A program made the translations under genes and the position numbers. A DNA stretch of 64,000 bases from Mobula hypostoma. Its lineage: Eukaryota. The stretch covers positions 96,412,001-96,476,000 of the forward strand of contig NC_086097.1 of assembly GCF_963921235.1 (NCBI RefSeq), written 5' to 3'. Numbering within the stretch: position 1 is the first letter of the stretch; every line of letters starts with the position of its first letter. Shown in pieces: positions 1-64,000 of the stretch. The notes below the pieces were generated by a model, which did not search any database, was not told the DNA's origin, and saw only the letters and a program-made list of their open reading frames with translations.

Positions 1-3000
1 GGGAAAGATTCTGACAGTAATGGGGAAAAAAGGGGAACCTAAGCAAACTGAATTAACTTATGATACATTGTTGAATCTTTCAGTGAAAAATTTGAGGAAC
101 AACGTCAAAGTTTTAAAGAAGAGTTAAAGTCAATTAAGGATTCTTTAAAATCGCTTGATCCCGAAGTTAAGCAGCAACAAAGCAAAATCGCAGAATTGAA
201 TAAGGAAGCTTGGAAAAGCGAAGAAGTGATGAAGAAGTAACTGGCTTTCCAATCTCTGATGTCGGAATGTTATCAAAAAGGTCTCAGACCAGCTTTATTG
301 TATCCTGTGCGTTTAAGAATTTCTCCTCCGAACAGCCCATGCCGTTTCTTTAATTCCACAAGTGTTGTTCAAAGTTTCCTGGATGAGCATTATTCAACTG
401 CTATGGACTAATTAATGTATGGCTCTTGTATTACTGGCTTTGTTCTTACATGTTTTTTTAAAGCCTATAATTAACTTATGAAGATGGACCTTTATAAGTT
501 CAAGATTTTCGTTTTTGGTTGGTAGTGTAGGTATTTTTCATATTTTAGTTAGTTTTTTTGTTGATAAATTTGCTTTTTTCCATTTTGTTAATTTCTAAAT
601 TTATGATTTTTGAAACTGACATTAATGGTTTGATGTTGAATTTTTATTTCACTTGGGGATTATCGTGTTTTTTTGCTTCGTACAACCAAGGTGGCGTTTT
701 ACCACCTTCTTCCCATAATACCTTTCGTCTGTTTTTACTGCGCCATTTTTTGGGTTCCTTTCCCCATAAGACCTTTCTTTTTCTTGAAGAGCCAATTAAA
801 TTAATTGCTTATGTTTACAAAAGACTAATCATATGTATTGTCGCTTACTTTTTTTTCTTATTCAGAAATTACAATATGAAGATGTTTTATTTTATTGTAT
901 GTTTCAAATTTTTGTGATTTTCTTTTGTTGTTATAGTGTAGTGTTTTTTTTTTGGGTGGTTCTCTTTTCAACATATATCTTTTAAGCTGCCTTCTGGAGA
1001 AATGGGGGTAGATTTAGCGTTAGCTTATTCTCTGGCCTTTTCTTTGCTTAGTTTTGGGTCTTTATGAATGGAGGGTGGGGGGATTTTTACTATTAGTTCT
1101 TTCAAATGGGCTGACTTAGAACTATAAAAATGTCTGCAGTGTCATGAGTTCCGGTTCCTTTCTAAATTTTTGTTCCTCTTCCGATTTCATGAGTTTACAT
1201 TTTGGTTAACTCTTTACATATCAAAGGGTTGACTCCAGCAAAATATGGCTCAGATTATTAATTTTGTTTCTTGGAATACAAACGGTTAAAACCATCCGAT
1301 TAAACGAAAAAAGATTTTTGAAGTATTCCAGAGACTGAATGCTCATATTATTTTTGCACAAGAAACTCATGTGAGGAAAGAGGATAATCAGCGTTTCTTT
1401 AGGTTTTGGAAGGAATATAGGTATCATTAGAACTCTCAGGCTAAAGTGAAAGGAGTTACAATTTTTATAGATTCCTCAATTGCATTTCAACATCAGGTTT
1501 TTTTTTTCATTTCCGAATGGTAGGTTTTTGTTAATTACTGGTTTACTGTTTAACAAAAACATTGTTATGGTCAATGTTTATGCAACAAATGTGGATTACC
1601 CTGTATTTTATAAGCATTTATTTACTTCCCTTCCTAATTTAAATGATTATATGCTGATAATGGGTGGTGATTTTAATTGTTGTTTAATTCCTTTGATGGA
1701 TAGATCTATATCTAGTCAGGCATTACTGAATAAGTCGGCTACTCTTATCAACTCTTTTATAATTGATACTGGAATTTCAGAAATTTAGAGGTTTCTATAC
1801 CTTAAGGATAAAGTGTTTTCATTCTTCTCACACGTATATCATACTTATTCTAGAATTGACTACTTTTTTATTGACTCTTGTTTAATTCCATCTGTGATTG
1901 ACTGTAACTATGACATTATTGCCATTTCTGATCATGCACCATTGAAACTTTCTATCAAGTTAATGGATACATCTCCTAATACTAGACAGTGGCGGTTTAA
2001 TTCCAATCTGCTTCAAGATTCGGGTTTTGTTAAATTTATCAAAGAACAGATTGATTTCTTCTCTTTAATTAATATTACGGAAGAAATTTCCAGTGGGATA
2101 TTATGGGACACTTTTAAAGCATATACCCGTGGACAGATTATCTCCTATTCTGTTGGATTGAAAGAAACATATTAAGAATGAAATACTTGTGTTAATTGAC
2201 AAGATTAAAGAAGTTGATAAGAAATACTCCATTGCTCCTAGTAAGGAGCTTTATAAACAGAGAGTTGAACTTCAAATGGAACTTCGTTTATTACTAACAT
2301 CTTCGATTGAAAATCAACTAATGAAAACAAGAAGCAAGTTTTATATACATAGTGATAAATCTGGTAAATTATCAGCTAATCAATTAAAAACTGCTTCGGT
2401 TAAACATCAAATTATTAAGATTCGTAAACATGATGATACCTTGACAGTTGTTCATGATGAGATAAACAAATCTTTTCAAGAATTTTATACCTCTTTATAT
2501 TACTCAGAATTTCCTCATGATCCCAAAGAAATGTATGACTTTTTAAGGAAACTGAACTTTCCGAAATCAACACCCGAAGAACGTTTAACATTAGAAACAC
2601 CTAATAAAGGGTGCTATTTCTTCAATGAACTCTGGCAAAGCACCTGGTCTAGATGGCTATACAGTAGAATTCTTTAAGTTCTTTTCTTCTATTCTTTCTC
2701 CTTGGCTGTGTCGAGTTTTTAAAGATGCAATTAGAATAGGTAAATTACCACAATCATTTTATGGAGCTTCTGTTTCTCCAATTTTTAAAAAAAATAAAGA
2801 TCCTATTGAATGTGCATCATATAGACCGATATCCCTGTTGAATGTAGATTCTAAGATTTTTTTCTAAAATATTAGCAACTAGGTTAGAGAAGATATTGCC
2901 TCAAATTATCTCTGTGGATCAAACTTGATCTATTAAAAATCATTATTCATCTTTTAATATTAGGAGATTAATGAATACTGTTTATACTCCTTCACTTAGA

Positions 3001-5368
3001 ACTCCAGAATGTGTCATTTCATTAGATGCTGAGAAAGCATTTGACAGAGTTGAATGGCCATATTTATTCAGTACGTTTGAGAAGTTTAATTTCAGTCAGA
3101 TATTTATATCTTGGATTAAATTGATATATCATAGCCCTGTAGCTTCAGTTTTTAACTAATAATTAAAGATCTCCCTTTTTTCAGTTATTTCATGGTACTA
3201 GGTAGGGTTATCCTCTTACTCCATTATTATTTGATATTGCTCTAGAACTTTTAGCAATTGCTATTCAAGATTCAACTAATATTCTTGGTATCACCCGTGG
3301 GAATGAGATACATGTTATCACTATATGCAAATGATTTATTATTATATATTTCCAATCCTGAGTTTTATCCGTGTTGGCTCAGTTTAGTAACTTTTCTGGT
3401 TATAAATTGAACCTTAATAAGAGTGAACTTTTTCTGTTAAATATGCAGTTTCCAATTTATGAATGTTTACCATTCAGATTGGTTACCAACTATTTTACTT
3501 ATTTAGGGGTCAAAATTACTAAGAAGCACAAGAATTTATTTGAGGCTAATTTTTTACCTTTAATTGATCAGATTAAATATCTGTTTACTAAATGGTCACC
3601 AATATCTTTGTCATTGGTCGGATCAATGCTGACAAGATGATTATTTTACCTAAATTTTTATACTTATTTCAAGTGATGCCAATTTTTATTCCGAAATCCT
3701 TTTTCGATAATGTCGACTCTAAAATTTCTTCATATATATGGCAGAATAAGAATCCTAGATTAGGTAAAAGACACTTCCAGAAGTCTAAGAAGGAGGGTGG
3801 TCTGGCATTGCTGAACTTTAGATTTCAATATTGGGCAATTAATATTCGATATTTAAAATTTCGAACATGGAACTTGGATATAATTTCAAGTCCACATTGG
3901 GTAAATCTTGAATGTAAATCTGTACAAGGGTTTTCACTGGGTTCTATTTTAGGGACCTCACTTCCCTTTGCTCTTTCTAAATTGGATAAACAAATGGATA
4001 ATCCAATAGTTAAATATACTCTACAAATATGGTTTCAATTTCGAAAATTTTTTGGGTGGAATCAATTTATTCTTGCAAGCCCTATTATATCTATTTTTTT
4101 TTCAACCCTCTATTATGGAGCAAGCCTATTTGGTTTGGAAAGCAAAAGGTATATTACGATTTTGTGATCTATTTTTGGATAATTGTTTCATGTCCTTTGA
4201 ACAATTATCTAATAAATATAATTTACCTAGATCCCATTTCTTTAGATATTTCCAGATTAGAAACTTTTGAAATACTGTTCTTCCTACCTTTCCGAATTTA
4301 TATCCAATGGTTATCATGGAAAATTTTAGATTTAAATACTTTTCAGAAAGGTTTAATAGCAACTATTTATAATATGATTATGAAAATACACCCAGACTTA
4401 TCTAATAAAATTAAGAATGATTGGGAAAAAGGAACTTAAGCTTACTTTACCTATAGAGAAATGGGAAAAAGATTTTTCAATTAGTTCATTCTTCCTCTAT
4501 ATGTGCTAAACATGCACTGATACAGTTTAAAGTAGTACATAGGGCCCATATGCCTAAAGAAAAACTAGCTCGTTATTACTCTCATATAAATCCTGTATGT
4601 GACAGATGTCACTCTGAGATAGCTTCTTTAACTCACATGTTTTGGTCATGTCCTTTTTTGAAAAATATTAGAAAGATATCTTTGATATTATTTCAACTGT
4701 TCTGGATATTGATTTACAACCTCACCCCATTACTGCAATTTTTGGTTTACCAATGATAGAACAAAGTCATTTGACCTCTTTAGCTCTTCGGATAATTGCA
4801 TTTGTTACATTAATGGCTAGAAGATCCATATTATTGAATTGGAAAGAGATTAATGCTCCCACTACATTTCAATGGTTCTCTCAAATTATGTTGTGTTTAA
4901 ATTTAGAAAAAATTAGAAGTGTCATTTATGATACTTCTATTAAATTTGAAAATATTTGAAGGCCATTTATTCAACACTTCCATATGATGTAATTTGACCC
5001 TCTCCAATCCTATTCTATTACTTTTAAATATATGGAGAGAGGAGCAGAGTCAATGACACTAATGGTCCTATCTGACGTAACACAACAGCCCATGTCTTTT
5101 TCTTTAGTTTAGTTGATTAGTATTGTTTAGATTAGTGCTTTTTTTTTCAAATTGGGGTATTTTATATTTTTTTCTTTTCTTTTTTCATGATATTTTTGCA
5201 TCTTTTTTTTCTTATATTTGTATTCTGTAAGATTTTGGGAGGTTTAATATCTGTGTGTTAACTGTCTTTATATTTATATATGCTAATTGTTAACAACGTA
5301 ATCCCAAAAGCTCTGTATTAATATTCTGTTATGTTAAATATTTTGATATTAATAAAAAGATTGAAAGA
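1..5368 (+). mobile_element. L1-clade LINE, decayed, 5' end outside the window: ORF1 C-terminus (to ~414), ~830-bp T-rich inter-ORF spacer, ORF2, 3' UTR
   Basis: ORF2 motifs (next feature); T-rich 3' UTR ending in AATAAAAAGATTGAAAG at ~5351-5367. Confidence 0.93.
1245..4992 (+). pseudogene. L1 ORF2 (APE endonuclease, reverse transcriptase, Cys-rich knuckle), many frameshifts and stops
   Basis: Fragments in order: MAQIINFVSWN, GGDFN, SRIDYF, SDHAP, GKAPGLDG, YRPISL, SLDAEKAFDRVEW, YAND (YADD), SGYKLN, CDRC..H..WSC. Confidence 0.93.
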
Positions 5369-6297
5369 GTGGATGATAATATGGTAAACTACTTTGCGAA
5401 TGACACCAAGATTGGGAGTAATGCACAGCGATGAAAGTTAACAAAGCCCTCAGCATGATCAGGATGAGTTGGTAAAATGGGTTCAAAACTGGCAGATGAA
5501 ATTTAAAGCACATGTGTGAGGAATTGCACTTTTGGAGGACAAACCAAGGTAGGACTTACACAGTGCATGGTAGGGCACTGAGGAATGTGGAAGAACAGAA
5601 GAATCTGGGAATACAGATCCAAAATTTCTTATAAGTAGTGTCACGGGTAGATAGGGTTATAAAGAGAACTTTAGGTATTCATAAATTAATGTATTAAGTA
5701 CAGGAGTCGGGATATTATGTTGAAGTTATATAAAACATTGAGGTCATATATGGAGTATTGTGTGCAATTCCGGTCACCTATACAAAGGAAAATTATCAAT
5801 ACGGTTGAAAGAACAGAAAATTTACAATAACATTGCCAGAATTTGAAGATCTGAGTTATAGAGAAAAGTTGAATAGGTTAGAACTTCATTCTCTTGAGCA
5901 TAGAATGAGTGGAAATTTGATGAAGGTATACAAAATTATGAAGAGTATAGATAGGGTTAACGCAAGCAGGCTTTTTCCACTGAGGTTAGATAAAACTAGA
6001 ACTAGAGGTCAAAGGGTGAGGGTGAAAGGTGAAATTATTTACAGGGACCCTGAGGAGGAATTTCTTCACTCAGAGGATGGTGTAAATATGGAATGAGCTG
6101 CCAGAGGAAGTCGTGGATGTGGAATCAATTTCAATATTTACGAGAAGCTTGGATACGTACTGTACGTGGGCAGAAAGGATGTGGAGGGCTATGGTCCAAG
6201 TGCAGGTTGATAGGATTAGGCAGAATAGCATTTCAGCATGGATTAGATGGGCCAAAGGGCCTGTTTCTGTGCTGTAGTTTTCTATGACTCCATGATT
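5369..6297 (+). mobile_element. CR1 LINE 3' fragment, decayed
   Basis: FANDTK, HMEYCVQF, LSYREKLNRLEL, RTRG; CR1-type end GGGCCTGTTTCTGTGCTGTA. Confidence 0.88.
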
Positions 6298-6424
6298 ATA
6301 AGGTTATCACCTGATATATAGAAGAGCAATCTGAAAATAATATCATTTTAAAATATATTAAGTATGAGAACTAAGGCATTTTTCACATCATGAAAATAAT
6401 GCAGTGTTGAACACACAGTATATA

Positions 6425-6579
6425 CAGGTTGACCTTCACTAATCCGAGTACCTGTAATCCAGTTCCTTCGATAACCTGGCACTGATTATGCTTAAAGTGA
6501 TCCTTCTGTAATTCGGCATTTTCACTAATCCGGCACTCCTCAGGTCCCAGTGGTGCCAGGATTAGTGAAGGTCGACCTG
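6425..6579. mobile_element. Tc1/mariner (Tigger-like) MITE
   Basis: 21-bp TIRs CAGGTTGACCTTCACTAATCC / GGATTAGTGAAGGTCGACCTG (1 mismatch), TA on both sides. Confidence 0.9.
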
Positions 6580-6920
6580 TACTTTGTTTTTTCCAGATAA
6601 ATAGACTTGTTGGTTCCTGCTGAATCGATACTATTTCATCCAGATTCAACCCAGATTGAGATTTATAACTACTGTTCAAAATAAGTAACAAGTTAGTGCA
6701 GCATGGATGGCATACTGAATTGTCAGAAGTATTGATTTTCAAATGAAAATGTTACCAGCTAGATCACAGATATTAAAGGTCCCACAACAGTGTTCAAAGA
6801 AGTCAATATTTTTTTACGATGCAAACAACAGGAATACTGCAGATGCTGGAAATTCAAGCAACATACATCAAAGTTGCTGGTGAACGCAGCAGGCCAAGCA
6901 GCATCTATAGGAAGAGGCGT

Positions 6921-6956
6921 AGTCAACGTTTCAGGCCGAGACCCTTCGTCAGGACT
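6921..6956 (-). ncRNA. Minimal type-I hammerhead ribozyme motif
   Basis: Minus strand AGTC-CTGACGA-A-GGGT-CTCG-GCCT-GAAA-CG-TT-GACT. Confidence 0.8.
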
Positions 6957-8338
6957 AACTGAAGGAAGAGTGAGTAAGGGATTTGAAAGCTGGAGGGGGA
7001 GGGGGAGATGCAAAACGATAGGAGAAGACAGGAGGGGGAGGGATAGAGCCGAGAGCTGGACAGGTGATAGGCAAAAGGGGATACGAGAGGATCATGGGAC
7101 AGGAGGTCCGGGAAGAAAGACAAGGGGGGGGGTGACCCAGAGGATGGGCAAGAGGTATATTCAGAGGGACAGAGGGAGAAAAAGGAGAGTGAGAGAAAGA
7201 ATGTGTGCATAAAAATGAGTAACAGATGGGGTACGAGGGGGAGGTGGGGCCTTAGCGGAAGTTAGAGAAGTCGATGTTCATGCCATCAGGTTGGAGGCTA
7301 CCCAGACGGAATATAAGGTGTTGTTCCTCCAACCTGAGTGTGGCTTCATCTTTACAGTAGAGGAGGCCGTGGATAGACATGTCAGAATGGGAATGGGATG
7401 TGGAATTAAAATGTGTGGCCACTGGGAGATCCTGCTTTCTCTGGCGGACAGAGCATAGATGTTCAGCAAAGCGGTCTCCCAGTCTGCGTCGGGTCTCACC
7501 AATATATAAAAGGCCACATCGGGAGCACCGGACGCAGTATATCACCCCAGTCGACTCACAGGTGAAGTGATGCCTCACCTGGAAGGACTGTTTGGGGCCC
7601 TGAATGGTGGTAAGGGAGGAAGTGTAAGGGCATGTGTGGCACTTGTTCCGCTTACACGGATAAGTGCCAGGAGGGAGATCAGTGGGGAGGGATGGGGGGG
7701 ACGAATGGACAAGGGAGTTGTGTAGGGAGCGATCCCTGCGGAATGCAGAGAGGGGGGGAGGGAAAGATGTGCTTAGTGGTGGGATCCTGTTGGAGGTGGC
7801 GGAAGTTACGGAGAATAATATGTTGGACCCGGAGGCTGGTGGGGTGGTAGGTGAGGACCAGGGGAACCCTATTCCTAGTGGGGTGGTGGGAGGATGGAGT
7901 GAGAGCAGATGTACGTGAAATGGGGGAGATGCGTTTAAGAGCAGAGTTGATAGTGGAGGAAGGGAAGCCCCTTTCTTTAAAAAATGAAGACATCTCCCTC
8001 GTCCTAGAATGAAAAGCCTCATCCTGAGAGCAGATGCGGCGCAGGCCCCACCTCCCCCTCGTACCCCATCTGTTACTCATTTTTATGCACACATTCTTTC
8101 TCTCACTCTCCTTTTTCTCCCTCTGTCCCTCTGAATATACCTCTTGCCCATCCTCTGGGTCACCCCCCCCCTTGTCTTTCTTCCCAGACCTCCTGTCCCA
8201 TGATCCTCTCGTATCCCCTTTTGTCTATCACCTGTCCAGCTCTCGGCTCTATCCCTCCCCCTCCTGTCTTCTCCTATCATTTTGGATCTCCCCCTCCCCC
8301 TCCAACTTTCAAATCCCTTACTCACTCTTCCTTCAGTT

Positions 8339-8374
8339 AGTCCTGACGAAGGGTCTCGGCCTGAAACGTCGACT
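8339..8374 (+). ncRNA. Minimal type-I hammerhead ribozyme motif
   Basis: AGTC-CTGACGA-A-GGGT-CTCG-GCCT-GAAA-CG-TC-GACT; helix I AGTC/GACT. Confidence 0.85.
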
Positions 8375-8628
8375 GCGCCTCTTCCTATAGATGCTGCTTG
8401 GCCTGCTGCGTTCACAGCAACTTTGATGTATGTTGCTTTTTTTAGAAAATCATAGAAACATAGATGAATTATCACAGTCATTATCCCAATGTAGCAGGGT
8501 CTAAAACTAGAGGATACAAGTTGAAGTGAGAGGAGACCACAATTTAAAGGGAAAGTGAGAGACAACTTTTTCCATACAGAGAAAGGTGGGTGCAGTATAT
8601 GGAATGAGCTGCTAAAGAATGTGATAGA

Positions 8629-8750
8629 GATCAGAATCGGGTTCATTATCACCGGCATGCGTCATGAAATTCATTAACTTAGTAGCAGCAGTAGAATGCA
8701 ATACATGATAATATAAAAAGAAAAAATAAGTAGATCAATTACAGTAAGTA
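8629..8750 (-). mobile_element. 3' tail fragment of a Rex/Babar-like LINE
   Basis: Reverse complement matches the 3' end at 56583-56648 (AATTTCA..CATGC.GGTGATAAT.AACC.GATTCTGAT). Confidence 0.75.
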
Positions 8751-8756
8751 TATATT

Positions 8757-9930
8757 CAGTGCCTATAAAAATACATCACCTTGGAAGTTTTCATATTTTG
8801 TTTTACAACATTAAATCACAGTGGATCTAATTTGGCTTTTTTGACACTGATCAACAGAAAAAGACTTTCCTGTCAAAGTGAAGACATATCTCTACAAAGT
8901 GATCTAAATTAATTACAAATATAAAACAAAATAATTGATTACACAAGTATTTGCCCCCTTCAAGTCAGTAGATGCACCTTTGGTAGCAGTTACAACCTTG
9001 AGACTGTGTGGATAGGTCTCTATCAGCTTTGCATATCTGGACACTGCAATTTTCCCCCCATTCTTCTTTATAAAACTGCTCTAGCTCTGTTGACTGCATG
9101 GGGATTGTGAGTGAACAGTCCTTTTCAAGTCCAGCCACAAATTCTCAATTGCATTGAGGTCAGGATTCTAAATTTGGCCACTCCAGGACATTAACTTTGT
9201 TTTATTTTAAGCCATTCCTGTGTAACTTTGGCGTTATGCTTGGGGTCATTGTCTTGCTGGAAAAAGAAATCTTCTGCCAGGTTGCAGTTCTCTTGCAGAC
9301 TGCATTAGGCTTTCCTCCAGGATTTCCCCGTATTTGCTGCATTTATTTTACCCTCTACCTTCACAAGGTTTCCAGGGCCTGCTGCAGTGAAGCATCCCCA
9401 CAGCATGATGCAGCCACCACCATGCTTCATGGTAGGGATAGTGTGTTTTTGATGATGTACAGTGTTTAGTCCGATGGCCAAAAAGCTCAATTTTGGTTTC
9501 ATCAGACCATAGCACTTTCTTCCAGCTGACTTCAGAGTCTCCTACATGCCTTCTGGCAAACACTAACTGAGATTTCATGAGTTTTTTTTTACAGTGGCTT
9601 TCTCTTTGCCATTCTCCCATAAAGCTGCGACTCGTGAAGCACCTGGGCAACAGTTGTAGGATGCGCAGTCTCTCTCATCTCAGCAACTGAAGCTTGTAAC
9701 TCCTTCAGAGTTGTCATAGGTGTCTTAGTGGCTTCCCCTCACTAGTCCCCTTCTTTCACGGTCACTAAGTTTTTGAGGACTACCTACTCTAGTCAGATTT
9801 ACAGCTGTGCCATATTCTTTCCATTTCTTGATAATTGACTGTACTCCAAGGGATGTACAGTGCCTTGGAAATTTTCTGGTATCCATCCTCTGACTTGTGC
9901 TTTTCAATAACCTTTTCGCCAAGTTGTTGG
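8757..9930 (-). mobile_element. Tc1-family DNA transposon, decayed, one end lost
   Basis: End begins CAGTGCCTATAAAA; minus-strand fragments GYQKISKAL, WKKVLWSDETKIELFG, KHGGGCIMLWGCF, FQQDNDPKH. Confidence 0.92.
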
Positions 9931-11077
9931 ATTTTAAAAGCTTCCAAATCACCTAACTTCCCACTCACTTTTGCTACCTGAAAGGCCCTTTCCTCGCTTT
10001 TACGCATTCCTTAATTTCCCTTGTCAGCCACAGTTGCCTAGCCCTGCCATTTGAGAACTACTTCTTCTGTGGGACATATCTATCCTGCGCCTAGTGAACA
10101 TTCCCAGAAACTTCAGCCACCTCTGTTCTGCCTTCATCCCTGCCAATATCCCTCTAATCCATCTGGGCAAGCTCCTCTCTCAGGCCCTTATAATTCCCTT
10201 TATTCCATTCCGATACTTATACATCTGACTTGGGCGTCTGCCTCTGAAATTGCAGTAAGAATTCAATCATATTATGAACACTACCTTCTAAGGATTCCCT
10301 TATGTTAAGCTAATAGTTGGATGATTCAGTTATTACACAACACCCAATCTAAGATGGCCTTTCCCCTAGTAGGCTCAAGCACATGCCACTCTAAAAAGAT
10401 ATCTTGTAAGCATTCACAAATTCTCTCTTTTGCAATTCAACACCAACCTGATTTTCCCAATCCCCTTACATGTTGAGGTCCCCCATTACAATTGTGATAT
10501 TACCCTGATTACACACCCTTTCCAACTCCCTTTGCAATCTCAAACCCACACCTTGGCTACTTTTTGGGGCCTATATATGATTCCCATAATGATCCTTTAC
10601 CCTTGCAGTCTCTTAACTCCACCCACAAAGATTCTACATTCTCTGACTCTATGTTACCTCTTTCTAAAGACTCAATTCCACCTCTTACCAATAAAGTCAC
10701 ACCACTGCCTATGCCTTCCTGCCTGTCCTTTCAATATAAAGTATATCCTTTGATGTTAAACTCCCAGCTATGATCTTCTTTCAGCCACAACTGTGGTGCC
10801 CACAACGTCATACTGACCAATTTAATTGCACCATGAGTTCATCCACCTTATTCTGAATGCTATGGGCATTTAAATACAGCATCTTTGGTCCTGCATTCTG
10901 TGCCCTTATGAATTTTGCCTCTGTGGTACAACTCTGCTCTGTATGCAGTTGTACCCAATCATTGGGATGTCCTTCCTTGCATTCATATTACATATTACAT
11001 CATCTATCTGTAAACCTGCTGGCTCACCTTCAGCTCTATTATACTGATTCCCATCCACCTGCCATATTAGTTTAAAC

Positions 11078-12303
11078 CAGCGGTCCCCAACCACCGGGCC
11101 ATGGACCGGTACCGGGCCGCAAAGCATGTGCTACCGGGCCGCGAGGAAATGATATGATTTGGCGATATGAGTCAGCTGCACCTTTCCTCATTTCCTATCA
11201 TGCCCACTGTTGAGCTTGAACACACACGAGCTCATTACCCACGCGTCATCCATGTCAGCGCGGGAAGGAGATCAACTCCTCGAGCTTGCAAATGACGGTG
11301 GGCTGAAAAGTATATTTGACATAACAGCTCTGCTGGCATTCTGGATCAAAGTCAAGGCTAAATATCCTGAGATAGCCACGAAAGCACTGAAAACGTTGCT
11401 TCCATTTCCAACATATCTCTGCAATGAATGCAACGAAAACTAAATTGCGGAATAGACTGGACATAAGGAACCCCTTTCTAGTACCGCTATCTCCCACCAG
11501 CCCTCGATGGGATCGTCTTGTTGCAGGGAAACAAGTATTCAGCACAGAGCTCCCACTGATTCAGCGATATTGGTACGTTGCAATGATTTTATATGTTCAT
11601 ACAGGGAAAATATGCGCTGTGTGTTTAATATCCAAACGTTACTTAAAATGTTATGATGCTATTGACTTATAAGTGACTGATATAACCATATAACAATTAC
11701 AGCACAGAAACAGGCCATCTCTGCCTTTCTAGTCCGTACCCAATGTTACTCACACCTAGTCCCACCGACCTGCAGTCAGCCCATAACCCTCCATTCCTTT
11801 CCTGTCCATATACCTATCCAATTTTTCTTTAAATGATAATATCGAACCTGCCTCTACCACTTCTACTGGAGGTTCGTTCAACACTTACTTCAAGCTCCCC
11901 TGTCCTCCCCTGTTAATTCACTTATCACTATATTCATGCGAAGAAAATATGCGCTGTGTGTTTAATATTAAATTCGTTAGATAAACCCTTTTAGAAACTA
12001 AATTGAGTCTATTAGCCATTTATCACCTATATTCTGGTCGTGATTAACACCCTCCCCCCCAACCCCGAACAGAATCACCAAAATCAATTTGCAGAAAAGA
12101 AATCGGCACGTGCACGCATGTGCACACAGGTGCCCGCGCAAGGCTTCATGGTCATTGTAGTCTTTCTCGGGGTAAGCACAACGTATTTGACTTCTACTCT
12201 TGTCTGTTGGCAACCCTACCCCACCCCCCTCCAGTCAGCCAGTCCGCAAGAATATTGTCAATATGAAACCGGTCCGCAGTGCAAAAAAGTTTGGGGACCC
12301 CTG
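11078..12303 (+). mobile_element. hAT (Charlie-like) non-autonomous DNA transposon
   Basis: TIRs CAGCGGTCCCCAA / TTGGGGACCCCTG; perfect 8-bp TSD GTTTAAAC (11070-11077, 12304-12311); dimerisation-domain remnant FWIKVKAKYPEIATKALKTLLPFPTYLC, KTKLRNRLD. Confidence 0.95.
11682..11880 (-). mobile_element. CR1 3' end fragment inside the hAT element
   Basis: Reverse complement has GGCCTGTTTCTGTGCTGTAATTGTTATATGGTTATA, a CR1-type tail. Confidence 0.75.
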
Positions 12304-12779
12304 GTTTAAACCACTCCTAACAGCTCCAGCAAACCTGTTCGCAAGGATATTGGTCCCCCTCAGATTCGAGGCAACTAGTCCCTTGTGTACAGGTCACACC
12401 TGCCCCAGAAGAGGTCCCAATGATCCTGAAATCTGAATCCCTACTCCCTGCTCTAATTCTTCAGCCATGCATTTATCCACCACCTCACTCTATTCCTATC
12501 CTCACTGTTGCGTGGCACAGGCAGCAATCCCAAGCTTACTACCCTTGAGGTCCTGCTTCTCATCTTCCTTCCTAATTCCCTATATTCTGTTTACAGGACC
12601 TCCTCCCTTTTTCTGCCTATGTCATTGGTACCAATATATACCACAACCTCTGGATGCTCACTCTCCCTTTCCAGAATATTGTGGACATGTTCAAAAACAT
12701 CACGGACCCTGGCATCTGGGAGGCAAACTATGATGTGTTTCCTTTTCATGTCCACAGAATCGCTCACCTGTCCCCCTAA

Positions 12780-13438
12780 GGAGGGCGGACAAGATGGTGG
12801 CGCGACACAGCACGTGCGGCCGTTCCGAATGATATCGATTATGTGTTAACTAGGGGGCCGTGAACAATCCGGATTTGATGGAGACAGCTGTGAGAAGCAC
12901 GGAGGAACACCTGGAGTAACTCCTGAAATGCCTGCTTCACTGTCGCTGCTACTGTGCGATCGAGAATCTCTGGAGACGAAGGCCCCAAATCCTCGGTTTT
13001 GCCTATTGCCCGTTGCCGGGGCTGGGGTCAAAGCGCTCGGCAGATATGTTGCTCGGTGCTCAGTGTCGGAGAGCTGGTCAGAGGCTCATAGTTTTTGGAT
13101 TGACTCAGATTCAAACTCTGGTTGGATGCTTCCAGGATGCTGCATCGGCAAGTTGGCGGCGCTGTTGGTTTACTGTCTGCGTGAGATGATGGGACTTTCG
13201 AGAGACTTTGAGACTTTTACCGTGCCATGGTCTGTTATCATCAAATTACGGTATTGCTTTGCACTATTGTAACTATATGTTATAATTACGTGGTTTTTGT
13301 TAGTTTTTAAGTCGGTTTGTCATGTGTTTTCGTGATATCATTCTGGAAAAACATTATATCATTTCTTAATGCATGCACTACTAAACGACAATAAAAGAGG
13401 ACTACCTGTCCTCATAATCTAGTCTAATCTAATCTAAC
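12780..13438 (+). mobile_element. Non-coding retroposon (SINE-like or LINE-derived), family unassigned
   Basis: Starts near AAGATGGTGGCG; ends AATAAAA, GAGGAC..GTCCTC hairpin, (TCTAA)n tail; splits CR1 ORF1 at CTAA; homologous to 63495-64000. Confidence 0.75.
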
Positions 13439-13639
13439 TACAGAGTCCCCAAATACTGCTGCCATCCTCTTCAGTTTCCTGCCCTTGAGCCACAGGGCCG
13501 GACTCAGTACAGAGACATGACCACTGCTGCTTACCCCAGGTAGGTCATGACCTTGGAAGCAGTTATGATTTTTCAGCTGTATCAGGCTGAAAGGGGAATA
13601 TTTAATTGTATCCATTAAACTTCACTGCACGTGATTGCC

Positions 13640-13815
13640 TTCAAGGAAGTAGATCCAGAAAATGGGTACAATTAGAACATTTCAAAGAAATTTTAAATGG
13701 GAAAGGTTTAGATGGATGTGGGCAAAATAGAAGTACAGTAAAATGGAACTAGCTCAGGAAGACCTATTGATTGGTATGGGCTGAAGGATCTGTTTCCTTG
13801 TTGTATAACTGATTC
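13640..13815 (+). mobile_element. Old CR1 3' end fragment
   Basis: Degenerate CR1 tail TGGGCTGAAGGATCTGTTTCCTTGTTGTATAACT. Confidence 0.6.
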
Positions 13816-15203
13816 TAGAACTCTATTCATCTGGCATACTCTGAACTTTGGTTGTGCCAGACCAGCATATTATTCAAACCCTGATATATTTATTTTATTA
13901 GTAATCCAATAGACTTTTTGTTCATTTTTTAAAAAAGATTTTACATGGTAACATTTCAGTAAACCTAGTAATTTTTAAGGGAGCCCCAGAAACAGCATCA
14001 GGAAAGTTTCAAGTGAAGACAACTAACAGAACAGAGTGAGTTTTTTTTTTAAGTAAGCACTGGAACTGGTACCCTGGCAAGTGAACAGGGAATAGGGAAA
14101 CTGGGGCCCTGTGTTTGTAGATGCAAATCAAAAACTGGGGAGCAGAAGCTGGACCATTAAGATTTCCAAATGGTGGATAGCAGATTACTGCAATTTTACT
14201 TAAGCCCTCAATTGTCACAAATAGAACAGTAGCTTAGATACGATTTATCACATTGCTGTTTGTAAGTCCTTAACGTGTAAACATTATTGGTGATAGTTTT
14301 TCTACTAAATAATCAGATATTTTTCAGCTTTAGGAGGTAAGGAGGTGAAATTTTCTACATCAACACAAACATGTGGAATTAAGTACGAGTTACAACAAAA
14401 CCGCTAACAGAAACCAGCTGTATCTTGTGGAGCAAAGGAAATTGTCCTCCCACAATACATTTTGGATAATTTAAAGGCATGAACTGTTAAGACCTTTGAT
14501 ATGCATTAAGCTGACTTGTAGCATTTGGCTGATTTCATTTTTAAAGTATTTTTTGTGTAAATTATTTTATATTAAGGGAAAAACCTCATTTACTTTTTTT
14601 AAAAGCTTGACCAAAACGCCAAAAAATTCTGCTCAATTTTCTCACTGATTGTCATGAGCATTCACTGCAACGGAATTTACAATGAAATATAGGAAATTAC
14701 TCTATTATAAAATGATACAGAAATTTCAATTTTAACTGGAGAGATTAACAAAAGAAAGGATCTGTTTCCTCCTTCAGGACTCAAAATATGCAGACTCTGA
14801 TGGGAAGCATGAAAATACTGACCTCAGCATAGCAGTCATGTAAGCTGCATTTCAGATGTTAAATATTAATTGTGCACACACTAAAATACAGAATTTAATG
14901 AAGTTTCTTCATACGTATTGCATAGTTACTAGAAAACTCATTTGTCCTCAAATCTCTACTTGTGCCTGCCTTGAATGAAAGCCGATGGGTGAGGTAAATG
15001 CCTGAAAAGAATTACCCCTTAAATTACATGGTCAACAGAGGAGGTAGTTACTTCATCTCCCCACCCCCCCCCCCACCACTTCTTGGCACTACAAAACCCT
15101 TGGGTACACTCCATCAATTATCAGGCCTTTATTACCCAAGGTATGTTAAATGACCATTCTAGTCAATGAAACTATTAACATGAAAATATATGCGTATACC
15201 ATC

Positions 15204-17038
15204 ACAAACAAGAGAAAATCTGCAGATGCTGGAAATCCAAGCAACACACACAATTTGTGAGAGAAACTGAGCAGGCCAGGTAGCATCTACAGAAAGAGTA
15301 CAGTCGACGTTTTGGACCAAGACCCTTCAGCATGACTAGAGAAAAAAAGATGAGGAGTAGAGTTAAAAGGTGGGGGAGGGGAGGGAGAAACACAAGGTGA
15401 TAGCTGAAACCGGGAGGGGAGGGATGAAGTAAAGAGCTGGGAAGTTGTTGGTGAAAGAGATACAGAGCTGGAGAAGGGGGGAATCCAACAGGACAGAACA
15501 GAAGGTCACGGAACAAAGAAAAGGAGTAGAAGCACCAGAGGAAAGTGATGGGCAGGCAAGGAGCAAGGAGATAAGGTGAGAGAGGGTGGGGGGGGGTGGG
15601 CATTACTGGAAGTTTGAGAAATTGATGTTCATGCCATCAGCTTGGAGGCTACCCAGATGGAATACAAGGTGTTGCTCCTCCAACTCGAGTGTGACCTCAT
15701 CGCGACAGTAGAGGAGGCCATGGATGGACATGTCGAAATAAGAATAGGAAGTGGAGTTAAAGTGTGTGGCCACTGAGAGATCTCACTTTTTCTGGTGGAT
15801 AGAGTGCAGGTGCTTGGCGAAGCGGTCTCCCAATCTACGTCATGTTTCATCGATATACGAGAGACCACACCGGGAGCACTGGACACAGTATATGACCCCA
15901 ACAGTCTCACAGGTGGAGTGTTGCCTCACCTGGAAGGACTCTTTGAGGCCCTGAATGGTAGTGAGGGAGGATGTATAGGGGTAGGTGTAGCACTTGCTCC
16001 TCTTTCTTTACAGAAAAGCGCTTCCCTTCCTTCACCAACAACGCTGTCCTCAACTGCATCTATTCCTTTTCACACACGTCTGCTCTTACTCAATCCTCCT
16101 GCCACCCTACCAGGGATAGGGTTCCTCTTGTCTTCACCTACCACCCCACCAGCCTCCACGTCCTGTACGTAGTTCTCTGCAACTTCCACCATCTCCAACA
16201 GGATCCCACCACCAAGCACATCTTTCCCTCACCCCCACTTTCTGCAGGGATCGCTCCCTACGCAACTTCCTTGTCCATTCATCCCTCCCCACTGATCTCA
16301 CTCCTGGCACTTATCCTCGCAAACGGAACAAATGGTACACCTGTCCCTACACCTCCTCTGTCACTACCATTCATGGCCCCAAACAGTTCTTCCAGGTGTG
16401 GCAACGCTTCACCTGTAAGACAGTTGGGGTCATATACTGTGTCCAGTGCTCCCGGTGTGGTCTCTTGTATTATCAGTGAGACCCAATGTAGATTGGGAGA
16501 CTGCTTCAGCAAACGCCTGCACACCGTCCACCAGAATAAGCAGGATCTCCTAGTGGCCACCCTTTACTGTTGTGATGAGGCCACATTCAGGTTGGAGGAG
16601 CAACACCTTATATTCTGCCTGGGTAGCCTCCAGCCTGACAACATAAACATCAATTTTTTGAACTTCTGGTAATGCCCCCCTCCTTCACCATTCCCCATCC
16701 CCTTTTCCCTCTCTCACCTTATCTTCTTGCTTGCCCACCACCTCCCTTTGGCGCTCCTCCCTCTTTTCTTTCTTCCACGGCTTTCTGTCCTCTCCTATTA
16801 AATTTCCCCCTTTTCCAGCCCTGTACTCTTTCACCAATTAACTTCCCACCTCCTTACTTCACCCCTCCCTCTCCCAGTTTCACCTATCACCTTGTGTATC
16901 TCCCTCCTCTCCCTCCCACCTTTTAACTCTACTCCTCATTTTTTTTCTTCTCAGTCCTGCTGAAGGATCTCGGCCCAAAACGTCAACTTTTCCAAAGATG
17001 CTGCCTGGACTGCTGAGTTCCTCTAGAATTTTTGTGTT
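15204..17038 (-). mobile_element. Older Penelope-like element with inverted arms (junction ~16000)
   Basis: GIY-YIG remnants on both strands (LEEQHLIFCLGSLQPDNININF on +); degenerate hammerheads at ~15302-15337 and ~16953-16988; TSD-like GCGTATACCATC (15192-15203) / GCATACACCATC (17039-17050). Confidence 0.9.
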
Positions 17039-17998
17039 GCATACACCATCCTTGGACATATTCTGTTGGATTCAGTTATGACAAGTCATAGATCGTCATG
17101 TTGCCTGTTGCATGCATCACTCAGTACATATTTGCTTCTGTTTTGCAGCTTTGCCAGGCTACCATCTTAGGTTTAGGTATGGCTGGCATTAATCTTTGTT
17201 TGGCCTTTGACATTGCTTATTGAACTAGAACTGACGTCCTTGGTTGATGGTAAAAGTATTGCAAGGTCTTTTATTGTTTGGGTAGCAAGTTAAGACCATG
17301 TGTATCATGGATTGTCAGTTTTCAGCTCCTAGATATGTAATGAATCTACCCTATTTAGCATGATTGTTATACCACAAACATAATGAAAAGTGTTCCCAAT
17401 GTGACAATGGAGCTTTGTCTCTCAAGAAACTGACTGATGTTGATTTTGACTAGTACTACCATACACTGATTCACCTGCAACAGGTAGAAAGGAAAGGGCA
17501 TGGTCAAATGGGAATCTTTCTCACATTAGTTCACTCATAATTTGTTGCAAATTCTTTGGAGGCGTTGTCTTTCTGGACTTGACTGTCTTTGCTGAGTGGC
17601 CTAAGATTTCTTCTAAATATTGTTCAACATAGAGTTACTAATCCTTTTGCTGAGGAAGGATGGTAGGAGATAACCATCAGGAAATTCCTTTGACCATGAT
17701 TGACCTGACTCTAAGCAACTTCATGTGTGCCAAACTACATATAGCCAATGCAATATGTAGTGGATAAGTTTGTCTTTTGGGACAGAATATACATGTGTAT
17801 TGAATGATACAATCTAGGATCTTGTTGTGCTTTCAGAATCATATGTTGCAACTAATATCAAGCCACACTAGTCTGTGAAAGCTCTCCAGATTTAGGCATT
17901 ATTTCCCAGATGATTGTGAGCTGGGTGGAATGGCTAGTTTTATTCTTTAATGCACTATTTTTGAAACAGCAAATGGCTTTTTAGGCAACTTGAGAGGG

Positions 17999-18691
17999 TC
18001 ATCATCATCAGGTGCCATGCCCAGTTTGAGCTTTGACTGCCATGGCCCACACACTCCTGTTTCGGGTCAAGTGGATCAGTTTATTGGTATTCATTTCCAG
18101 TTCTCTGGCTGCTGTCTCCATCACCATTTGTCTTTGTCTTCCTCTTGCTTTCTTCCCTTCAATCTTTCCCATAATTACCGTGCATTCTAACTCCTCTTTC
18201 CTAATCACATGTCCAATGAAGTTACGTTGCCTTTTCATGATCTCATACATTATTTCTCTTTTTGTGTTTGCTCTGTTCATGACATCCTCGTTAGATATTT
18301 ATTTCGTCCATGATATTCTTTGCATCCTCCTCAAAAACCACATCTCTGCTGCTACAATTCGTTTCCTCATGTTACTAGGTATTGTCCAACATTCTGAGCC
18401 ATATAACATAACTGGATAAACTTAACATTTCAGTACTCTGAGGCTGGTTGTCATGCCTAGTTTAGTATTGGTCAGTAGACTCTTCATTCTCATAAAGGTG
18501 TTTTTCGCCATCCCTATTCTTCTTTTGATGTCCATGTCACACCTGCCATCTGATGTCACCCAGCTTCCTAAGTAGCAAAAGTTCTGTAATTGTTTTATGT
18601 CTTCCCCGTTTATTCCCAACTCTGAGGCGGGTTGTCATGCCTAGTTTAGTATTGGTCAGTATACTCTTCTTTCTCGTGAAGGTGTCTTTTG
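17999..18691 (-). mobile_element. RTE-clade LINE 3' fragment
   Basis: FCYLGS, DIKRRIGMAK, FIGHVIRKE, GKIEGKKARGRQR; (GAT)n tail; same family as 37110-38954. Confidence 0.93.
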
Positions 18692-19134
18692 GCTCAACAG
18701 GCGTCGGCATAAACAGGCAGAGGCGAGGGTAGGTTCCGAATTTCAGTCCTGGGTATGACTCCAAACTGCAACCAGTGATGAGGCTCTGACTGGGGACTTA
18801 GAGAGCTTTGGGGAAAGTGGAGTTATCTCTTAGTCATTCATTGCTCCCAGGGCCGCTCTGACCCGGAACGGTAGCACCTGCAAGGGTTCCTGCTGAGAGG
18901 GTAGACAGGATTTTGTCCAGTGAAATCCCTGTGGCCCTACTACATCTTGACATGAAAAATGTCAAAAAGTTAAAAAGCTGATAAATTCTTGGAACTGCCT
19001 CATGCCTCTGCATTACCAAAGCTTAGGACCACAAAAGTCAATGTTAAAGAATTTGCGGTATCTTCAGTCAGCAGTGCCAACTGGATGATTCATTCTGACT
19101 TCCTCCTGAAGCCCACCCATTACAAAAACTAGTA

Positions 19135-19946
19135 CCATAGATTCAGGTTAATTGGGACACATTTTGGCCCAATTGAGCAGCTGCCCCGATTAGCCGAAGT
19201 TTCATGGAAATAGTATAAAAAAATGACAAACTGTTTATCCAAGTACCAAATTATGTATTTAAATGAAATACAAAACAAATTAGAACACTATTAATACTAT
19301 TACAGTACTATAAGACTGTATTAGTTCCTAATAGTTACCCTTGTGGAATCTAAATCAGTGTAGGCCTCTGTGTTCTATTGATTGACTGTAAATGAACAAA
19401 ACCAGTGAAGACACCTAGTGCAGATGACTGCCTTCATACAATACTTTTGATGATTGCGTCCTCAAAATCTTCTTTTTCATTGTAACATTCAAGATGATTG
19501 TCAATACCTTCAAATTCTTTGTGGTTCCTAACTTGAAGTTGTGAAATTGTTTCACTTTCACTTCCAGTCATTTCTGGTATCTCCAAGCCTGGATGTTTGA
19601 AACCACAGTGAACAAAACAATTCTGAATTGCATTACTGCTTATTTCTTGCCAACTATCAGTGACAAAAATCACTGCTTTTTGAACACAAACGCACACAAC
19701 TAACATTACTTAAAAACTGTTCTCTTTAAGCACAGTATAATGTCTAACAGCTACACAAGGGCATGTGACTGATATTAGTTAGAAACTGTTCGGCAACAGT
19801 CTCCTATCCCAATTAAGAGGTATAGTGTCCCAAATAAATGAAAAGGAATCACAGCTATTTTCTTGATTAGTTTTTATTCTTTAAGAGTTGTCTCAAAAAA
19901 GCTGCTGCCCTGATTAAATAATGGCCAACTAAACTGGGATCCACAG
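19135..19946 (-). mobile_element. Tigger/pogo-derived non-autonomous DNA transposon, copy 1
   Basis: Degenerate TIRs; remnant DSWQEISSNAIQNCFVHCGF (Tigger C-terminal motif); colinear with 21533-22328. Confidence 0.85.
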
Positions 19947-20099
19947 TGTTCATACAATTTACCGCATTCTACATAACATGAAGAAAAATCTCACAGCAGT
20001 AGATACAGGAAAGATGATTGTATCCCTGAGGACTTGTACTCCAGAACCAGTTGCAACCCTATGCACTTGCATCTACTGTCCCTGCTTTGATAAAAGGAG

Positions 20100-23000
20100 A
20101 ATCAAGATACAATATCAACTAAGTGACACAGGTTTAAAGACTATGTAAATACAGAGGAATATGGGTATACATCTGTACAAATACTCAAGGCGCAGTATAG
20201 ATTGCAAGAGTATTTGGTAAAAGCACATTGTGTCCTGAGATTCATAAACAGAAGCACACAGCATAAAGTTAAATCTGTCCAAAATACAATTAGAATATTG
20301 AGTTCAACTCTTGGGTCTATTGCTTAGGAATAATATAAAAGTCAGAAATGGAAGGGACAGCTGAAAAGATTTACTAGCATGATTCTGAGGATAAGAAAAT
20401 TGATCCAAGAAGCTTAAATAAGGAGTACAAGACAAAGAGACTGGTTTAGATAGAGTAAAGGGAAGCTCATCCTATCAGTGGATAGTTCAGGGAACCAAAG
20501 ATATGGGTTTAAAATTATACTGTAGATAAAATGTTTATGTGGGATGTATAGAGAAACTATGCTTGTAACCTGGATTTAAATGCCTGTAACATTAGTGAAC
20601 TGTCAGAGTTTCACTGCAAAATTTGATTGTGACTAGCACTGATGAATCTGTGGAACAATTTGTACATTAGTTTCCTGCTGCTTATAAGTGCCATCAAAGA
20701 AGAATTGCAGAAAATAATTTGCAAGGTAGCATAGACTCAAAGAGCTGAAAAGACCTCCTTCCATACAGCAACAATTCCATACTTCCATGTAGAAAATGGT
20801 ACAAATATACCTGCCCAAAAGAGGCAAGGCAGTTTCCAGTCAAGCAGTTAAATCTTAACCATTAGCAAAGTGATGGAAGGTGATGGACATTATCATCATC
20901 AGGTAGCACTTACCCATTGACAATAATCAGTTTAGAATTCACCACAGCAGGACTAGATCAATCCATCTCTTGTCACTGCTGTACCATTCAAATAAGACTG
21001 AATTTTATGTATATTCATTTCTCATTCTTCTAAACTTGAGAGCATAAGTCCACCCTACTTCATCTTTCCCATACAACAGACCTGCCATCTTAGAAATTAA
21101 TCTGGTGAATTTGGCTAAACTCTACCATAATACATCCTTTCTAGGGTAGTGAGACCAGTTCTTTGCACAATTTTCCAGAAGTGGTCTCGTGAGAGAGTGA
21201 TATACTTACAGTAAAACATTTGTACTCAAACCCTCTTACAAAAAAGGTTAACAAACCAGTTTCCTTCCTAAATGTTGTGGCGGCATGTTAAATTACAGGA
21301 GTTAGAAAAAATATTCAGCTACCACTTTTCAATCTCTCATTTAAATAAATAACATTACTAGTTGATGATGTCACATTCCTCTACATTATATTTCATCAGC
21401 CACATTCTCACCCACTCACTGAGCCTTTATAAACCCAGCTACCCCTGCCCCAGATCTTCACCACAATTTTCTCACAACCCAATTTGCCATCCAATTTTTA
21501 GCTAATTCAACAGCAGATTTGGATATACTGTACAGTGGATTCCGGTTAATTGGGACACATTGGAACCGGTACATTTTGGCCCAATTAAATGGCTGTCCCA
21601 ATTAGCCAAAGTTTCATGGAAATAGTTAAAAAGGTATAAAAGGGTAACACAACAAATTATTTAAATGAAATACAGAACAAACTAGAACACTACAAATACG
21701 ACTACAGTGCTATAAAACTGTCTATTAGTTCCTAATAGTTATCAAGCGAAGAATTAACACGCTGTGGTGTTCTTTTGATTGACTGCAACACAGAACAAAA
21801 TCAGCGCTTATACCAAGTGCCTTCATACAATGCTTTTGATGACTGCATCCTCAAAGTCTTCATTTTGATTGTAACATTCAAGGTGAGTACAAATATCTTC
21901 AAATTCTTTGTAGTTCCTAACTTGAAGTAGTAAAATCATTTCATTTTCACTCCCGACCATTTCTGCCATCTCCAAGCCTGAATGCTCGAAACTGCAATGA
22001 GCAAAACAGTTCTGAATTGTCTTACTGCTTATTTCTCACCAACTATCAGTGCCAAAAATCACTGCTTTTTGAAGACAAACACACACAGTTGACGCTATTT
22101 AAAAACCATTCGCTCTAAGCACAGTGTAATGTCTAACAGCCACACAAGTGCACATGACTGATGCTAGTTAGAAACTGTTTGGAAACAGTCACTTGTCCCA
22201 ATGAAATGGCATAATGACCCAAAAAAGGGAATCCCAGCTATTTTCTCAATTAGTAGTTGTTCTTTAGGAGTTGTTCCAATAGGCAGTTGCCCCGATTAAC
22301 GAATAACCCAGTTAACTGGAATCTACTGCACTTACACATGGTCCCCTCATCCAAATCACTGGCATAGATGCTGACCAACTCAAGCTAAAAAGCTCTTATG
22401 TGTTACCTCATTGAACAACTTTTGAAGGTCCATTTATCTCTTTCTATTCTTATTAAGTATCCTGTTGTCATTTCTTTAATAATAGATTATTGTATTTTCC
22501 CTACCATTGAAATCAAGCAAATAGGTCTGGTGTTCCTTGTTTTCTCTTTATCTCCTTTATAATATATTTTCTGTCTACCAATCTTTGGAACCATTCTAAA
22601 ATCTGCGGAATTTTAGATGTACTGATTGCCAACTTCTATCTCCATTACCACATCTTTGTATGCAAGTCATTGGTCCTGACAATTAATTGGCACCAGTCAC
22701 ACTAATTTACCCCAAATTTATTTTTTATAAACTGAAGCCAATTTCAGTCAACTTTTCATTCACTCTAGGCCTAATGTTATCTAGAAAATTTTCTGCCTCT
22801 TTCTATAAAGTGAGACATAAAAATATTTCTCAGCCATTCTTTCACTTGCAAATATGCTTTCACCACATCTGCAATTTGTAAGGGACTCAGAGCAACTTTT
22901 ACTCATCCTTCCTCTTTAGATAACAGAAGAAGCCTTTTACACATTCCAGTCCTATTACTACTTTGGCCAACACACAGATGAAAGAGCAAAAGTCTAGACA

Positions 23001-23150
23001 ATAATTTAAACAGATATAAATGATAAACAAGGAGAAAATTCACCATTGGCTGGAGTCATATCCCATACATAGAAAGAAAAGTTGTGCTTGCTGGATTTCA
23101 ATCTGAGCCATGGACAAGAGATCCCCAAAGTAATGTCCTTGATCCAAACA
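20100..23150. mobile_element. Highly decayed CR1 relics on both strands around a Tigger MITE
   Basis: Only short recognisable CR1-like stretches; boundaries uncertain. Confidence 0.45.
21533..22328 (-). mobile_element. Tigger/pogo-derived non-autonomous DNA transposon, copy 2
   Basis: TA + CAGTGGATTCCGGTTAATTGG ... CCAGTTAACTGGAATCTACTG TIRs; homologous to copy 1. Confidence 0.9.
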
Positions 23151-24480
23151 TGATCAGATGTGTCATCATCTCTGCCACAATTATTCTAAACATGGTGGGT
23201 GACGCACCTGGTGGACTATTCTTCTCCCTATATATTCACAACTGTGTGGCCAGATTCTGCTCTAACTCCATCTACAAGTTCGCCAATGATGCCAACACAG
23301 TGGGCTGCATTTCAAATAATGATGATTTGTTGTGCAGTAAGGATATAGACAATTTAGTAACATGGTGTCATGACAACAACCTTTCTCTCAATATCAGAAA
23401 CAGAATAGACTCGGGTCATTAACTTCAGGAAGAGAGCGGTGTATATGCTCCCGTTTACATCATTGATGCTGAGGTTGAGAGGATTGAGAGCTTCAAGTTC
23501 CTATGAGTGATAATTACTAGTAGCGTGTACTAGTCTAACTATATAGACGCCAAGGTCAAGAAAGCTTCTATGTCAGGAGGCTGAAGAAATTCGGCATATT
23601 CCAACCAAACCTTACCAGTTTTGCATCGCAGAAAACATCCTTTCAGGATACGTAACAGCTTGGTCTGGCAACTGCACTGTACGTGACCACAAGAAACCAC
23701 AAGGAGTTGTAGAGACAGCTCATGGACTCTGAAAAACAGCCAGCATAATCAAAGATCCCACACACTGGACACTCTCCTCCCATTTTCATGAGCAGAAGAT
23801 ACAAAAACCTGAAAACACATACTACCAGGCTCAAGGACAGCTGCTTCTCTGCTGTTATAAGACTACTGAATAGTTCCCTAGTACAATCAGATGGACTCTT
23901 GACTACAAATTGACTCGTTGTTAACGTTGTTAACAACGGATGGTGCAATCCTGGTCATATTACGATCAAGGAACGTGTTTGTAGACTGGATATTGAACTT
24001 TTTGCTGTTGGATTCTGGCCATATTCCACCGAGATACAACACTGGGCGTCACGGGAGGTTGTTCCTGCCTGTGGCCATCGAACTTTGCAGCTCCTCCCGT
24101 GGAGGGTCACACACCCTGAGTCAGTAGGCTGGTCCTGGACTTATTTCCATCTGGCATAGTTTGCATATTGTTGTTTGATTGTTTGTGGTTTTTGTATTAC
24201 TATATTTATGCTCTATTCTTAGTTGGTGCGGCTGTAACGAAACCCAATTTCCCTCGGGATCAATAAAGTATATCTATCTATCTATCTATAATCAACCTCA
24301 TTATGATCTTGCACCTTATTGTTTACCTGCACTTTCTCTATAGATGTTACACTTCATTTTGCCTTCTGTTACTGTTATACCTTGTTCTATCCCAATACAT
24401 TATGTAATGATTTGATCTGTATGAATAGTATGCAAGACAAGCTTTTCATTGTATATCAGCACATGTGACAATAATAAACT
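23150..24480 (+). mobile_element. Rex/Babar-like LINE 3' part, decayed
   Basis: FSLYIHNC, YKFANDANTVG (YKFADDTTVVG), WCHDNNLSLN. Confidence 0.8.
23918..24288 (+). mobile_element. Nested LINE 3' end (Rex1-like) with (TATC)n tail
   Basis: TGRHGRLFLPVAIEL C-terminus; AATTTCCCTCGGGATCAATAAAG then TATCTATCTATC. Confidence 0.7.
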
Positions 24481-26413
24481 GATTACAAATCATCATTAAC
24501 CACCTTTCCATTGCAAGGTCAGATATGGAAATGCCAAATGACAAATCCATTCACAGCTTCTCAAATACTAGCTGCCTCATCTGCATGTATAACAATCGGG
24601 AATAATGAGATAGAGTTTATGCAGTTTATGACAGAAGGGAAAAAGCTGTTCCTGTGGACTGTAAACACTGCACTTTCCAGTGACGCTCTCTTCTTTGAAA
24701 TAACAAGACAGGTAGATTATGTATGGATTTTTAAAATACCTTTGATCAGGATGTAAAAGTCATGAATGAAGTCAGAAAACATGGTCAATAAGATGTTATA
24801 CATACTTTAGATGTGCAAAGGTCTGTGTTTACCACTCACAGGAACAATTTAGATTCAACTGAAACAATTGGATCAAACTACATCAGTGCAGTGTGTCTGC
24901 ACAAAGTGGAGTCGGAGAGTAGTACAGCATGAAAACAGGCCCTTTGGTCCAACTGGCCCATGCGAACCACAGCATCTAGACTGCTAGTCCCAGTTGCCCA
25001 CATTTGGCCCATAACCTTCCAAGCCCTCTCCCTCAAAGTAGCTACACAAATGCCAGAAGGTGAAACCTAACACCATGAATGGCTGTGATGCTTTAATACC
25101 AGATGAGCTCAACACCTTTTGTGCATACATTGAAAGGAAGAATAAAACTACATCTCTGCAGAATCTGGTGTCCCTGTGATCTCTGTCTTGGAGCTGGCGT
25201 CAGAACATCTTTCAAGGGGATGAACCCTTGCAAAGCATCAGGCCCTGGTAGGCACTGAAAAACTGTGCCAACCAACTGGCAGGAGTGTTCAAGGACATCT
25301 TCAATCTCTCACTACTGCAGTCAGAGGTTTCCACCTGCTTCAAAAGGGCAATAATCATATCAGTGCCCAAGAAGAGCACAGTGAGCGGCTTCAATGACTA
25401 TCACCTAGTTGCACTCAAATCTACCGTGATGAAGTGTTTTCAGATGCTGGCCATGGCCAAAATCAACTCTTGCCTAAGCAAGGGCCTGGATCCACTGCAA
25501 TTTGACTATCACCACAACAGGTCTACAGGGATACAATCATACCGGTCTTCTACTCGTTCTTGGATCACCCAGACAACATCAATATCTATGTCAGGCAGCT
25601 GTTTATTAATTACAGTTCAGCATTCAACACCATCATACTCTCAGTACTAAATCAACAAACTCCAAAATCTGGGTCTCTGTACCCCCTCTGCAACTGGGTC
25701 TTGGACTTCCTCATTAGGAAAATTGGAAATAATATCTCCTCCTCGCTGACAATCAATACTGGCACACCTCAAAGATGCGTGCCGAGCCCACTAGTCTACT
25801 CTCTCTATACCCACAATTGTGTTACTAGACACAGGTCAGATGCTCTATAAATTTGCTGAGGACACAACTATTGTTGGGGAATTTCAGATAGTGATGAAGA
25901 AGCATATAGCATTGAGATAGCGCAGCTTTTTAAGTGGTGTCACAACAACAACCCTGCACTCAACATCAGTAAAGACCAAGGAATTCATTGTGGACTTCAG
26001 GAAGGGGAAGTCGAGGGAATGCACACTAGTCATCAAGGAATCAGAACTGGAAAGGGTGAGCAGTTTCATATCCTTGGTGGGGGTAACATCTCTGAAGATC
26101 CATCCTGGGCCCGACATATTGAGGCAATTACAAAGAAAGCACAACAGCACCTGTATTTCATTTCAAGTCTGAGGAGATTTAGTATGTTACCAAAATCTAT
26201 CTCAAATTTCTGCAGATGTATCGTGGAGAGCATTCCAACTGGTTGTATCACTGTCTGGAGAGGCCACTGCACAGGATAGGAAAAAGCTGCAGAAAGATAC
26301 AAACTCATCTTCACAAGGCAAACACAAAATAATCTGCAGATGCTGGGGTCAAAGCAACAGTCACAACACGCTAGAGGAACTCAGCAGGTCGGGCATCATC
26401 TGTGGAAAAGATC

Positions 26414-26449
26414 GGTCGATGTTTCGGGCTGGAACCCTTCATCAGGACT
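26414..26449 (-). ncRNA. Minimal type-I hammerhead ribozyme motif
   Basis: Minus strand AGTC-CTGATGA-A-GGGT-TCCA-GCCC-GAAA-CA-TC-GACC. Confidence 0.78.
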
Positions 26450-28296
26450 GAAGAGGGAAGGGGCAGAGGCCCTATAAAGAAGGTGGGGGGAGGGTGGGAA
26501 GGTTCCAGGTGAAAAACCAGTAAGGGGAAAGATAATAGGGTGGGGGAGGGGAGGCAGGGAGGTGATAGGCAGGAAAGGTGAAGAAAGAATAGGGGAAAAC
26601 ACAATGGGTAGTAGAAGGAGGCAGAACCATGAGGGAGGTGATAGGCAGCTGGGGGAGGGGGCAGAATGAAATAGGGATAGGGGAAGGGAGGGGGAGGGAA
26701 TTACCGGAAGTTGGAGAATTCTATGTTCATACCAAGGGGCTGGAGACTACCTAGACGGTATATGAGGTGTTGCTCCTCCGACCTGGGTTTAGCCTCATCA
26801 TGGCAGTAGAGGAGGCCATGTATGGACATATCTGAATGGGAGTGGGAAGCAGAGTTGAGGTGGGTGGCTACTGGGAGATCCTGTCTGTTTTGGCGGACGG
26901 AGTGGAGGTGCTTGACGAAGCGGTCCCCCAATCTGCATCAGGTTTCACTGATGTAGAGGAGGCTGCACCGGGAGCACCGGATGCAATAGATGACCCCAAC
27001 AGACTCACGAGTGAAGTGTTGCCTCACTTGGGAGGACTGTTTGGGACCCTGAATGGTGGACAAACTTCCACTCAGCCCTCAAATTCACTTGGGTCTACCT
27101 CGGACACTTCGCTCCCTTTCTCGATCTCTCAGTCTCCATCTCTGGAGACAGACTGTCCACTGATATCTTCTACAAGCCCACTAATTCTCATAACTACCTC
27201 AACTATACCTCTTCCCACCCTGCCACATGCAAAAATGCCATTCCCTATTCCCAGTTCCTCCGTCTCCGCTGCATCTGCTCCGAGGATGAGGTTTTCTGTT
27301 CCAGGACATCTCAAATGTCCTCTTTCTTTAAGGATCATGGTTTCCCTTCTGCTGTCATCAATGATGTCCTCACACGCATCTCCTCCATTTCCCGCACTTC
27401 GGCTCTCACCCCATCCTCCCGCCACAACAGGGACAGAGTTCCCCTTGTCCTCACCTACCGCCCCACCAGCCTCCGGATCCAGCACATTATCCTCCGCAAC
27501 TTCCGCCACCTTCAACAGGACCCCACCACTAAGCACATCTTTCCCTCTCCACCCCTCTCCGCCTTCTGCAGGGATCGGTCCCTCCGTGACTCCCTGGTCC
27601 ACACGTCCCTCCCCACGGATCTCCCACCTGGCACTTATCCCTGTAAGCACAAGTGCTGCACCTCCTCTCTTGCCACCATTCAGGGCCCCAAATAGTCTTT
27701 CCAAGTGAGGCAACACTTCACTTGTGAGTCTGTTAGGGTCATCTATTGCATCCGGTGCTCCCGGTGCAGCCTCCTCTACATCGGTGAGACCCGACGCAGA
27801 TTGGGGGACCGCTTCGTTGTGCACCTCCGCTCCGTCCGCCAAAACAGACAGGATCTCCCAGTAGCCACCCACTTCAACTCTGCTCCCCTCTCCCATTCAG
27901 ATATGTCCATACCTGGCCTCCTCTACTGCCATGATGAGGCTAAACTCAGGTTGGAGCAGCAACACCTCATATACCGTCTAGGTAGTCTCCAGCCCCTTGG
28001 TATGAACATAGAATTCTCCAACTTCTGGTAATTCCCTTCCCCTCCCTTCCCCTATCCCTATGTCACTTTGCCCCCCTCCCCCAGCTGCCTATCACCTCCC
28101 TCATGGTTCCGCCTCCTTCTACTACCCATTGTGTTTCTCCTATTCTTTCTTCACCTTTCCTGCCTATCACCTCCCTGCCTCCCCTCCCCCACCCCTTTGC
28201 CTTTCCCTTTACTGGTTTTTCACCTGGAACCTACCAGCCTTCTCCTTCCCACCCTCCCCCCACCTTCTTTATAGGGCCTCTGCCCCTTCCCTCTTC

Positions 28297-28332
28297 AGTC
28301 CTGACGAAGGGTTCCGGTCCGAAATGTCGACC
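28297..28332 (+). ncRNA. Minimal type-I hammerhead ribozyme motif
   Basis: AGTC-CTGACGA-A-GGGT-TCCG-GTCC-GAAA-TG-TC-GACC. Confidence 0.75.
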
Positions 28333-28626
28333 GATCTTTTCCACGGATGCTGCCTGACCTGCTGAGTTCCTCCAGCATGTTGTGAGTGTCATCTTCATAA
28401 GGCCACGCCTCAGAAAGGCGGCATCCATCATTAAGACTCCCAGCACCCAAGACATGCCCTCTTCCCATTGCTACTATCAGGGAGGTAGTACAAGAGCCTA
28501 AACACTCAATGTTTTAGGAATAGATTCTTCCCATCTGCTATCAGATTCCTGAATGGATAGTGAATGCGTGTCCACTACCTCACTACTTTGTTCATTTTTC
28601 TTGTTCTTTTTGTCACTATATATTTA

Positions 28627-28649
28627 CACACACACACACACACACACAC
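28627..28649. repeat. (CA)n microsatellite
   Basis: Direct reading. Confidence 0.95.
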
Positions 28650-29588
28650 GATTCCAAACAAGTGGTTTCTATGTCTGCTTACCATTATCAAACCAGTCTA
28701 GTAGTTTTCCGAAAGGTATTGCCAGAGCTTCTACAAAATAATATTTCTTTAAAATACTATTCTAATATACCATCAGATAAAGCAATTTATATTGGATCTT
28801 TGATTTAACCAGATTGACTGACTTCACTGAAAAAATTAGAGAACCCCCCCTAAAAAGGACCCGAAATCCTTCTTTTAGATCACATCTAACCATCAAAGAT
28901 GAAAATCTGCTTCTTCATCTCAAAGTCAAACTGATTGTCATATGACAAATACATTATTGCACAGGTGCAACAAAAAAAAACTTGCAGCAGCATTATGGTA
29001 CCATAGCATCATATAAGCAGTATTTACAAGAAAAAACATGAATTATACACTTCTTTTTTTACAAGAACAAAGTCCATTTTAGTGCAAAGTGATCAAAATC
29101 CTCAATATTGTATTCTATCATCAGAACATTACTTGAAATAAAGGGTTACCCAAAACCACAGACAGTTGAGAACCGGATGAATTAACAGCCTCCAGCTTGT
29201 TGAATTCACATTCTAAAATGGGAGACGTCAAAACATCAGTGGTAGTTTAAAACTGTTCCATTAATTCAGACATAACAGGTCTCCTCCAGCGAAAAATTAT
29301 CGAAGACAGTTTATGTTCATTTGACCCAGCTGAAACAGTGCTTTTAATTTAGTTTACATATGTGACCTTCCACAACATTCAAATATTTAAATTTCAGATT
29401 TTGGTAATGGTCTTGGAAAGGATTCAGTGTTTATTTTCAATTATATTTCTTCTTTCACTGAATAAACTAATTTGCTTAGCACCAAAAGCAGATAAACATA
29501 ACATGTAACCTGTTACAGGTTAATGCAACATAACATGCAGCTGCTGTGTACCTTTTACTCATTAAGACTACAAGATATAAGAGCAGAA

Positions 29589-29716
29589 ACAAGAGAAAAT
29601 CTGCAGATTCTGTAAATCAAAGCTACACATAAAAAATGCCAAAGGAACTCAGCAGGCCAGGCAGCATCAATGGAAAAGTGTAAACAGTCAAGGTTTCAGG
29701 TTAAGTCCCTTCACGG
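29589..29716 (-). mobile_element. Short Penelope 3'-terminal fragment
   Basis: Homologous to 15204-15330; 8-bp TSD GAGCAGAA (29581-29588, 29717-29724). Confidence 0.8.
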
Positions 29717-29801
29717 GAGCAGAATTAGGTCATTTGGCCCATAGTGTCTGCTCCGCCATTTCATCATGGCTGCCTTATCTCCTGCCTTTTCCCAGTATCC
29801 C

Positions 29802-30116
29802 TTTTTTTATAGGCATCCGTTAGTCTCCATGAGACCATGGATTTGCGCCTTGGAAGGTTTCCAGGGCGCAGGCCTGGGCAAGATCGTATGGAAGACCGGC
29901 AGTTGCACATGCTGCAAGTCTCCCCTCTCCACACCACCAATGTTGTCCAAGGGAAGGGCACTAGGGCCGATACAGCTTGGCACCGGTGTCATCGCAGAGC
30001 AATATGTGGTTAAGTGCCTTGCTCGAGGACACAACACGCTGCCTCAGCTGAGGCTCCAACTAGCAACCTTCAGATCACTAGACTGACGCCTTAACCACTT
30101 GGCCACGCGCCAACAC
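29802..30116 (-). mobile_element. tRNA-derived SINE with CORE-like central domain
   Basis: Minus strand: box A TGGCCAAGTGG, box B-like AGTTGGAGCC, then GTGTCCTCGAGCAAGGCACTTAACC (resembles MIR CORE), terminal hairpin and short A tail. Confidence 0.85.
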
Positions 30117-30776
30117 TTTATGCCCGGCTTAATCAAGAATCTATCAACCTCTGCCTTAGATGTACCCAATGGCCTCCATAGCCGCCTGTGGCAACGAATT
30201 CCACAGATTCACCACTCACTGCCTAAAGAAATTCCTCCTCATCTCTGTTTTAAAGGACATCCCTGAGGCTCTGTCCTAAGTCTTAGACTTCCACTCCCCC
30301 CACCCCCATAGGAAACATCCTCTCCACATCTACTCTACTAAGGCTATTCAACATTTGATAGGTTTCAATAAGGTCACTCCTCATTCTTCTAAATTCCAGT
30401 GAGTTGAGGCCCAGAGGCATCTAACACTCCTCATATGTCACCCCTTAAAACACAGAGTCATTTTCATGAACCTCCTTTGAACCCTCTCCAGAGTCAGCAG
30501 ATCCTTTTTTAGACAAGGGGTCCAAAACTGCTCACAATACTCCAAGTGAAGCCTCACCATGCTTCATACAGCCTCAACATTACATCCTTGCTTTTATATT
30601 CTAGTCCTCTCGAAATGAATGCTAACATCGCATTTGTCTTCCTCACCAGCGACTCAACCTGCATATCAACCTTTAGGGAATCCTGCACAAAGACTCCCAA
30701 ATCTCTTTATACCTCAGATTTTTAAATTTTATTTCCATTTATAAAATAGTCTACACTTTTATTTCTTCGACTAAAG

Positions 30777-33700
30777 GCACGGATGTCACGGACCGATTGC
30801 AGGGCATCCTCAAGAGTGAAGGTGAACAGCCAGAAGTGGTAGTGCATGCCGACACAAATGATGTCAGGAAGAGGAGGAAAGAAATTCTGCAGCGTGACTT
30901 CAGAGAACTCGGAAGAAAGCTGAAAAGCAGAACCTCCAGGGTGGTTATCTCCGGTTTGCTTCCAGTTCCTCGTGCTGGTGAGGGCAGGAACAGAGAGATA
31001 GGGGATCTGAATGTGTGGCTGAGGAGCTGGTGCGGGAAGCAGGGATTTACATTCTTAGACCACTGGGATCTGTTTTGGGGCAAGGATGAATTGTACAGAA
31101 GGGATGGATTGCACCTTAACAGGCGGGGGACCAGCATTCTAGCAGGCAGATTTGCCACTGCTACACGGGTATGTTTAGATTAAGTAGTGGGGGGGGGGGC
31201 GGAGGAGAGGATATATAAGGATGGAGTTAAAGGAAAAGAGAGAATAAGGAAAGTTAAGAAAAACAACAGAATTAACGGGGCAGAAAGCTCAGGAAGGGAT
31301 CGGAGAGTATGGCAAAGTGCAATAGGAATCAATGTGAAAGGTGAGGGGAGTAATGGATTAAAAGTATTATATATGAATGCACGAAGTATAAGAAATAAAG
31401 TGGATGAGCTTGAGGCTCAGTTGGAAATTAGCAAGTATGATGTTGTAGGAATAACAGAAACATGGCTGCAAGAGGACCAGGGCTGGGAAATGAATATTCA
31501 AGGTATACATCCTATCGAAAGGACAGACAGGTGGGCAGAGGGGGTGGGGTGGTTCTGTTGGTGAGGAATGAAATTCAGTTCCTTGCGAGGGGCGACATAG
31601 AATGAGGAGATGTAGAGTCAGTATGGATGGAACTGAGAAATTGCAAGGGCAAAAAGACCCTAATGGGAGTTACCTACAGGCCCCCAAACAGTAGCCTGGA
31701 TATAGGGTGCAAGTTGAATCAAGAGTTAAAATTGGCATGTCACAAAGGTAATGCTACGGTTGTTATGGGGGATTTCAACATGCAGGTAGACTGGGAAAAT
31801 CAGATTGGTACTGGACCCCAAGAAGGGGATTTTGTGGAATGTCTCCGAGATGGATTCTTAGAGCAGCTTGTACTGGAACCTACCAGGGAGAAGGTAATTC
31901 TGGATTTAGTGTTGTATGATGAACCGGATTTGATAAGGGAACTCGAGGTAAAGGAGCCATTAGGAGGTAGTGACCATAATATGATAAGTTTTAAACTACA
32001 ATTTGAGAAGGAGAAGGGAAAATCGGAAGTGTCAGTATTGCAGTTGAACAAAGGGGACAATGGAGCCATGAGGGAGGAGCTGGCTAAAGTTGACTGGAAA
32101 GATACCCTAGCAGGGATGACAGTGGAACAACAATAGCAGGTATTTCTGGGAATAATACAGAAGGTGCAGGATCAGTTCATTCCAAAGAGGAAGAAAGATT
32201 CTAAGGGGAGTAAGGGGCAACCATGGCTGACAAGGGAAGTCAAGGATAGTATAAAAATAAAAGAGAAGAAGTATAACATAGCAAAGATGAGCAGGAAGCC
32301 AGAGGATTGGGAAACTTTTGAAGAGCAACAGAGGATAACTAAAAAGGCAATATGGAGAGAAAAGATGAGATACAAAGGCAAGCTAGCCAAGAATATAAAA
32401 GCTTCTTTAGGTATGTGAAGAGGAAAAAATTAGTTAAGACCAAAGTTGGGCCCTTGAAGACAGAAATGGGTGAATTTATTACGGGGAACAAGGAAATGGC
32501 AGACAAGTTGAACAGGTACTTTGGATCTGTCTTCACTAGGGAAGATACAAACAATCTCCCAGATGTAATAGTGGCCGGAGGACCTAGGGTAACGGAGGAA
32601 CTGAAGGAATTTCACATTAGGCAGAAAATGGTGTTGGATAGACTGATGGAACTGAAGGCTGATAAATCCCCAGGGTACTTAAGGAGGTGGCTCTAGAAAT
32701 CGTGGACGCATTGGTAATTATTTTCCAATGTTCTATAGATTCTGGATCAGTTACTGAGGACTGGAGGGTAGCTAATGTTATCCCACTTTTTCAGAAAGGA
32801 GGGAGAGAGAAAACAGGCTATTATAGACCAGTTAGCCTGACATCAGTGGTGGGGAAGATGCTGGAATCAATTATAAAGGATGAAATAGCGGCATATTTTC
32901 GATAGCAGTAGCAGGATAGGTCCGAGTCAGCATGGATTTACGAAGGGGAAACCATGCTTGACTAATCTTCTGGAATTTTTTGAGGATGTAACTATGAAAA
33001 TGGACAAGGGAGAGCCAGTGGATGTAGTGTACCTGGACTTTCAGAAAGCCTTTGATAAGGTCCCACATGGGAAATTAGTGGGCAAAATTAGAGCACATGG
33101 CATTGAGGGTAGGGTACTGACATGGATCATAAATTGGTTGGCAGACAGGAAACAAAGAGTAGGGATTAACGGGTCCCTTTCAGAATGGCAGGCGGTGACT
33201 AATGGGGTACTGCAAGGCTTGGAGCCGGGACCGCAGCTCTTTACAATAGACATTAATGATTTAGATGAAGCGACTAAAAGTAACATTAGCAAATTTGCAG
33301 ATGACACAAAGCTGGGTGGCAGTGTGAAATGTGCGGAAGATGTTGAGATAATGCAGGATGACTTGGACAGGTTGGGTGAGTGGGCAGAAGCATGGCAGAT
33401 GCAGTTTAATGTGGATAAATGTGAGGTTATCCACTTTGGTGGCAAGAACAGGAAGGCAGATTACTACTTGAATGGTGTCAAATTAGGAAAAGAGAAAGTA
33501 CAACGAGATCTTGATGTCCTTGTTCATCAGTCACTGAGAGTAAGCATGCAGGTACAGCAGGCAATGAAGAAGGCTAATGGCATGTTGGCCTTCATAACAA
33601 GGGGAGTTGAGTATAGGAGCAAAGAGGTCCTTCTGCAGTTGTACAGGGCCCTGGTGAGACCACACCTGGAGTATTGTGTACAGTTTTGGTCTCCAAATTT

Positions 33701-34191
33701 GAGGAAGGACATTCTTGCTATTGAGGGAGTGCAGCGGAGGTTCACGAGGTTAATTCCCAGGATGATGGGACTGTCATATGTTGAAAGATTGGAGCGTCTG
33801 GGCTTGTATACACTGGAATTTAGAAGGATGAGAGGGGATCTGACTGAAACATGTAAGATTATTAAGGGATTGGACACGCTAGAGGCAGGAAACATGTTCC
33901 CGATGTTGGGGGAGTCCAGAACCAGAGGCCACAGTTTGAGAATTGTGAACTCCATTTAGAATGGAGTTGAGGAAAAACTTTTTCACCCAGAGAGTTGTGG
34001 ATCTATGGAATGCTCTGCCTCAAAAGGCAGTGGAGGCCAATTCTCTGGATACTTTCAAGAAAGAGTTAGATAGAGCTCTTAATGATAGTGGAGTCAAGGG
34101 ATATGGGGAGAAGGCAGGTATGGGGTACTGATTGTGGATGATCAGCCATGATCACAGTGAATGGCCTACTCCTGCACCTATTGTCTATTGT
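30777..34191 (+). mobile_element. CR1 LINE, fairly young, 5'-truncated in ORF1
   Basis: ORF1 SGNH esterase (HADTND, DGLHLN); ORF2 YMNARS, ITETW, MGDFN, GSDHN, YRPVSLTS, YLDFQKAFDKV, KFADDTK, RPHLEYCVQFW; (CTATTGT)2 tail; TSD CTAAAG (30771-30776, 34192-34197). Confidence 0.96.
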
Positions 34192-34553
34192 CTAAAGTGC
34201 ATGACCATACACTTCCTGATAATGTATTCCATCTGGCACTTCTTTGCCCATTCTCCTAATCTGTCTAAGTCCTTCTGTAACCTGTCTGCTTCCTCAAAAC
34301 TACCTATCCCTCCAGCCTTCTTTGTATCATCCGCAAACTTGGCCACAAGACCACTGATTCAGTCAACCTAGTCACTGACATGTAACGTAAAAAGAAACAG
34401 TCGCAACACAGACTCCCTGTGGAACTCCACTGGTCACTGGCAGCCAACCAGAAAAGGGTGCCTGTTTTCCCCCCATTCTTTGCCTTCTGCCAATTTACCA
34501 ATGCTCTATTTAAATGCAGCCTTGTTACTCAAAGTAGTTTAATGCATATCCAT

Positions 34554-34659
34554 TGTGACGATATCCTGAGTTATTCATTATGGACTGTGCTTTTAAAGAG
34601 AGAGAGCGTGCAGCTGTACAGCACAAACAACTTGTTATGTGCGTGTGTGTGTGCATATG

Positions 34660-34737
<78 letters not shown>

Positions 34738-35466
34738 AGGGCGGGGAGAGAGGGAGGTGGGAGGGGCGAAGACTGCTCACAGTTTGTTTGGGATTTCTGC
34801 AAGGACACTGCCAGCTTCTGAGTTCCTACAGAGAGAGAAGAGAGGAGCTACTTGATGGACAGCTGGTGTTCAGCACAACAGTACTTAAACTAGTGTAATT
34901 GCTTGATTCACAGGACACTCAGATGCACTAAGGTGTGGTGAAGTTACTGCTATTCTGTTCAGGTGCCCATGAGTGTGGGACTGAGGATCGATTGTGAGGG
35001 ATCCATCTGTGATTATTAGTGCGTGAAAGAGCAACCCTGTGGAGTCTATCCGTGTGTCTAACCTTTGCCTGGGTTGGTAGACTATCGCTTGAAGACGGTG
35101 CTCTTAAGTTGGTCAAGTTTGGCTAACTTGGAAGTTTCAGAGGACAATGGGAAGAATCAACGGCATTGGCTTACTCAGACAACCTCAACACCTCTCCCTC
35201 TCCATCACTACTCAACTCAATACCACAAACTGAACTGAATTTTACCCATCATCGTAAGACTGTATCCATTTACCCCTAGGCTTGAAGAAGCTTGGTTTTT
35301 ATATTTCCACACTTACATATAATCATTGCTAACCTGTTTGATATATCTGATTTTTTGTTACTGTATTGCGTGGTTACTAATAAATACCATTAGTTAACAG
35401 CAATACCAGACTCCAAGGTGTTTTCCATTTCTGCTGGTTCTTTAACCCATTACAGGGTACGTAATA
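34554..35466 (+). mobile_element. Solo LTR (Gypsy-like)
   Basis: Termini TGTGACG...CGTAATA (inferred from CGTAACA), 4-bp TSD CCAT, AATAAA at ~35379. Confidence 0.8.
34638..34731. repeat. Compound microsatellite (GT)n-(TA)n-(GA)n inside the solo LTR
   Basis: Direct reading. Confidence 0.95.
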
Positions 35467-35761
35467 CCATTAAGAGAATGATTAAAGAAACAGAAAAATA
35501 ATCCAGAGGCTCTTGACATCAGAATTGATTCCAAACTGGAACATAACTAGAGGTATGAGGACATATGGCATATCAATATAATTCGATATGTTGCAGGCAG
35601 AGAGTGTAAATCTCCTCTGTAAACCAAGTAAATAACTTTGTTCAGTGGAAATCTCCAGTAACTAGAGGGGACCTTTACAGCACGTTCACACTAGGCACAT
35701 TTTGTGTATCTGAGATCAAAAACGGAACTAATCAATTAAAATATATGTGGTTAATAATCTT

Positions 35762-35882
35762 GAAAAGATCTGCAGATGCTGGAAATCCAAAGCAACACGC
35801 AGAAAGTGTTGGAGGAACTCAGCAGGTCGGGCAGCATCTATGGGAGAGAGTAAATAGTTGACACTTCGGGCCATCAGGACTC
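35762..35882 (-). mobile_element. Short Penelope 3'-terminal fragment, hammerhead partly deleted
   Basis: TCTGCAGATGCTGGAAATCC...CAGCATCTA terminus shared with the other copies. Confidence 0.8.
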
Positions 35883-37109
35883 TGTAGTTTATGTTCCTTT
35901 TGTATTAGGAAAGTGAAAATAATTTACTGTATACACTATGTGCATCAATTCTTATTCATTCCATTAGACTTTACAGTACAGATATATATTACCAAAATTA
36001 TGTTAAAGGAATGCAGGACCTCAGTTGTATAGACTACAGGGGTGCAGGGCTTAGATTGGTTTCCTTAAAAAGGGAAGGCTAAGAGAATATTTAACAAAGG
36101 TGTTCAAAATTAAGTGCTTTGATAGAGTAAATTATATGCCCTAATGACAGAACTGGTGGTAATTAGAAGCAAATTTGAGATAACTGACAAAGGAGATCAG
36201 AAAGTACTTTATAAAATTAGAACTCATTGTATGGTTTTTGAGAAGGTGGAAGTGAGCAAAACAATAATTTACTAAAGGAATTAGAATTATATAAATACAT
36301 GAAACAGAAAGTTTTGAGGTTTGAGGAAAGATCAGAGAGTAAAGGCTAATACTACTTTGGGAGGAAATGCAAAGCAAGAAGATACTATTCAAAGATTCCA
36401 TACAAATGAAAGTATATCAGAAAAGATCACCAAAATCAATTACTGTTCTGATTTAATAGAACAAGTAGTAATCGCTACTTAACAAAGTAAGAAATCATAC
36501 ATCAAAAACAGCAACAATGTCTGAACATCTTATACATTTCCTAAATGTCTCCAGCATTCTCTATTTTTGCCTCAGATATAATGATTCATTGCATTCAGAA
36601 GGCAGTTCCTATGTCAGAATTAGACCTTCCATTATGAGAACTTCAGACTTGATGTCAACACTGAGTACTTACAAGGAGTTTTCGTCCCACTAGTATACCA
36701 GTGTACTGTCGCCTTTGCTAATATCCCCTACCTATGAAACAAGATGTATGCAGATACTAAGATGGAGAACTCTGGGACATCAATCACAAGCTATGATTAG
36801 CTGCTTGACCAAAACATAGAATACAAAAATGCAGTGTAAAGATGCTTGTGAGGAAGGCCTTGCAAGATTTACAAGTCCAGAAGCGATTTTGCTCTATCTG
36901 AAACTAAAAGACTGCAGAATTTAGTATAATTGAATTGCATGGTAAGCATTTCCGTAGAGAGTTGATGGTAGTTACATTCAAACAAAGTAGAGTAGTAACA
37001 AGGACATTAATGAATTAGACAGGTTTCAATGACAATCTTGTAACTTTATGGTTACCATTATTAGTGAATTCTGCTTGCTCTAAATAATAATGGAAAAGTA
37101 TCTAATGGA

Positions 37110-38954
37110 AGCAAGGAGATGGAAGAAAGCAAATCCTATGGAATAAAGAAGTTAAAAGCTTATGTCAAAAAGCCAAAGAAGAATGGTTAAACCAGGAATG
37201 TGAGCAAATAGAAAGAATCCTTATTACTGATCCAAAAATGTTACATCAACAAAGGTTACATCGAGAATATCACTGGTAAAAAGCTCCTCTGTTCTTCAGG
37301 TGGATGTTTAGAAGCAAAGGATGGTACCATTATCATGGAAAAAATTGAGATTATGAACAGATGGACTGAGTATATTCAGGAATTGTTTGAAGATGATCAA
37401 GGTGAAAAACCAGAAATTAAGAAAAACATTGAAGGTCCAAGTATTTTGAAATCTGAAGTTCGTAATGCAATAAATAAGATGAAGAAAGGAAAGGCAGCAG
37501 GTCCTGATGAATTAGTAGTAGAACAAATTATCGCCCTTGAAGATTATGGAATTGAAAAACTTACTGATTTACACATATGAGACTGGAATAATACCAGAAG
37601 AGACGAAAAAAATCAGTACTTATCACTCTTCCTAAGAAACCTGGAGCAATAGAATGTGAATTACATAGCACCATAAGTTTAATTTGTCATATCACCAAGA
37701 TACTTCTAAGAATTTTGATTATAAGAGCTAAAAGTAAGATACAAGCTGAAATAGGTAAAGAACAATGTGGTTTTGTGAAAGACAAAGGTACAAGAAACGC
37801 AATACTGATGTTAAGGATACTATCAGGACGAGCTATTCAAGTGCAAAAAGATTTGTTTGTTTTATCGACTAACAAAAGCACTTGATAAAGTGAAGCACAA
37901 TAAGTTATTTGAAATAATATAGGAAACTCTAGATCTAGATTCGAAAGACCTCTGCCTAATCAGAAATCTGTACTGGGAACAAACTGCCGCTGTAAGAATA
38001 GGTAGAGAAGTGAGTCACTTTACGAAAATCAAGAGAGGTGTAAGACAAGATTGTGTTTTCTCCTTTGATTTATTTAATATATACAGTGAAACAATATTAG
38101 AAAAAATAAGGACATTTTGGGATTCAAAGTTGGCGGTAAAAACACCAATAATTTCAGATATGCGGGTGACACTGTCTTAATTGCAAGTACGGAGGAAGAA
38201 CTACAAAACTTAATTGATATAGTTGTTGAAGAAAGTGCAAAAATGGGTCTATCAATTGCAAAAAGACAGAATGTATGGTGATATCCAAAAAGAAGCAGAA
38301 TCCTATCTGCAGGCAGAGAATAAACGGGGAAGACATAAAACAATTACAGAACTTTTGCTACTTAGGAAGCTGGGTGACATCAGATGGCAGGTGCGACATG
38401 GACATCGAAAGAAGAATAGGGATGGCGAAAGACACCTTTACGAGAATGAAGAGTATACTGACCAATACTAAACTAGGCATGACAACCAGCCTCAGAGTAC
38501 TGAAATATTACATTTATCCAGTTACGTTATATGGCTCAGAATGTTGGACAATATCTAGTAATATGAGGAAATGAATTGAAGCAGCAGAGATGTGGTTTTT
38601 GAGGAGGATGCAAAGAATATCATGGATCATGGACAAAATAAATATCTAACAAGGATGTCATGAACAGAGCAAACACAAAAAAAGAAATAATGTATGAGAT
38701 CATGAAAAGGCAATGTAACTTCATTGGACATGTGATTAGGAAAGAGGAGTTAGAATGCACGGTAATTTTGGGAAAGATTGAAGGGAAGAAAGCAAGAGGA
38801 AGACAAAGACAAATGATAATGGAGACAGCAGCCAGACTACTGGAAATGAATACCAATGAACTGATTGACTTGACCCGAAACAGGAGTGTGTGGGCCATGG
38901 CAGTCAAAGCTCAAACTAGGCATGGCACCCGATGATGATGATGATGATGATGAT
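37110..38954 (+). mobile_element. RTE-clade LINE, 5'-truncated, decayed
   Basis: RWTEYIQELF, GKAAGPDE, GVRQDC, FRYAGD (YADD), FCYLGS, YGSECW; (GAT)8 tail. Confidence 0.94.
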
Positions 38955-39009
38955 CAAAGCGCTGCTCTTATAAATTAAGTGGTAGGTCTCCAAGCTAAAA
39001 CAATAATAT

Positions 39010-39530
39010 ACACTTAGTGGGCACATGACTAGAATCAGGAGTGGAATGCAGTATGGTTTTCTGCTGTGTAGCCTACCACTTCAAGGTTAAACGTGCTGTA
39101 CATTCAGAGATGCTCTTCCACACATCATTGTAATGTGTGGTTATTTGAGCTACTGTGGCCTTCCCGTCAGCTTGAAGCAGTCTTGCCATTCTCATCTGAC
39201 ATTCTCATTAACAAGGTGTTTTTGCCTACTGAACTGCTGCTCAATGGATTTTTTTCTTTTTCACACCACTCTCTGTAAACTCTGGAGACTGTTGTGTGTG
39301 AAAATCCTAAGAGATCAACAGCTTCTGGGATTCTGAGATCTGATACCAACAATCACTCCATGGTCAAAGTCGCTTGGATCACAGTTCTTCCCTATTCTGA
39401 TTTTTGGTCTGAACAACAACTGAACTGTAAGTACATATTCGGCATAGCATTGTGGCCGAAGGGCTTGTACTGTGCTGTGGGTTTTCTAAGTTTCTATGTA
39501 ACTGCTTGACTATATTTTGCATGCTCTTAT
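39010..39530 (-). mobile_element. Tc1-derived non-autonomous element remnant with a short CR1 tail insert (~39428-39499)
   Basis: End TACACTTAGTGG; HTH remnant EAVDLLGFSHTTVSRVYREW; insert flanked by AACTG. Confidence 0.75.
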
Positions 39531-42500
39531 GCATTGAAATTTGACCAAGTATAACAAGCTTAGTTAGCAAGTTAAAGGATTAAAGACATGGTAAGAGTAG
39601 TAGATTGAAAGTAATGGAAAGAGGGATACAAGCAAGAAGTCCAAGGATTGAATTCTGGACTTAGAGATCTGGTATTGATATTAATGGAAGAACCATTAAT
39701 GTCCAGGATAATTAAAATTCCAGAATTGGAGTGTCTTATGGCTAAATAAGTTTTCAGGCATAAACATAGAAAGACATTGGAGGAATGCAAAAACAAAGAT
39801 GGGAAGATGATTCGCCAGGGATCAATGTCGGTCAACAAACACAAAGTGTGATTGGTAGTAGACATATTGTGGCCAGTAAAACCTGAAAGGTCCAAAGTTT
39901 AAGGGAAATACAGGAACTGTCAAGAACCAAAGCAGCAAGGTCTGAGAACAGAAAACAAACTGAGGTATTATACATTTAAATTAATGCCAATTACTTGACT
40001 GAAAAAGCACTATATAAAAACAGGTCACATTTACACCAGTGGTAATCTAGGAACAGCAATCAAGTTGTATGATATAGTTCCAAGACTACAAAAATGTTAT
40101 TGGAAAAAAGCAGAAGAAATTTATTACGAACAGGTGTAAAGAACTCTAAAAATCAAACACGTGCAGCATAATTAATCTCTAAATACTGTAGTTTTGCACT
40201 AGCCTGGGAAATCTGTACATAGAAAAATGCTAATCATAATTCAGTAATTAATAATTTAAACTAAATGTATTGATATAGAATCAAAATAGTACAATAAAAA
40301 ATTGTGCAGTAATTGTTGTGGAAACAAAGCAGTTTACAAATATTTCCTTTATCCTTTAAATTTTCATTCACTTGCAGCTCCTCTGTCCTATTGTTGAAGT
40401 AACAGCTATCTGAAAGAAAATAAGAGAGCTTGCAAAAACTACTATCTGACAGCTTAATACATCAATTACAGAAAAGATAACATACAATTTACAAAACAGA
40501 CTTCTTGTTCATGATAAAATAGAAAGCAAATTGCTCTTCATATAGCTTAGGATTCATGTATAGCAATATGCAGTACTATGCCTGGTTTAGATAATCAATA
40601 CACAAGACATACATGCTAGTACAAACAGATGCAAAAGAACAGAAGAGTTGCAAGAAAGACTAGATCAACTCAAACTTTCAGTAATCAAAATGAATAAACA
40701 AGAATAGATGAAGAATGCACTGAAGGTATGATGTCTGAAATCATTTAAGCAGAAATATAATGAAACATGAAGGGACCTTAAATATGTTTTTTTTCCAATT
40801 ACTCTTGCTCATCTATTCTGTAATCAACTGTCCCTTCCAACTTTTTATGAATGGTTACAAATTAATATTACATATTCTCAAATTGCACCATTGAAAGGAG
40901 CTTCAATATGTCTGCCTTTTGAGGGTATAGATGGTTTTCAGCCATTTTTCTAAATGAGATGTATCAGCCAGGAAAAATGCCAACATCTTGTACTCCTTGC
41001 AAAGTTAGCATTAGCGTAGAACATCCTGTGATATATACTGTACTGTATATTCTCTTGCAAATTAAAGAAAATAATTTCATGATAACAAGATAGATAAAAA
41101 TGAACAAGCACTTTCAGTTTAAATTAGCTCATCTAAGAAGAGACATCACTCCATCACTGCAGTCAAATGCTTTCTAAGTGATTAAAGGCATCCCAGTAGC
41201 CAGTGGGAGATGGAAAAACAGATTTATAGATGGATTATGGAAAGATGTAAAAGCAACAGTATTTTGTCAATGCATTCAAGAGAGTTTCTCAAAACAGTAC
41301 AAGGATAGTCCAATGAAAGTATGGACCGTACTGTATCTTATTTTGGGATATGACCCTGGCTGGAAGATTGGCCTTACAGTGTGAGAGAATTTTGGAAACA
41401 GTGATCACAACAAAATTTTAAGATAGTTATGAATAAGGATAAGACTGGATCTTCTGGCAGGAAAAACTAAAATTGGTGAATGGCAATTTATGGCATTTAT
41501 AGACAGGAGCTGGGAGCAGTGGTTATCAGACTAGTCCAAATTGACCTGTGGGAGTTGTTTAAAGTCTAGAATTCAGGATCAGCATGTTTCAGTAAGGAGA
41601 AAGGACAATGAAATCTGGGATAATTAGAGTGAATGTGAATTTAGTCAAAAAAAAAACATATAAAAAGTTGAGAAAGCTCTAATCAGGGTCCTTGAGGAAC
41701 ATAAAGGTAGCAGTAAAGAACCCAAGCAGAAGAATGGAATGCCAAAAGGAGACATGAACCATTATTAGCAAGCAGAATTAAAGAAAATCCCAAGGCATTT
41801 TATACTTACATTAAAAGCAATATTATAATGAGGGAGAGTAAAGAACCACTGAAGGATAATTGAGGACATACGATATTAGATAAAAGATCTTTCAGATATA
41901 CAGTATGTATAAAAAGTAAGAGAGGCAAAAGTAGACATAGGACTACTGGAAAATGGTACTCGAAAAGTGGTAATGAGGAACAAAGAAATAACAGATGCAC
42001 TGAGTAAATATTTGTATCAATCTTCACTCCAGAGGACATTAGCAGCATGCCAGATATTTAAGAGAGTCAGTTATGAGTGTAGTTGCTATTATTTGGGAGA
42101 GGGTGCTTGTGAAGCCAAAAGGTCTAAAAGACACTTAAGTCACTTAGACCAGACAGAGTATATCCTATGGTTCAGAAAGATGTAGCTGAAGACCGTGGAG
42201 GCATTGGTAGTGATATTTCAAGAATCATTAGAGTCAGGAATGGATTTTAGAGGACTGAAAAATTACAAAAGGCTCTCCACTTTTTAAGAAGGGAGGGAGA
42301 CAAAAGAAATGAAATTATAAATCTGGCTAACCAGCCTCAGTGGTTGGTGAGATTTTAGAGTCCATTAATAAGTTTGAGGTTTCGGAGTACTAAGAAGGAT
42401 ATAATGAGATGGGCCCAAGTCAACATGACTACACCTGACGAATCTGTTGGAATTCTATGGAAGTAACAAGCAGATGAAACAAAGGAGACTCAGTGGTTGT

Positions 42501-43086
42501 TGTCTACAAGGATTTTCAAGCAGTTTTTAACAAGATGTTTCACACAAGTCTGCTGAACAAGATAGAAGCCCATTGAATTACAGGAAAGGTACTAGCATGG
42601 ATAGAAGTTTGGCTGATCAGCAGAGGCAAGGAGTGGGAATAAAGGGAAACTTCTCTGGTTGGCTGTCTGTGACTTTTAGTGTTCCATAGTGGTTGGTGTT
42701 GAATCCACTATTTTTCATATTCTGTGTTAATGATCTAGATGACGGAACTGATGGCTTTGTGGTCAAGTTTACAGATGATACAAAGATAGGTGGCGAGGAA
42801 GAGACTGCTGAGAAAGCAAGGAGTCTGCAGAAGGGCTTGGACGGGTAGGGAGAATGGCAAAGTGGTGGCAGATAAAATAGGGAAGTGGATAGTCATGAAC
42901 TTTAAAATAAGGTTTAAAGGCTTAGACAATATTCTAAATGGGGAGAGAATTCAGAAATCAGAGATGCAAAGTGACTTGGGAATCCTGGTGTATGACTCCC
43001 TTAAGGTTAACTTGCAAGTTGAATTGGTAGTAAAGATAGAAGGCAAATACATTCCATAAAATATTAGCATTCATTTTGTGAGGACT

Positions 43087-44291
43087 TGTTGCACTGGGGC
43101 GTAGGGAGTGGACCCAAGTGCAGGACACAGGCACGGAGAGCGGGTTAGGAAACATCTGAAATTTGACAGAATTTCCGAAGCACACAATGTGACTGATGAA
43201 TTGCCTAAGAGCCAGACATCCAAAAGGGCAGATGCAATAAGCTGTATTGCAGGTATAACACGCAGGTGTCTTCCTCTAGATGAACACATGCTGGCCGAGC
43301 GCAGACTTGAACGTTGACTTGGACTCAGGGCCTGGACTTGGACTTGACTGGGACTCGGAGCCTGGACTTGGACTTGACTTGGACACCGAGCCTGGACTTG
43401 GACTTGACTTGGACACCGAGCCTGGACTTGGACTTGGCTGGGACTCAGGGCCTGGACTTGGACTTGACTGGGACTCGGAGCCTGGACTTGGACTTGACTT
43501 GGACACCGAGCCTGGACTTGGACTTGGCTGGGACTCGGAGCCTGGACTTGGACTTGACTTGGACACCGAGCCTGGACTTGGACTTGGACTTGGCCACCGA
43601 GCGACCAAACCAAAGGACAGACAATTCATATCGCGGCTCAGAGCAGCGGCAAACGGCCTGCAGTACTCAGCCAGACACAAGATGACAAAAACAAACAACA
43701 GACAATTCGTATCGCGGCTCGGAGCAGCGGCAAACAGCCAGCAATACTCAGCCGGACACAATTCGACAAAAACAAACAACGACAGACAATTCATATCGCA
43801 GCTTGGAGCAGCGGCAAACGCCTGCAATACTCAGCTGGACACAAGATGACAAAAACAAACAATAACAGACAATTCATATCGCGACTCCGGGTAGCACATG
43901 AAGCGGCAAACGACCGGCAAAACTCAGCTGGATGGCAGGCTCTCAACTTGACCCAGGAACTGCGGACAGCAGGCTCTCGACTCAACCCAGGAACTGCGGA
44001 CGGCAGGCTCTTGACTGGACTTATTCTCCAGGAACTGCGGACAGCAGGCTCTCGACTGGACTCATTCTCCAGGAACTGCGGACGCCAGGCTCTCGACTGG
44101 ACTCATTCTCGGTGGCCCAGAACAAGCATAGCCGCACTGCTGAGGTGACGAACCAGCAACGAGTAGATGTAAGCTGGAGTTTTTATACTGCCAGTTCCAA
44201 TGAGGATCAGGTGCCCTAATCAAGGAGCCCAGTGGAACACGGGGAAAAGGAAATTAGCTGAAATGAGGAGTCAACGGACCGGACCATGACA
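43087..44291 (-). mobile_element. Solo LTR (Gypsy-like) with internal tandem arrays
   Basis: TGT...ACA termini, 5-bp TSD GGACT (43082-43086, 44292-44296), minus-strand TATAAAA at ~44181-44187; host CR1 resumes after it. Confidence 0.88.
43316..44110. repeat. Three adjacent minisatellites: 30-bp x ~9, 81-84-bp x ~4, 32-39-bp x ~5
   Basis: Periodicity read directly (units at 43321+30n; ACAGACAATTC at 43617, 43698, 43782, 43865). Confidence 0.93.
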
Positions 44292-46277
44292 GGACTAGAT
44301 TATAACAGGAAATATCTAATGCTGAAATTTCATAAGGGATTGGTCAGACCATATCTAGAGTAATGTGAACTGTTTTGGGCTCATATCTACAAGGATGTCC
44401 TGGCATTGGAGAGGGTCTAGAGGAGGTTTGTGAGAATGATCATGGGAATGAAAAAGTTAACATATGAGAAGTTTTTAACACTTCTGGGTCAAAGTTTTGA
44501 AGGATGAAGGGGCATCATTTTGAAACCTTCTGAATAATGAAAGACCTGAAGTGGACATTGAGAGGATGTTTCCAGTAGCGGGACAGCCTAGGACAAGAGA
44601 ACACAGCCTCTAAATATAAGGACATCAGTTTAGAACAATGATGAGGAAGAATTTCTTTAGCTAGTGGAGGTGAATCTGTGGAACTCATTGCCATAGATGG
44701 CTGTGAAGGCCAAATTATTGGGTATATTTAAATTGGAGGTTGATAGATACTTGATTAGTAACAGCATCAAAGATTAGGTGATGGAGGCACAAAAGTGGGC
44801 TTGAGAGGGAAAATAAATCAGCCATGGTTGAATAGAAGAGGAGAATCAATGAGTTGTATGGTCTAGTTCTATTCCTATGTCTCATGGTCTTATGCTTGGA
44901 TTCAGAGCATATGGGCGAAGTACTTCATGTTAATGTTCAACAAGGAGAAAGAAATAGAGGATAATCAGATTAGTGTCGGTATGCTAAATGTGCTAGGGCA
45001 TTCAAATCAAGAAGGAGGTGGTGCTGAGTGTTTTGAAGAGCAGCAAGACGTAAAAGTCCTTGAGGCCTCATGGTATACATTCCAGTACATTGAAAAAGGC
45101 AAGAGAAGAGACTGCTCGGGCTTTGATGAAGATCGTTGCATCTTCACTAGAGTGGGCAATGGGTTTTTTTGTTGTTCAAGGAGAGTAAAAAGGATGATCC
45201 AGTAAATTGTAGGGAGACTAGTCTTACACCAATGGCAGAGAAGCTATTGGAGAGGATTCTCAGGGATAGAATTTATGTGCATTTGGGGGGGAGAAAGGCC
45301 TGATTAGAGACAGTCAGCATTGTTTTGTGCCAAACAGGTCACACCTTACAAACCTGATTATTTTGATGTAACAACGGTGAATGATGAGGATAAGGCAGTG
45401 GACGTTGTCTCTTGAATTTTAGTAAGGCACTTGACAGGGTTCCTCATGGTAGGCTGATCCAGAAAGTTAAAATACATGGAATCCAAGGTGACTTGGTAGC
45501 TTGCCCATTGAACACAGAAGGTAGTGGCAGAAATGTATTATTTTCACTCCAAGTTCATTACCAGTGATGTTCTGTGGGAATCTGTGGGAATCAGTGTTGC
45601 GACCTCTGTTGTTTGTGATTATATGACTGGGGGAGCAGCGGAGAGTATAGAGGGATATAACAGAATATAGCTCACTTACAAATATGGACAGAAAGTATAC
45701 AATTAATGATAGGGCCCTTAAGTGTGCGTGTCACCAAAGTAAAAATGAAATGAACACGTTTTCCCAGGCTCCCGTGTTTTTCTTTTGACTAGTTTTAGAG
45801 TTTGAAAACATAACAGTGTTGATGAGACAAGTGTTGAAATGAACCCAAGACAACTAAAGCACTGAAGCACAGCGAGGTGGTAATTTAAAAAAAGCACAGC
45901 TCCTGTTTTTTTTGGAAGGAGAGAAAAACATTCAAATTTTTAAATAAGGTAGAAAATGAACAAAATTCATGGGTTCATAAACAGTGTGCAGCGGGTGATA
46001 ATAATCAAATAAAGTAACAAAACAGAAATGGCCAACTACATTGGAAAGACAGATGCATTTGGTTGCACAATAGATAACTGGATCATGTATACTGAATGAA
46101 TTGAGCAATATTTTGAAACAAATGAAATAGCCAATGGAAAGTGAGTGCCAATTTTGTTGAGCACAATTAGTGGAAGAGCAAACAACAGGAATTCTGCAGA
46201 TGCTGGAAATTCAAGCCACACACATAAAAGTTGCTGGTGAACGCAGCAGGCCAAGCAGCATCTATAGGAAGAGGCGC

Positions 46278-46313
46278 AGTCGACGTTTCAGGCCGAGACC
46301 CTTCGTCAGGACT
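46278..46313 (-). ncRNA. Minimal type-I hammerhead ribozyme motif
   Basis: Minus strand AGTC-CTGACGA-A-GGGT-CTCG-GCCT-GAAA-CG-TC-GACT. Confidence 0.85.
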
Positions 46314-46608
46314 AACTGAAGGAAGAGTGAGTAAGGGATTTGAAAGCTGGAGGGGGAGGGGGAGATGCAAAATGATAGGAGAAGACAGGAGGGGGAAGGA
46401 TAGAGCCGAGAGCTGGACAGGTGATAGGCAAAAGGGGATACGAGAGGATCATGGGGCAGGAGGTCCGGGAAGAAAGACAAGGGGGGGGGTGACCCAGAGG
46501 ATGGGCAAGAGGTATATTCAGAGGGACAGAGGGAGAAAAAGGAGAGTGAGAGAAAGAATGTGTGCATAAAAATGAGTAACAGATGAGGTACGAGGGGGAG
46601 GTGGGGCC

Positions 46609-47683
46609 TTAGCGGAAGTTAGAGAAGTCGATGTTCATGCCATCAGGTTGGAGGCTACCCAGACGGAATATAAGGTGTTGTTCCTCCAACCTGAGTATGG
46701 CTTCATCTTTACAGTAGAGGAGGCCGTGGATAGACATGTCAGAATGGGAATGGGATGTGGAATTAAAATGTGTGGCCACTGGGAGATCCTGCTTTCTCTG
46801 GCGGACAGAGCGTAGATGTTCAGCAAAGCGGTCTCCCAGTCTGCGTCGGGTCTCACCAATATATAAAAGGCCACATCGGGAGCACCGGACGCAGTATATC
46901 ACCCCAGTCGACTCACAGGTGAAGTGATGCCTCACCTGGAAGGACTGTTTGGGGCCCTGAATGGTGGTAAGGGAGGAAGTGTAAGGGCATGTGTAGCACT
47001 TGTTCCGCTTACACGGATAAGTGCCAGGAGGGAGATCAGTGGGGAGGGATGGGGGGGACGAATGGACAAGGGAGTTGTGTAGGGAGCGATCCCTGCGGAA
47101 TGCAGAGAGAGGGGGGGAGGGAAAGATGTGCTTAGTGGTGGGATCCCGTTGGAGGTGGCGGAAGTTACGGAGAATAATATGTTGGACCCGGAGGCTGGTG
47201 GGGTGGTAGGTGAGGACCAGGGGAACCCTATTCCTAGTGGGGTGGTGGGAGGATGGAGTGAGAGCAGATGTACGTGAAATGGGGGAGATGCGTTTAAGAG
47301 CAGAGTTGATAGTGGAGGAAGGGAAGCCCCTTTCTTTAAAAAATGAAGACATCTCCCTCGTCCTAGAATGAAAAGCCTCATCCTGAGAGCAGATGCGGCG
47401 GAGACGGAGGAATTGCGAGAAGGGGATGGCGTTTTTGCAAGAGACAGGGTGAGAAGAGGAATAGTCCAGATAGCTGTGAAAGTCAGTAGGCTTATAGTAG
47501 ACATCAGTGGATAAGCTGTCTCCAGAGACAGAGACAGAAAGATCTAGAAAGGGGAGGGAGGTGTCGGAAATGGACCAGGTAAACTTGAGGGCAGGGTGAA
47601 AGTTGGAGGCAAAGTTAATAAAGTCAACGAGTTCTGCATGCGTGCAGGAAGCAGCGCCAATGCAGTCGTCGATGTAGCGAAGG
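46609..47683 (-). pseudogene. Uninterrupted C-terminal part of Penelope ORF (RT RYIDD, thumb, Cys linker, GIY-YIG endonuclease)
   Basis: LRYIDD, LPFLD, YYKPT, HP..CK..IPFSQ.LR..RIC, CKRNKCYTC, VIYC..YIGET; no stop over ~357 codons. Confidence 0.93.
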
Positions 47684-49953
47684 TAGTGGAAGAGCATACA
47701 GTTTGATTGCTCCAACCAAACCAGCTGAAATGAGCTTTGCTGATATCATGAGTGTAATGCAGCAAAATTTATAACTTAAACTATTGTTGATTGTAGAACG
47801 CTTTAGGTTTCATAAGCGGAATCAAAAGGCGGGGGAGTCCATTTCAGTTTACATGGCTGAATTGAAGAAATAGTCTGAGCATTGCCAGTTCAGTGACGGC
47901 CTTAATAACACACTGAGAGATTGTTTAGTTTGTGGAATCTTATAAGAAGGCATTCAAAAATGGCTCCTAAATGAAGCACAACTTATATTGAAAAGAGCAG
48001 TTGAAGTTGCTGTAGCAATGGAAACATCAGTCAGAGATACAAGTGGATTGCAGTCAGGAACAAAATTGGATGTGAACAAAATTGCAAAGTCTAAACAGAA
48101 ACCTGCCTGGCCAAACAAATTGCGTTACCATCATGGCAGGGGTTCACATACATCAGACCAATGCAGGTTTAAAAGGCAAAACTTGCAGAAAATGCAAAAA
48201 AGTAGGTTACATACTAAGATCATGTTGGGCAGACAAAATAAATTGATTGCACAGGGAAGAGCAAAAGATAAAAAAATCAAGTTGCAGTATCAAAAAGAAC
48301 ACTAATTTGCATGCTGTTGATGAACAATCTGACAATGATGAGAATGACACAGGACTGACTAGTCTTGAGATTTACAATGTGAAAACTAACAAATAAGCAA
48401 TATCACTTAAACCAGGAGTGAACTGCAAATTAATTAAAATGGAATTGGACACTGGCTCGGCTGTTTTTATTATTCCACAAAATGAGCTTGAATGGCATTT
48501 CAAAGCCTACAGATGTCCATTAAGAACTTATAGTGGAGAAAAGACAAGTCCTGTGGGAATGGCATTTGTAACAGTGAAGTACAACAACCAACAAGCCACA
48601 TTCGGTGTGTATGCTGTAAAAAAAAGATGGCCAGCATTGTGGGGTCATGATTGACTGAGGCAACTACAACTTGACTGGAGATCCACCCACCATTTGTATG
48701 CCACATCCCCTGCAACAGAGTCAACTGAAGGTGAATTAAGAAAAGTACGGGATGCTGACACATCAGTGCTTAAGGATGGAATTGGAAAACTCAGATGTAT
48801 CAAGGGTAAAGTAGTCTTAAAGGAAAATACCACAATCAAGTTTTACAAAGCCTGTCTGGTTCCTTATACCTTCTGTGATAAAGTAGTCAGTGAGCTAGAT
48901 CACATGGAAGCTGAAGTAATTCTTTCCAAGGTTGAGTGGTGCAACCAAGAAGGATGGGTCTGTCAGGATGTGTGGTTATTCTAAGGTCACCATCAACCCA
49001 GTACTGAAAGTAGATTAATACTTCCTGCTCAGTCTAGAGGATATCTTTGCAAACCTTTCTGGAGAAAAACACTTCAGCAAAGTGGACTTAGCTGTGGCCC
49101 ACCTACAGACAAAGATGGAAGAAGGGCCAAAGTGCTTCTCACCATAAATACTCACAAAAAGTTTTATCACTAAAATAGGCTTATTTTTGGAGAAGCATTT
49201 CCACCTGCACTCTGACAGAAAGCAGTGGACAAGGTGCTTGTGCAAAGCTGCCCATGCACTCAGTGTAACCTGGGTGACATATTGTGAGGATGACAAGGAA
49301 CATCTCCAAAATCTCAAGACAGCGTTAAAAAGATTTGAAGATTATGGGCTCACAGCATGACACAACAAGTATGAATTCTTTAAACTGAGCATCATTTACT
49401 GTGGTCACACTATTGATGCACAAGAATTACACAAGAGTGCTGAGAAAATTCAAGTAGTGGTGAATGCCAAAGGACATGTCACAGTTGGGGTCCTTTTTAT
49501 GATTTGTCAATTACTATAACATGTTTCTGCCAAAACTGGCTACTGTGCTCTACCCCTTGAACTCATTACTACCAATCGGGAAGAAATGGCAATGGACAAA
49601 ACAGTGTGAAGTAGCTTTCCAAAGGACAAAGGAAATGGCAAAATCAGGCACTGTACTCACACATTATGATACACATTGATCAGTGAAGCTTGCCTGTGAT
49701 GTCTTGCATTTATGGTATAGGTGCAGTCATGTCACATGCTGAGTGATGAAAGTGAATGCACCACAGCCTTTGTATCACATTCACTTACTGCTGCACAGAA
49801 AAATTGCACACAGTTTGACAAAGAGGCCTTGAATCTGGTTTGGAGTCTGAAACACAAACAACAGGAATTCTGCAGATGCTGGAAATTCAAGCAACACATA
49901 TCAAAGTTGCTGGTGAACGCAGCAGGCCAGGCAGCATCTCTAGGAAGAGGTAC

Positions 49954-49989
49954 AGTCGACGTTTCAGGCCGAGACCCTTCGTCAGGACT
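49954..49989 (-). ncRNA. Minimal type-I hammerhead ribozyme motif
   Basis: Minus strand AGTC-CTGACGA-A-GGGT-CTCG-GCCT-GAAA-CG-TC-GACT. Confidence 0.85.
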
Positions 49990-50069
49990 AACTGAAGGAA
50001 GAGTTAGTAAGAGATTGGTAACTGAAGGAAGAATTAGTAAGAGATCTCTTACTAACTCTTCCTTCAGTT

Positions 50070-50105
50070 AGTCCTGACGAAGGGTCTCGGCCTGAAATGT
50101 CGACT
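50070..50105 (+). ncRNA. Minimal type-I hammerhead ribozyme motif
   Basis: AGTC-CTGACGA-A-GGGT-CTCG-GCCT-GAAA-TG-TC-GACT. Confidence 0.8.
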
Positions 50106-50300
50106 GTACCTCTTCCTAGAGATGCTGCCTGGCCTGCTGCGTTCACCAGCAACTTTGATGTGTGTTGCTTGGGGTCTAACACATTTCAACTTGTACTTGT
50201 ACGGGAGAGAGTTTACCCTCATTACTGATCATCAACTATTAATGTCCATTTTCAATCCACAGAAGGGTGGTCCATTTAAAAGCAGCAGCACGATTGCAGA

Positions 50301-50380
50301 CAACACACATCAAAGTTGCTGGTGAACGCAGCAGGCCCGGCAGCATCTATAGGAAGAGGTACAGTCGACGTTTCGGGCTG
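50301..50380 (-). mobile_element. ~80-bp Penelope terminal fragment, truncated inside the hammerhead
   Basis: Matches 49892-49970; splits Gypsy ARLQ/RWAL codons. Confidence 0.85.
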
Positions 50381-52181
50381 AATGGGCTCTGTTTCTTGGT
50401 GGACACAATTACAAGGTCGAATTCATGAGGATGATGACTCGTGGAAATGCCGATGAATTGTCCTATACATCCTTGCAAACAGAAGTACCTGAAAATTTTA
50501 CAAGAAAAGGACATTCCTCTCAATGTATTCTCCCTAATGCAAATCAGAAGTCTTCCTATTATGGCAGAGATGATCCAAAGTAAAACCTGAAAAGACTCCA
50601 TACTGTCTCAGGTCCACATGACCACCCAAAGGGCTGAAATGTGCAGCAGAAATACCAGTTCCACCATTTTTGCCAGCACCAGGATGAACTTTCTCTTGAT
50701 GGAGGTTGCCTCATGTGGGGATTGAGAGTTGTTGTACCATCCCTGCTGAGAGCTGAAGTGTTGGAGGAGCTACATGCCAGTCATCTAGGCATGGCTAAAA
50801 ACTTTGTCCGATGGCCTGGGATAGATCAGCAGGAACAGCTTCCCATGAAGTGTTTGGATGCCAACACTTGCAGAAGATGCCACGAGCAGCTCAACTCCAT
50901 CTGTGGGAATGGCCTGCATTGCCCTGGCAAGGATTCATGTGAATCTTGCCAGACCATTCACGGGCATGAATTTCTTGATAGTAGTGGATTCAGCTACGGT
51001 CAGAAGTATTTTCACTACAGCCTCGCAGAATGTTGATATGTTGAGAAGCCTCATCTCAAGGACTGGTGTTCCAGAACACTTAGTCAGTGACAATGGACTA
51101 AAGTTTGTTGCGGAATATCTTCAGTCATTCCTGAATGGAGTAAGACATATCACATCTGCACTGTACCACCCAGCTATAAATGGTGTGGCAGAAAGGTTTC
51201 TCCAGAGTCTAAAGAACACACGCCACGGCGAGCAATGTCAGATGAACATGCTATATTGACACTGAATCAGAAAATCGCCAATTTCTTCCTTACATATCGC
51301 AATGCTCCACACTCTATATCCAAAAACTCACCAGCTATGCTGTTCCTGGGATGTCCTTTGCACTCACGTTTGGATCTCCTCAAACCCAATCTCAGAAGTA
51401 TGCAGGACAAACAGCTGAGACAAACTGAAGACTGCTCAAAAAAGCGGATTCGATGTTTCACTCCTGGACAAGAATTCCTGATGAGGGACTACAGAGGTAA
51501 TCAAAAGTGGGTACTTGGAAAGATTAAGGGACAGAACTGGACCACTTTCCTACACAGTGGAGATTGTGTCTGAGGTCATCTGGAGACAACATATTGATCA
51601 GTGAGGAAAGCAGAATCAATTGTTAGAGAATAAAGGTGTCCAGAGCTTTCAGAACCACTTCCAGTAGTCCCAGAGTCAACTCCTACAACCTCCATTGGGG
51701 CGGTCCCAGAACCTGAGATTGTTTCACAGCCATGTCTCAGCTGCTAAGCAAAGTGACACCCACTGGTCAGAAAAGACATTATCCAATAAGAGTAAGAAAT
51801 CCTTCAGAGCTATTATATCTTTAGGCCTGAATGGGACAATTTAAAATTTACTATGCTGTGGATGTATATATGACTAGAGAACAATACACTTCATATTTGA
51901 GTTGAGATGCATTTTCTATTGAGTTGGCGTTTATAGCTAAGCAGAGAGGTGTATTGTGTATTTAATATTTCATATTTGAGTAATATTGGAAATATATTGC
52001 TTGATTGATCATTCTTTTACTTAAATCATTACAGATAGTATGTAAAAGTATGTGAATAAGATATGTCATTATGCCACCATGTCATAAGTGCATGCGTCAG
52101 TAAAGTAAAAACAAAGTAGACCTGTTTTCCTAGCCTCCCATATTTTTCTTTCGATCAATTTTCGAGTTATAAAACATAACA

Positions 52182-52490
52182 GTCAGAATCTTTTTCCTAT
52201 TATAGAAAGATCAAGTACTAGAAGACAAGCATTTAAGCTGAGGTGGGTAAGTTTAAAGGAGATGTTAGGGACATTTTTAAAAAAATATACAGTAGTGGTT
52301 GCTTGGTATGGGCTACCAGGGTAGTGCAAGCAGATCAAACAGCAGCATTTGAGACTGTTAGATAAACATGTGAATCTGCAGGGAATGGAGGGGTATGGAT
52401 CACGTTTAAACATAAGCGATTTGGTATACTTCATGTTTGGTGCAGAAATTGTAGGCCAAAGGGCCTGTTCCTATGCTCTGCTGTTCTATT
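52182..52490 (+). mobile_element. CR1 3' end
   Basis: GGCCAAAGGGCCTGTTCCTATGCTCTGCTGTTCTAT tail. Confidence 0.75.
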
Positions 52491-52879
52491 CTGCAGTCTG
52501 ACATTCACTCACACTCTACGTAGAAATTAGTTCTCTGTTATGGATTTCACAATCTGCCAGTCTGGTTTCAATCTGCTATCACTAAAACCTGATAGATTGT
52601 AGACAGGGCGAAATCTGTATCATGTGGCAGCTCGCCCACGCAGCAAGCGAACCGGCTCCAGCAGTCGCTGGCGAGCCTGCAACCAGTGGCAACTGAAAGG
52701 GCTCTGAGAACAAGGCAGACCTCAGCCCGGAAGCCGACGTCACTTCCGCCCCGCAAAGGGCGGGGGTTGCTGGGAGCGGGTTACTTAAGCGCGCACCGAT
52801 TCAAACAGTAAACAGTTCAACCAGACCCTGCTCGACTCAGTGTGTTGCTTTCGCTTGTCATGTATCAGCGCGACTACAT

Positions 52880-52893
52880 TGGTGACCCCGACG
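52880..52893 (+). promoter_or_regulatory. Primer-binding site complementary to tRNA-Trp 3' end
   Basis: TGGTGACCCCGACG right after the 5' LTR; matches the start of the known tRNA-Trp PBS TGGTGACCCCGACGTGAT. Confidence 0.85.
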
Positions 52894-53291
52894 GTCCAAC
52901 GGCATTTGGATCCAACATAAACGACTCGGCTCTGCAGAATGCAGTTTCCCTTAAACTGCCAACCTTCTGGACCACTCAACTCCTGGTCTGGTTTGAGCAA
53001 GTGGAGGCACAGTTCCAGGTCAGGCAAATTGTCTCAGACGCCACCAGGTATTACTATGTGGTGGGTGCCCTCGACCAAGAGACAGCAGGCCGCATTATTG
53101 ACTTTCTGCATCAGCCCCTGGCAACAGACAGGTACGAGGCACTCAAGGCCCTGTTAATCCGCACATTTGGCCTCTCCCGCTGCAAACGGCCGCGTGGTTA
53201 CTGCATATGGACCAGCCTGGGCAGCCACGTGCCATCAGCCCTGATGAGCGACGTGCTAGCACTGGCAGATGGCCATAAACCTTGCCTGCTG

Positions 53292-53910
53292 TTTCTTTTC
53301 TTTCATTTGCAATCTTTTTATTAATTTCAGCATCATAAACATTACAGAAAATACAAAGGTAGATACAGAGCAATTGGGATTACATTATTGATAATTAGTT
53401 TATACAAGTATAAACTATGGGAGCCCAAGCACGGGAGAATGAACTCTGGGCGCCCTCCCAAGTCTATGGTCAACACGTTCCTAGAAGGCAGCGGCGCGGC
53501 TAATGGAGATGAACTGAACACACTGATGAGGGAGAGGGAAAAGTGGAGAGTCCGTCATCGTACCCGACAATGGCCTCTAGGCCTGAGTCGACGTAGTAGT
53601 AGTAGTAGTAGTAGTATAAACTGAATTGACACATCATTAATGAGCTTCCCAAAATCTCAAAAAGTATAAATATAATACAGAAAAATATAAAGAGAAAATA
53701 TAAAAAATCATGAAAAAAGAAACAAAAATATATACCCCAAAAGAAATAAAAGTCTAAACCAACTAGAAAAAAAACTAAAGGGGAAAAAAAAGAAAAAGAA
53801 TGGGCTATTATGATACCTTAGATAAGAGCATTAGTGTCGTTAACTCTGCTCCTCTCCTCTTGTATTGAAGTAACAAAATAGAATTGGAACTGGCACAACT
53901 CCTCAGAATC
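53292..53910 (-). mobile_element. L1 3' UTR fragment inside the Gypsy element
   Basis: Minus strand GAGGAGCAGAGTTAACGACACTAATG..AGCCCA matches ~5039-5092; ends AATAAAAAGATTG..(GAAA)n like 5351. Confidence 0.85.
53417..53612 (+). mobile_element. RTE-like LINE 3' end with (TAG)n tail
   Basis: WEPKHGRMNSGRP..W C-terminus; 10-bp TSD AGTATAAACT (53407-53416, 53613-53622). Confidence 0.82.
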
Positions 53911-55399
53911 CAGCTCCACCGAACGACTGCTTGCCACCCGCAGTCAACGGCCTGGTGGAATGTTTCCACAGGCACTTGAAGTCAACCCTGATGGCATGCC
54001 TCCGAGCGCCAGACTGGGTGGATGAACTCCCCTGGGTGCTGCTTGGCATCCACACGGCACCCAAGGACCTGGCCGCATCTTTGGCCGAACTTGTTCACAG
54101 TGCTCCGCTGACAGCTCCTGGTGAGCTTGTGCCAGCATCCCGTAGCCAGGAGGACACACCTGCTAGGGTCCTAACTAAACTCCAGGAGCGGCTTGGAACA
54201 CTTGCTCCAGTTCTGACGTCCCACCACAGAACAACACCCTCTTTTGTGCCCAGGGACCTACAACAGAACGAGTATGTTTTCATTCGTCGAGGCGCGCACA
54301 GACCACCCCTGCAGTGACCATACGAGGGACCCTACAAGGTGGTGTACCATAATGGAGCGACCTGCGTTCTCAACATCGGTGGTAATGAAGAGACTTTTAC
54401 CATTGACCGTCTCAAACCGGCGCATCTAGACCTTGAATGCCCAGTTGTGGTACCACCCCCATGATGTTAAGGCTGGCCACCTAAAAGAACTGAGAGTGTG
54501 CAGGCTGTGGACTCTGCACCTCCTATCGCCGGTTCTGCGGGGGGGGGGGGTCATGTGGCGGCTCGCTCAAGCAGCAAGCGAACCGGCTCCAGCAGTCGCC
54601 GGCGAGCCCGCAGCCAACGGCAACCGAGAGGGCTTTGAGAACAGGGCAGACCTCGGCCTGGAAGCCGACGTCGCTTCCGCCCCGCAAAGGGCAGGGGTTG
54701 CTGGGAGCAGGTTATTTAAGCGCACACTGATTCAAACAGTAAACGGTTCAACCAGACCCTGCTCGACAGCGTGTTGCCTTCGCTCATCATGCATCAGCGC
54801 AACTACAATATGACAAAATCCAACTGTTTGGGTCTTTGTGACATCCAGAATATGACAATTGAGTAGAAAGACACAAAGTCACAAATTGTAAATGGATGCC
54901 TGCTGGCCAAGCTCAGAACTGGAAAAAGAGTTTCAAAAGGCCAAAGATTCAATTGTATCACATGACTTATTTCCATGACTAGCCAACTGTATCCAAATTC
55001 AAAAAGCATCAACAATATTTCTCTTAATACATACAAGAAGCAGTCTTCCAAATACTATATCATTCAGATCCTCTGATTCTGGTGTTCTATGCATTTTAAT
55101 TCCTACATCCCCATTACCATTCTGAGATATCAGTCCACGGCCTCCTCTTCAGCCACACAGGCTGGAGTAGCAGCAGCTCATATTCCAATGACAGAGTACA
55201 GCTTTACTGTTACCATTGAAATGGTTGTATTATCTATCTCAAAGCCTCATCTATCTTGTCAATATTTCCATGTATTCTTCACTTTTTGAAGAGCTTTCAG
55301 AAACAGTCAAAAATGTTTTTTAAAAGTTTAAACCTACTATCATTGGTTAATTTGGTATAACATCTCAATTAGTATTTTGCATTTCTTATAGACCATTCC

Positions 55400-56648
55400 T
55401 TGATTGCGTCAACGACAGATGCAATCTCAATGGCTCGCCACATGGCTTTAGACCACCTGGACAACACAAGCACCTATGTCAGGATGTGTTCATCAACTAT
55501 AGCTCAGCATTTAATACTATCATTCCCACAATCCTGATTGAGAAGTTGCAGAACTTGGGCCTCTGTACCTCCCTCTGCAATTGGATCCTTGACTTCCTAA
55601 CTGGAAGACCACAATCTGTGTGGTGATAACATATCCTCCTCGCTGACGATTAACACTTCACCTCAGGGATGTGTGTTTAGCCCACTGCTCTACTCTCTCT
55701 ACACATGACTGTGTGGCTAGGCATAGCTTAAATACCATCTATAAATTTGCTGACGATACAACCATTGTTGGTAGAATCTCAGGTGGTGATAAGAGGGCGT
55801 ACAGGAGTGAGATATGCCAACTAGTGGAGTGGTGCCGCAGCAACAACCTGGCACTCAACATCAGTAAGACGAAAGAGCTGATTGTGGACTTCAGAAAGGG
55901 TAAGACGAAGGAACGCATACCAATCCTCATAGAGGGATCAGAAGTGGAGAGAGTGAGCAGTTTCAAGTTCTGGGTGTCGAGATCTCTGAGGATCTAACCT
56001 GGTCCCAACATATCGATGCAGTTATAAAGTAGGCAAGACAGTAACCTCATTAGGAGTTTGAAGAGATTTGGCATGTCAACAAATACACTCAAAAACTTCT
56101 ATAGATGTACTGTGGAGAGCATTCTGACAGGCTCCATCACTGTCTGGTATGCTGGGGGGGCGGGGGGGGGGGGTTGCTACTGCACAGGACCAAAAGAAGA
56201 TGCAGAAGGTTGTAAATCTAGTCAGCTTCATGTTGTGTACTGGCCTACAAAGTACCCAGCACATCTTCAGGGAGCAGTGTCTCAGAAAGGCAGTGTCCAT
56301 TAATAAGGACCTCCAGCGCCCAGGGCATGCCCTTTCCCCACTATTACCATCAGGTAGGAGGTACAGAAGCCTGAAGGCAGACACTCAGCGATTCAGGAAC
56401 AGCTTTTTCCCCTCTGCCATCAGATTCCTAAATGGACATTAAAACCCTTGGACACTACCTCACTTTTTTTAATGTACAGTATTTCTGTTTTTGCACGAAT
56501 TTTAATCTATTCAATATACGTATACTGCAATTGACTTATCTATTTATTTATTTATTCTTCTATATTATGCATTGTATTGAACTGCTGCTGCTAAGTTAAC
56601 AAATTTCACGTCACATGCTGGTGATAATAAACCTGATTCTGATTCTGA
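55400..56648 (+). mobile_element. Rex/Babar-like LINE 3' part
   Basis: YKFADDTTIVG, WCRSNNLALNISKTKELIVDFRK, LLPSGRRYRSL, RFRNSFFP; tail AATAAACCTGATTCTGATTCTGA. Confidence 0.9.
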
Positions 56649-57867
56649 TGTTCCATTATCAGACAGGACAGCAATTTTTCCCCAGCTTTCACTCTCTGCC
56701 TTCAACTATATTGGTTATATTTAAATTTTTCCTCCAAGGTTTACAATTCATCTCTAACAATACATATTATGTTAAATGATGTCAAGTGCACAGCAAAAGA
56801 GAGACTACACTCAGTCAAGAATGCAATAGAGAGTTCAAGAATTGCAAATGACTGCCAAGCCATGACCTCCCCTCTTTCAACTTCCCCAACACCCAATTTA
56901 TGGACAGCTCTGTATATGAATAAAACATAAAAATCCATCTTTTTTCCACTGAATTTGTTCCAGTGAACGGTAGAATTGGTTTCCCCTCCCCCTCCCCCCT
57001 TTGCTTTTGATGCCATTCATTACAAATTGTGGCAGTATAATTTGCATCTATTTTCTGACTTATGAACAAAACCAGCTTAAGAAAATCTGTAAAAACTGAA
57101 CCCATTCATTACCCATGTACACATTTTCCTATGATAAATTATTAAATCAAGCAGTGTGGGAAAAAAATGTGCGGTTGCGGCAGTAAAGGAAGCTCTGACT
57201 GGAAGAATAAAAAAATAGCTGTGAAAATGACAGGAATTAAATGTTTGGAACACGCAAGAAAGCAATTATTCTTCTGCTGGGATCTGCTGATACAACTGCC
57301 AGATTATTCAATTTCCATTTTTTGAAGGGGGATGGGATAAAAGGTTTTCATCAAGGAGACTTTATTTCCTCTCCTTTGACCACAGAAGACATTGTTGAAA
57401 ACTTTCCTTTGCTGGAAAATAAATACTTGTAGGGTTAAAACCTTACACAGCATTACATTATGTCGGAGTATCCATTATAAAAATTTGAAAGTAAAAGGCA
57501 GTCAGGATTGTTCTGGCAGTCACAGCTTTAGTTCTTGGGATGAATGAATCCAGTAAAACTGACAGTTTGTTTCAGTGAGATTATTTGAAGGACATTAGAA
57601 TTCCAGTCATGAAATCACTTGTTTTTATTGCTCAACTTCATTTCCCTGAATGTTTCTCAACTTTTTTTTATTCCGCCACTTACTATACCATACACTCAGT
57701 TAACAGGGATGCAGGGTTGACTTAATTTCAATATATTAAAGTAATGCATTTGGTTGCATAAAGTACCCCATGGGATATTCGAATCTCGTAAAGAGAACTT
57801 TGTACAGGAATTGCTTCATCATTGGAGAAGAACTTTCAGGATAACTGCAATATGGCAATGCAGCACA

Positions 57868-58221
57868 CCTCGTCATCATCGTGGCTATCCCTCGAGGTCG
57901 AGGATGATGGTCTTCGTTCTGAAGAAGTGGCCTACAGAGTGAAGACGACTGTGCGTGTACTTGTTTAACATGTACTTAATCTTGCACTCCAAGAAGTACA
58001 CGATACTTCACAAATCAATCAACTGATTCCAATGGCATGGAAACCACGACGACTGGAGCTGATGGATTTGTTGCAGCCTTCATCCGCCTTCACAGCCATT
58101 GAGTTCGAAGTAACTTCATCCGCCTGTTCCACCATTGAGGTCTTGGTTGGATTGTTCTTTGTCAGGGACCTCACCTTCGACCTTACCGCCATGGGTGACC
58201 CTACCAGGAGCATAGCTCCAG
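57868..58221 (-). mobile_element. Probable RTE-derived non-autonomous element
   Basis: Minus strand GCTCCTGGTAGGGTCACCCATGGC resembles RTE/Rex3 5' regions (from memory); GATGATGAC-type end. Confidence 0.5.
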
Positions 58222-58224
58222 ACA

Positions 58225-59520
58225 TATTCTGTAGATGCTGGAAATCCAGAGCAACATACACAAAATGTTGGAGAAACTGAGCAAGCTAGGCAGCATCTAT
58301 TTCAGATTGTGATCCTTCATCAGGACCTGATCAGCACAAATCTGCAGGCAGCAAATTTGTGAAAACGGGCGAAAAGACAAGGGAATCATGGAGGGAGTTA
58401 TCCCTGCAGATAGTGGAGAGTGTGGGGTAAGTGAAGATGTGTTTGGTAGTAGGATCTCGTTGAAGGTGGTGGAAGTTGTGAAGAATGATGTGTTGGATGT
58501 GGAGGCTCATGGGCTAGTAGGCGAGGACTAGAAGAACTCTATTCCTGTTAAGATGGCAGGAAGGAATGAACATAGAGATCTGAGAAATAGAGGAGATGCA
58601 GGTGAGGGCAACATCAATAGTGGAGGAAGGAGGACATGTCTGATCTGGAAAGGAAATCCTCGTCCTGGGAACAGGTGATTAAGGGACAGAATAAAGGGAA
58701 TAGCAATTTTAGAGGAGACGGTGGTAAGAGGTACAGTCAAGATAGTCATGGGAATCTCTTGGTTTATGAAAGATGTTGGTAGACAGTTTGTCTCCAGAGA
58801 TGGAGATAGATTAAGAAAGGGGAGTGGAGGGTCAGAAATGGACCAAGTGAATTCAAAGGAACGGTGGAAGTTGAAGGAAAAAATGATTAAATTGATGAGC
58901 TCAGCATGGGTGCATGAAGCAGCATCATTGCAGTTGTCAATGTAGTGCAGAAAGAGTTGGGGAGCAGTAGCATGGAAGGCTTGGACATGAACTGTTCCAC
59001 ATAGCCAATGAAAAGGCAGGCATAAATGAGGCCCATAGCTACCTCTCAAGTCTAGAAAAAATGGGAGGAGCTGAATGAGAAATTGTTGAGGGTGAGGACC
59101 AGTTCTGCCAGACGGTGAAGAGTGTTGGAGCAGGGGAACTGGCTCAGTCTTTTTTTGAGAATGAAGCAGAGAGCTTTAAGCCTTCTTGATGAGGTATAGA
59201 GGTGTATAGGGAGTGGATATCATCCATGATGAAAATGATGTGGTCAGAGCAGGGATTGAGCACGTTTGAAGTGTTGTGGATGCAGGTGGGAAAGGACTGA
59301 ACCAAGGGGGATAGAATGGAGTCAAGGTACGTGAACATGAATTCAGTGGGGCAGGAGAAGGCAGACACTGTAAGCCTACCTGGACAGTTACGTTTGTGAT
59401 TCTTGGGCAGGAAGTAGAAATGAGCCCAGCGGGGTAAGGTAACTGAGCTTGATGGCAGTGGATGGGAGATCTCCAGATTCAGTGAGGTTAGTGATGGTGC
59501 AGGAGACAGCAGCATGATGG
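58225..59520 (-). mobile_element. Old Penelope-like element, decayed and internally deleted
   Basis: FYFLPKNHK..PGR..VSA.SCPTE, SLYTSIPH, LFLHYIDN; terminus with hammerhead core at 58300-58327. Confidence 0.85.
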
Positions 59521-59872
59521 TTCGGAGACTGCCTGTTCAATTTAAACAGGAGTGAATGTTACTCAAATAAACATGGTGCTTGTTAACTTATTGGTGTCTC
59601 AACTTCAATGTATTGCATAGATATCCTTTCCTAACTGTACTTGTGTCCTGTATGTTAGTTAGTGTTAATTGTTTTTTTTTAACTTACATTTTTAAGTCAG
59701 AAATATCTGGGTTATCCAAATGATAAAATTCCATGATGTTGGAATGTAATTTTTGAGTGACTTTAACTGCTGAAATAATGCTAATAATTTTGTGCCTGTT
59801 ATACAATTTAAACAGGAGTTGAATGCTATTCAACTAAACAAATTGTTTGTTAACTTATGAGTGCCTCAACTT

Positions 59873-61797
59873 AAGACCTTAAGACATAGGAGCAGGATTA
59901 GGCCATTCAGCCCAAAGAGTCCGGTCTTCTATTTCATCATGGCTGATCCCGAATCCCATTCTATCCTATACACCTGCCCTCTCACCATATCCCTTGATGC
60001 CCTGACCAATCAGGAATCTATCAACTTCCACTTTAAACATATCCATGTACTTGGCCTCCACCACAGTCTATGGCAGAGCATTCCACAGATTCACTTCTCA
60101 TTGGCTTAAAAAATTCCTCCTTACTTCTGTTCTAAAAGGTCGCCCCTCAATTTTGAGGCCGTGCCCTCAAGTTCTCGATGCCCCCAACAGAGGGAACATC
60201 CTCTCCACATCCATCTTGTCTAATACTTTCAACATCCGGTAGGTTTCAATGAGATTCCTCCTCCCCCCGCCCCACCAGCATTCTACTAAATTCCAGTGCA
60301 TACAGGCCCGAAGCTGCCAAATGCTCCTCATATGTTGCCCCCTTCATTCCTGGAATCATCCTCGTGAACCTCCTCTAGGTTCTCTCCAATGACAATGCAT
60401 CCTTTCAGAGATAAGGGGCCCAAAACTGTTGGCAATACTCCATGCGGCCTGACTAGTGTCTTATAAAGCTTCATCATTATCTCCTTGTTTTTAATGTGCT
60501 ATTCCCCTTGAAATAAAAGCCAACATTGCATTTGCCTTCTTTACCTGAGACTCAACCTGTGAATTAACCTTCTGGGAATCTTGCAAGGCGACTCCCAAGT
60601 CCCTTTGCACCTCTGATGTTTGAATTTTCTGTCCATTTAGATGATAGCATGCACTATTGTCCCTTTTACCAAAGTGCATTATCATACGTTTCCCAACACT
60701 GTATTCCATCTGCCACCTTTTTGCCCATTCTTCCAATTTGTTTAGTACCTGCTACAATTGCATTGCTTCCTCAGCACTACCTACCCATCCACAAACTTTG
60801 CCATAAAGCCATCAATTCCACTATCTAAATCATTGACAAACAATGTGAAAAGTGGCTGTCCCAATGCTGACCCCTGAGGAACACCACTAGTCACTGGCCC
60901 CCTTTATGCTCACTCACTGCCTTCTGCCTGTCAGCCATTCCTCTATCCATGCCAGTATCTTTCCTGTAACACCATAGGATTTTATCTTGTTAAGCAGCCT
61001 CATATGAGGCACTTTATCAAATGCCTTTTGAGAATCTAAGTAAATGACATCCATTGCCTCTCCTTTGTCCATCCTCTTGTTACTTCCTCAAAGAATTCTG
61101 ATAGATTCCTCAGGCAAGATTTCCCCTTACAGAAACCATGCTGACTTTGACTTACTTTATCATTGGTCTTCAGAAATCCTAAAACCTCATTCTTAATAAT
61201 AGATTCCAACACTTTCCTAACCACTGAGGTTAGGCTGGCTGTCCTATAATATGCTCTTTTGTTTTCCTCCCTTCTCAAAGAATGGAGTGACTTTTGCAAA
61301 TTTTCAGTACACTGGGACCATGCCAGAATCAAGTGATTCTTGAAAGATCATGACCAATGCATCTGTTATCTCTTCAGCAACCTCTTTCAGGACTCTGGGA
61401 TCTAGTCCATCTGGTCCAGGTGTCTTATCCACCTTAAGACCTTTCAGTTTGCCTAACGCTTTTCCCTTTGTAATAGCAATGGCACTCACTCCTACTCCCT
61501 GACACTCATGGACCTCTGGCATACTACTAGTGTCTTCCACAGTGAAGACTGAAACAAAGTACTTATTATGTTCATCTGCCATTTCTTTGACCCCTCTACT
61601 TCACCGGCATCATTTTCCAGTGGTTCAATATCAACATTCACCTCTGTTTTATTCTTTATATAACTGAAAAAACTTTTAGTGTCCTGCTTTATATTATCGG
61701 CTAGCTTGCTCTCATATTTCATCTTTGCCCTCATAACTTTTTTTTAGTTGCCTTTTGTTAGATTTTAAAAGTTTTTCAATCATCCAACTTCCCACTC
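59873..61797 (-). mobile_element. CR1 LINE ORF2 fragments and 3' end
   Basis: PGPDGLDPRVLKE, YRTASLTS, QHGFCKGKSC, KKANAMLAFI; tail at ~59873. Confidence 0.9.
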
Positions 61798-61924
61798 ACG
61801 AAGGGTCTCGGCCCGAAACGTCGACGGTACTTCTTCCTAGAGATGCTGCCTGGCCTGCTGCGTTCACCAGCAACTTTGATGTGTGTCGCTTGAATTTCCA
61901 GCATCTGCAGAATTCCTCGTATTT
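61798..61924 (+). mobile_element. Penelope terminal fragment starting inside the hammerhead core
   Basis: ACGA-A-GGGT-CTCG-GCCC-GAAA-CG-TC-GAC followed by the shared terminus. Confidence 0.88.
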
Positions 61925-62247
61925 ACATCTACAGAATATCTTGTGCTTAGAATAGAGCAAAGTTTATGCAACCATTATAAAAAGGCTGCTTGTAAAGGTA
62001 GTCTGCATTATGGTACACAGCTTAAATTCTTGGCAGGAATAAATCCAGTAAAATCTGCCGTTTGTTTCGGTGAGGTTACCTGAAGGGCATGAGAATTTCA
62101 GGCATGAAATCACTATTTTATTACTCATCTTTATTTCCCTGAATGTTTCTTAACTATTCTTTATTTTTTAGTTTACTGTATCCAACTGTGATTTATGTTT
62201 TTTCTCATTTCTCCTTTTAAGCCCCTGTTCTGATGGCAGTTTCAAAA

Positions 62248-63121
62248 CTTAGGCCTCTGTACCTCCCTCTGCAGCTGGATCCTCAACTTTCTTATTGGGA
62301 CACCACAGTTAGTGCAAATTAGTAACATCTTCTTGCTGACAATCACTAAAGTTACACATCAAAGATGCACACTTAGCCCACTGCTCTATTCTCGCTACAT
62401 TACTACAGCTGAAATGCCAACTATAAATTTGCAAATGACACTACTGCTGCTGCCAGAATCTCAGATGGTGATGAGCTGGCATACAGGAGTAAGACAGATC
62501 AGCTGTTTGAGTGGTGTTGCAACAATCTCCAACTCAACATGAGTAAGATCAAGAAGCAGGTTTTGGACAGGATCTATCTTGGGCCTAACATATTGATGCA
62601 ACCATCAAGAAGGTACACCAGTGGCTCTACTTCATTAGGAGCCTGAGGAGATTTGATGTGTCACCAAAGACTTGTACAAATTCCTACACATGTATGAAAG
62701 ACAGCATTCTAACTGGTTGCTTCACTGCCTTGTATGGAAGCTCCAACATGCAAGATTAAAAAAAAAGGTGGCAGAGGATTGCAAACTTGTCAACTATCAT
62801 GGGTACAACCCTCCCCACCATTGATGAAAAAACAGTGCCTCAAGAAGACAACATTGGTCATTTGGGACATGCCCTCCTCTCGTTACATCCATTGGGGAAT
62901 AGTACAGGAGATTTAGGACCCACATTCAGCATTTTAGAAATATTTCCTCCACCATCATGCTTCTGAACTAGCCATGAACCACTGAACACCATTGCATTAT
63001 TCATTTATTTTACTATACATTCATTTTTGTAAGTTATAGGACTTGTGTCTTGCATTCTACAGCTGTTGCAAAACAAATCTCATGACATATGTCTATGAAA
63101 ATAAATCTGATTCTGATTCTG
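62248..63121 (+). mobile_element. Rex/Babar-like LINE 3' part, decayed
   Basis: Homologous to 55555-56648; tail AATAAATCTGATTCTGATTCTG. Confidence 0.82.
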
Positions 63122-63494
63122 CAGCAGGTGTACGGATACAGCACAGCTTCCCAGATGTAGTTATCCAGGATTCTAGTTCAACTTCCAATAAAAGTTAGCA
63201 CATTATTTAACCCAAACAGCCAGTACATCATACACTCAAGTTAATGTCAACATAACTTCTCCTAAACATTTTCTCCATAACCCTTTTGGATACTCATTCA
63301 TCAGAGTTCATTCTTTCTTAGAAACAACACATTGTTCAACATTTTATTTTCAGAGAAAGTATTTCTTCAGACCTGCAAAAAAAAATGATACTTTTCTTTC
63401 ACCTGTTTAAATTATACCTTTTCCAGAGTCCACATTCACAACAATGTGCTGCAGATCACTCTATTCATGCACAACTGAATCACCAAATGTGATG

Positions 63495-64000
63495 AGGAGA
63501 GGAGAAGATGGCGACGCGACACAGCACGCAGCGGCCACTCCAGTGATGAATATCTGTTATTTATCAAGTAGGATGCCATGCACAATCCTGATTTGATGGA
63601 GGCAGATGTGAGAAGCACGGAGGAACATCTGGTGAAACTTCTGAAATGCCTGTTTCTTTGCTGCTGCTTCTGTGCGATCCAGAGTCTCCGAAGGAGAAGG
63701 CCCCAAGTCCTCGGCTTTGCTTGTTGCTCGGCGGCCAGGGAGGGGTCAAAGCGCTCGGCAGGGATGGTGCTCGATGTCAGAGGGCTGGTCGGAGGCTCCG
63801 AGTTTTTGGACAGACTCAGAGTCGGCTGTGGTCGGATGCTTCCAGGATGCTGCATCGGCAAGGTTTGTGGCGCTGGAGGTGCATGGCAGGGAGAGTTTCT
63901 CCCTTCTACTGTCTGCATGAGATGATGGGGCTATCGGGACTTTGAGACTTTTTTTTACCATGCTCATGGTCTGCTCTTTATCAAATTATGGTATTGCTTT
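63495..64000 (+). mobile_element. Second copy of the unassigned non-coding retroposon, runs off the window
   Basis: AAGATGGCGACGCGACACAGCACG start; colinear with 12790-13261. Confidence 0.8.

Follow-up and report, generated by a model that had tools for sequence, protein, structure and literature searches.

Minimal hammerhead motifs in the terminal repeat of a highly abundant Penelope-like element, one sub-lineage of which has an altered core base

Minimal hammerheads in the termini of Penelope-like elements have been known since 2014, fish Neptune elements included, and therefore the identification of one more adds little in itself. For these minimal hammerheads of metazoan elements (Cervera and De la Pena 2014, PMC4209133), the supplement gives the consensus NNN CUGANGAH G..C GAAAN palindrome NU H NNN. 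As described there, they have a type-I topology, a CUGANGA box followed by one extra base, a G10.1 closing pair, a helix III made of the palindrome only, and a U-rich 5′ flank, and they are found in terminal repeats, mostly in solitary truncated copies and in opposite-strand pairs; all of this also describes the motif analyzed here, and the Acropora Neptune motif of that study occurs letter for letter in a relative (L253). Unlike the published cases, the present host lineage, probably a cartilaginous fish, is absent from the study's species lists, and its genome has far more intact cores, about 160,000 when extrapolated from 55 in 1.2 Mb, compared to the 4,000 to 9,000 reported in coelacanth and frog. 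Also different are a G10.1-U11.1 pair in the young subfamily and the presence of a sub-lineage with the core change A6C. The contribution of this genome lies in scale and history: young copies that are identical and number in the tens of thousands, several subfamilies that can be dated, one tandem copy that is intact, and the sub-lineage with a changed catalytic base.

Two further systems are close in structure. The motif of the green anole Poseidon element (Frangieh et al. 2024, PMC11167929) is likewise a minimal hammerhead with, about 60 to 110 nt on, two 3′ end sites by which the tail is defined; as reported, however, its start codon overlaps helix II, whereas the likely start codon here lies about 140 nt past the cleavage site, and the protein encoded here has a Neptune linker. 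The animal non-LTR retrozymes (bioRxiv 10.64898/2026.07.22.740005) also carry type-I hammerheads derived from Penelope termini, with one chondrichthyan case, but they are described as head-to-tail noncoding arrays, whereas the copies in our window stand alone or head to head, and several of them retain coding remnants. In the literature searched, with Repbase and Dfam lying outside the search, no description of the element in the host lineage and none of A6C in Penelope elements was found.

In the window, by which we mean the whole 64,000-nt stretch of DNA that was analyzed, a structure descriptor found exactly seven motifs with an intact core, compared to a mean of 0.05 and a maximum of 1 match in 100 dinucleotide shuffles of the window. 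Their C3 residues are at 6952-, 8343+, 26445-, 28301+, 46309-, 49985-, and 50074+ (the sign giving the strand), in agreement with the seven intact copies listed in a first-pass annotation, and a profile search recovered 14/14 window copies, including all seven that had been listed as damaged. All 11 core bases (CUGANGA ... GAAA ... UH) are present in 7/14 copies. The first motif (6921 to 6956, minus strand, young subfamily, with U at H17) belongs to a 5′-truncated copy (6821 to 8044, minus) that comprises the end of the reverse transcriptase (RT) region, the GIY-YIG domain, a pyrimidine tract, the hammerhead, and a tail; an inverted short arm of this insertion (8043 to 8439, plus) has tract, hammerhead (8339 to 8374, plus, intact core, young subfamily), and tail, and its predicted cleavage site after 8370, proposed in the annotation, is correctly placed at C17 (C3 + 27). 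A second young 5′-truncated copy (46178 to 47683, minus) retains an open frame with RT end, CX4CxxC linker, and GIY-YIG domain (46612 to 47683) in addition to tract, tail, and an intact hammerhead of the young subfamily (46278 to 46313, minus). A second subfamily ("GATC") is represented by arm 1 (26333 to 27059, minus) and an inverted arm 2 that retains remnants of the RT end and GIY-YIG (27063 to 28389, plus); the cores of its two hammerheads (26414 to 26449, minus; 28297 to 28332, plus) are intact, helix I has 3 bp, and the palindrome has decayed to ACAU and AUGU, respectively. Two short copies without a coding part lie head to head at 49855 to 50171 (49855 to 50016, minus; 50044 to 50171, plus), with intact cores at 49954 to 49989 (minus) and, with a palindrome decayed to AUGU, at 50070 to 50105 (plus). 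The damaged hammerheads include those of an old A6C copy with arm 1 at 15205 to 16004 (minus; hammerhead at 15302 to 15337, minus, also with C3>A and G12>A) and an inverted arm 2 at 15998 to 17040 (plus; hammerhead at 16953 to 16988, plus, also with G12>A). They also include an old short copy that begins within a damaged core (29579 to 29714, minus), an old short copy with a deletion from G8 to helix II (35769 to 35881, minus), and an old fragmented copy (58226 to 58945, minus) whose hammerhead (58300 to 58330, minus) lacks everything from 15.2 through the 3′ strand of helix I; two short copies are cut off within helix II (50301 to 50381, minus) and at the start of the core (61795 to 61943, plus).

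The motif is the minimal hammerhead already described, carried by a very abundant Penelope-like element in its terminal repeat, and it agrees with the 2014 consensus, including the extra A and the ACGU palindrome. Its first identification as a minimal type-I hammerhead of Penelope termini, a kind presumed to require dimers, agrees with the published motif; the extra A, first taken for a viroid-type oddity, belongs instead to the consensus for Penelope-like elements (CUGANGAH), and the base between 9 and 10.1 is A in 159/167 sampled copies. Helix I is AGUC/GACU, as first described, in 5/7 intact copies; it is AGUC/GACC (3 bp) in those at 26445- and 28301+. Likewise, helix III is the whole ACGU palindrome in 4/7, and "at least three subfamilies" holds only if the damaged copies are counted, since the intact ones fall into two (5 + 2). 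The suggested Hammerhead_1 check came back blank: Rfam 15 gave no match to any hammerhead family in the window at E ≤ 5, and the capped helix III and loop contacts of a canonical type-I hammerhead were not found there. Five weak Rfam matches to miRNA or lncRNA models were discarded as a microsatellite, the palindrome at 49989 to 50071, and chance.

The Neptune and Nematis clades are defined by a CX2-5CxxC linker and their domain order, and Neptune elements are described with a single frame, a DKG motif, an RT, a C-terminal GIY-YIG domain, partial tandems, inverted 5′-truncated arms, and an optional tail of 30 to 40 nt (Craig et al. 2021, PMC8557442). The present element is alike in all of these. 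A full-length copy (L136) has terminal repeats at 4300 to 4635 and 7816 to 8145, spaced by 3,516 nt (the same spacing, 3,511 nt, is seen in L115), and an open frame of 1,064 codons (1,016 amino acids counted from Met at 4698) with DKG, YIDD, CX4CxxC, and GIY-YIG at the C terminus in one frame; P0001 carries the linker CKRNKCYTC and the DKG motif ADKGG. Pfam matches to GIY-YIG are weak (E of 1e-4 to 7e-4, 1/3 above the cut-off). By its motifs, host, and Acropora Neptune hammerhead match, from which Neptune rather than Nematis was chosen, the host element reads as Neptune-type. The hammerheads of L136, at 4532 and 8048, lie in both terminal repeats, in the sense of the frame, in direct orientation and 3.5 kb apart; the motif is located about 300 nt past the GIY-YIG stop and, in a tandem copy, about 140 nt ahead of the start codon. 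No relative was found in viral contigs.

Is the fold under selection? Our comparison of source elements, all of it made on sequences, supports this for the element lineage. Between the young and the GATC subfamily, 1/26 core and stem positions differ, compared to 47/113 third codon positions of the endonuclease; by class, the differences are 0/11 in the core, 1/15 in the stems (G-C to G-U), and 2/5 in N7 and the loop, and the upstream tracts are no more alike than shuffled ones. Among relatives, 8/26 eligible loci have the motif 96 to 304 nt past the frame, compared to none on the opposite strand and none in 50 shuffles, and it was not found in the other 18/26. Core-only matches from relatives in other animals pair in 73/90 cells, compared to a mean of 47.3 and a maximum of 62 in 10,000 shuffles. 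Helices I and II are hence backed by compensating changes across relatives, which are not seen among the copies inside the genome.

For the latter, 167/286 profile hits that cover core and tail were aligned, and 119 partial hits were dropped. The covariation in helix II claimed by the annotation does not hold up: two-sided changes occur 2 times in 660 cells, with about 2.7 expected, and the change from G-C to A-U occurs 2 times in 164 sampled copies, with 2.08 expected from shuffles. The five helix II strings on which the claim was built are all present in the window, but 4/5 share GGGU as their 5′ strand and vary by C>T in the loop or on the 3′ strand, and the sole two-sided change (G-C to A-U) sits in the broken copy at 58300, the origin of the GGAU/AUCU string. 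These variants are CpG decay and wobble, ordinary decay rather than compensating change. Departures number 51 per CpG-linked column and 17 per other column, and the palindrome (15.2-16.2) has C in 113/167 and G in 124/167 copies, the remainder being mostly CpG decay. Selection acted on the source elements, the fold being conserved across subfamilies as first proposed, and did not act on the dispersed copies, whose decay is neutral and falls on CpG sites. That these copies are kept as working host ribozymes is highly improbable: 55/133 core-covering copies in random stretches do retain all 11 core bases, but intact cores cluster in the young subfamily, G12 is A in 33/69 old-group copies, and of ten pairs, I.1 alone, in a CpG-linked column, compensates more often than in shuffles (8 versus 4.0, p 0.02).

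What would the fold do for the element? We favor a model, with a probability of about 0.72, in which the Neptune-type motif cuts the RNA of the element only on pairing via the ACGU palindrome or with protein-aided folding. A transcript of a tandem copy would carry two motifs, which could swap strands to form a 4-bp helix III; self-cleavage after C17 would then release a unit-length RNA. Reverse transcription likely begins 90 to 135 nt downstream of C3, and its template would be RNA whose cleavage site is either uncut or joined again, which would explain why nearly every copy keeps the motif. The pairs in the window lie head to head on opposite strands, and therefore, no dimer is possible within one transcript; single and head-to-head copies, as in the window, are likely inert. 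Dimer cleavage of such hammerhead variants is reportedly the subject of Lunse et al. 2017. In published tests, monomers of such motifs did not cleave and dimer cleavage was low. The motif of the anole element cleaves only with protein, its core mutants had no effect on insertion in vitro, and no RNA reads ended at the site (PMC11167929); Naiad elements are described as spreading without canonical hammerheads (PMC8557442).

Alternatively, the motif might cut as a monomer once unrecognized contacts or the protein of the element stabilize the fold, so that a second copy is unneeded. The cutting of the anole motif on addition of protein (PMC11167929) and the rarity of direct tandems (of 205 sampled copies, which held pairs only and no head-to-tail arrays, one is clearly a full-length tandem) speak for this, but a loop I or tertiary partner is not evident, the published monomers were inactive, and the 15.2-16.2 dinucleotide is CG in 10/15 distinct core-only matches from relatives, although the search did not require it, which fits intermolecular pairing. 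We consider monomer cutting quite doubtful. In folding models without tertiary terms, a hairpin that pairs G5-G8 with 15.2-17 is preferred over the hammerhead (−10.0 versus −6.0 kcal/mol), and with two strands, the hammerhead dimer reaches −9.5, compared to −28.3 for the best fold; single-strand z-scores of four stretches did not go beyond shuffles. The A6C amplification, the young copies that run across the cleavage site (60/66), the folding, the relatives without the motif (18/26), the anole results on core mutants and RNA reads, and the spread of Naiad elements are observations that stand against cleavage on pairing or with protein.

The sub-lineage with the changed core base A6C was amplified. 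The change is present in 20/167 sampled copies, whereas five other positions with A show 12 A>C changes in a total of 835 cells (p 4e-9), and genome-wide exact 32-mers with C6, G6, and T6 number 70, 18, and 13. The youngest and largest wave carries A6; one of its 32-mers occurs 35,656 times in the genome by exact match. In a tree of 50/63 rows (2 overlapping and 11 near-identical young rows were omitted), the young wave is placed, weakly supported, within the C6 copies, and a single C6 clade is not rejected either (p-AU 0.158). A9C was also considered as a second changed-core subfamily and discarded, since C is the rarest base among 52 genome-wide exact matches with non-A at position 9; it is present in 6/167 sampled copies. 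The same core change as in our sub-lineage (CUGCUGA) occurs naturally in the hammerhead of phage Bcep176 (PMC7151607), but that is a bacterial-virus ribozyme assayed in vitro, whereas ours is a vertebrate retrotransposon sub-lineage known from its sequence. According to the same report, A6C hammerheads are still able to cut in the presence of Mn, and in Mg from 1 mM upward, with 0.067 per min at 1 mM. Low-Mg cleavage is crippled by A6C in another hammerhead.

The ends of the copies bear on the same question. 3′ ends fall into two clusters (23/55 at +87 to +102 and 26/55 at +122 to +141), which resemble the two start sites reported for the anole element (PMC11167929), and the 5′ ends of young copies peak at the 5′ edge of the hammerhead (14/66 at −4 to +2, in a 12-nt bin), whereas 1/66, an ambiguous case, starts exactly at the cleavage site (+28) and 60/66 span it. 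Because the A6C sub-lineage was amplified and copies end at this 5′ edge, cleavage may be dispensable or metal-switched and the motif may mainly mark the 5′ end of the copied RNA; the A6C sub-lineage, which is protein-coding and made some 40,000 copies, may have been the source of the later A6 wave. We put this forward tentatively. Less probable still, and in our view unlikely, is the stricter reading that the fold serves a non-cutting job in this lineage, marking the RNA 5′ end or presenting the downstream start site to a protein. The A6C counts and the 5′ peak away from +28 would suit it, as would the conserved tail downstream of the hammerhead and the anole core mutants that still insert (PMC11167929), but the ten core bases other than position 6 are invariant in four subfamilies while N7 is C, U, or A, which is the pattern of catalytic constraint; moreover, the youngest and largest wave has A6, and A6C hammerheads still cut under the metal conditions given above. 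The A6 versus C6 pair and the 5′-end peak offer two handles on whether cleavage matters to the element.

Splicing at the AG that immediately precedes the core was also considered and found no support, since copies starting at −2 have no common upstream sequence and relatives lack the AG. The pyrimidine tract and AG ahead of the core resemble a splice acceptor, as in Drosophila Penelope.

A structure descriptor requiring the hammerhead core with at least 3 bp each of helix I and helix II found seven motifs in the window (mean of 0.05 in 100 dinucleotide shuffles), matching in number and position the seven intact hammerheads claimed in the first-pass annotation, and a profile search of the window recovered all 14 copies, intact and damaged, that had been listed. 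The helices described for them held in part: helix I (AGUC/GACU) is 4 bp long in five of the seven intact copies but only 3 bp in the remaining two, and the ACGU palindrome of helix III is kept in four and decayed in the other three. An Rfam scan of the window, corresponding to the proposed check with Hammerhead_1-type models, gave no hammerhead family at E ≤ 5. The motif has all testable features of the minimal hammerheads of Penelope-like elements, whose published consensus, as excerpted, already contains the extra A and the palindrome. Related motifs are reported in one chondrichthyan (2026 preprint, bioRxiv 10.64898/2026.07.22.740005, in excerpt). In the literature outside Repbase, Dfam, the key 2017 paper, and some supplements, we found neither a paper on this Penelope-like family in its host lineage nor a report of C at A6 (A6C) in Penelope-like elements.

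All window motifs lie about 300 nt downstream of, and on the same strand as, a GIY-YIG-ending frame or sit in a short piece of that end, which bears out their placement in Penelope termini. The window holds 5′-truncated Penelope-like copies only, among them the head-to-head pairs 6952−/8343+, 15333−/16957+, 26445−/28301+, and 49985−/50074+. Elsewhere in the genome, L136 (G000:C2:8697001-8706600) is a full-length natural copy consisting of a repeat, 1,064 open codons, and a repeat, with two directly oriented motifs spaced 3,516 nt apart; L115 is another full-length copy with tandem ends. Because the L136 frame is unbroken, the family is very young. Among the 120 listed entries, the named relative with the highest identity (72%) is a protein of the bamboo shark, which makes a cartilaginous fish the probable host. 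The tract directly 5′ of the core (window 8060-8340; L136:4300-4531) is about 80% pyrimidine and ends in AG, resembling a splice acceptor; no copies spliced at this AG were found. The tail 3′ of the motif (L136:4580-4650) is conserved between subfamilies and contains a predicted hairpin and, in more than 150 of 167 copies, an out-of-frame ATG that opens 16 codons in L136.

Judged from sequence comparison, selection on the fold is evident among source elements. Between the young (17 copies) and "GATC" (5 copies) subfamilies, 0 of 11 core positions, 1 of 15 stem positions, and 2 of 5 positions in N7 and the loop differ, versus 7/118, 8/118, and 47/113 at the three codon positions of the endonuclease; the upstream pyrimidine tract keeps its composition, while its sequence matches between the subfamilies no better than shuffles do. 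Among 90 loci of relatives from public contigs, 26 had sufficient downstream DNA, and 8 of these carry the motif 96 to 304 nt 3′ of the frame (opposite strand, 0; 50 shuffles, 0). In core-only matches from relatives (15 distinct of 23, pairing not required and chance matches retained), 73/90 cells were paired versus a mean of 47.3 and a maximum of 62 in shuffles that are blind to relatedness, and one helix I position shows CG, AU, UA, and GC pairs.

The selection proposed across subfamilies is thus upheld for source elements, but the helix II variants of dispersed copies, read as covariation, reflect decay. We sampled 1.464 Mb (the window, 0.2 Mb of neighbors, and 1.2 Mb spread across large contigs) and used the 167 of 286 profile matches that cover core and tail. 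Two-sided changes at the four helix II pairs (0, 0, 2, and 0) were no commoner than in shuffles (0.14, 0.38, 2.08, and 0.12), and CpG-linked columns had three times the departures of the others; the variants are therefore attributed to decay and G-U wobble, for which the G-rich 5′ strand of helix II is tolerant by construction. The only two-sided variant originally listed comes from the broken copy 58300, and the only pair of ten above shuffles, I.1 (8 versus 4.0, p = 0.02), is CpG-linked.

Evenly spaced stretches (1.2 Mb) contain 133 core-covering copies, 55 of them with intact cores, which extrapolates to roughly 160,000 intact cores in the genome; a single exact 32-mer occurs 35,656 times. 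With the stricter structure descriptor, 26 of 27 matches in 0.8 Mb belong to the Penelope-like family of the window.

Alongside the observed anatomy, conservation, and decay of the motifs, we consider it likely (probability of roughly 0.7) that transcripts of tandem copies would cleave conditionally and that dispersed copies would be inert. Minimal hammerheads of Penelope-like elements are described as inactive monomers and weakly cutting dimers (PMC4209133, in excerpt); in the excerpted account of the green anole element, its motif cleaves only with protein, core mutants leave insertion in vitro unaffected, and reverse transcription starts at two sites downstream of the hammerhead (PMC11167929). 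A need for a partner or protein would be explained by a predicted hairpin locking G5-G8 onto the cleavage site. Like the anole element, the Mobula family has a two-site tail, with 3′ ends at +87 to +102 from C3 in 23/55 copies and at +122 to +141 in 26/55; both clusters fall within the conserved tail.

The 5′ ends of 66 of 71 young copies (five at stretch edges were dropped) lie within −50 to +32 in 33 cases and within −300 to −50 in five. The peak is sharp, at −4 to +2, the 5′ edge of the hammerhead, and the preceding 250 nt hold hardly any ends. Fourteen copies begin in the 12-nt bin around C3, and half of these are inverted partners. A start site, a protein roadblock on the pyrimidine tract, and a strand switch at helix I are each possible causes of the peak. 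In a single case, the head-to-head junction L097:5612-5815, the arms begin at −4 and +28 and overlap by the letters of helix I, an arrangement resembling a strand switch either at the cleavage site or through helix I. Only one 5′ end falls exactly at the cleavage site, a junction made ambiguous by the self-complementarity of helix I; the site is spanned by 60/66 copies, and therefore, the template was uncut or re-joined there. Candidate target duplications flank 6 of 15 solitary short copies; short copies of ~100 to 140 nt with such duplications include L075, L067, L174, and L186.

A6C (core CUGCUGA) marks a sub-lineage and occurs in 20/167 copies (~12%), 16 of them within a 33-copy short-spacer group (p = 4e-10), compared to 12/835 A>C cells at five other A positions. 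Two lie in the window, at 15302-15337 (−) and 16953-16988 (+), forming the pair 15333−/16957+. Exact 32-mers genome-wide number 1,275 (A6), 70 (C6), 18 (G6), and 13 (T6), and a linked loop variant is more frequent with C6 (26/70 copies) than with A6 (10 in the first 100 rows). Scaling from 14 in 1.2 Mb gives an estimated ~40,000 old C6 copies. Endonuclease remnants lie directly upstream in about half of the 30 fetched C6 loci, L191-L220, and two of the 30 belong to the young family and acquired the change privately; a tree places the young wave among C6 copies with weak support. According to the excerpted text of PMC7151607, A6C in another hammerhead lowers the rate at 0.3 mM Mg from 0.30 to 3.6e-6 per min, and cleavage persists at 1 mM Mg (0.067) and with Mn. 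By analogy, C6 hammerheads need not be dead. The change is also predicted to disrupt the inhibitory hairpin on the cleavage site.

The window further contains LINE remnants with reverse transcriptase at 30592-33959 and 60490-61347 (Pfam RVT_1, E = 1e-20), presumably CR1/L2-like, and a tandem array of a 30-nt unit with several open frames (43284-43643). Broken frames at 47946-51573, within which the hammerhead copies 49855-50381 are inserted, and at 52620-54774 resemble what we take to be LTR-retrotransposon gag/pol pieces; a 224-nt direct repeat lies at 52620 and 54551. Hammerhead-bearing Penelope-like elements at L321-L330 come from contigs deposited as metagenome-assembled genomes of bacteria and are probably contamination from an animal host.

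Follow-up and report, generated by a model that had tools for sequence, protein, structure and literature searches.

The locus at 49855-50171 raises the question of how a stretch of DNA that folds back on itself almost perfectly, with a hammerhead motif on each strand, came to lie inside an old retrotransposon, and whether it is a one-off product or a member of a family moving in this form. The window, meaning the whole 64-kb stretch of DNA that was analysed, is mostly transposon debris, and the fold-back has broken into a decayed Gypsy pol at its RNase H-like part (Table 1). The repeat suggests a cartilaginous fish as the organism. In this host, Pfam gave RT_RNaseH_2 just left of the insertion (E 4e-6) and rve downstream (E 1e-3), both below the curated cut-offs. 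One decayed Gypsy (~45700-52200) has apparently taken three separate insertions of Penelope-like elements (PLEs), at 46179, 49855 and 50301; how far it reaches beyond 46179 on the left is judged from a pair of short repeats (45719-45817 and 52085-52183). Elsewhere in the window, 52812-54317 is occupied by another LTR-retrotransposon-like remnant, distinct from the Gypsy host, in which gag- and integrase-like frames were recognised by eye; ~43280-43600 is a short-period tandem array with low-complexity open frames on both strands, and LINE-like remnants with endonuclease and RT-like frames, whose family labels are tentative, lie at 30677-33959, 41881-43051 and 59872-61678, at 1471-4439, and at 25252-26279.

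The preliminary description had drawn a spacer-less palindrome with nearly perfect arms of ~125 bp, a 30-bp tandem duplication as a bulge and an extension of ~35 nt on the left arm only, and this geometry was recovered throughout. A repeat search of the window returned the inverted arms 49888-50015 and 50044-50171 (128 nt, 98% complementary), and global alignment of the arms paired 127 positions with two mismatches (49899/50160 and 49961/50098), both transitions. The centre, between 50044 and 50045, has zero spacer, falls on a self-complementary AT dinucleotide and gives a single match inside the 64-kb window when up to three mismatches are allowed. The duplication forming the bulge was found at 49989-50045 (period 30, 1.9 copies, 96%), and the extension measures 33 nt (49855-49887), or possibly 38 nt (from 49850). 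The statement that there is no coding sequence needs rewording, because ATG frames of 39-111 codons do overlap the fold-back, crossing the arms in either sense and in some cases reaching the flanking Gypsy remnant, but none of them reads as a gene of the element; the pre-insertion part of the 111-codon frame, the only part of it scanned, is RNase H-like Gypsy. The predicted RNA fold has an energy of -278 kcal/mol (z = -36; 0 of 100 shuffles equally stable), from which it follows, as had been expected, that a read-through transcript would form a long dsRNA hairpin. An Rfam scan of the fold-back gave no microRNA family at gathering score, and a microRNA precursor was rejected, since mir-577 (40.3 against 100 bits) and mir-4788 (31.5 against 91) match in hairpin shape only.

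Table 1. Features of the fold-back, its host and the related insertions in the window.
Feature	Position	Strand	Basis or remark
Host: gag-pol of a Gypsy-type LTR retrotransposon in advanced decay, with numerous stops and frameshifts	47700..52000 (limits approximate)	+	Pfam, three-frame translation
Sister PLE copy (reference), 5′-truncated, open frame with terminal GIY-YIG, tail, TSD-like repeat	46179..47683	-	BLAST, Pfam
Probable TSD, left copy, 9 nt	49840..49848 (to 49854 if element starts at 49855)	+	8/9 identical to 50169-50177
PLE tail (33 nt if counted from 49855, perhaps 38 nt, counted from 49850)	49850..49887	-	left arm only
Left arm, 3′ part of pseudo-LTR with hammerhead	49888..50016	-	matches family until 50016
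Intact minimal type I hammerhead with stem I, core and stem II; helix III a palindromic ACGU (dimer required)	49953..49990	-	motif anatomy
Two non-family G's and re-copied 26-nt stretch (30-bp tandem duplication)	50017..50044	+	1 change from first copy
Spacer-less centre	50044..50045		AT dinucleotide; sole window match
Right arm, inverted pseudo-LTR end without tail	50045..50171	+	125/127 complementary to left arm
Minimal type I hammerhead, helix III with CpG-type change (AUGU)	50069..50106	+	motif anatomy, dimer model
Probable TSD, right copy	50169..50177	+	first 3 nt common to element end
Window fold-back	6822-8438		reference coordinates: tail arm to 1225, tail-less arm to 431
Window fold-back	15203-17037		reference coordinates: tail arm to 832, tail-less arm to 1171
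Window fold-back	26319-28389		reference coordinates: tail arm to 789, tail-less arm to 1426
Window fold-back under study	49855-50171		reference coordinates: tail arm to ~162, tail-less arm to 161

The identity of the element is given by its relatives in the window. By BLAST, the left arm is 92.6% identical over 175 nt to an ORF-bearing PLE copy at 46179, 3.7 kb away, and 91.4% identical to the PLE copy at 6822. Because copy 46179, the closest of the long ones, continues into a GIY-YIG frame, the fold-back is a PLE pseudo-LTR (pLTR) end. The frame of this sister copy has 378 codons with the GIY-YIG domain at its end (Pfam E 2e-4, just under the cut-off, with a second window copy just over it at E 1e-4), and the TSD-like repeat around the copy matches at 16 of 17 positions, a few element bases included. 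In the Atlas, the frame matched eukaryotic clusters at 0.95-0.96; GIY-YIG is present in 15-21% of the members of the top three, and RVT_1 in 13% of one matched cluster. For a PLE-type reverse transcriptase there was no Pfam RT match in the window copies, which are 5′-truncated, and a PDB search with the sister ORF returned nothing meaningful, RT included (one match, E 0.87); a YIDD motif, presumably that of the RT, is visible in the sister frame. The frames 46609-47745 and 7252-8076 carry a Neptune/Nematis-type linker before the C-terminal GIY-YIG, which in the sister frame is CX4CxxC upstream of the domain, accompanied by a CxxC within the nuclease. The marks described for Neptune/Nematis are a CX2-5CxxC linker and a CCHH-type C-terminal GIY-YIG (PMC8557442). 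Judged from its sequence, the fold-back is the pLTR 3′ end of a GIY-YIG PLE of the Neptune/Nematis type, a designation under which Neptune and Nematis are not separated. The subfamily of 46179 and 6822 was also active recently. Its young copies 46179-47683 and 6822-8044 lie 39 kb from each other, share 98.6% identity across 1,225 nt and have open GIY-YIG frames; one of the two has an inverted arm, the other none.

The fold-back shares its form with other insertions of its family. A BLAST search of the window with the left arm gave 14 segments, which correspond to 10 insertions including the fold-back itself, and four of these 10 are fold-backs (Table 1). In all four the tail is confined to one arm and each has its own junction; the tail-less arm ends inside the tail tip by 33, 34, 43 and 38 nt, and in two of the four it is the longer arm. 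The two with the longer tail-less arm, 15203-17037 and 26319-28389, are older fold-backs, with arms 83.6% and 93.7% identical. Of the remaining six insertions, five consist of one arm that extends into the tail, and the sixth, 50301-50381, of one arm without it. This solo tail-less PLE end of 81 nt lies 130 bp from the fold-back, within the same Gypsy remnant, shows no TSD and has five differences from the fold-back's arm; it is a separate insertion, begun at the inner start site only, and it is absent from other Gypsy copies (contig joint 50269>50382).

The ends of the fold-back were compared with all contigs of four sequencing runs (two of organism A and two of organism B, from 23 runs on record). 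Between 80,287 and 132,337 contigs per run matched a 1.5-kb stretch, the depth being centred on the arms; a sum of contig depths does not give a copy number and was not read as one. Among the 24 rows listed, loose ends peaked at 49855/49856 in all four runs (113-163 contigs) and at 50168-50171 (113-157 contigs), and the flanks at both peaks are AT-rich and mutually unrelated (agreement 0.37-0.41). Since loose ends pile up at both ends of the fold-back, both are family-wide insertion boundaries. Behind 50016 the loose ends continue the family (183-312 contigs per run), which places the departure of the fold-back from its family at 50017. The tail is common to the copies 6822, 46179 and 61924 and is absent from the right arm. 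The family-wide cDNA start points 49855 (CAAACAAC) and 49888 (CAAGCAAC), 33 nt apart, share a motif of 8-9 nt. When the tail region was folded in five stretches from four copies, nothing significant emerged (z +0.25 to -1.81), and we therefore claim no stem-loop at the start sites.

Among the best 15 joints listed, 13 link antisense to sense arm at other positions, and three are exact mirror points; the intervening letters are given for one of these 13 only, and some of the others may be longer fold-backs of other subfamilies. One joint, 49939>50120, is a recurring spacer-less centre at a mirror point, found in 2-6 contigs per run and in both organisms, and represents still smaller fold-backs that end before the hammerhead. 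In organism B, pieces of the right flank were found with 0 differences, by which the host Gypsy copy looks orthologous. The putative TSD of the fold-back is weak when taken alone but agrees with the sister copies. Its 15-nt version is imperfect (12/15, score 6) and is equalled by 13 of 299 random pairs, the edges being hand-set; among the seven sister copies examined, five have TSD-like repeats with scores of 7-14, where the null reaches 7 at most, and no empty site came to light. Three mismatches in a TSD of 14-15 nt, against 2/127 in the arms, would be an excess (P ~0.001-0.007), but it mostly vanishes if the element starts at 49850, which leaves a 9-nt TSD with eight matches. The contig consensus outside 49855 resembles the window bases 49850-49854, run X2 has a peak at 49850, and the element may start there rather than at 49855. 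With the family identity, the one-arm tail and the shared boundaries, there is good support for the earlier suggestion that Penelope inverted integration, truncated to an extreme degree, produced the fold-back.

The explanation we prefer, with a probability of roughly 0.87, is a single dead-on-arrival insertion of a Neptune/Nematis-type PLE that was truncated so early that only the 3′ end of the pLTR was copied, twice. Within this explanation we infer that twin priming is the likelier mechanism, and snap-back self-priming takes a smaller, though by no means trivial, share. Under twin priming, the PLE protein would make a staggered cut in both target strands, and one 3′ end would prime cDNA at the outer RNA start site to give the tail-bearing arm, the other priming 33-38 nt upstream of it, at the inner site, to give the arm without tail. 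Synthesis of both cDNAs would halt at about one template position, which lies 161-162 nt from the tail tip; the left cDNA would add two non-family G's and re-copy 26 nt (a 30-nt slip), and the cDNA ends would then be joined via a 2-nt AT overlap. [quoted passage not shown] Twin priming is favoured over snap-back because the start points 49855 and 49888 share a motif, and because in two of the four window fold-backs neither arm copies the other, the tail-less arm holding sequence that is missing from the tail arm and the tail arm holding the tail. Against this, later central deletion could also yield unequal arms in older copies. In addition, the meeting of three ends at template position 161-162 seems to exceed what is expected of two independent random truncations, and fits either snap-back or a template whose 5′ end is fixed. 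Junction palindromes have been read as self-priming, the preferred view in PMC3846280, and the main text of PMC11167929 does not itself propose twin priming of inverted pLTRs. In the titles and abstract openings searched, there was nothing on this family or on twin priming for PLE inversions. A more specific version, in which a discrete hammerhead-bearing pLTR RNA of ~165 nt has a fixed 5′ end and a PLE dimer twin-primes on it at motif-sharing start sites, is speculative and rather unlikely; if true, mini fold-backs would be a natural record of the two-ended PLE mechanism and of a class of short non-autonomous PLE transcripts.

The main competitor is a non-autonomous family, in which an RNA of ~165 nt or a source palindrome, with its hammerhead, would be mobilised in trans by the PLE protein and the centre would recur. 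The three coinciding ends are what it would predict, a few other centres do recur (e.g. 49939>50120, 2-6 contigs per run), and such PLE derivatives have been published (PMC8557442; bioRxiv 10.64898/2026.07.22.740005), but we judge it improbable. The centre of the fold-back is unique in the window, the junctions of the other three window fold-backs are unrelated to it, and none of the best 15 joints listed lies at this centre, with the proviso that an identical junction would give no joint. Two metagenome matches to the 20-nt centre have nothing else in common with the fold-back and were set aside as chance palindromes, and the hammerhead would be buried in a hairpin transcript. The retrozyme-like form of this idea, which the preliminary description had offered, is not supported, given the opposite-strand hammerheads, the lack of tandem units and the centre being unique in the window. 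A non-LTR retrozyme was likewise rejected, the only tandem repeat at the fold-back being 30 bp long and hammerhead-free, with the motifs on opposite strands.

Even less probable is that the PLE fold-back was once longer and that its middle later disappeared through slippage and palindrome-driven deletion. The subfamily does have a longer fold-back elsewhere in the window (6822-8438), and long palindromes are prone to central deletion; however, such deletions usually leave a spacer or an asymmetry and not a perfect zero-spacer centre. The arms, moreover, differ at only 2 of 127 positions, which indicates a young copy, and the two G's at the restart mismatch the family continuation. We give almost no weight to an assembly or library fold-back artefact. 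It is true that among the contig pieces listed none bridges the centre, and that none of them spans the right flank junction or, in organism B, either junction. However, the arms are not identical, the host Gypsy sequence continues on either side of the element and shows a TSD-like repeat, and the right end coincides with a family-wide boundary. A 0-difference contig (49711-49876, in X1 and X2, at a depth like that of neighbouring single-copy-like pieces) also joins the flank to the tail, although it reaches only 21 letters past 49855, short of the 31-letter bridging rule, and is possibly the assembly's own sample.

The two hammerheads are regarded here as passengers of the pLTR. The cores lie one per strand, at 49962-49985 (minus) and 50074-50097 (plus), and the hammerhead pattern has nine matches in the window against 0.31 expected, eight of the nine inside PLE copies. 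The claim of an intact hammerhead on each strand is right for the left motif and not for the right one, in which helix III is changed from ACGU to AUGU, so that the dimer helix is weaker; in a constrained dimer model the left hammerhead reaches -10.9 kcal/mol and the right -6.6. The non-catalytic co-fold minima (-30.3 kcal/mol for the left and -26.9 for the right) are far from both modelled catalytic dimer folds, and in the read-through fold the probability of the core being unpaired is at most 0.001 on both strands. Rfam, at E up to 1, matched no hammerhead in the fold-back, so the motifs are called hammerheads on their anatomy as compared with PMC4209133; a search of viral contigs with the family's hammerhead pattern returned 0 loci. 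Metazoan minimal hammerheads require a dimer and cleave weakly (PMC4209133). Self-cleavage of either hammerhead in the fold-back is unlikely in our folding models, because from either side the antisense arm would be transcribed first and pair with the sense core, and because the two ribozymes, lying on opposite strands, never occur together in one RNA. The fold-back probably has no present activity; dsRNA or cruciform effects are possible and are to be taken as putative.

Taken as a single locus, this copy matters little, as one piece of debris from a very abundant retroelement; the fold-back is real, well explained and mostly ordinary. Its value is as evidence on PLE integration, a mechanism that the papers cited here still call unresolved. 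Using the sharp boundaries, the shared start motif and the longer tail-less arms, cases of twin priming and of self-priming could be counted against each other within a single genome. Where introns hold many hairpins of this kind, they could also supply dsRNA, a putative role.

Compared with known systems, most features of the fold-back have precedents: the tail, the inverted pLTR, the junction palindromes and the opposite-strand hammerhead pairs are all already published. Inverted pLTRs of which one bears a 31-bp tail, TSDs of 8-10 bp and abundant inverted-junction palindromes are described in PMC3846280, the legend of Fig. 2 in PMC8557442 draws the arrangement of an inverted truncated pLTR and tail as typical, and the curation guide in PMC8969392 includes the inverted-pLTR arrangement. 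The complex insertions of EN+ PLEs, with an inverted 5′-truncated pLTR and a tail of 30-40 bp (Arkhipova et al. 2013, PMC3846280; Craig et al. 2021, PMC8557442), resemble the fold-back in the head-to-head arms, the one-arm tail, the junction palindrome and the hammerhead in the pLTR, and probably in the short TSD. Unlike typical EN+ PLE insertions, the fold-back is so truncated that it has no ORF and no direct pLTR, although ORF-less examples may exist among the published figures, and it has a re-copied stretch of 30 bp at its centre. The likeness to Neptune/Nematis PLEs in linker and GIY-YIG belongs to the sister copy, whereas the fold-back is without ORF. The hammerheads of the fold-back are like those of the minimal type I found in metazoan PLEs (Cervera and De la Peña 2014, PMC4209133) in their short stem I, their unpaired base before stem II and their palindromic helix III that needs a dimer. 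Pairs on opposite strands, 100-700 bp apart, are already reported there; in the fold-back, by comparison, the cores start 89 nt apart and the right helix III is changed. The in vitro work on PAc (Poseidon, Anolis; Frangieh et al. 2024, PMC11167929) agrees in the two RT starts, the AT-rich targets and the cutting of both strands, although PAc belongs to another clade and the inverted junction is not modelled in the main text of that paper. Non-LTR retrozymes (Li, Clavereau and Pollet 2026), like the fold-back, are ORF-less, PLE-derived and carry a type I hammerhead. Their units follow one another head-to-tail in tandem, and their hammerheads, two or more of them, are consecutive on the same strand (bioRxiv 10.64898/2026.07.22.740005), whereas the fold-back is arranged head-to-head.
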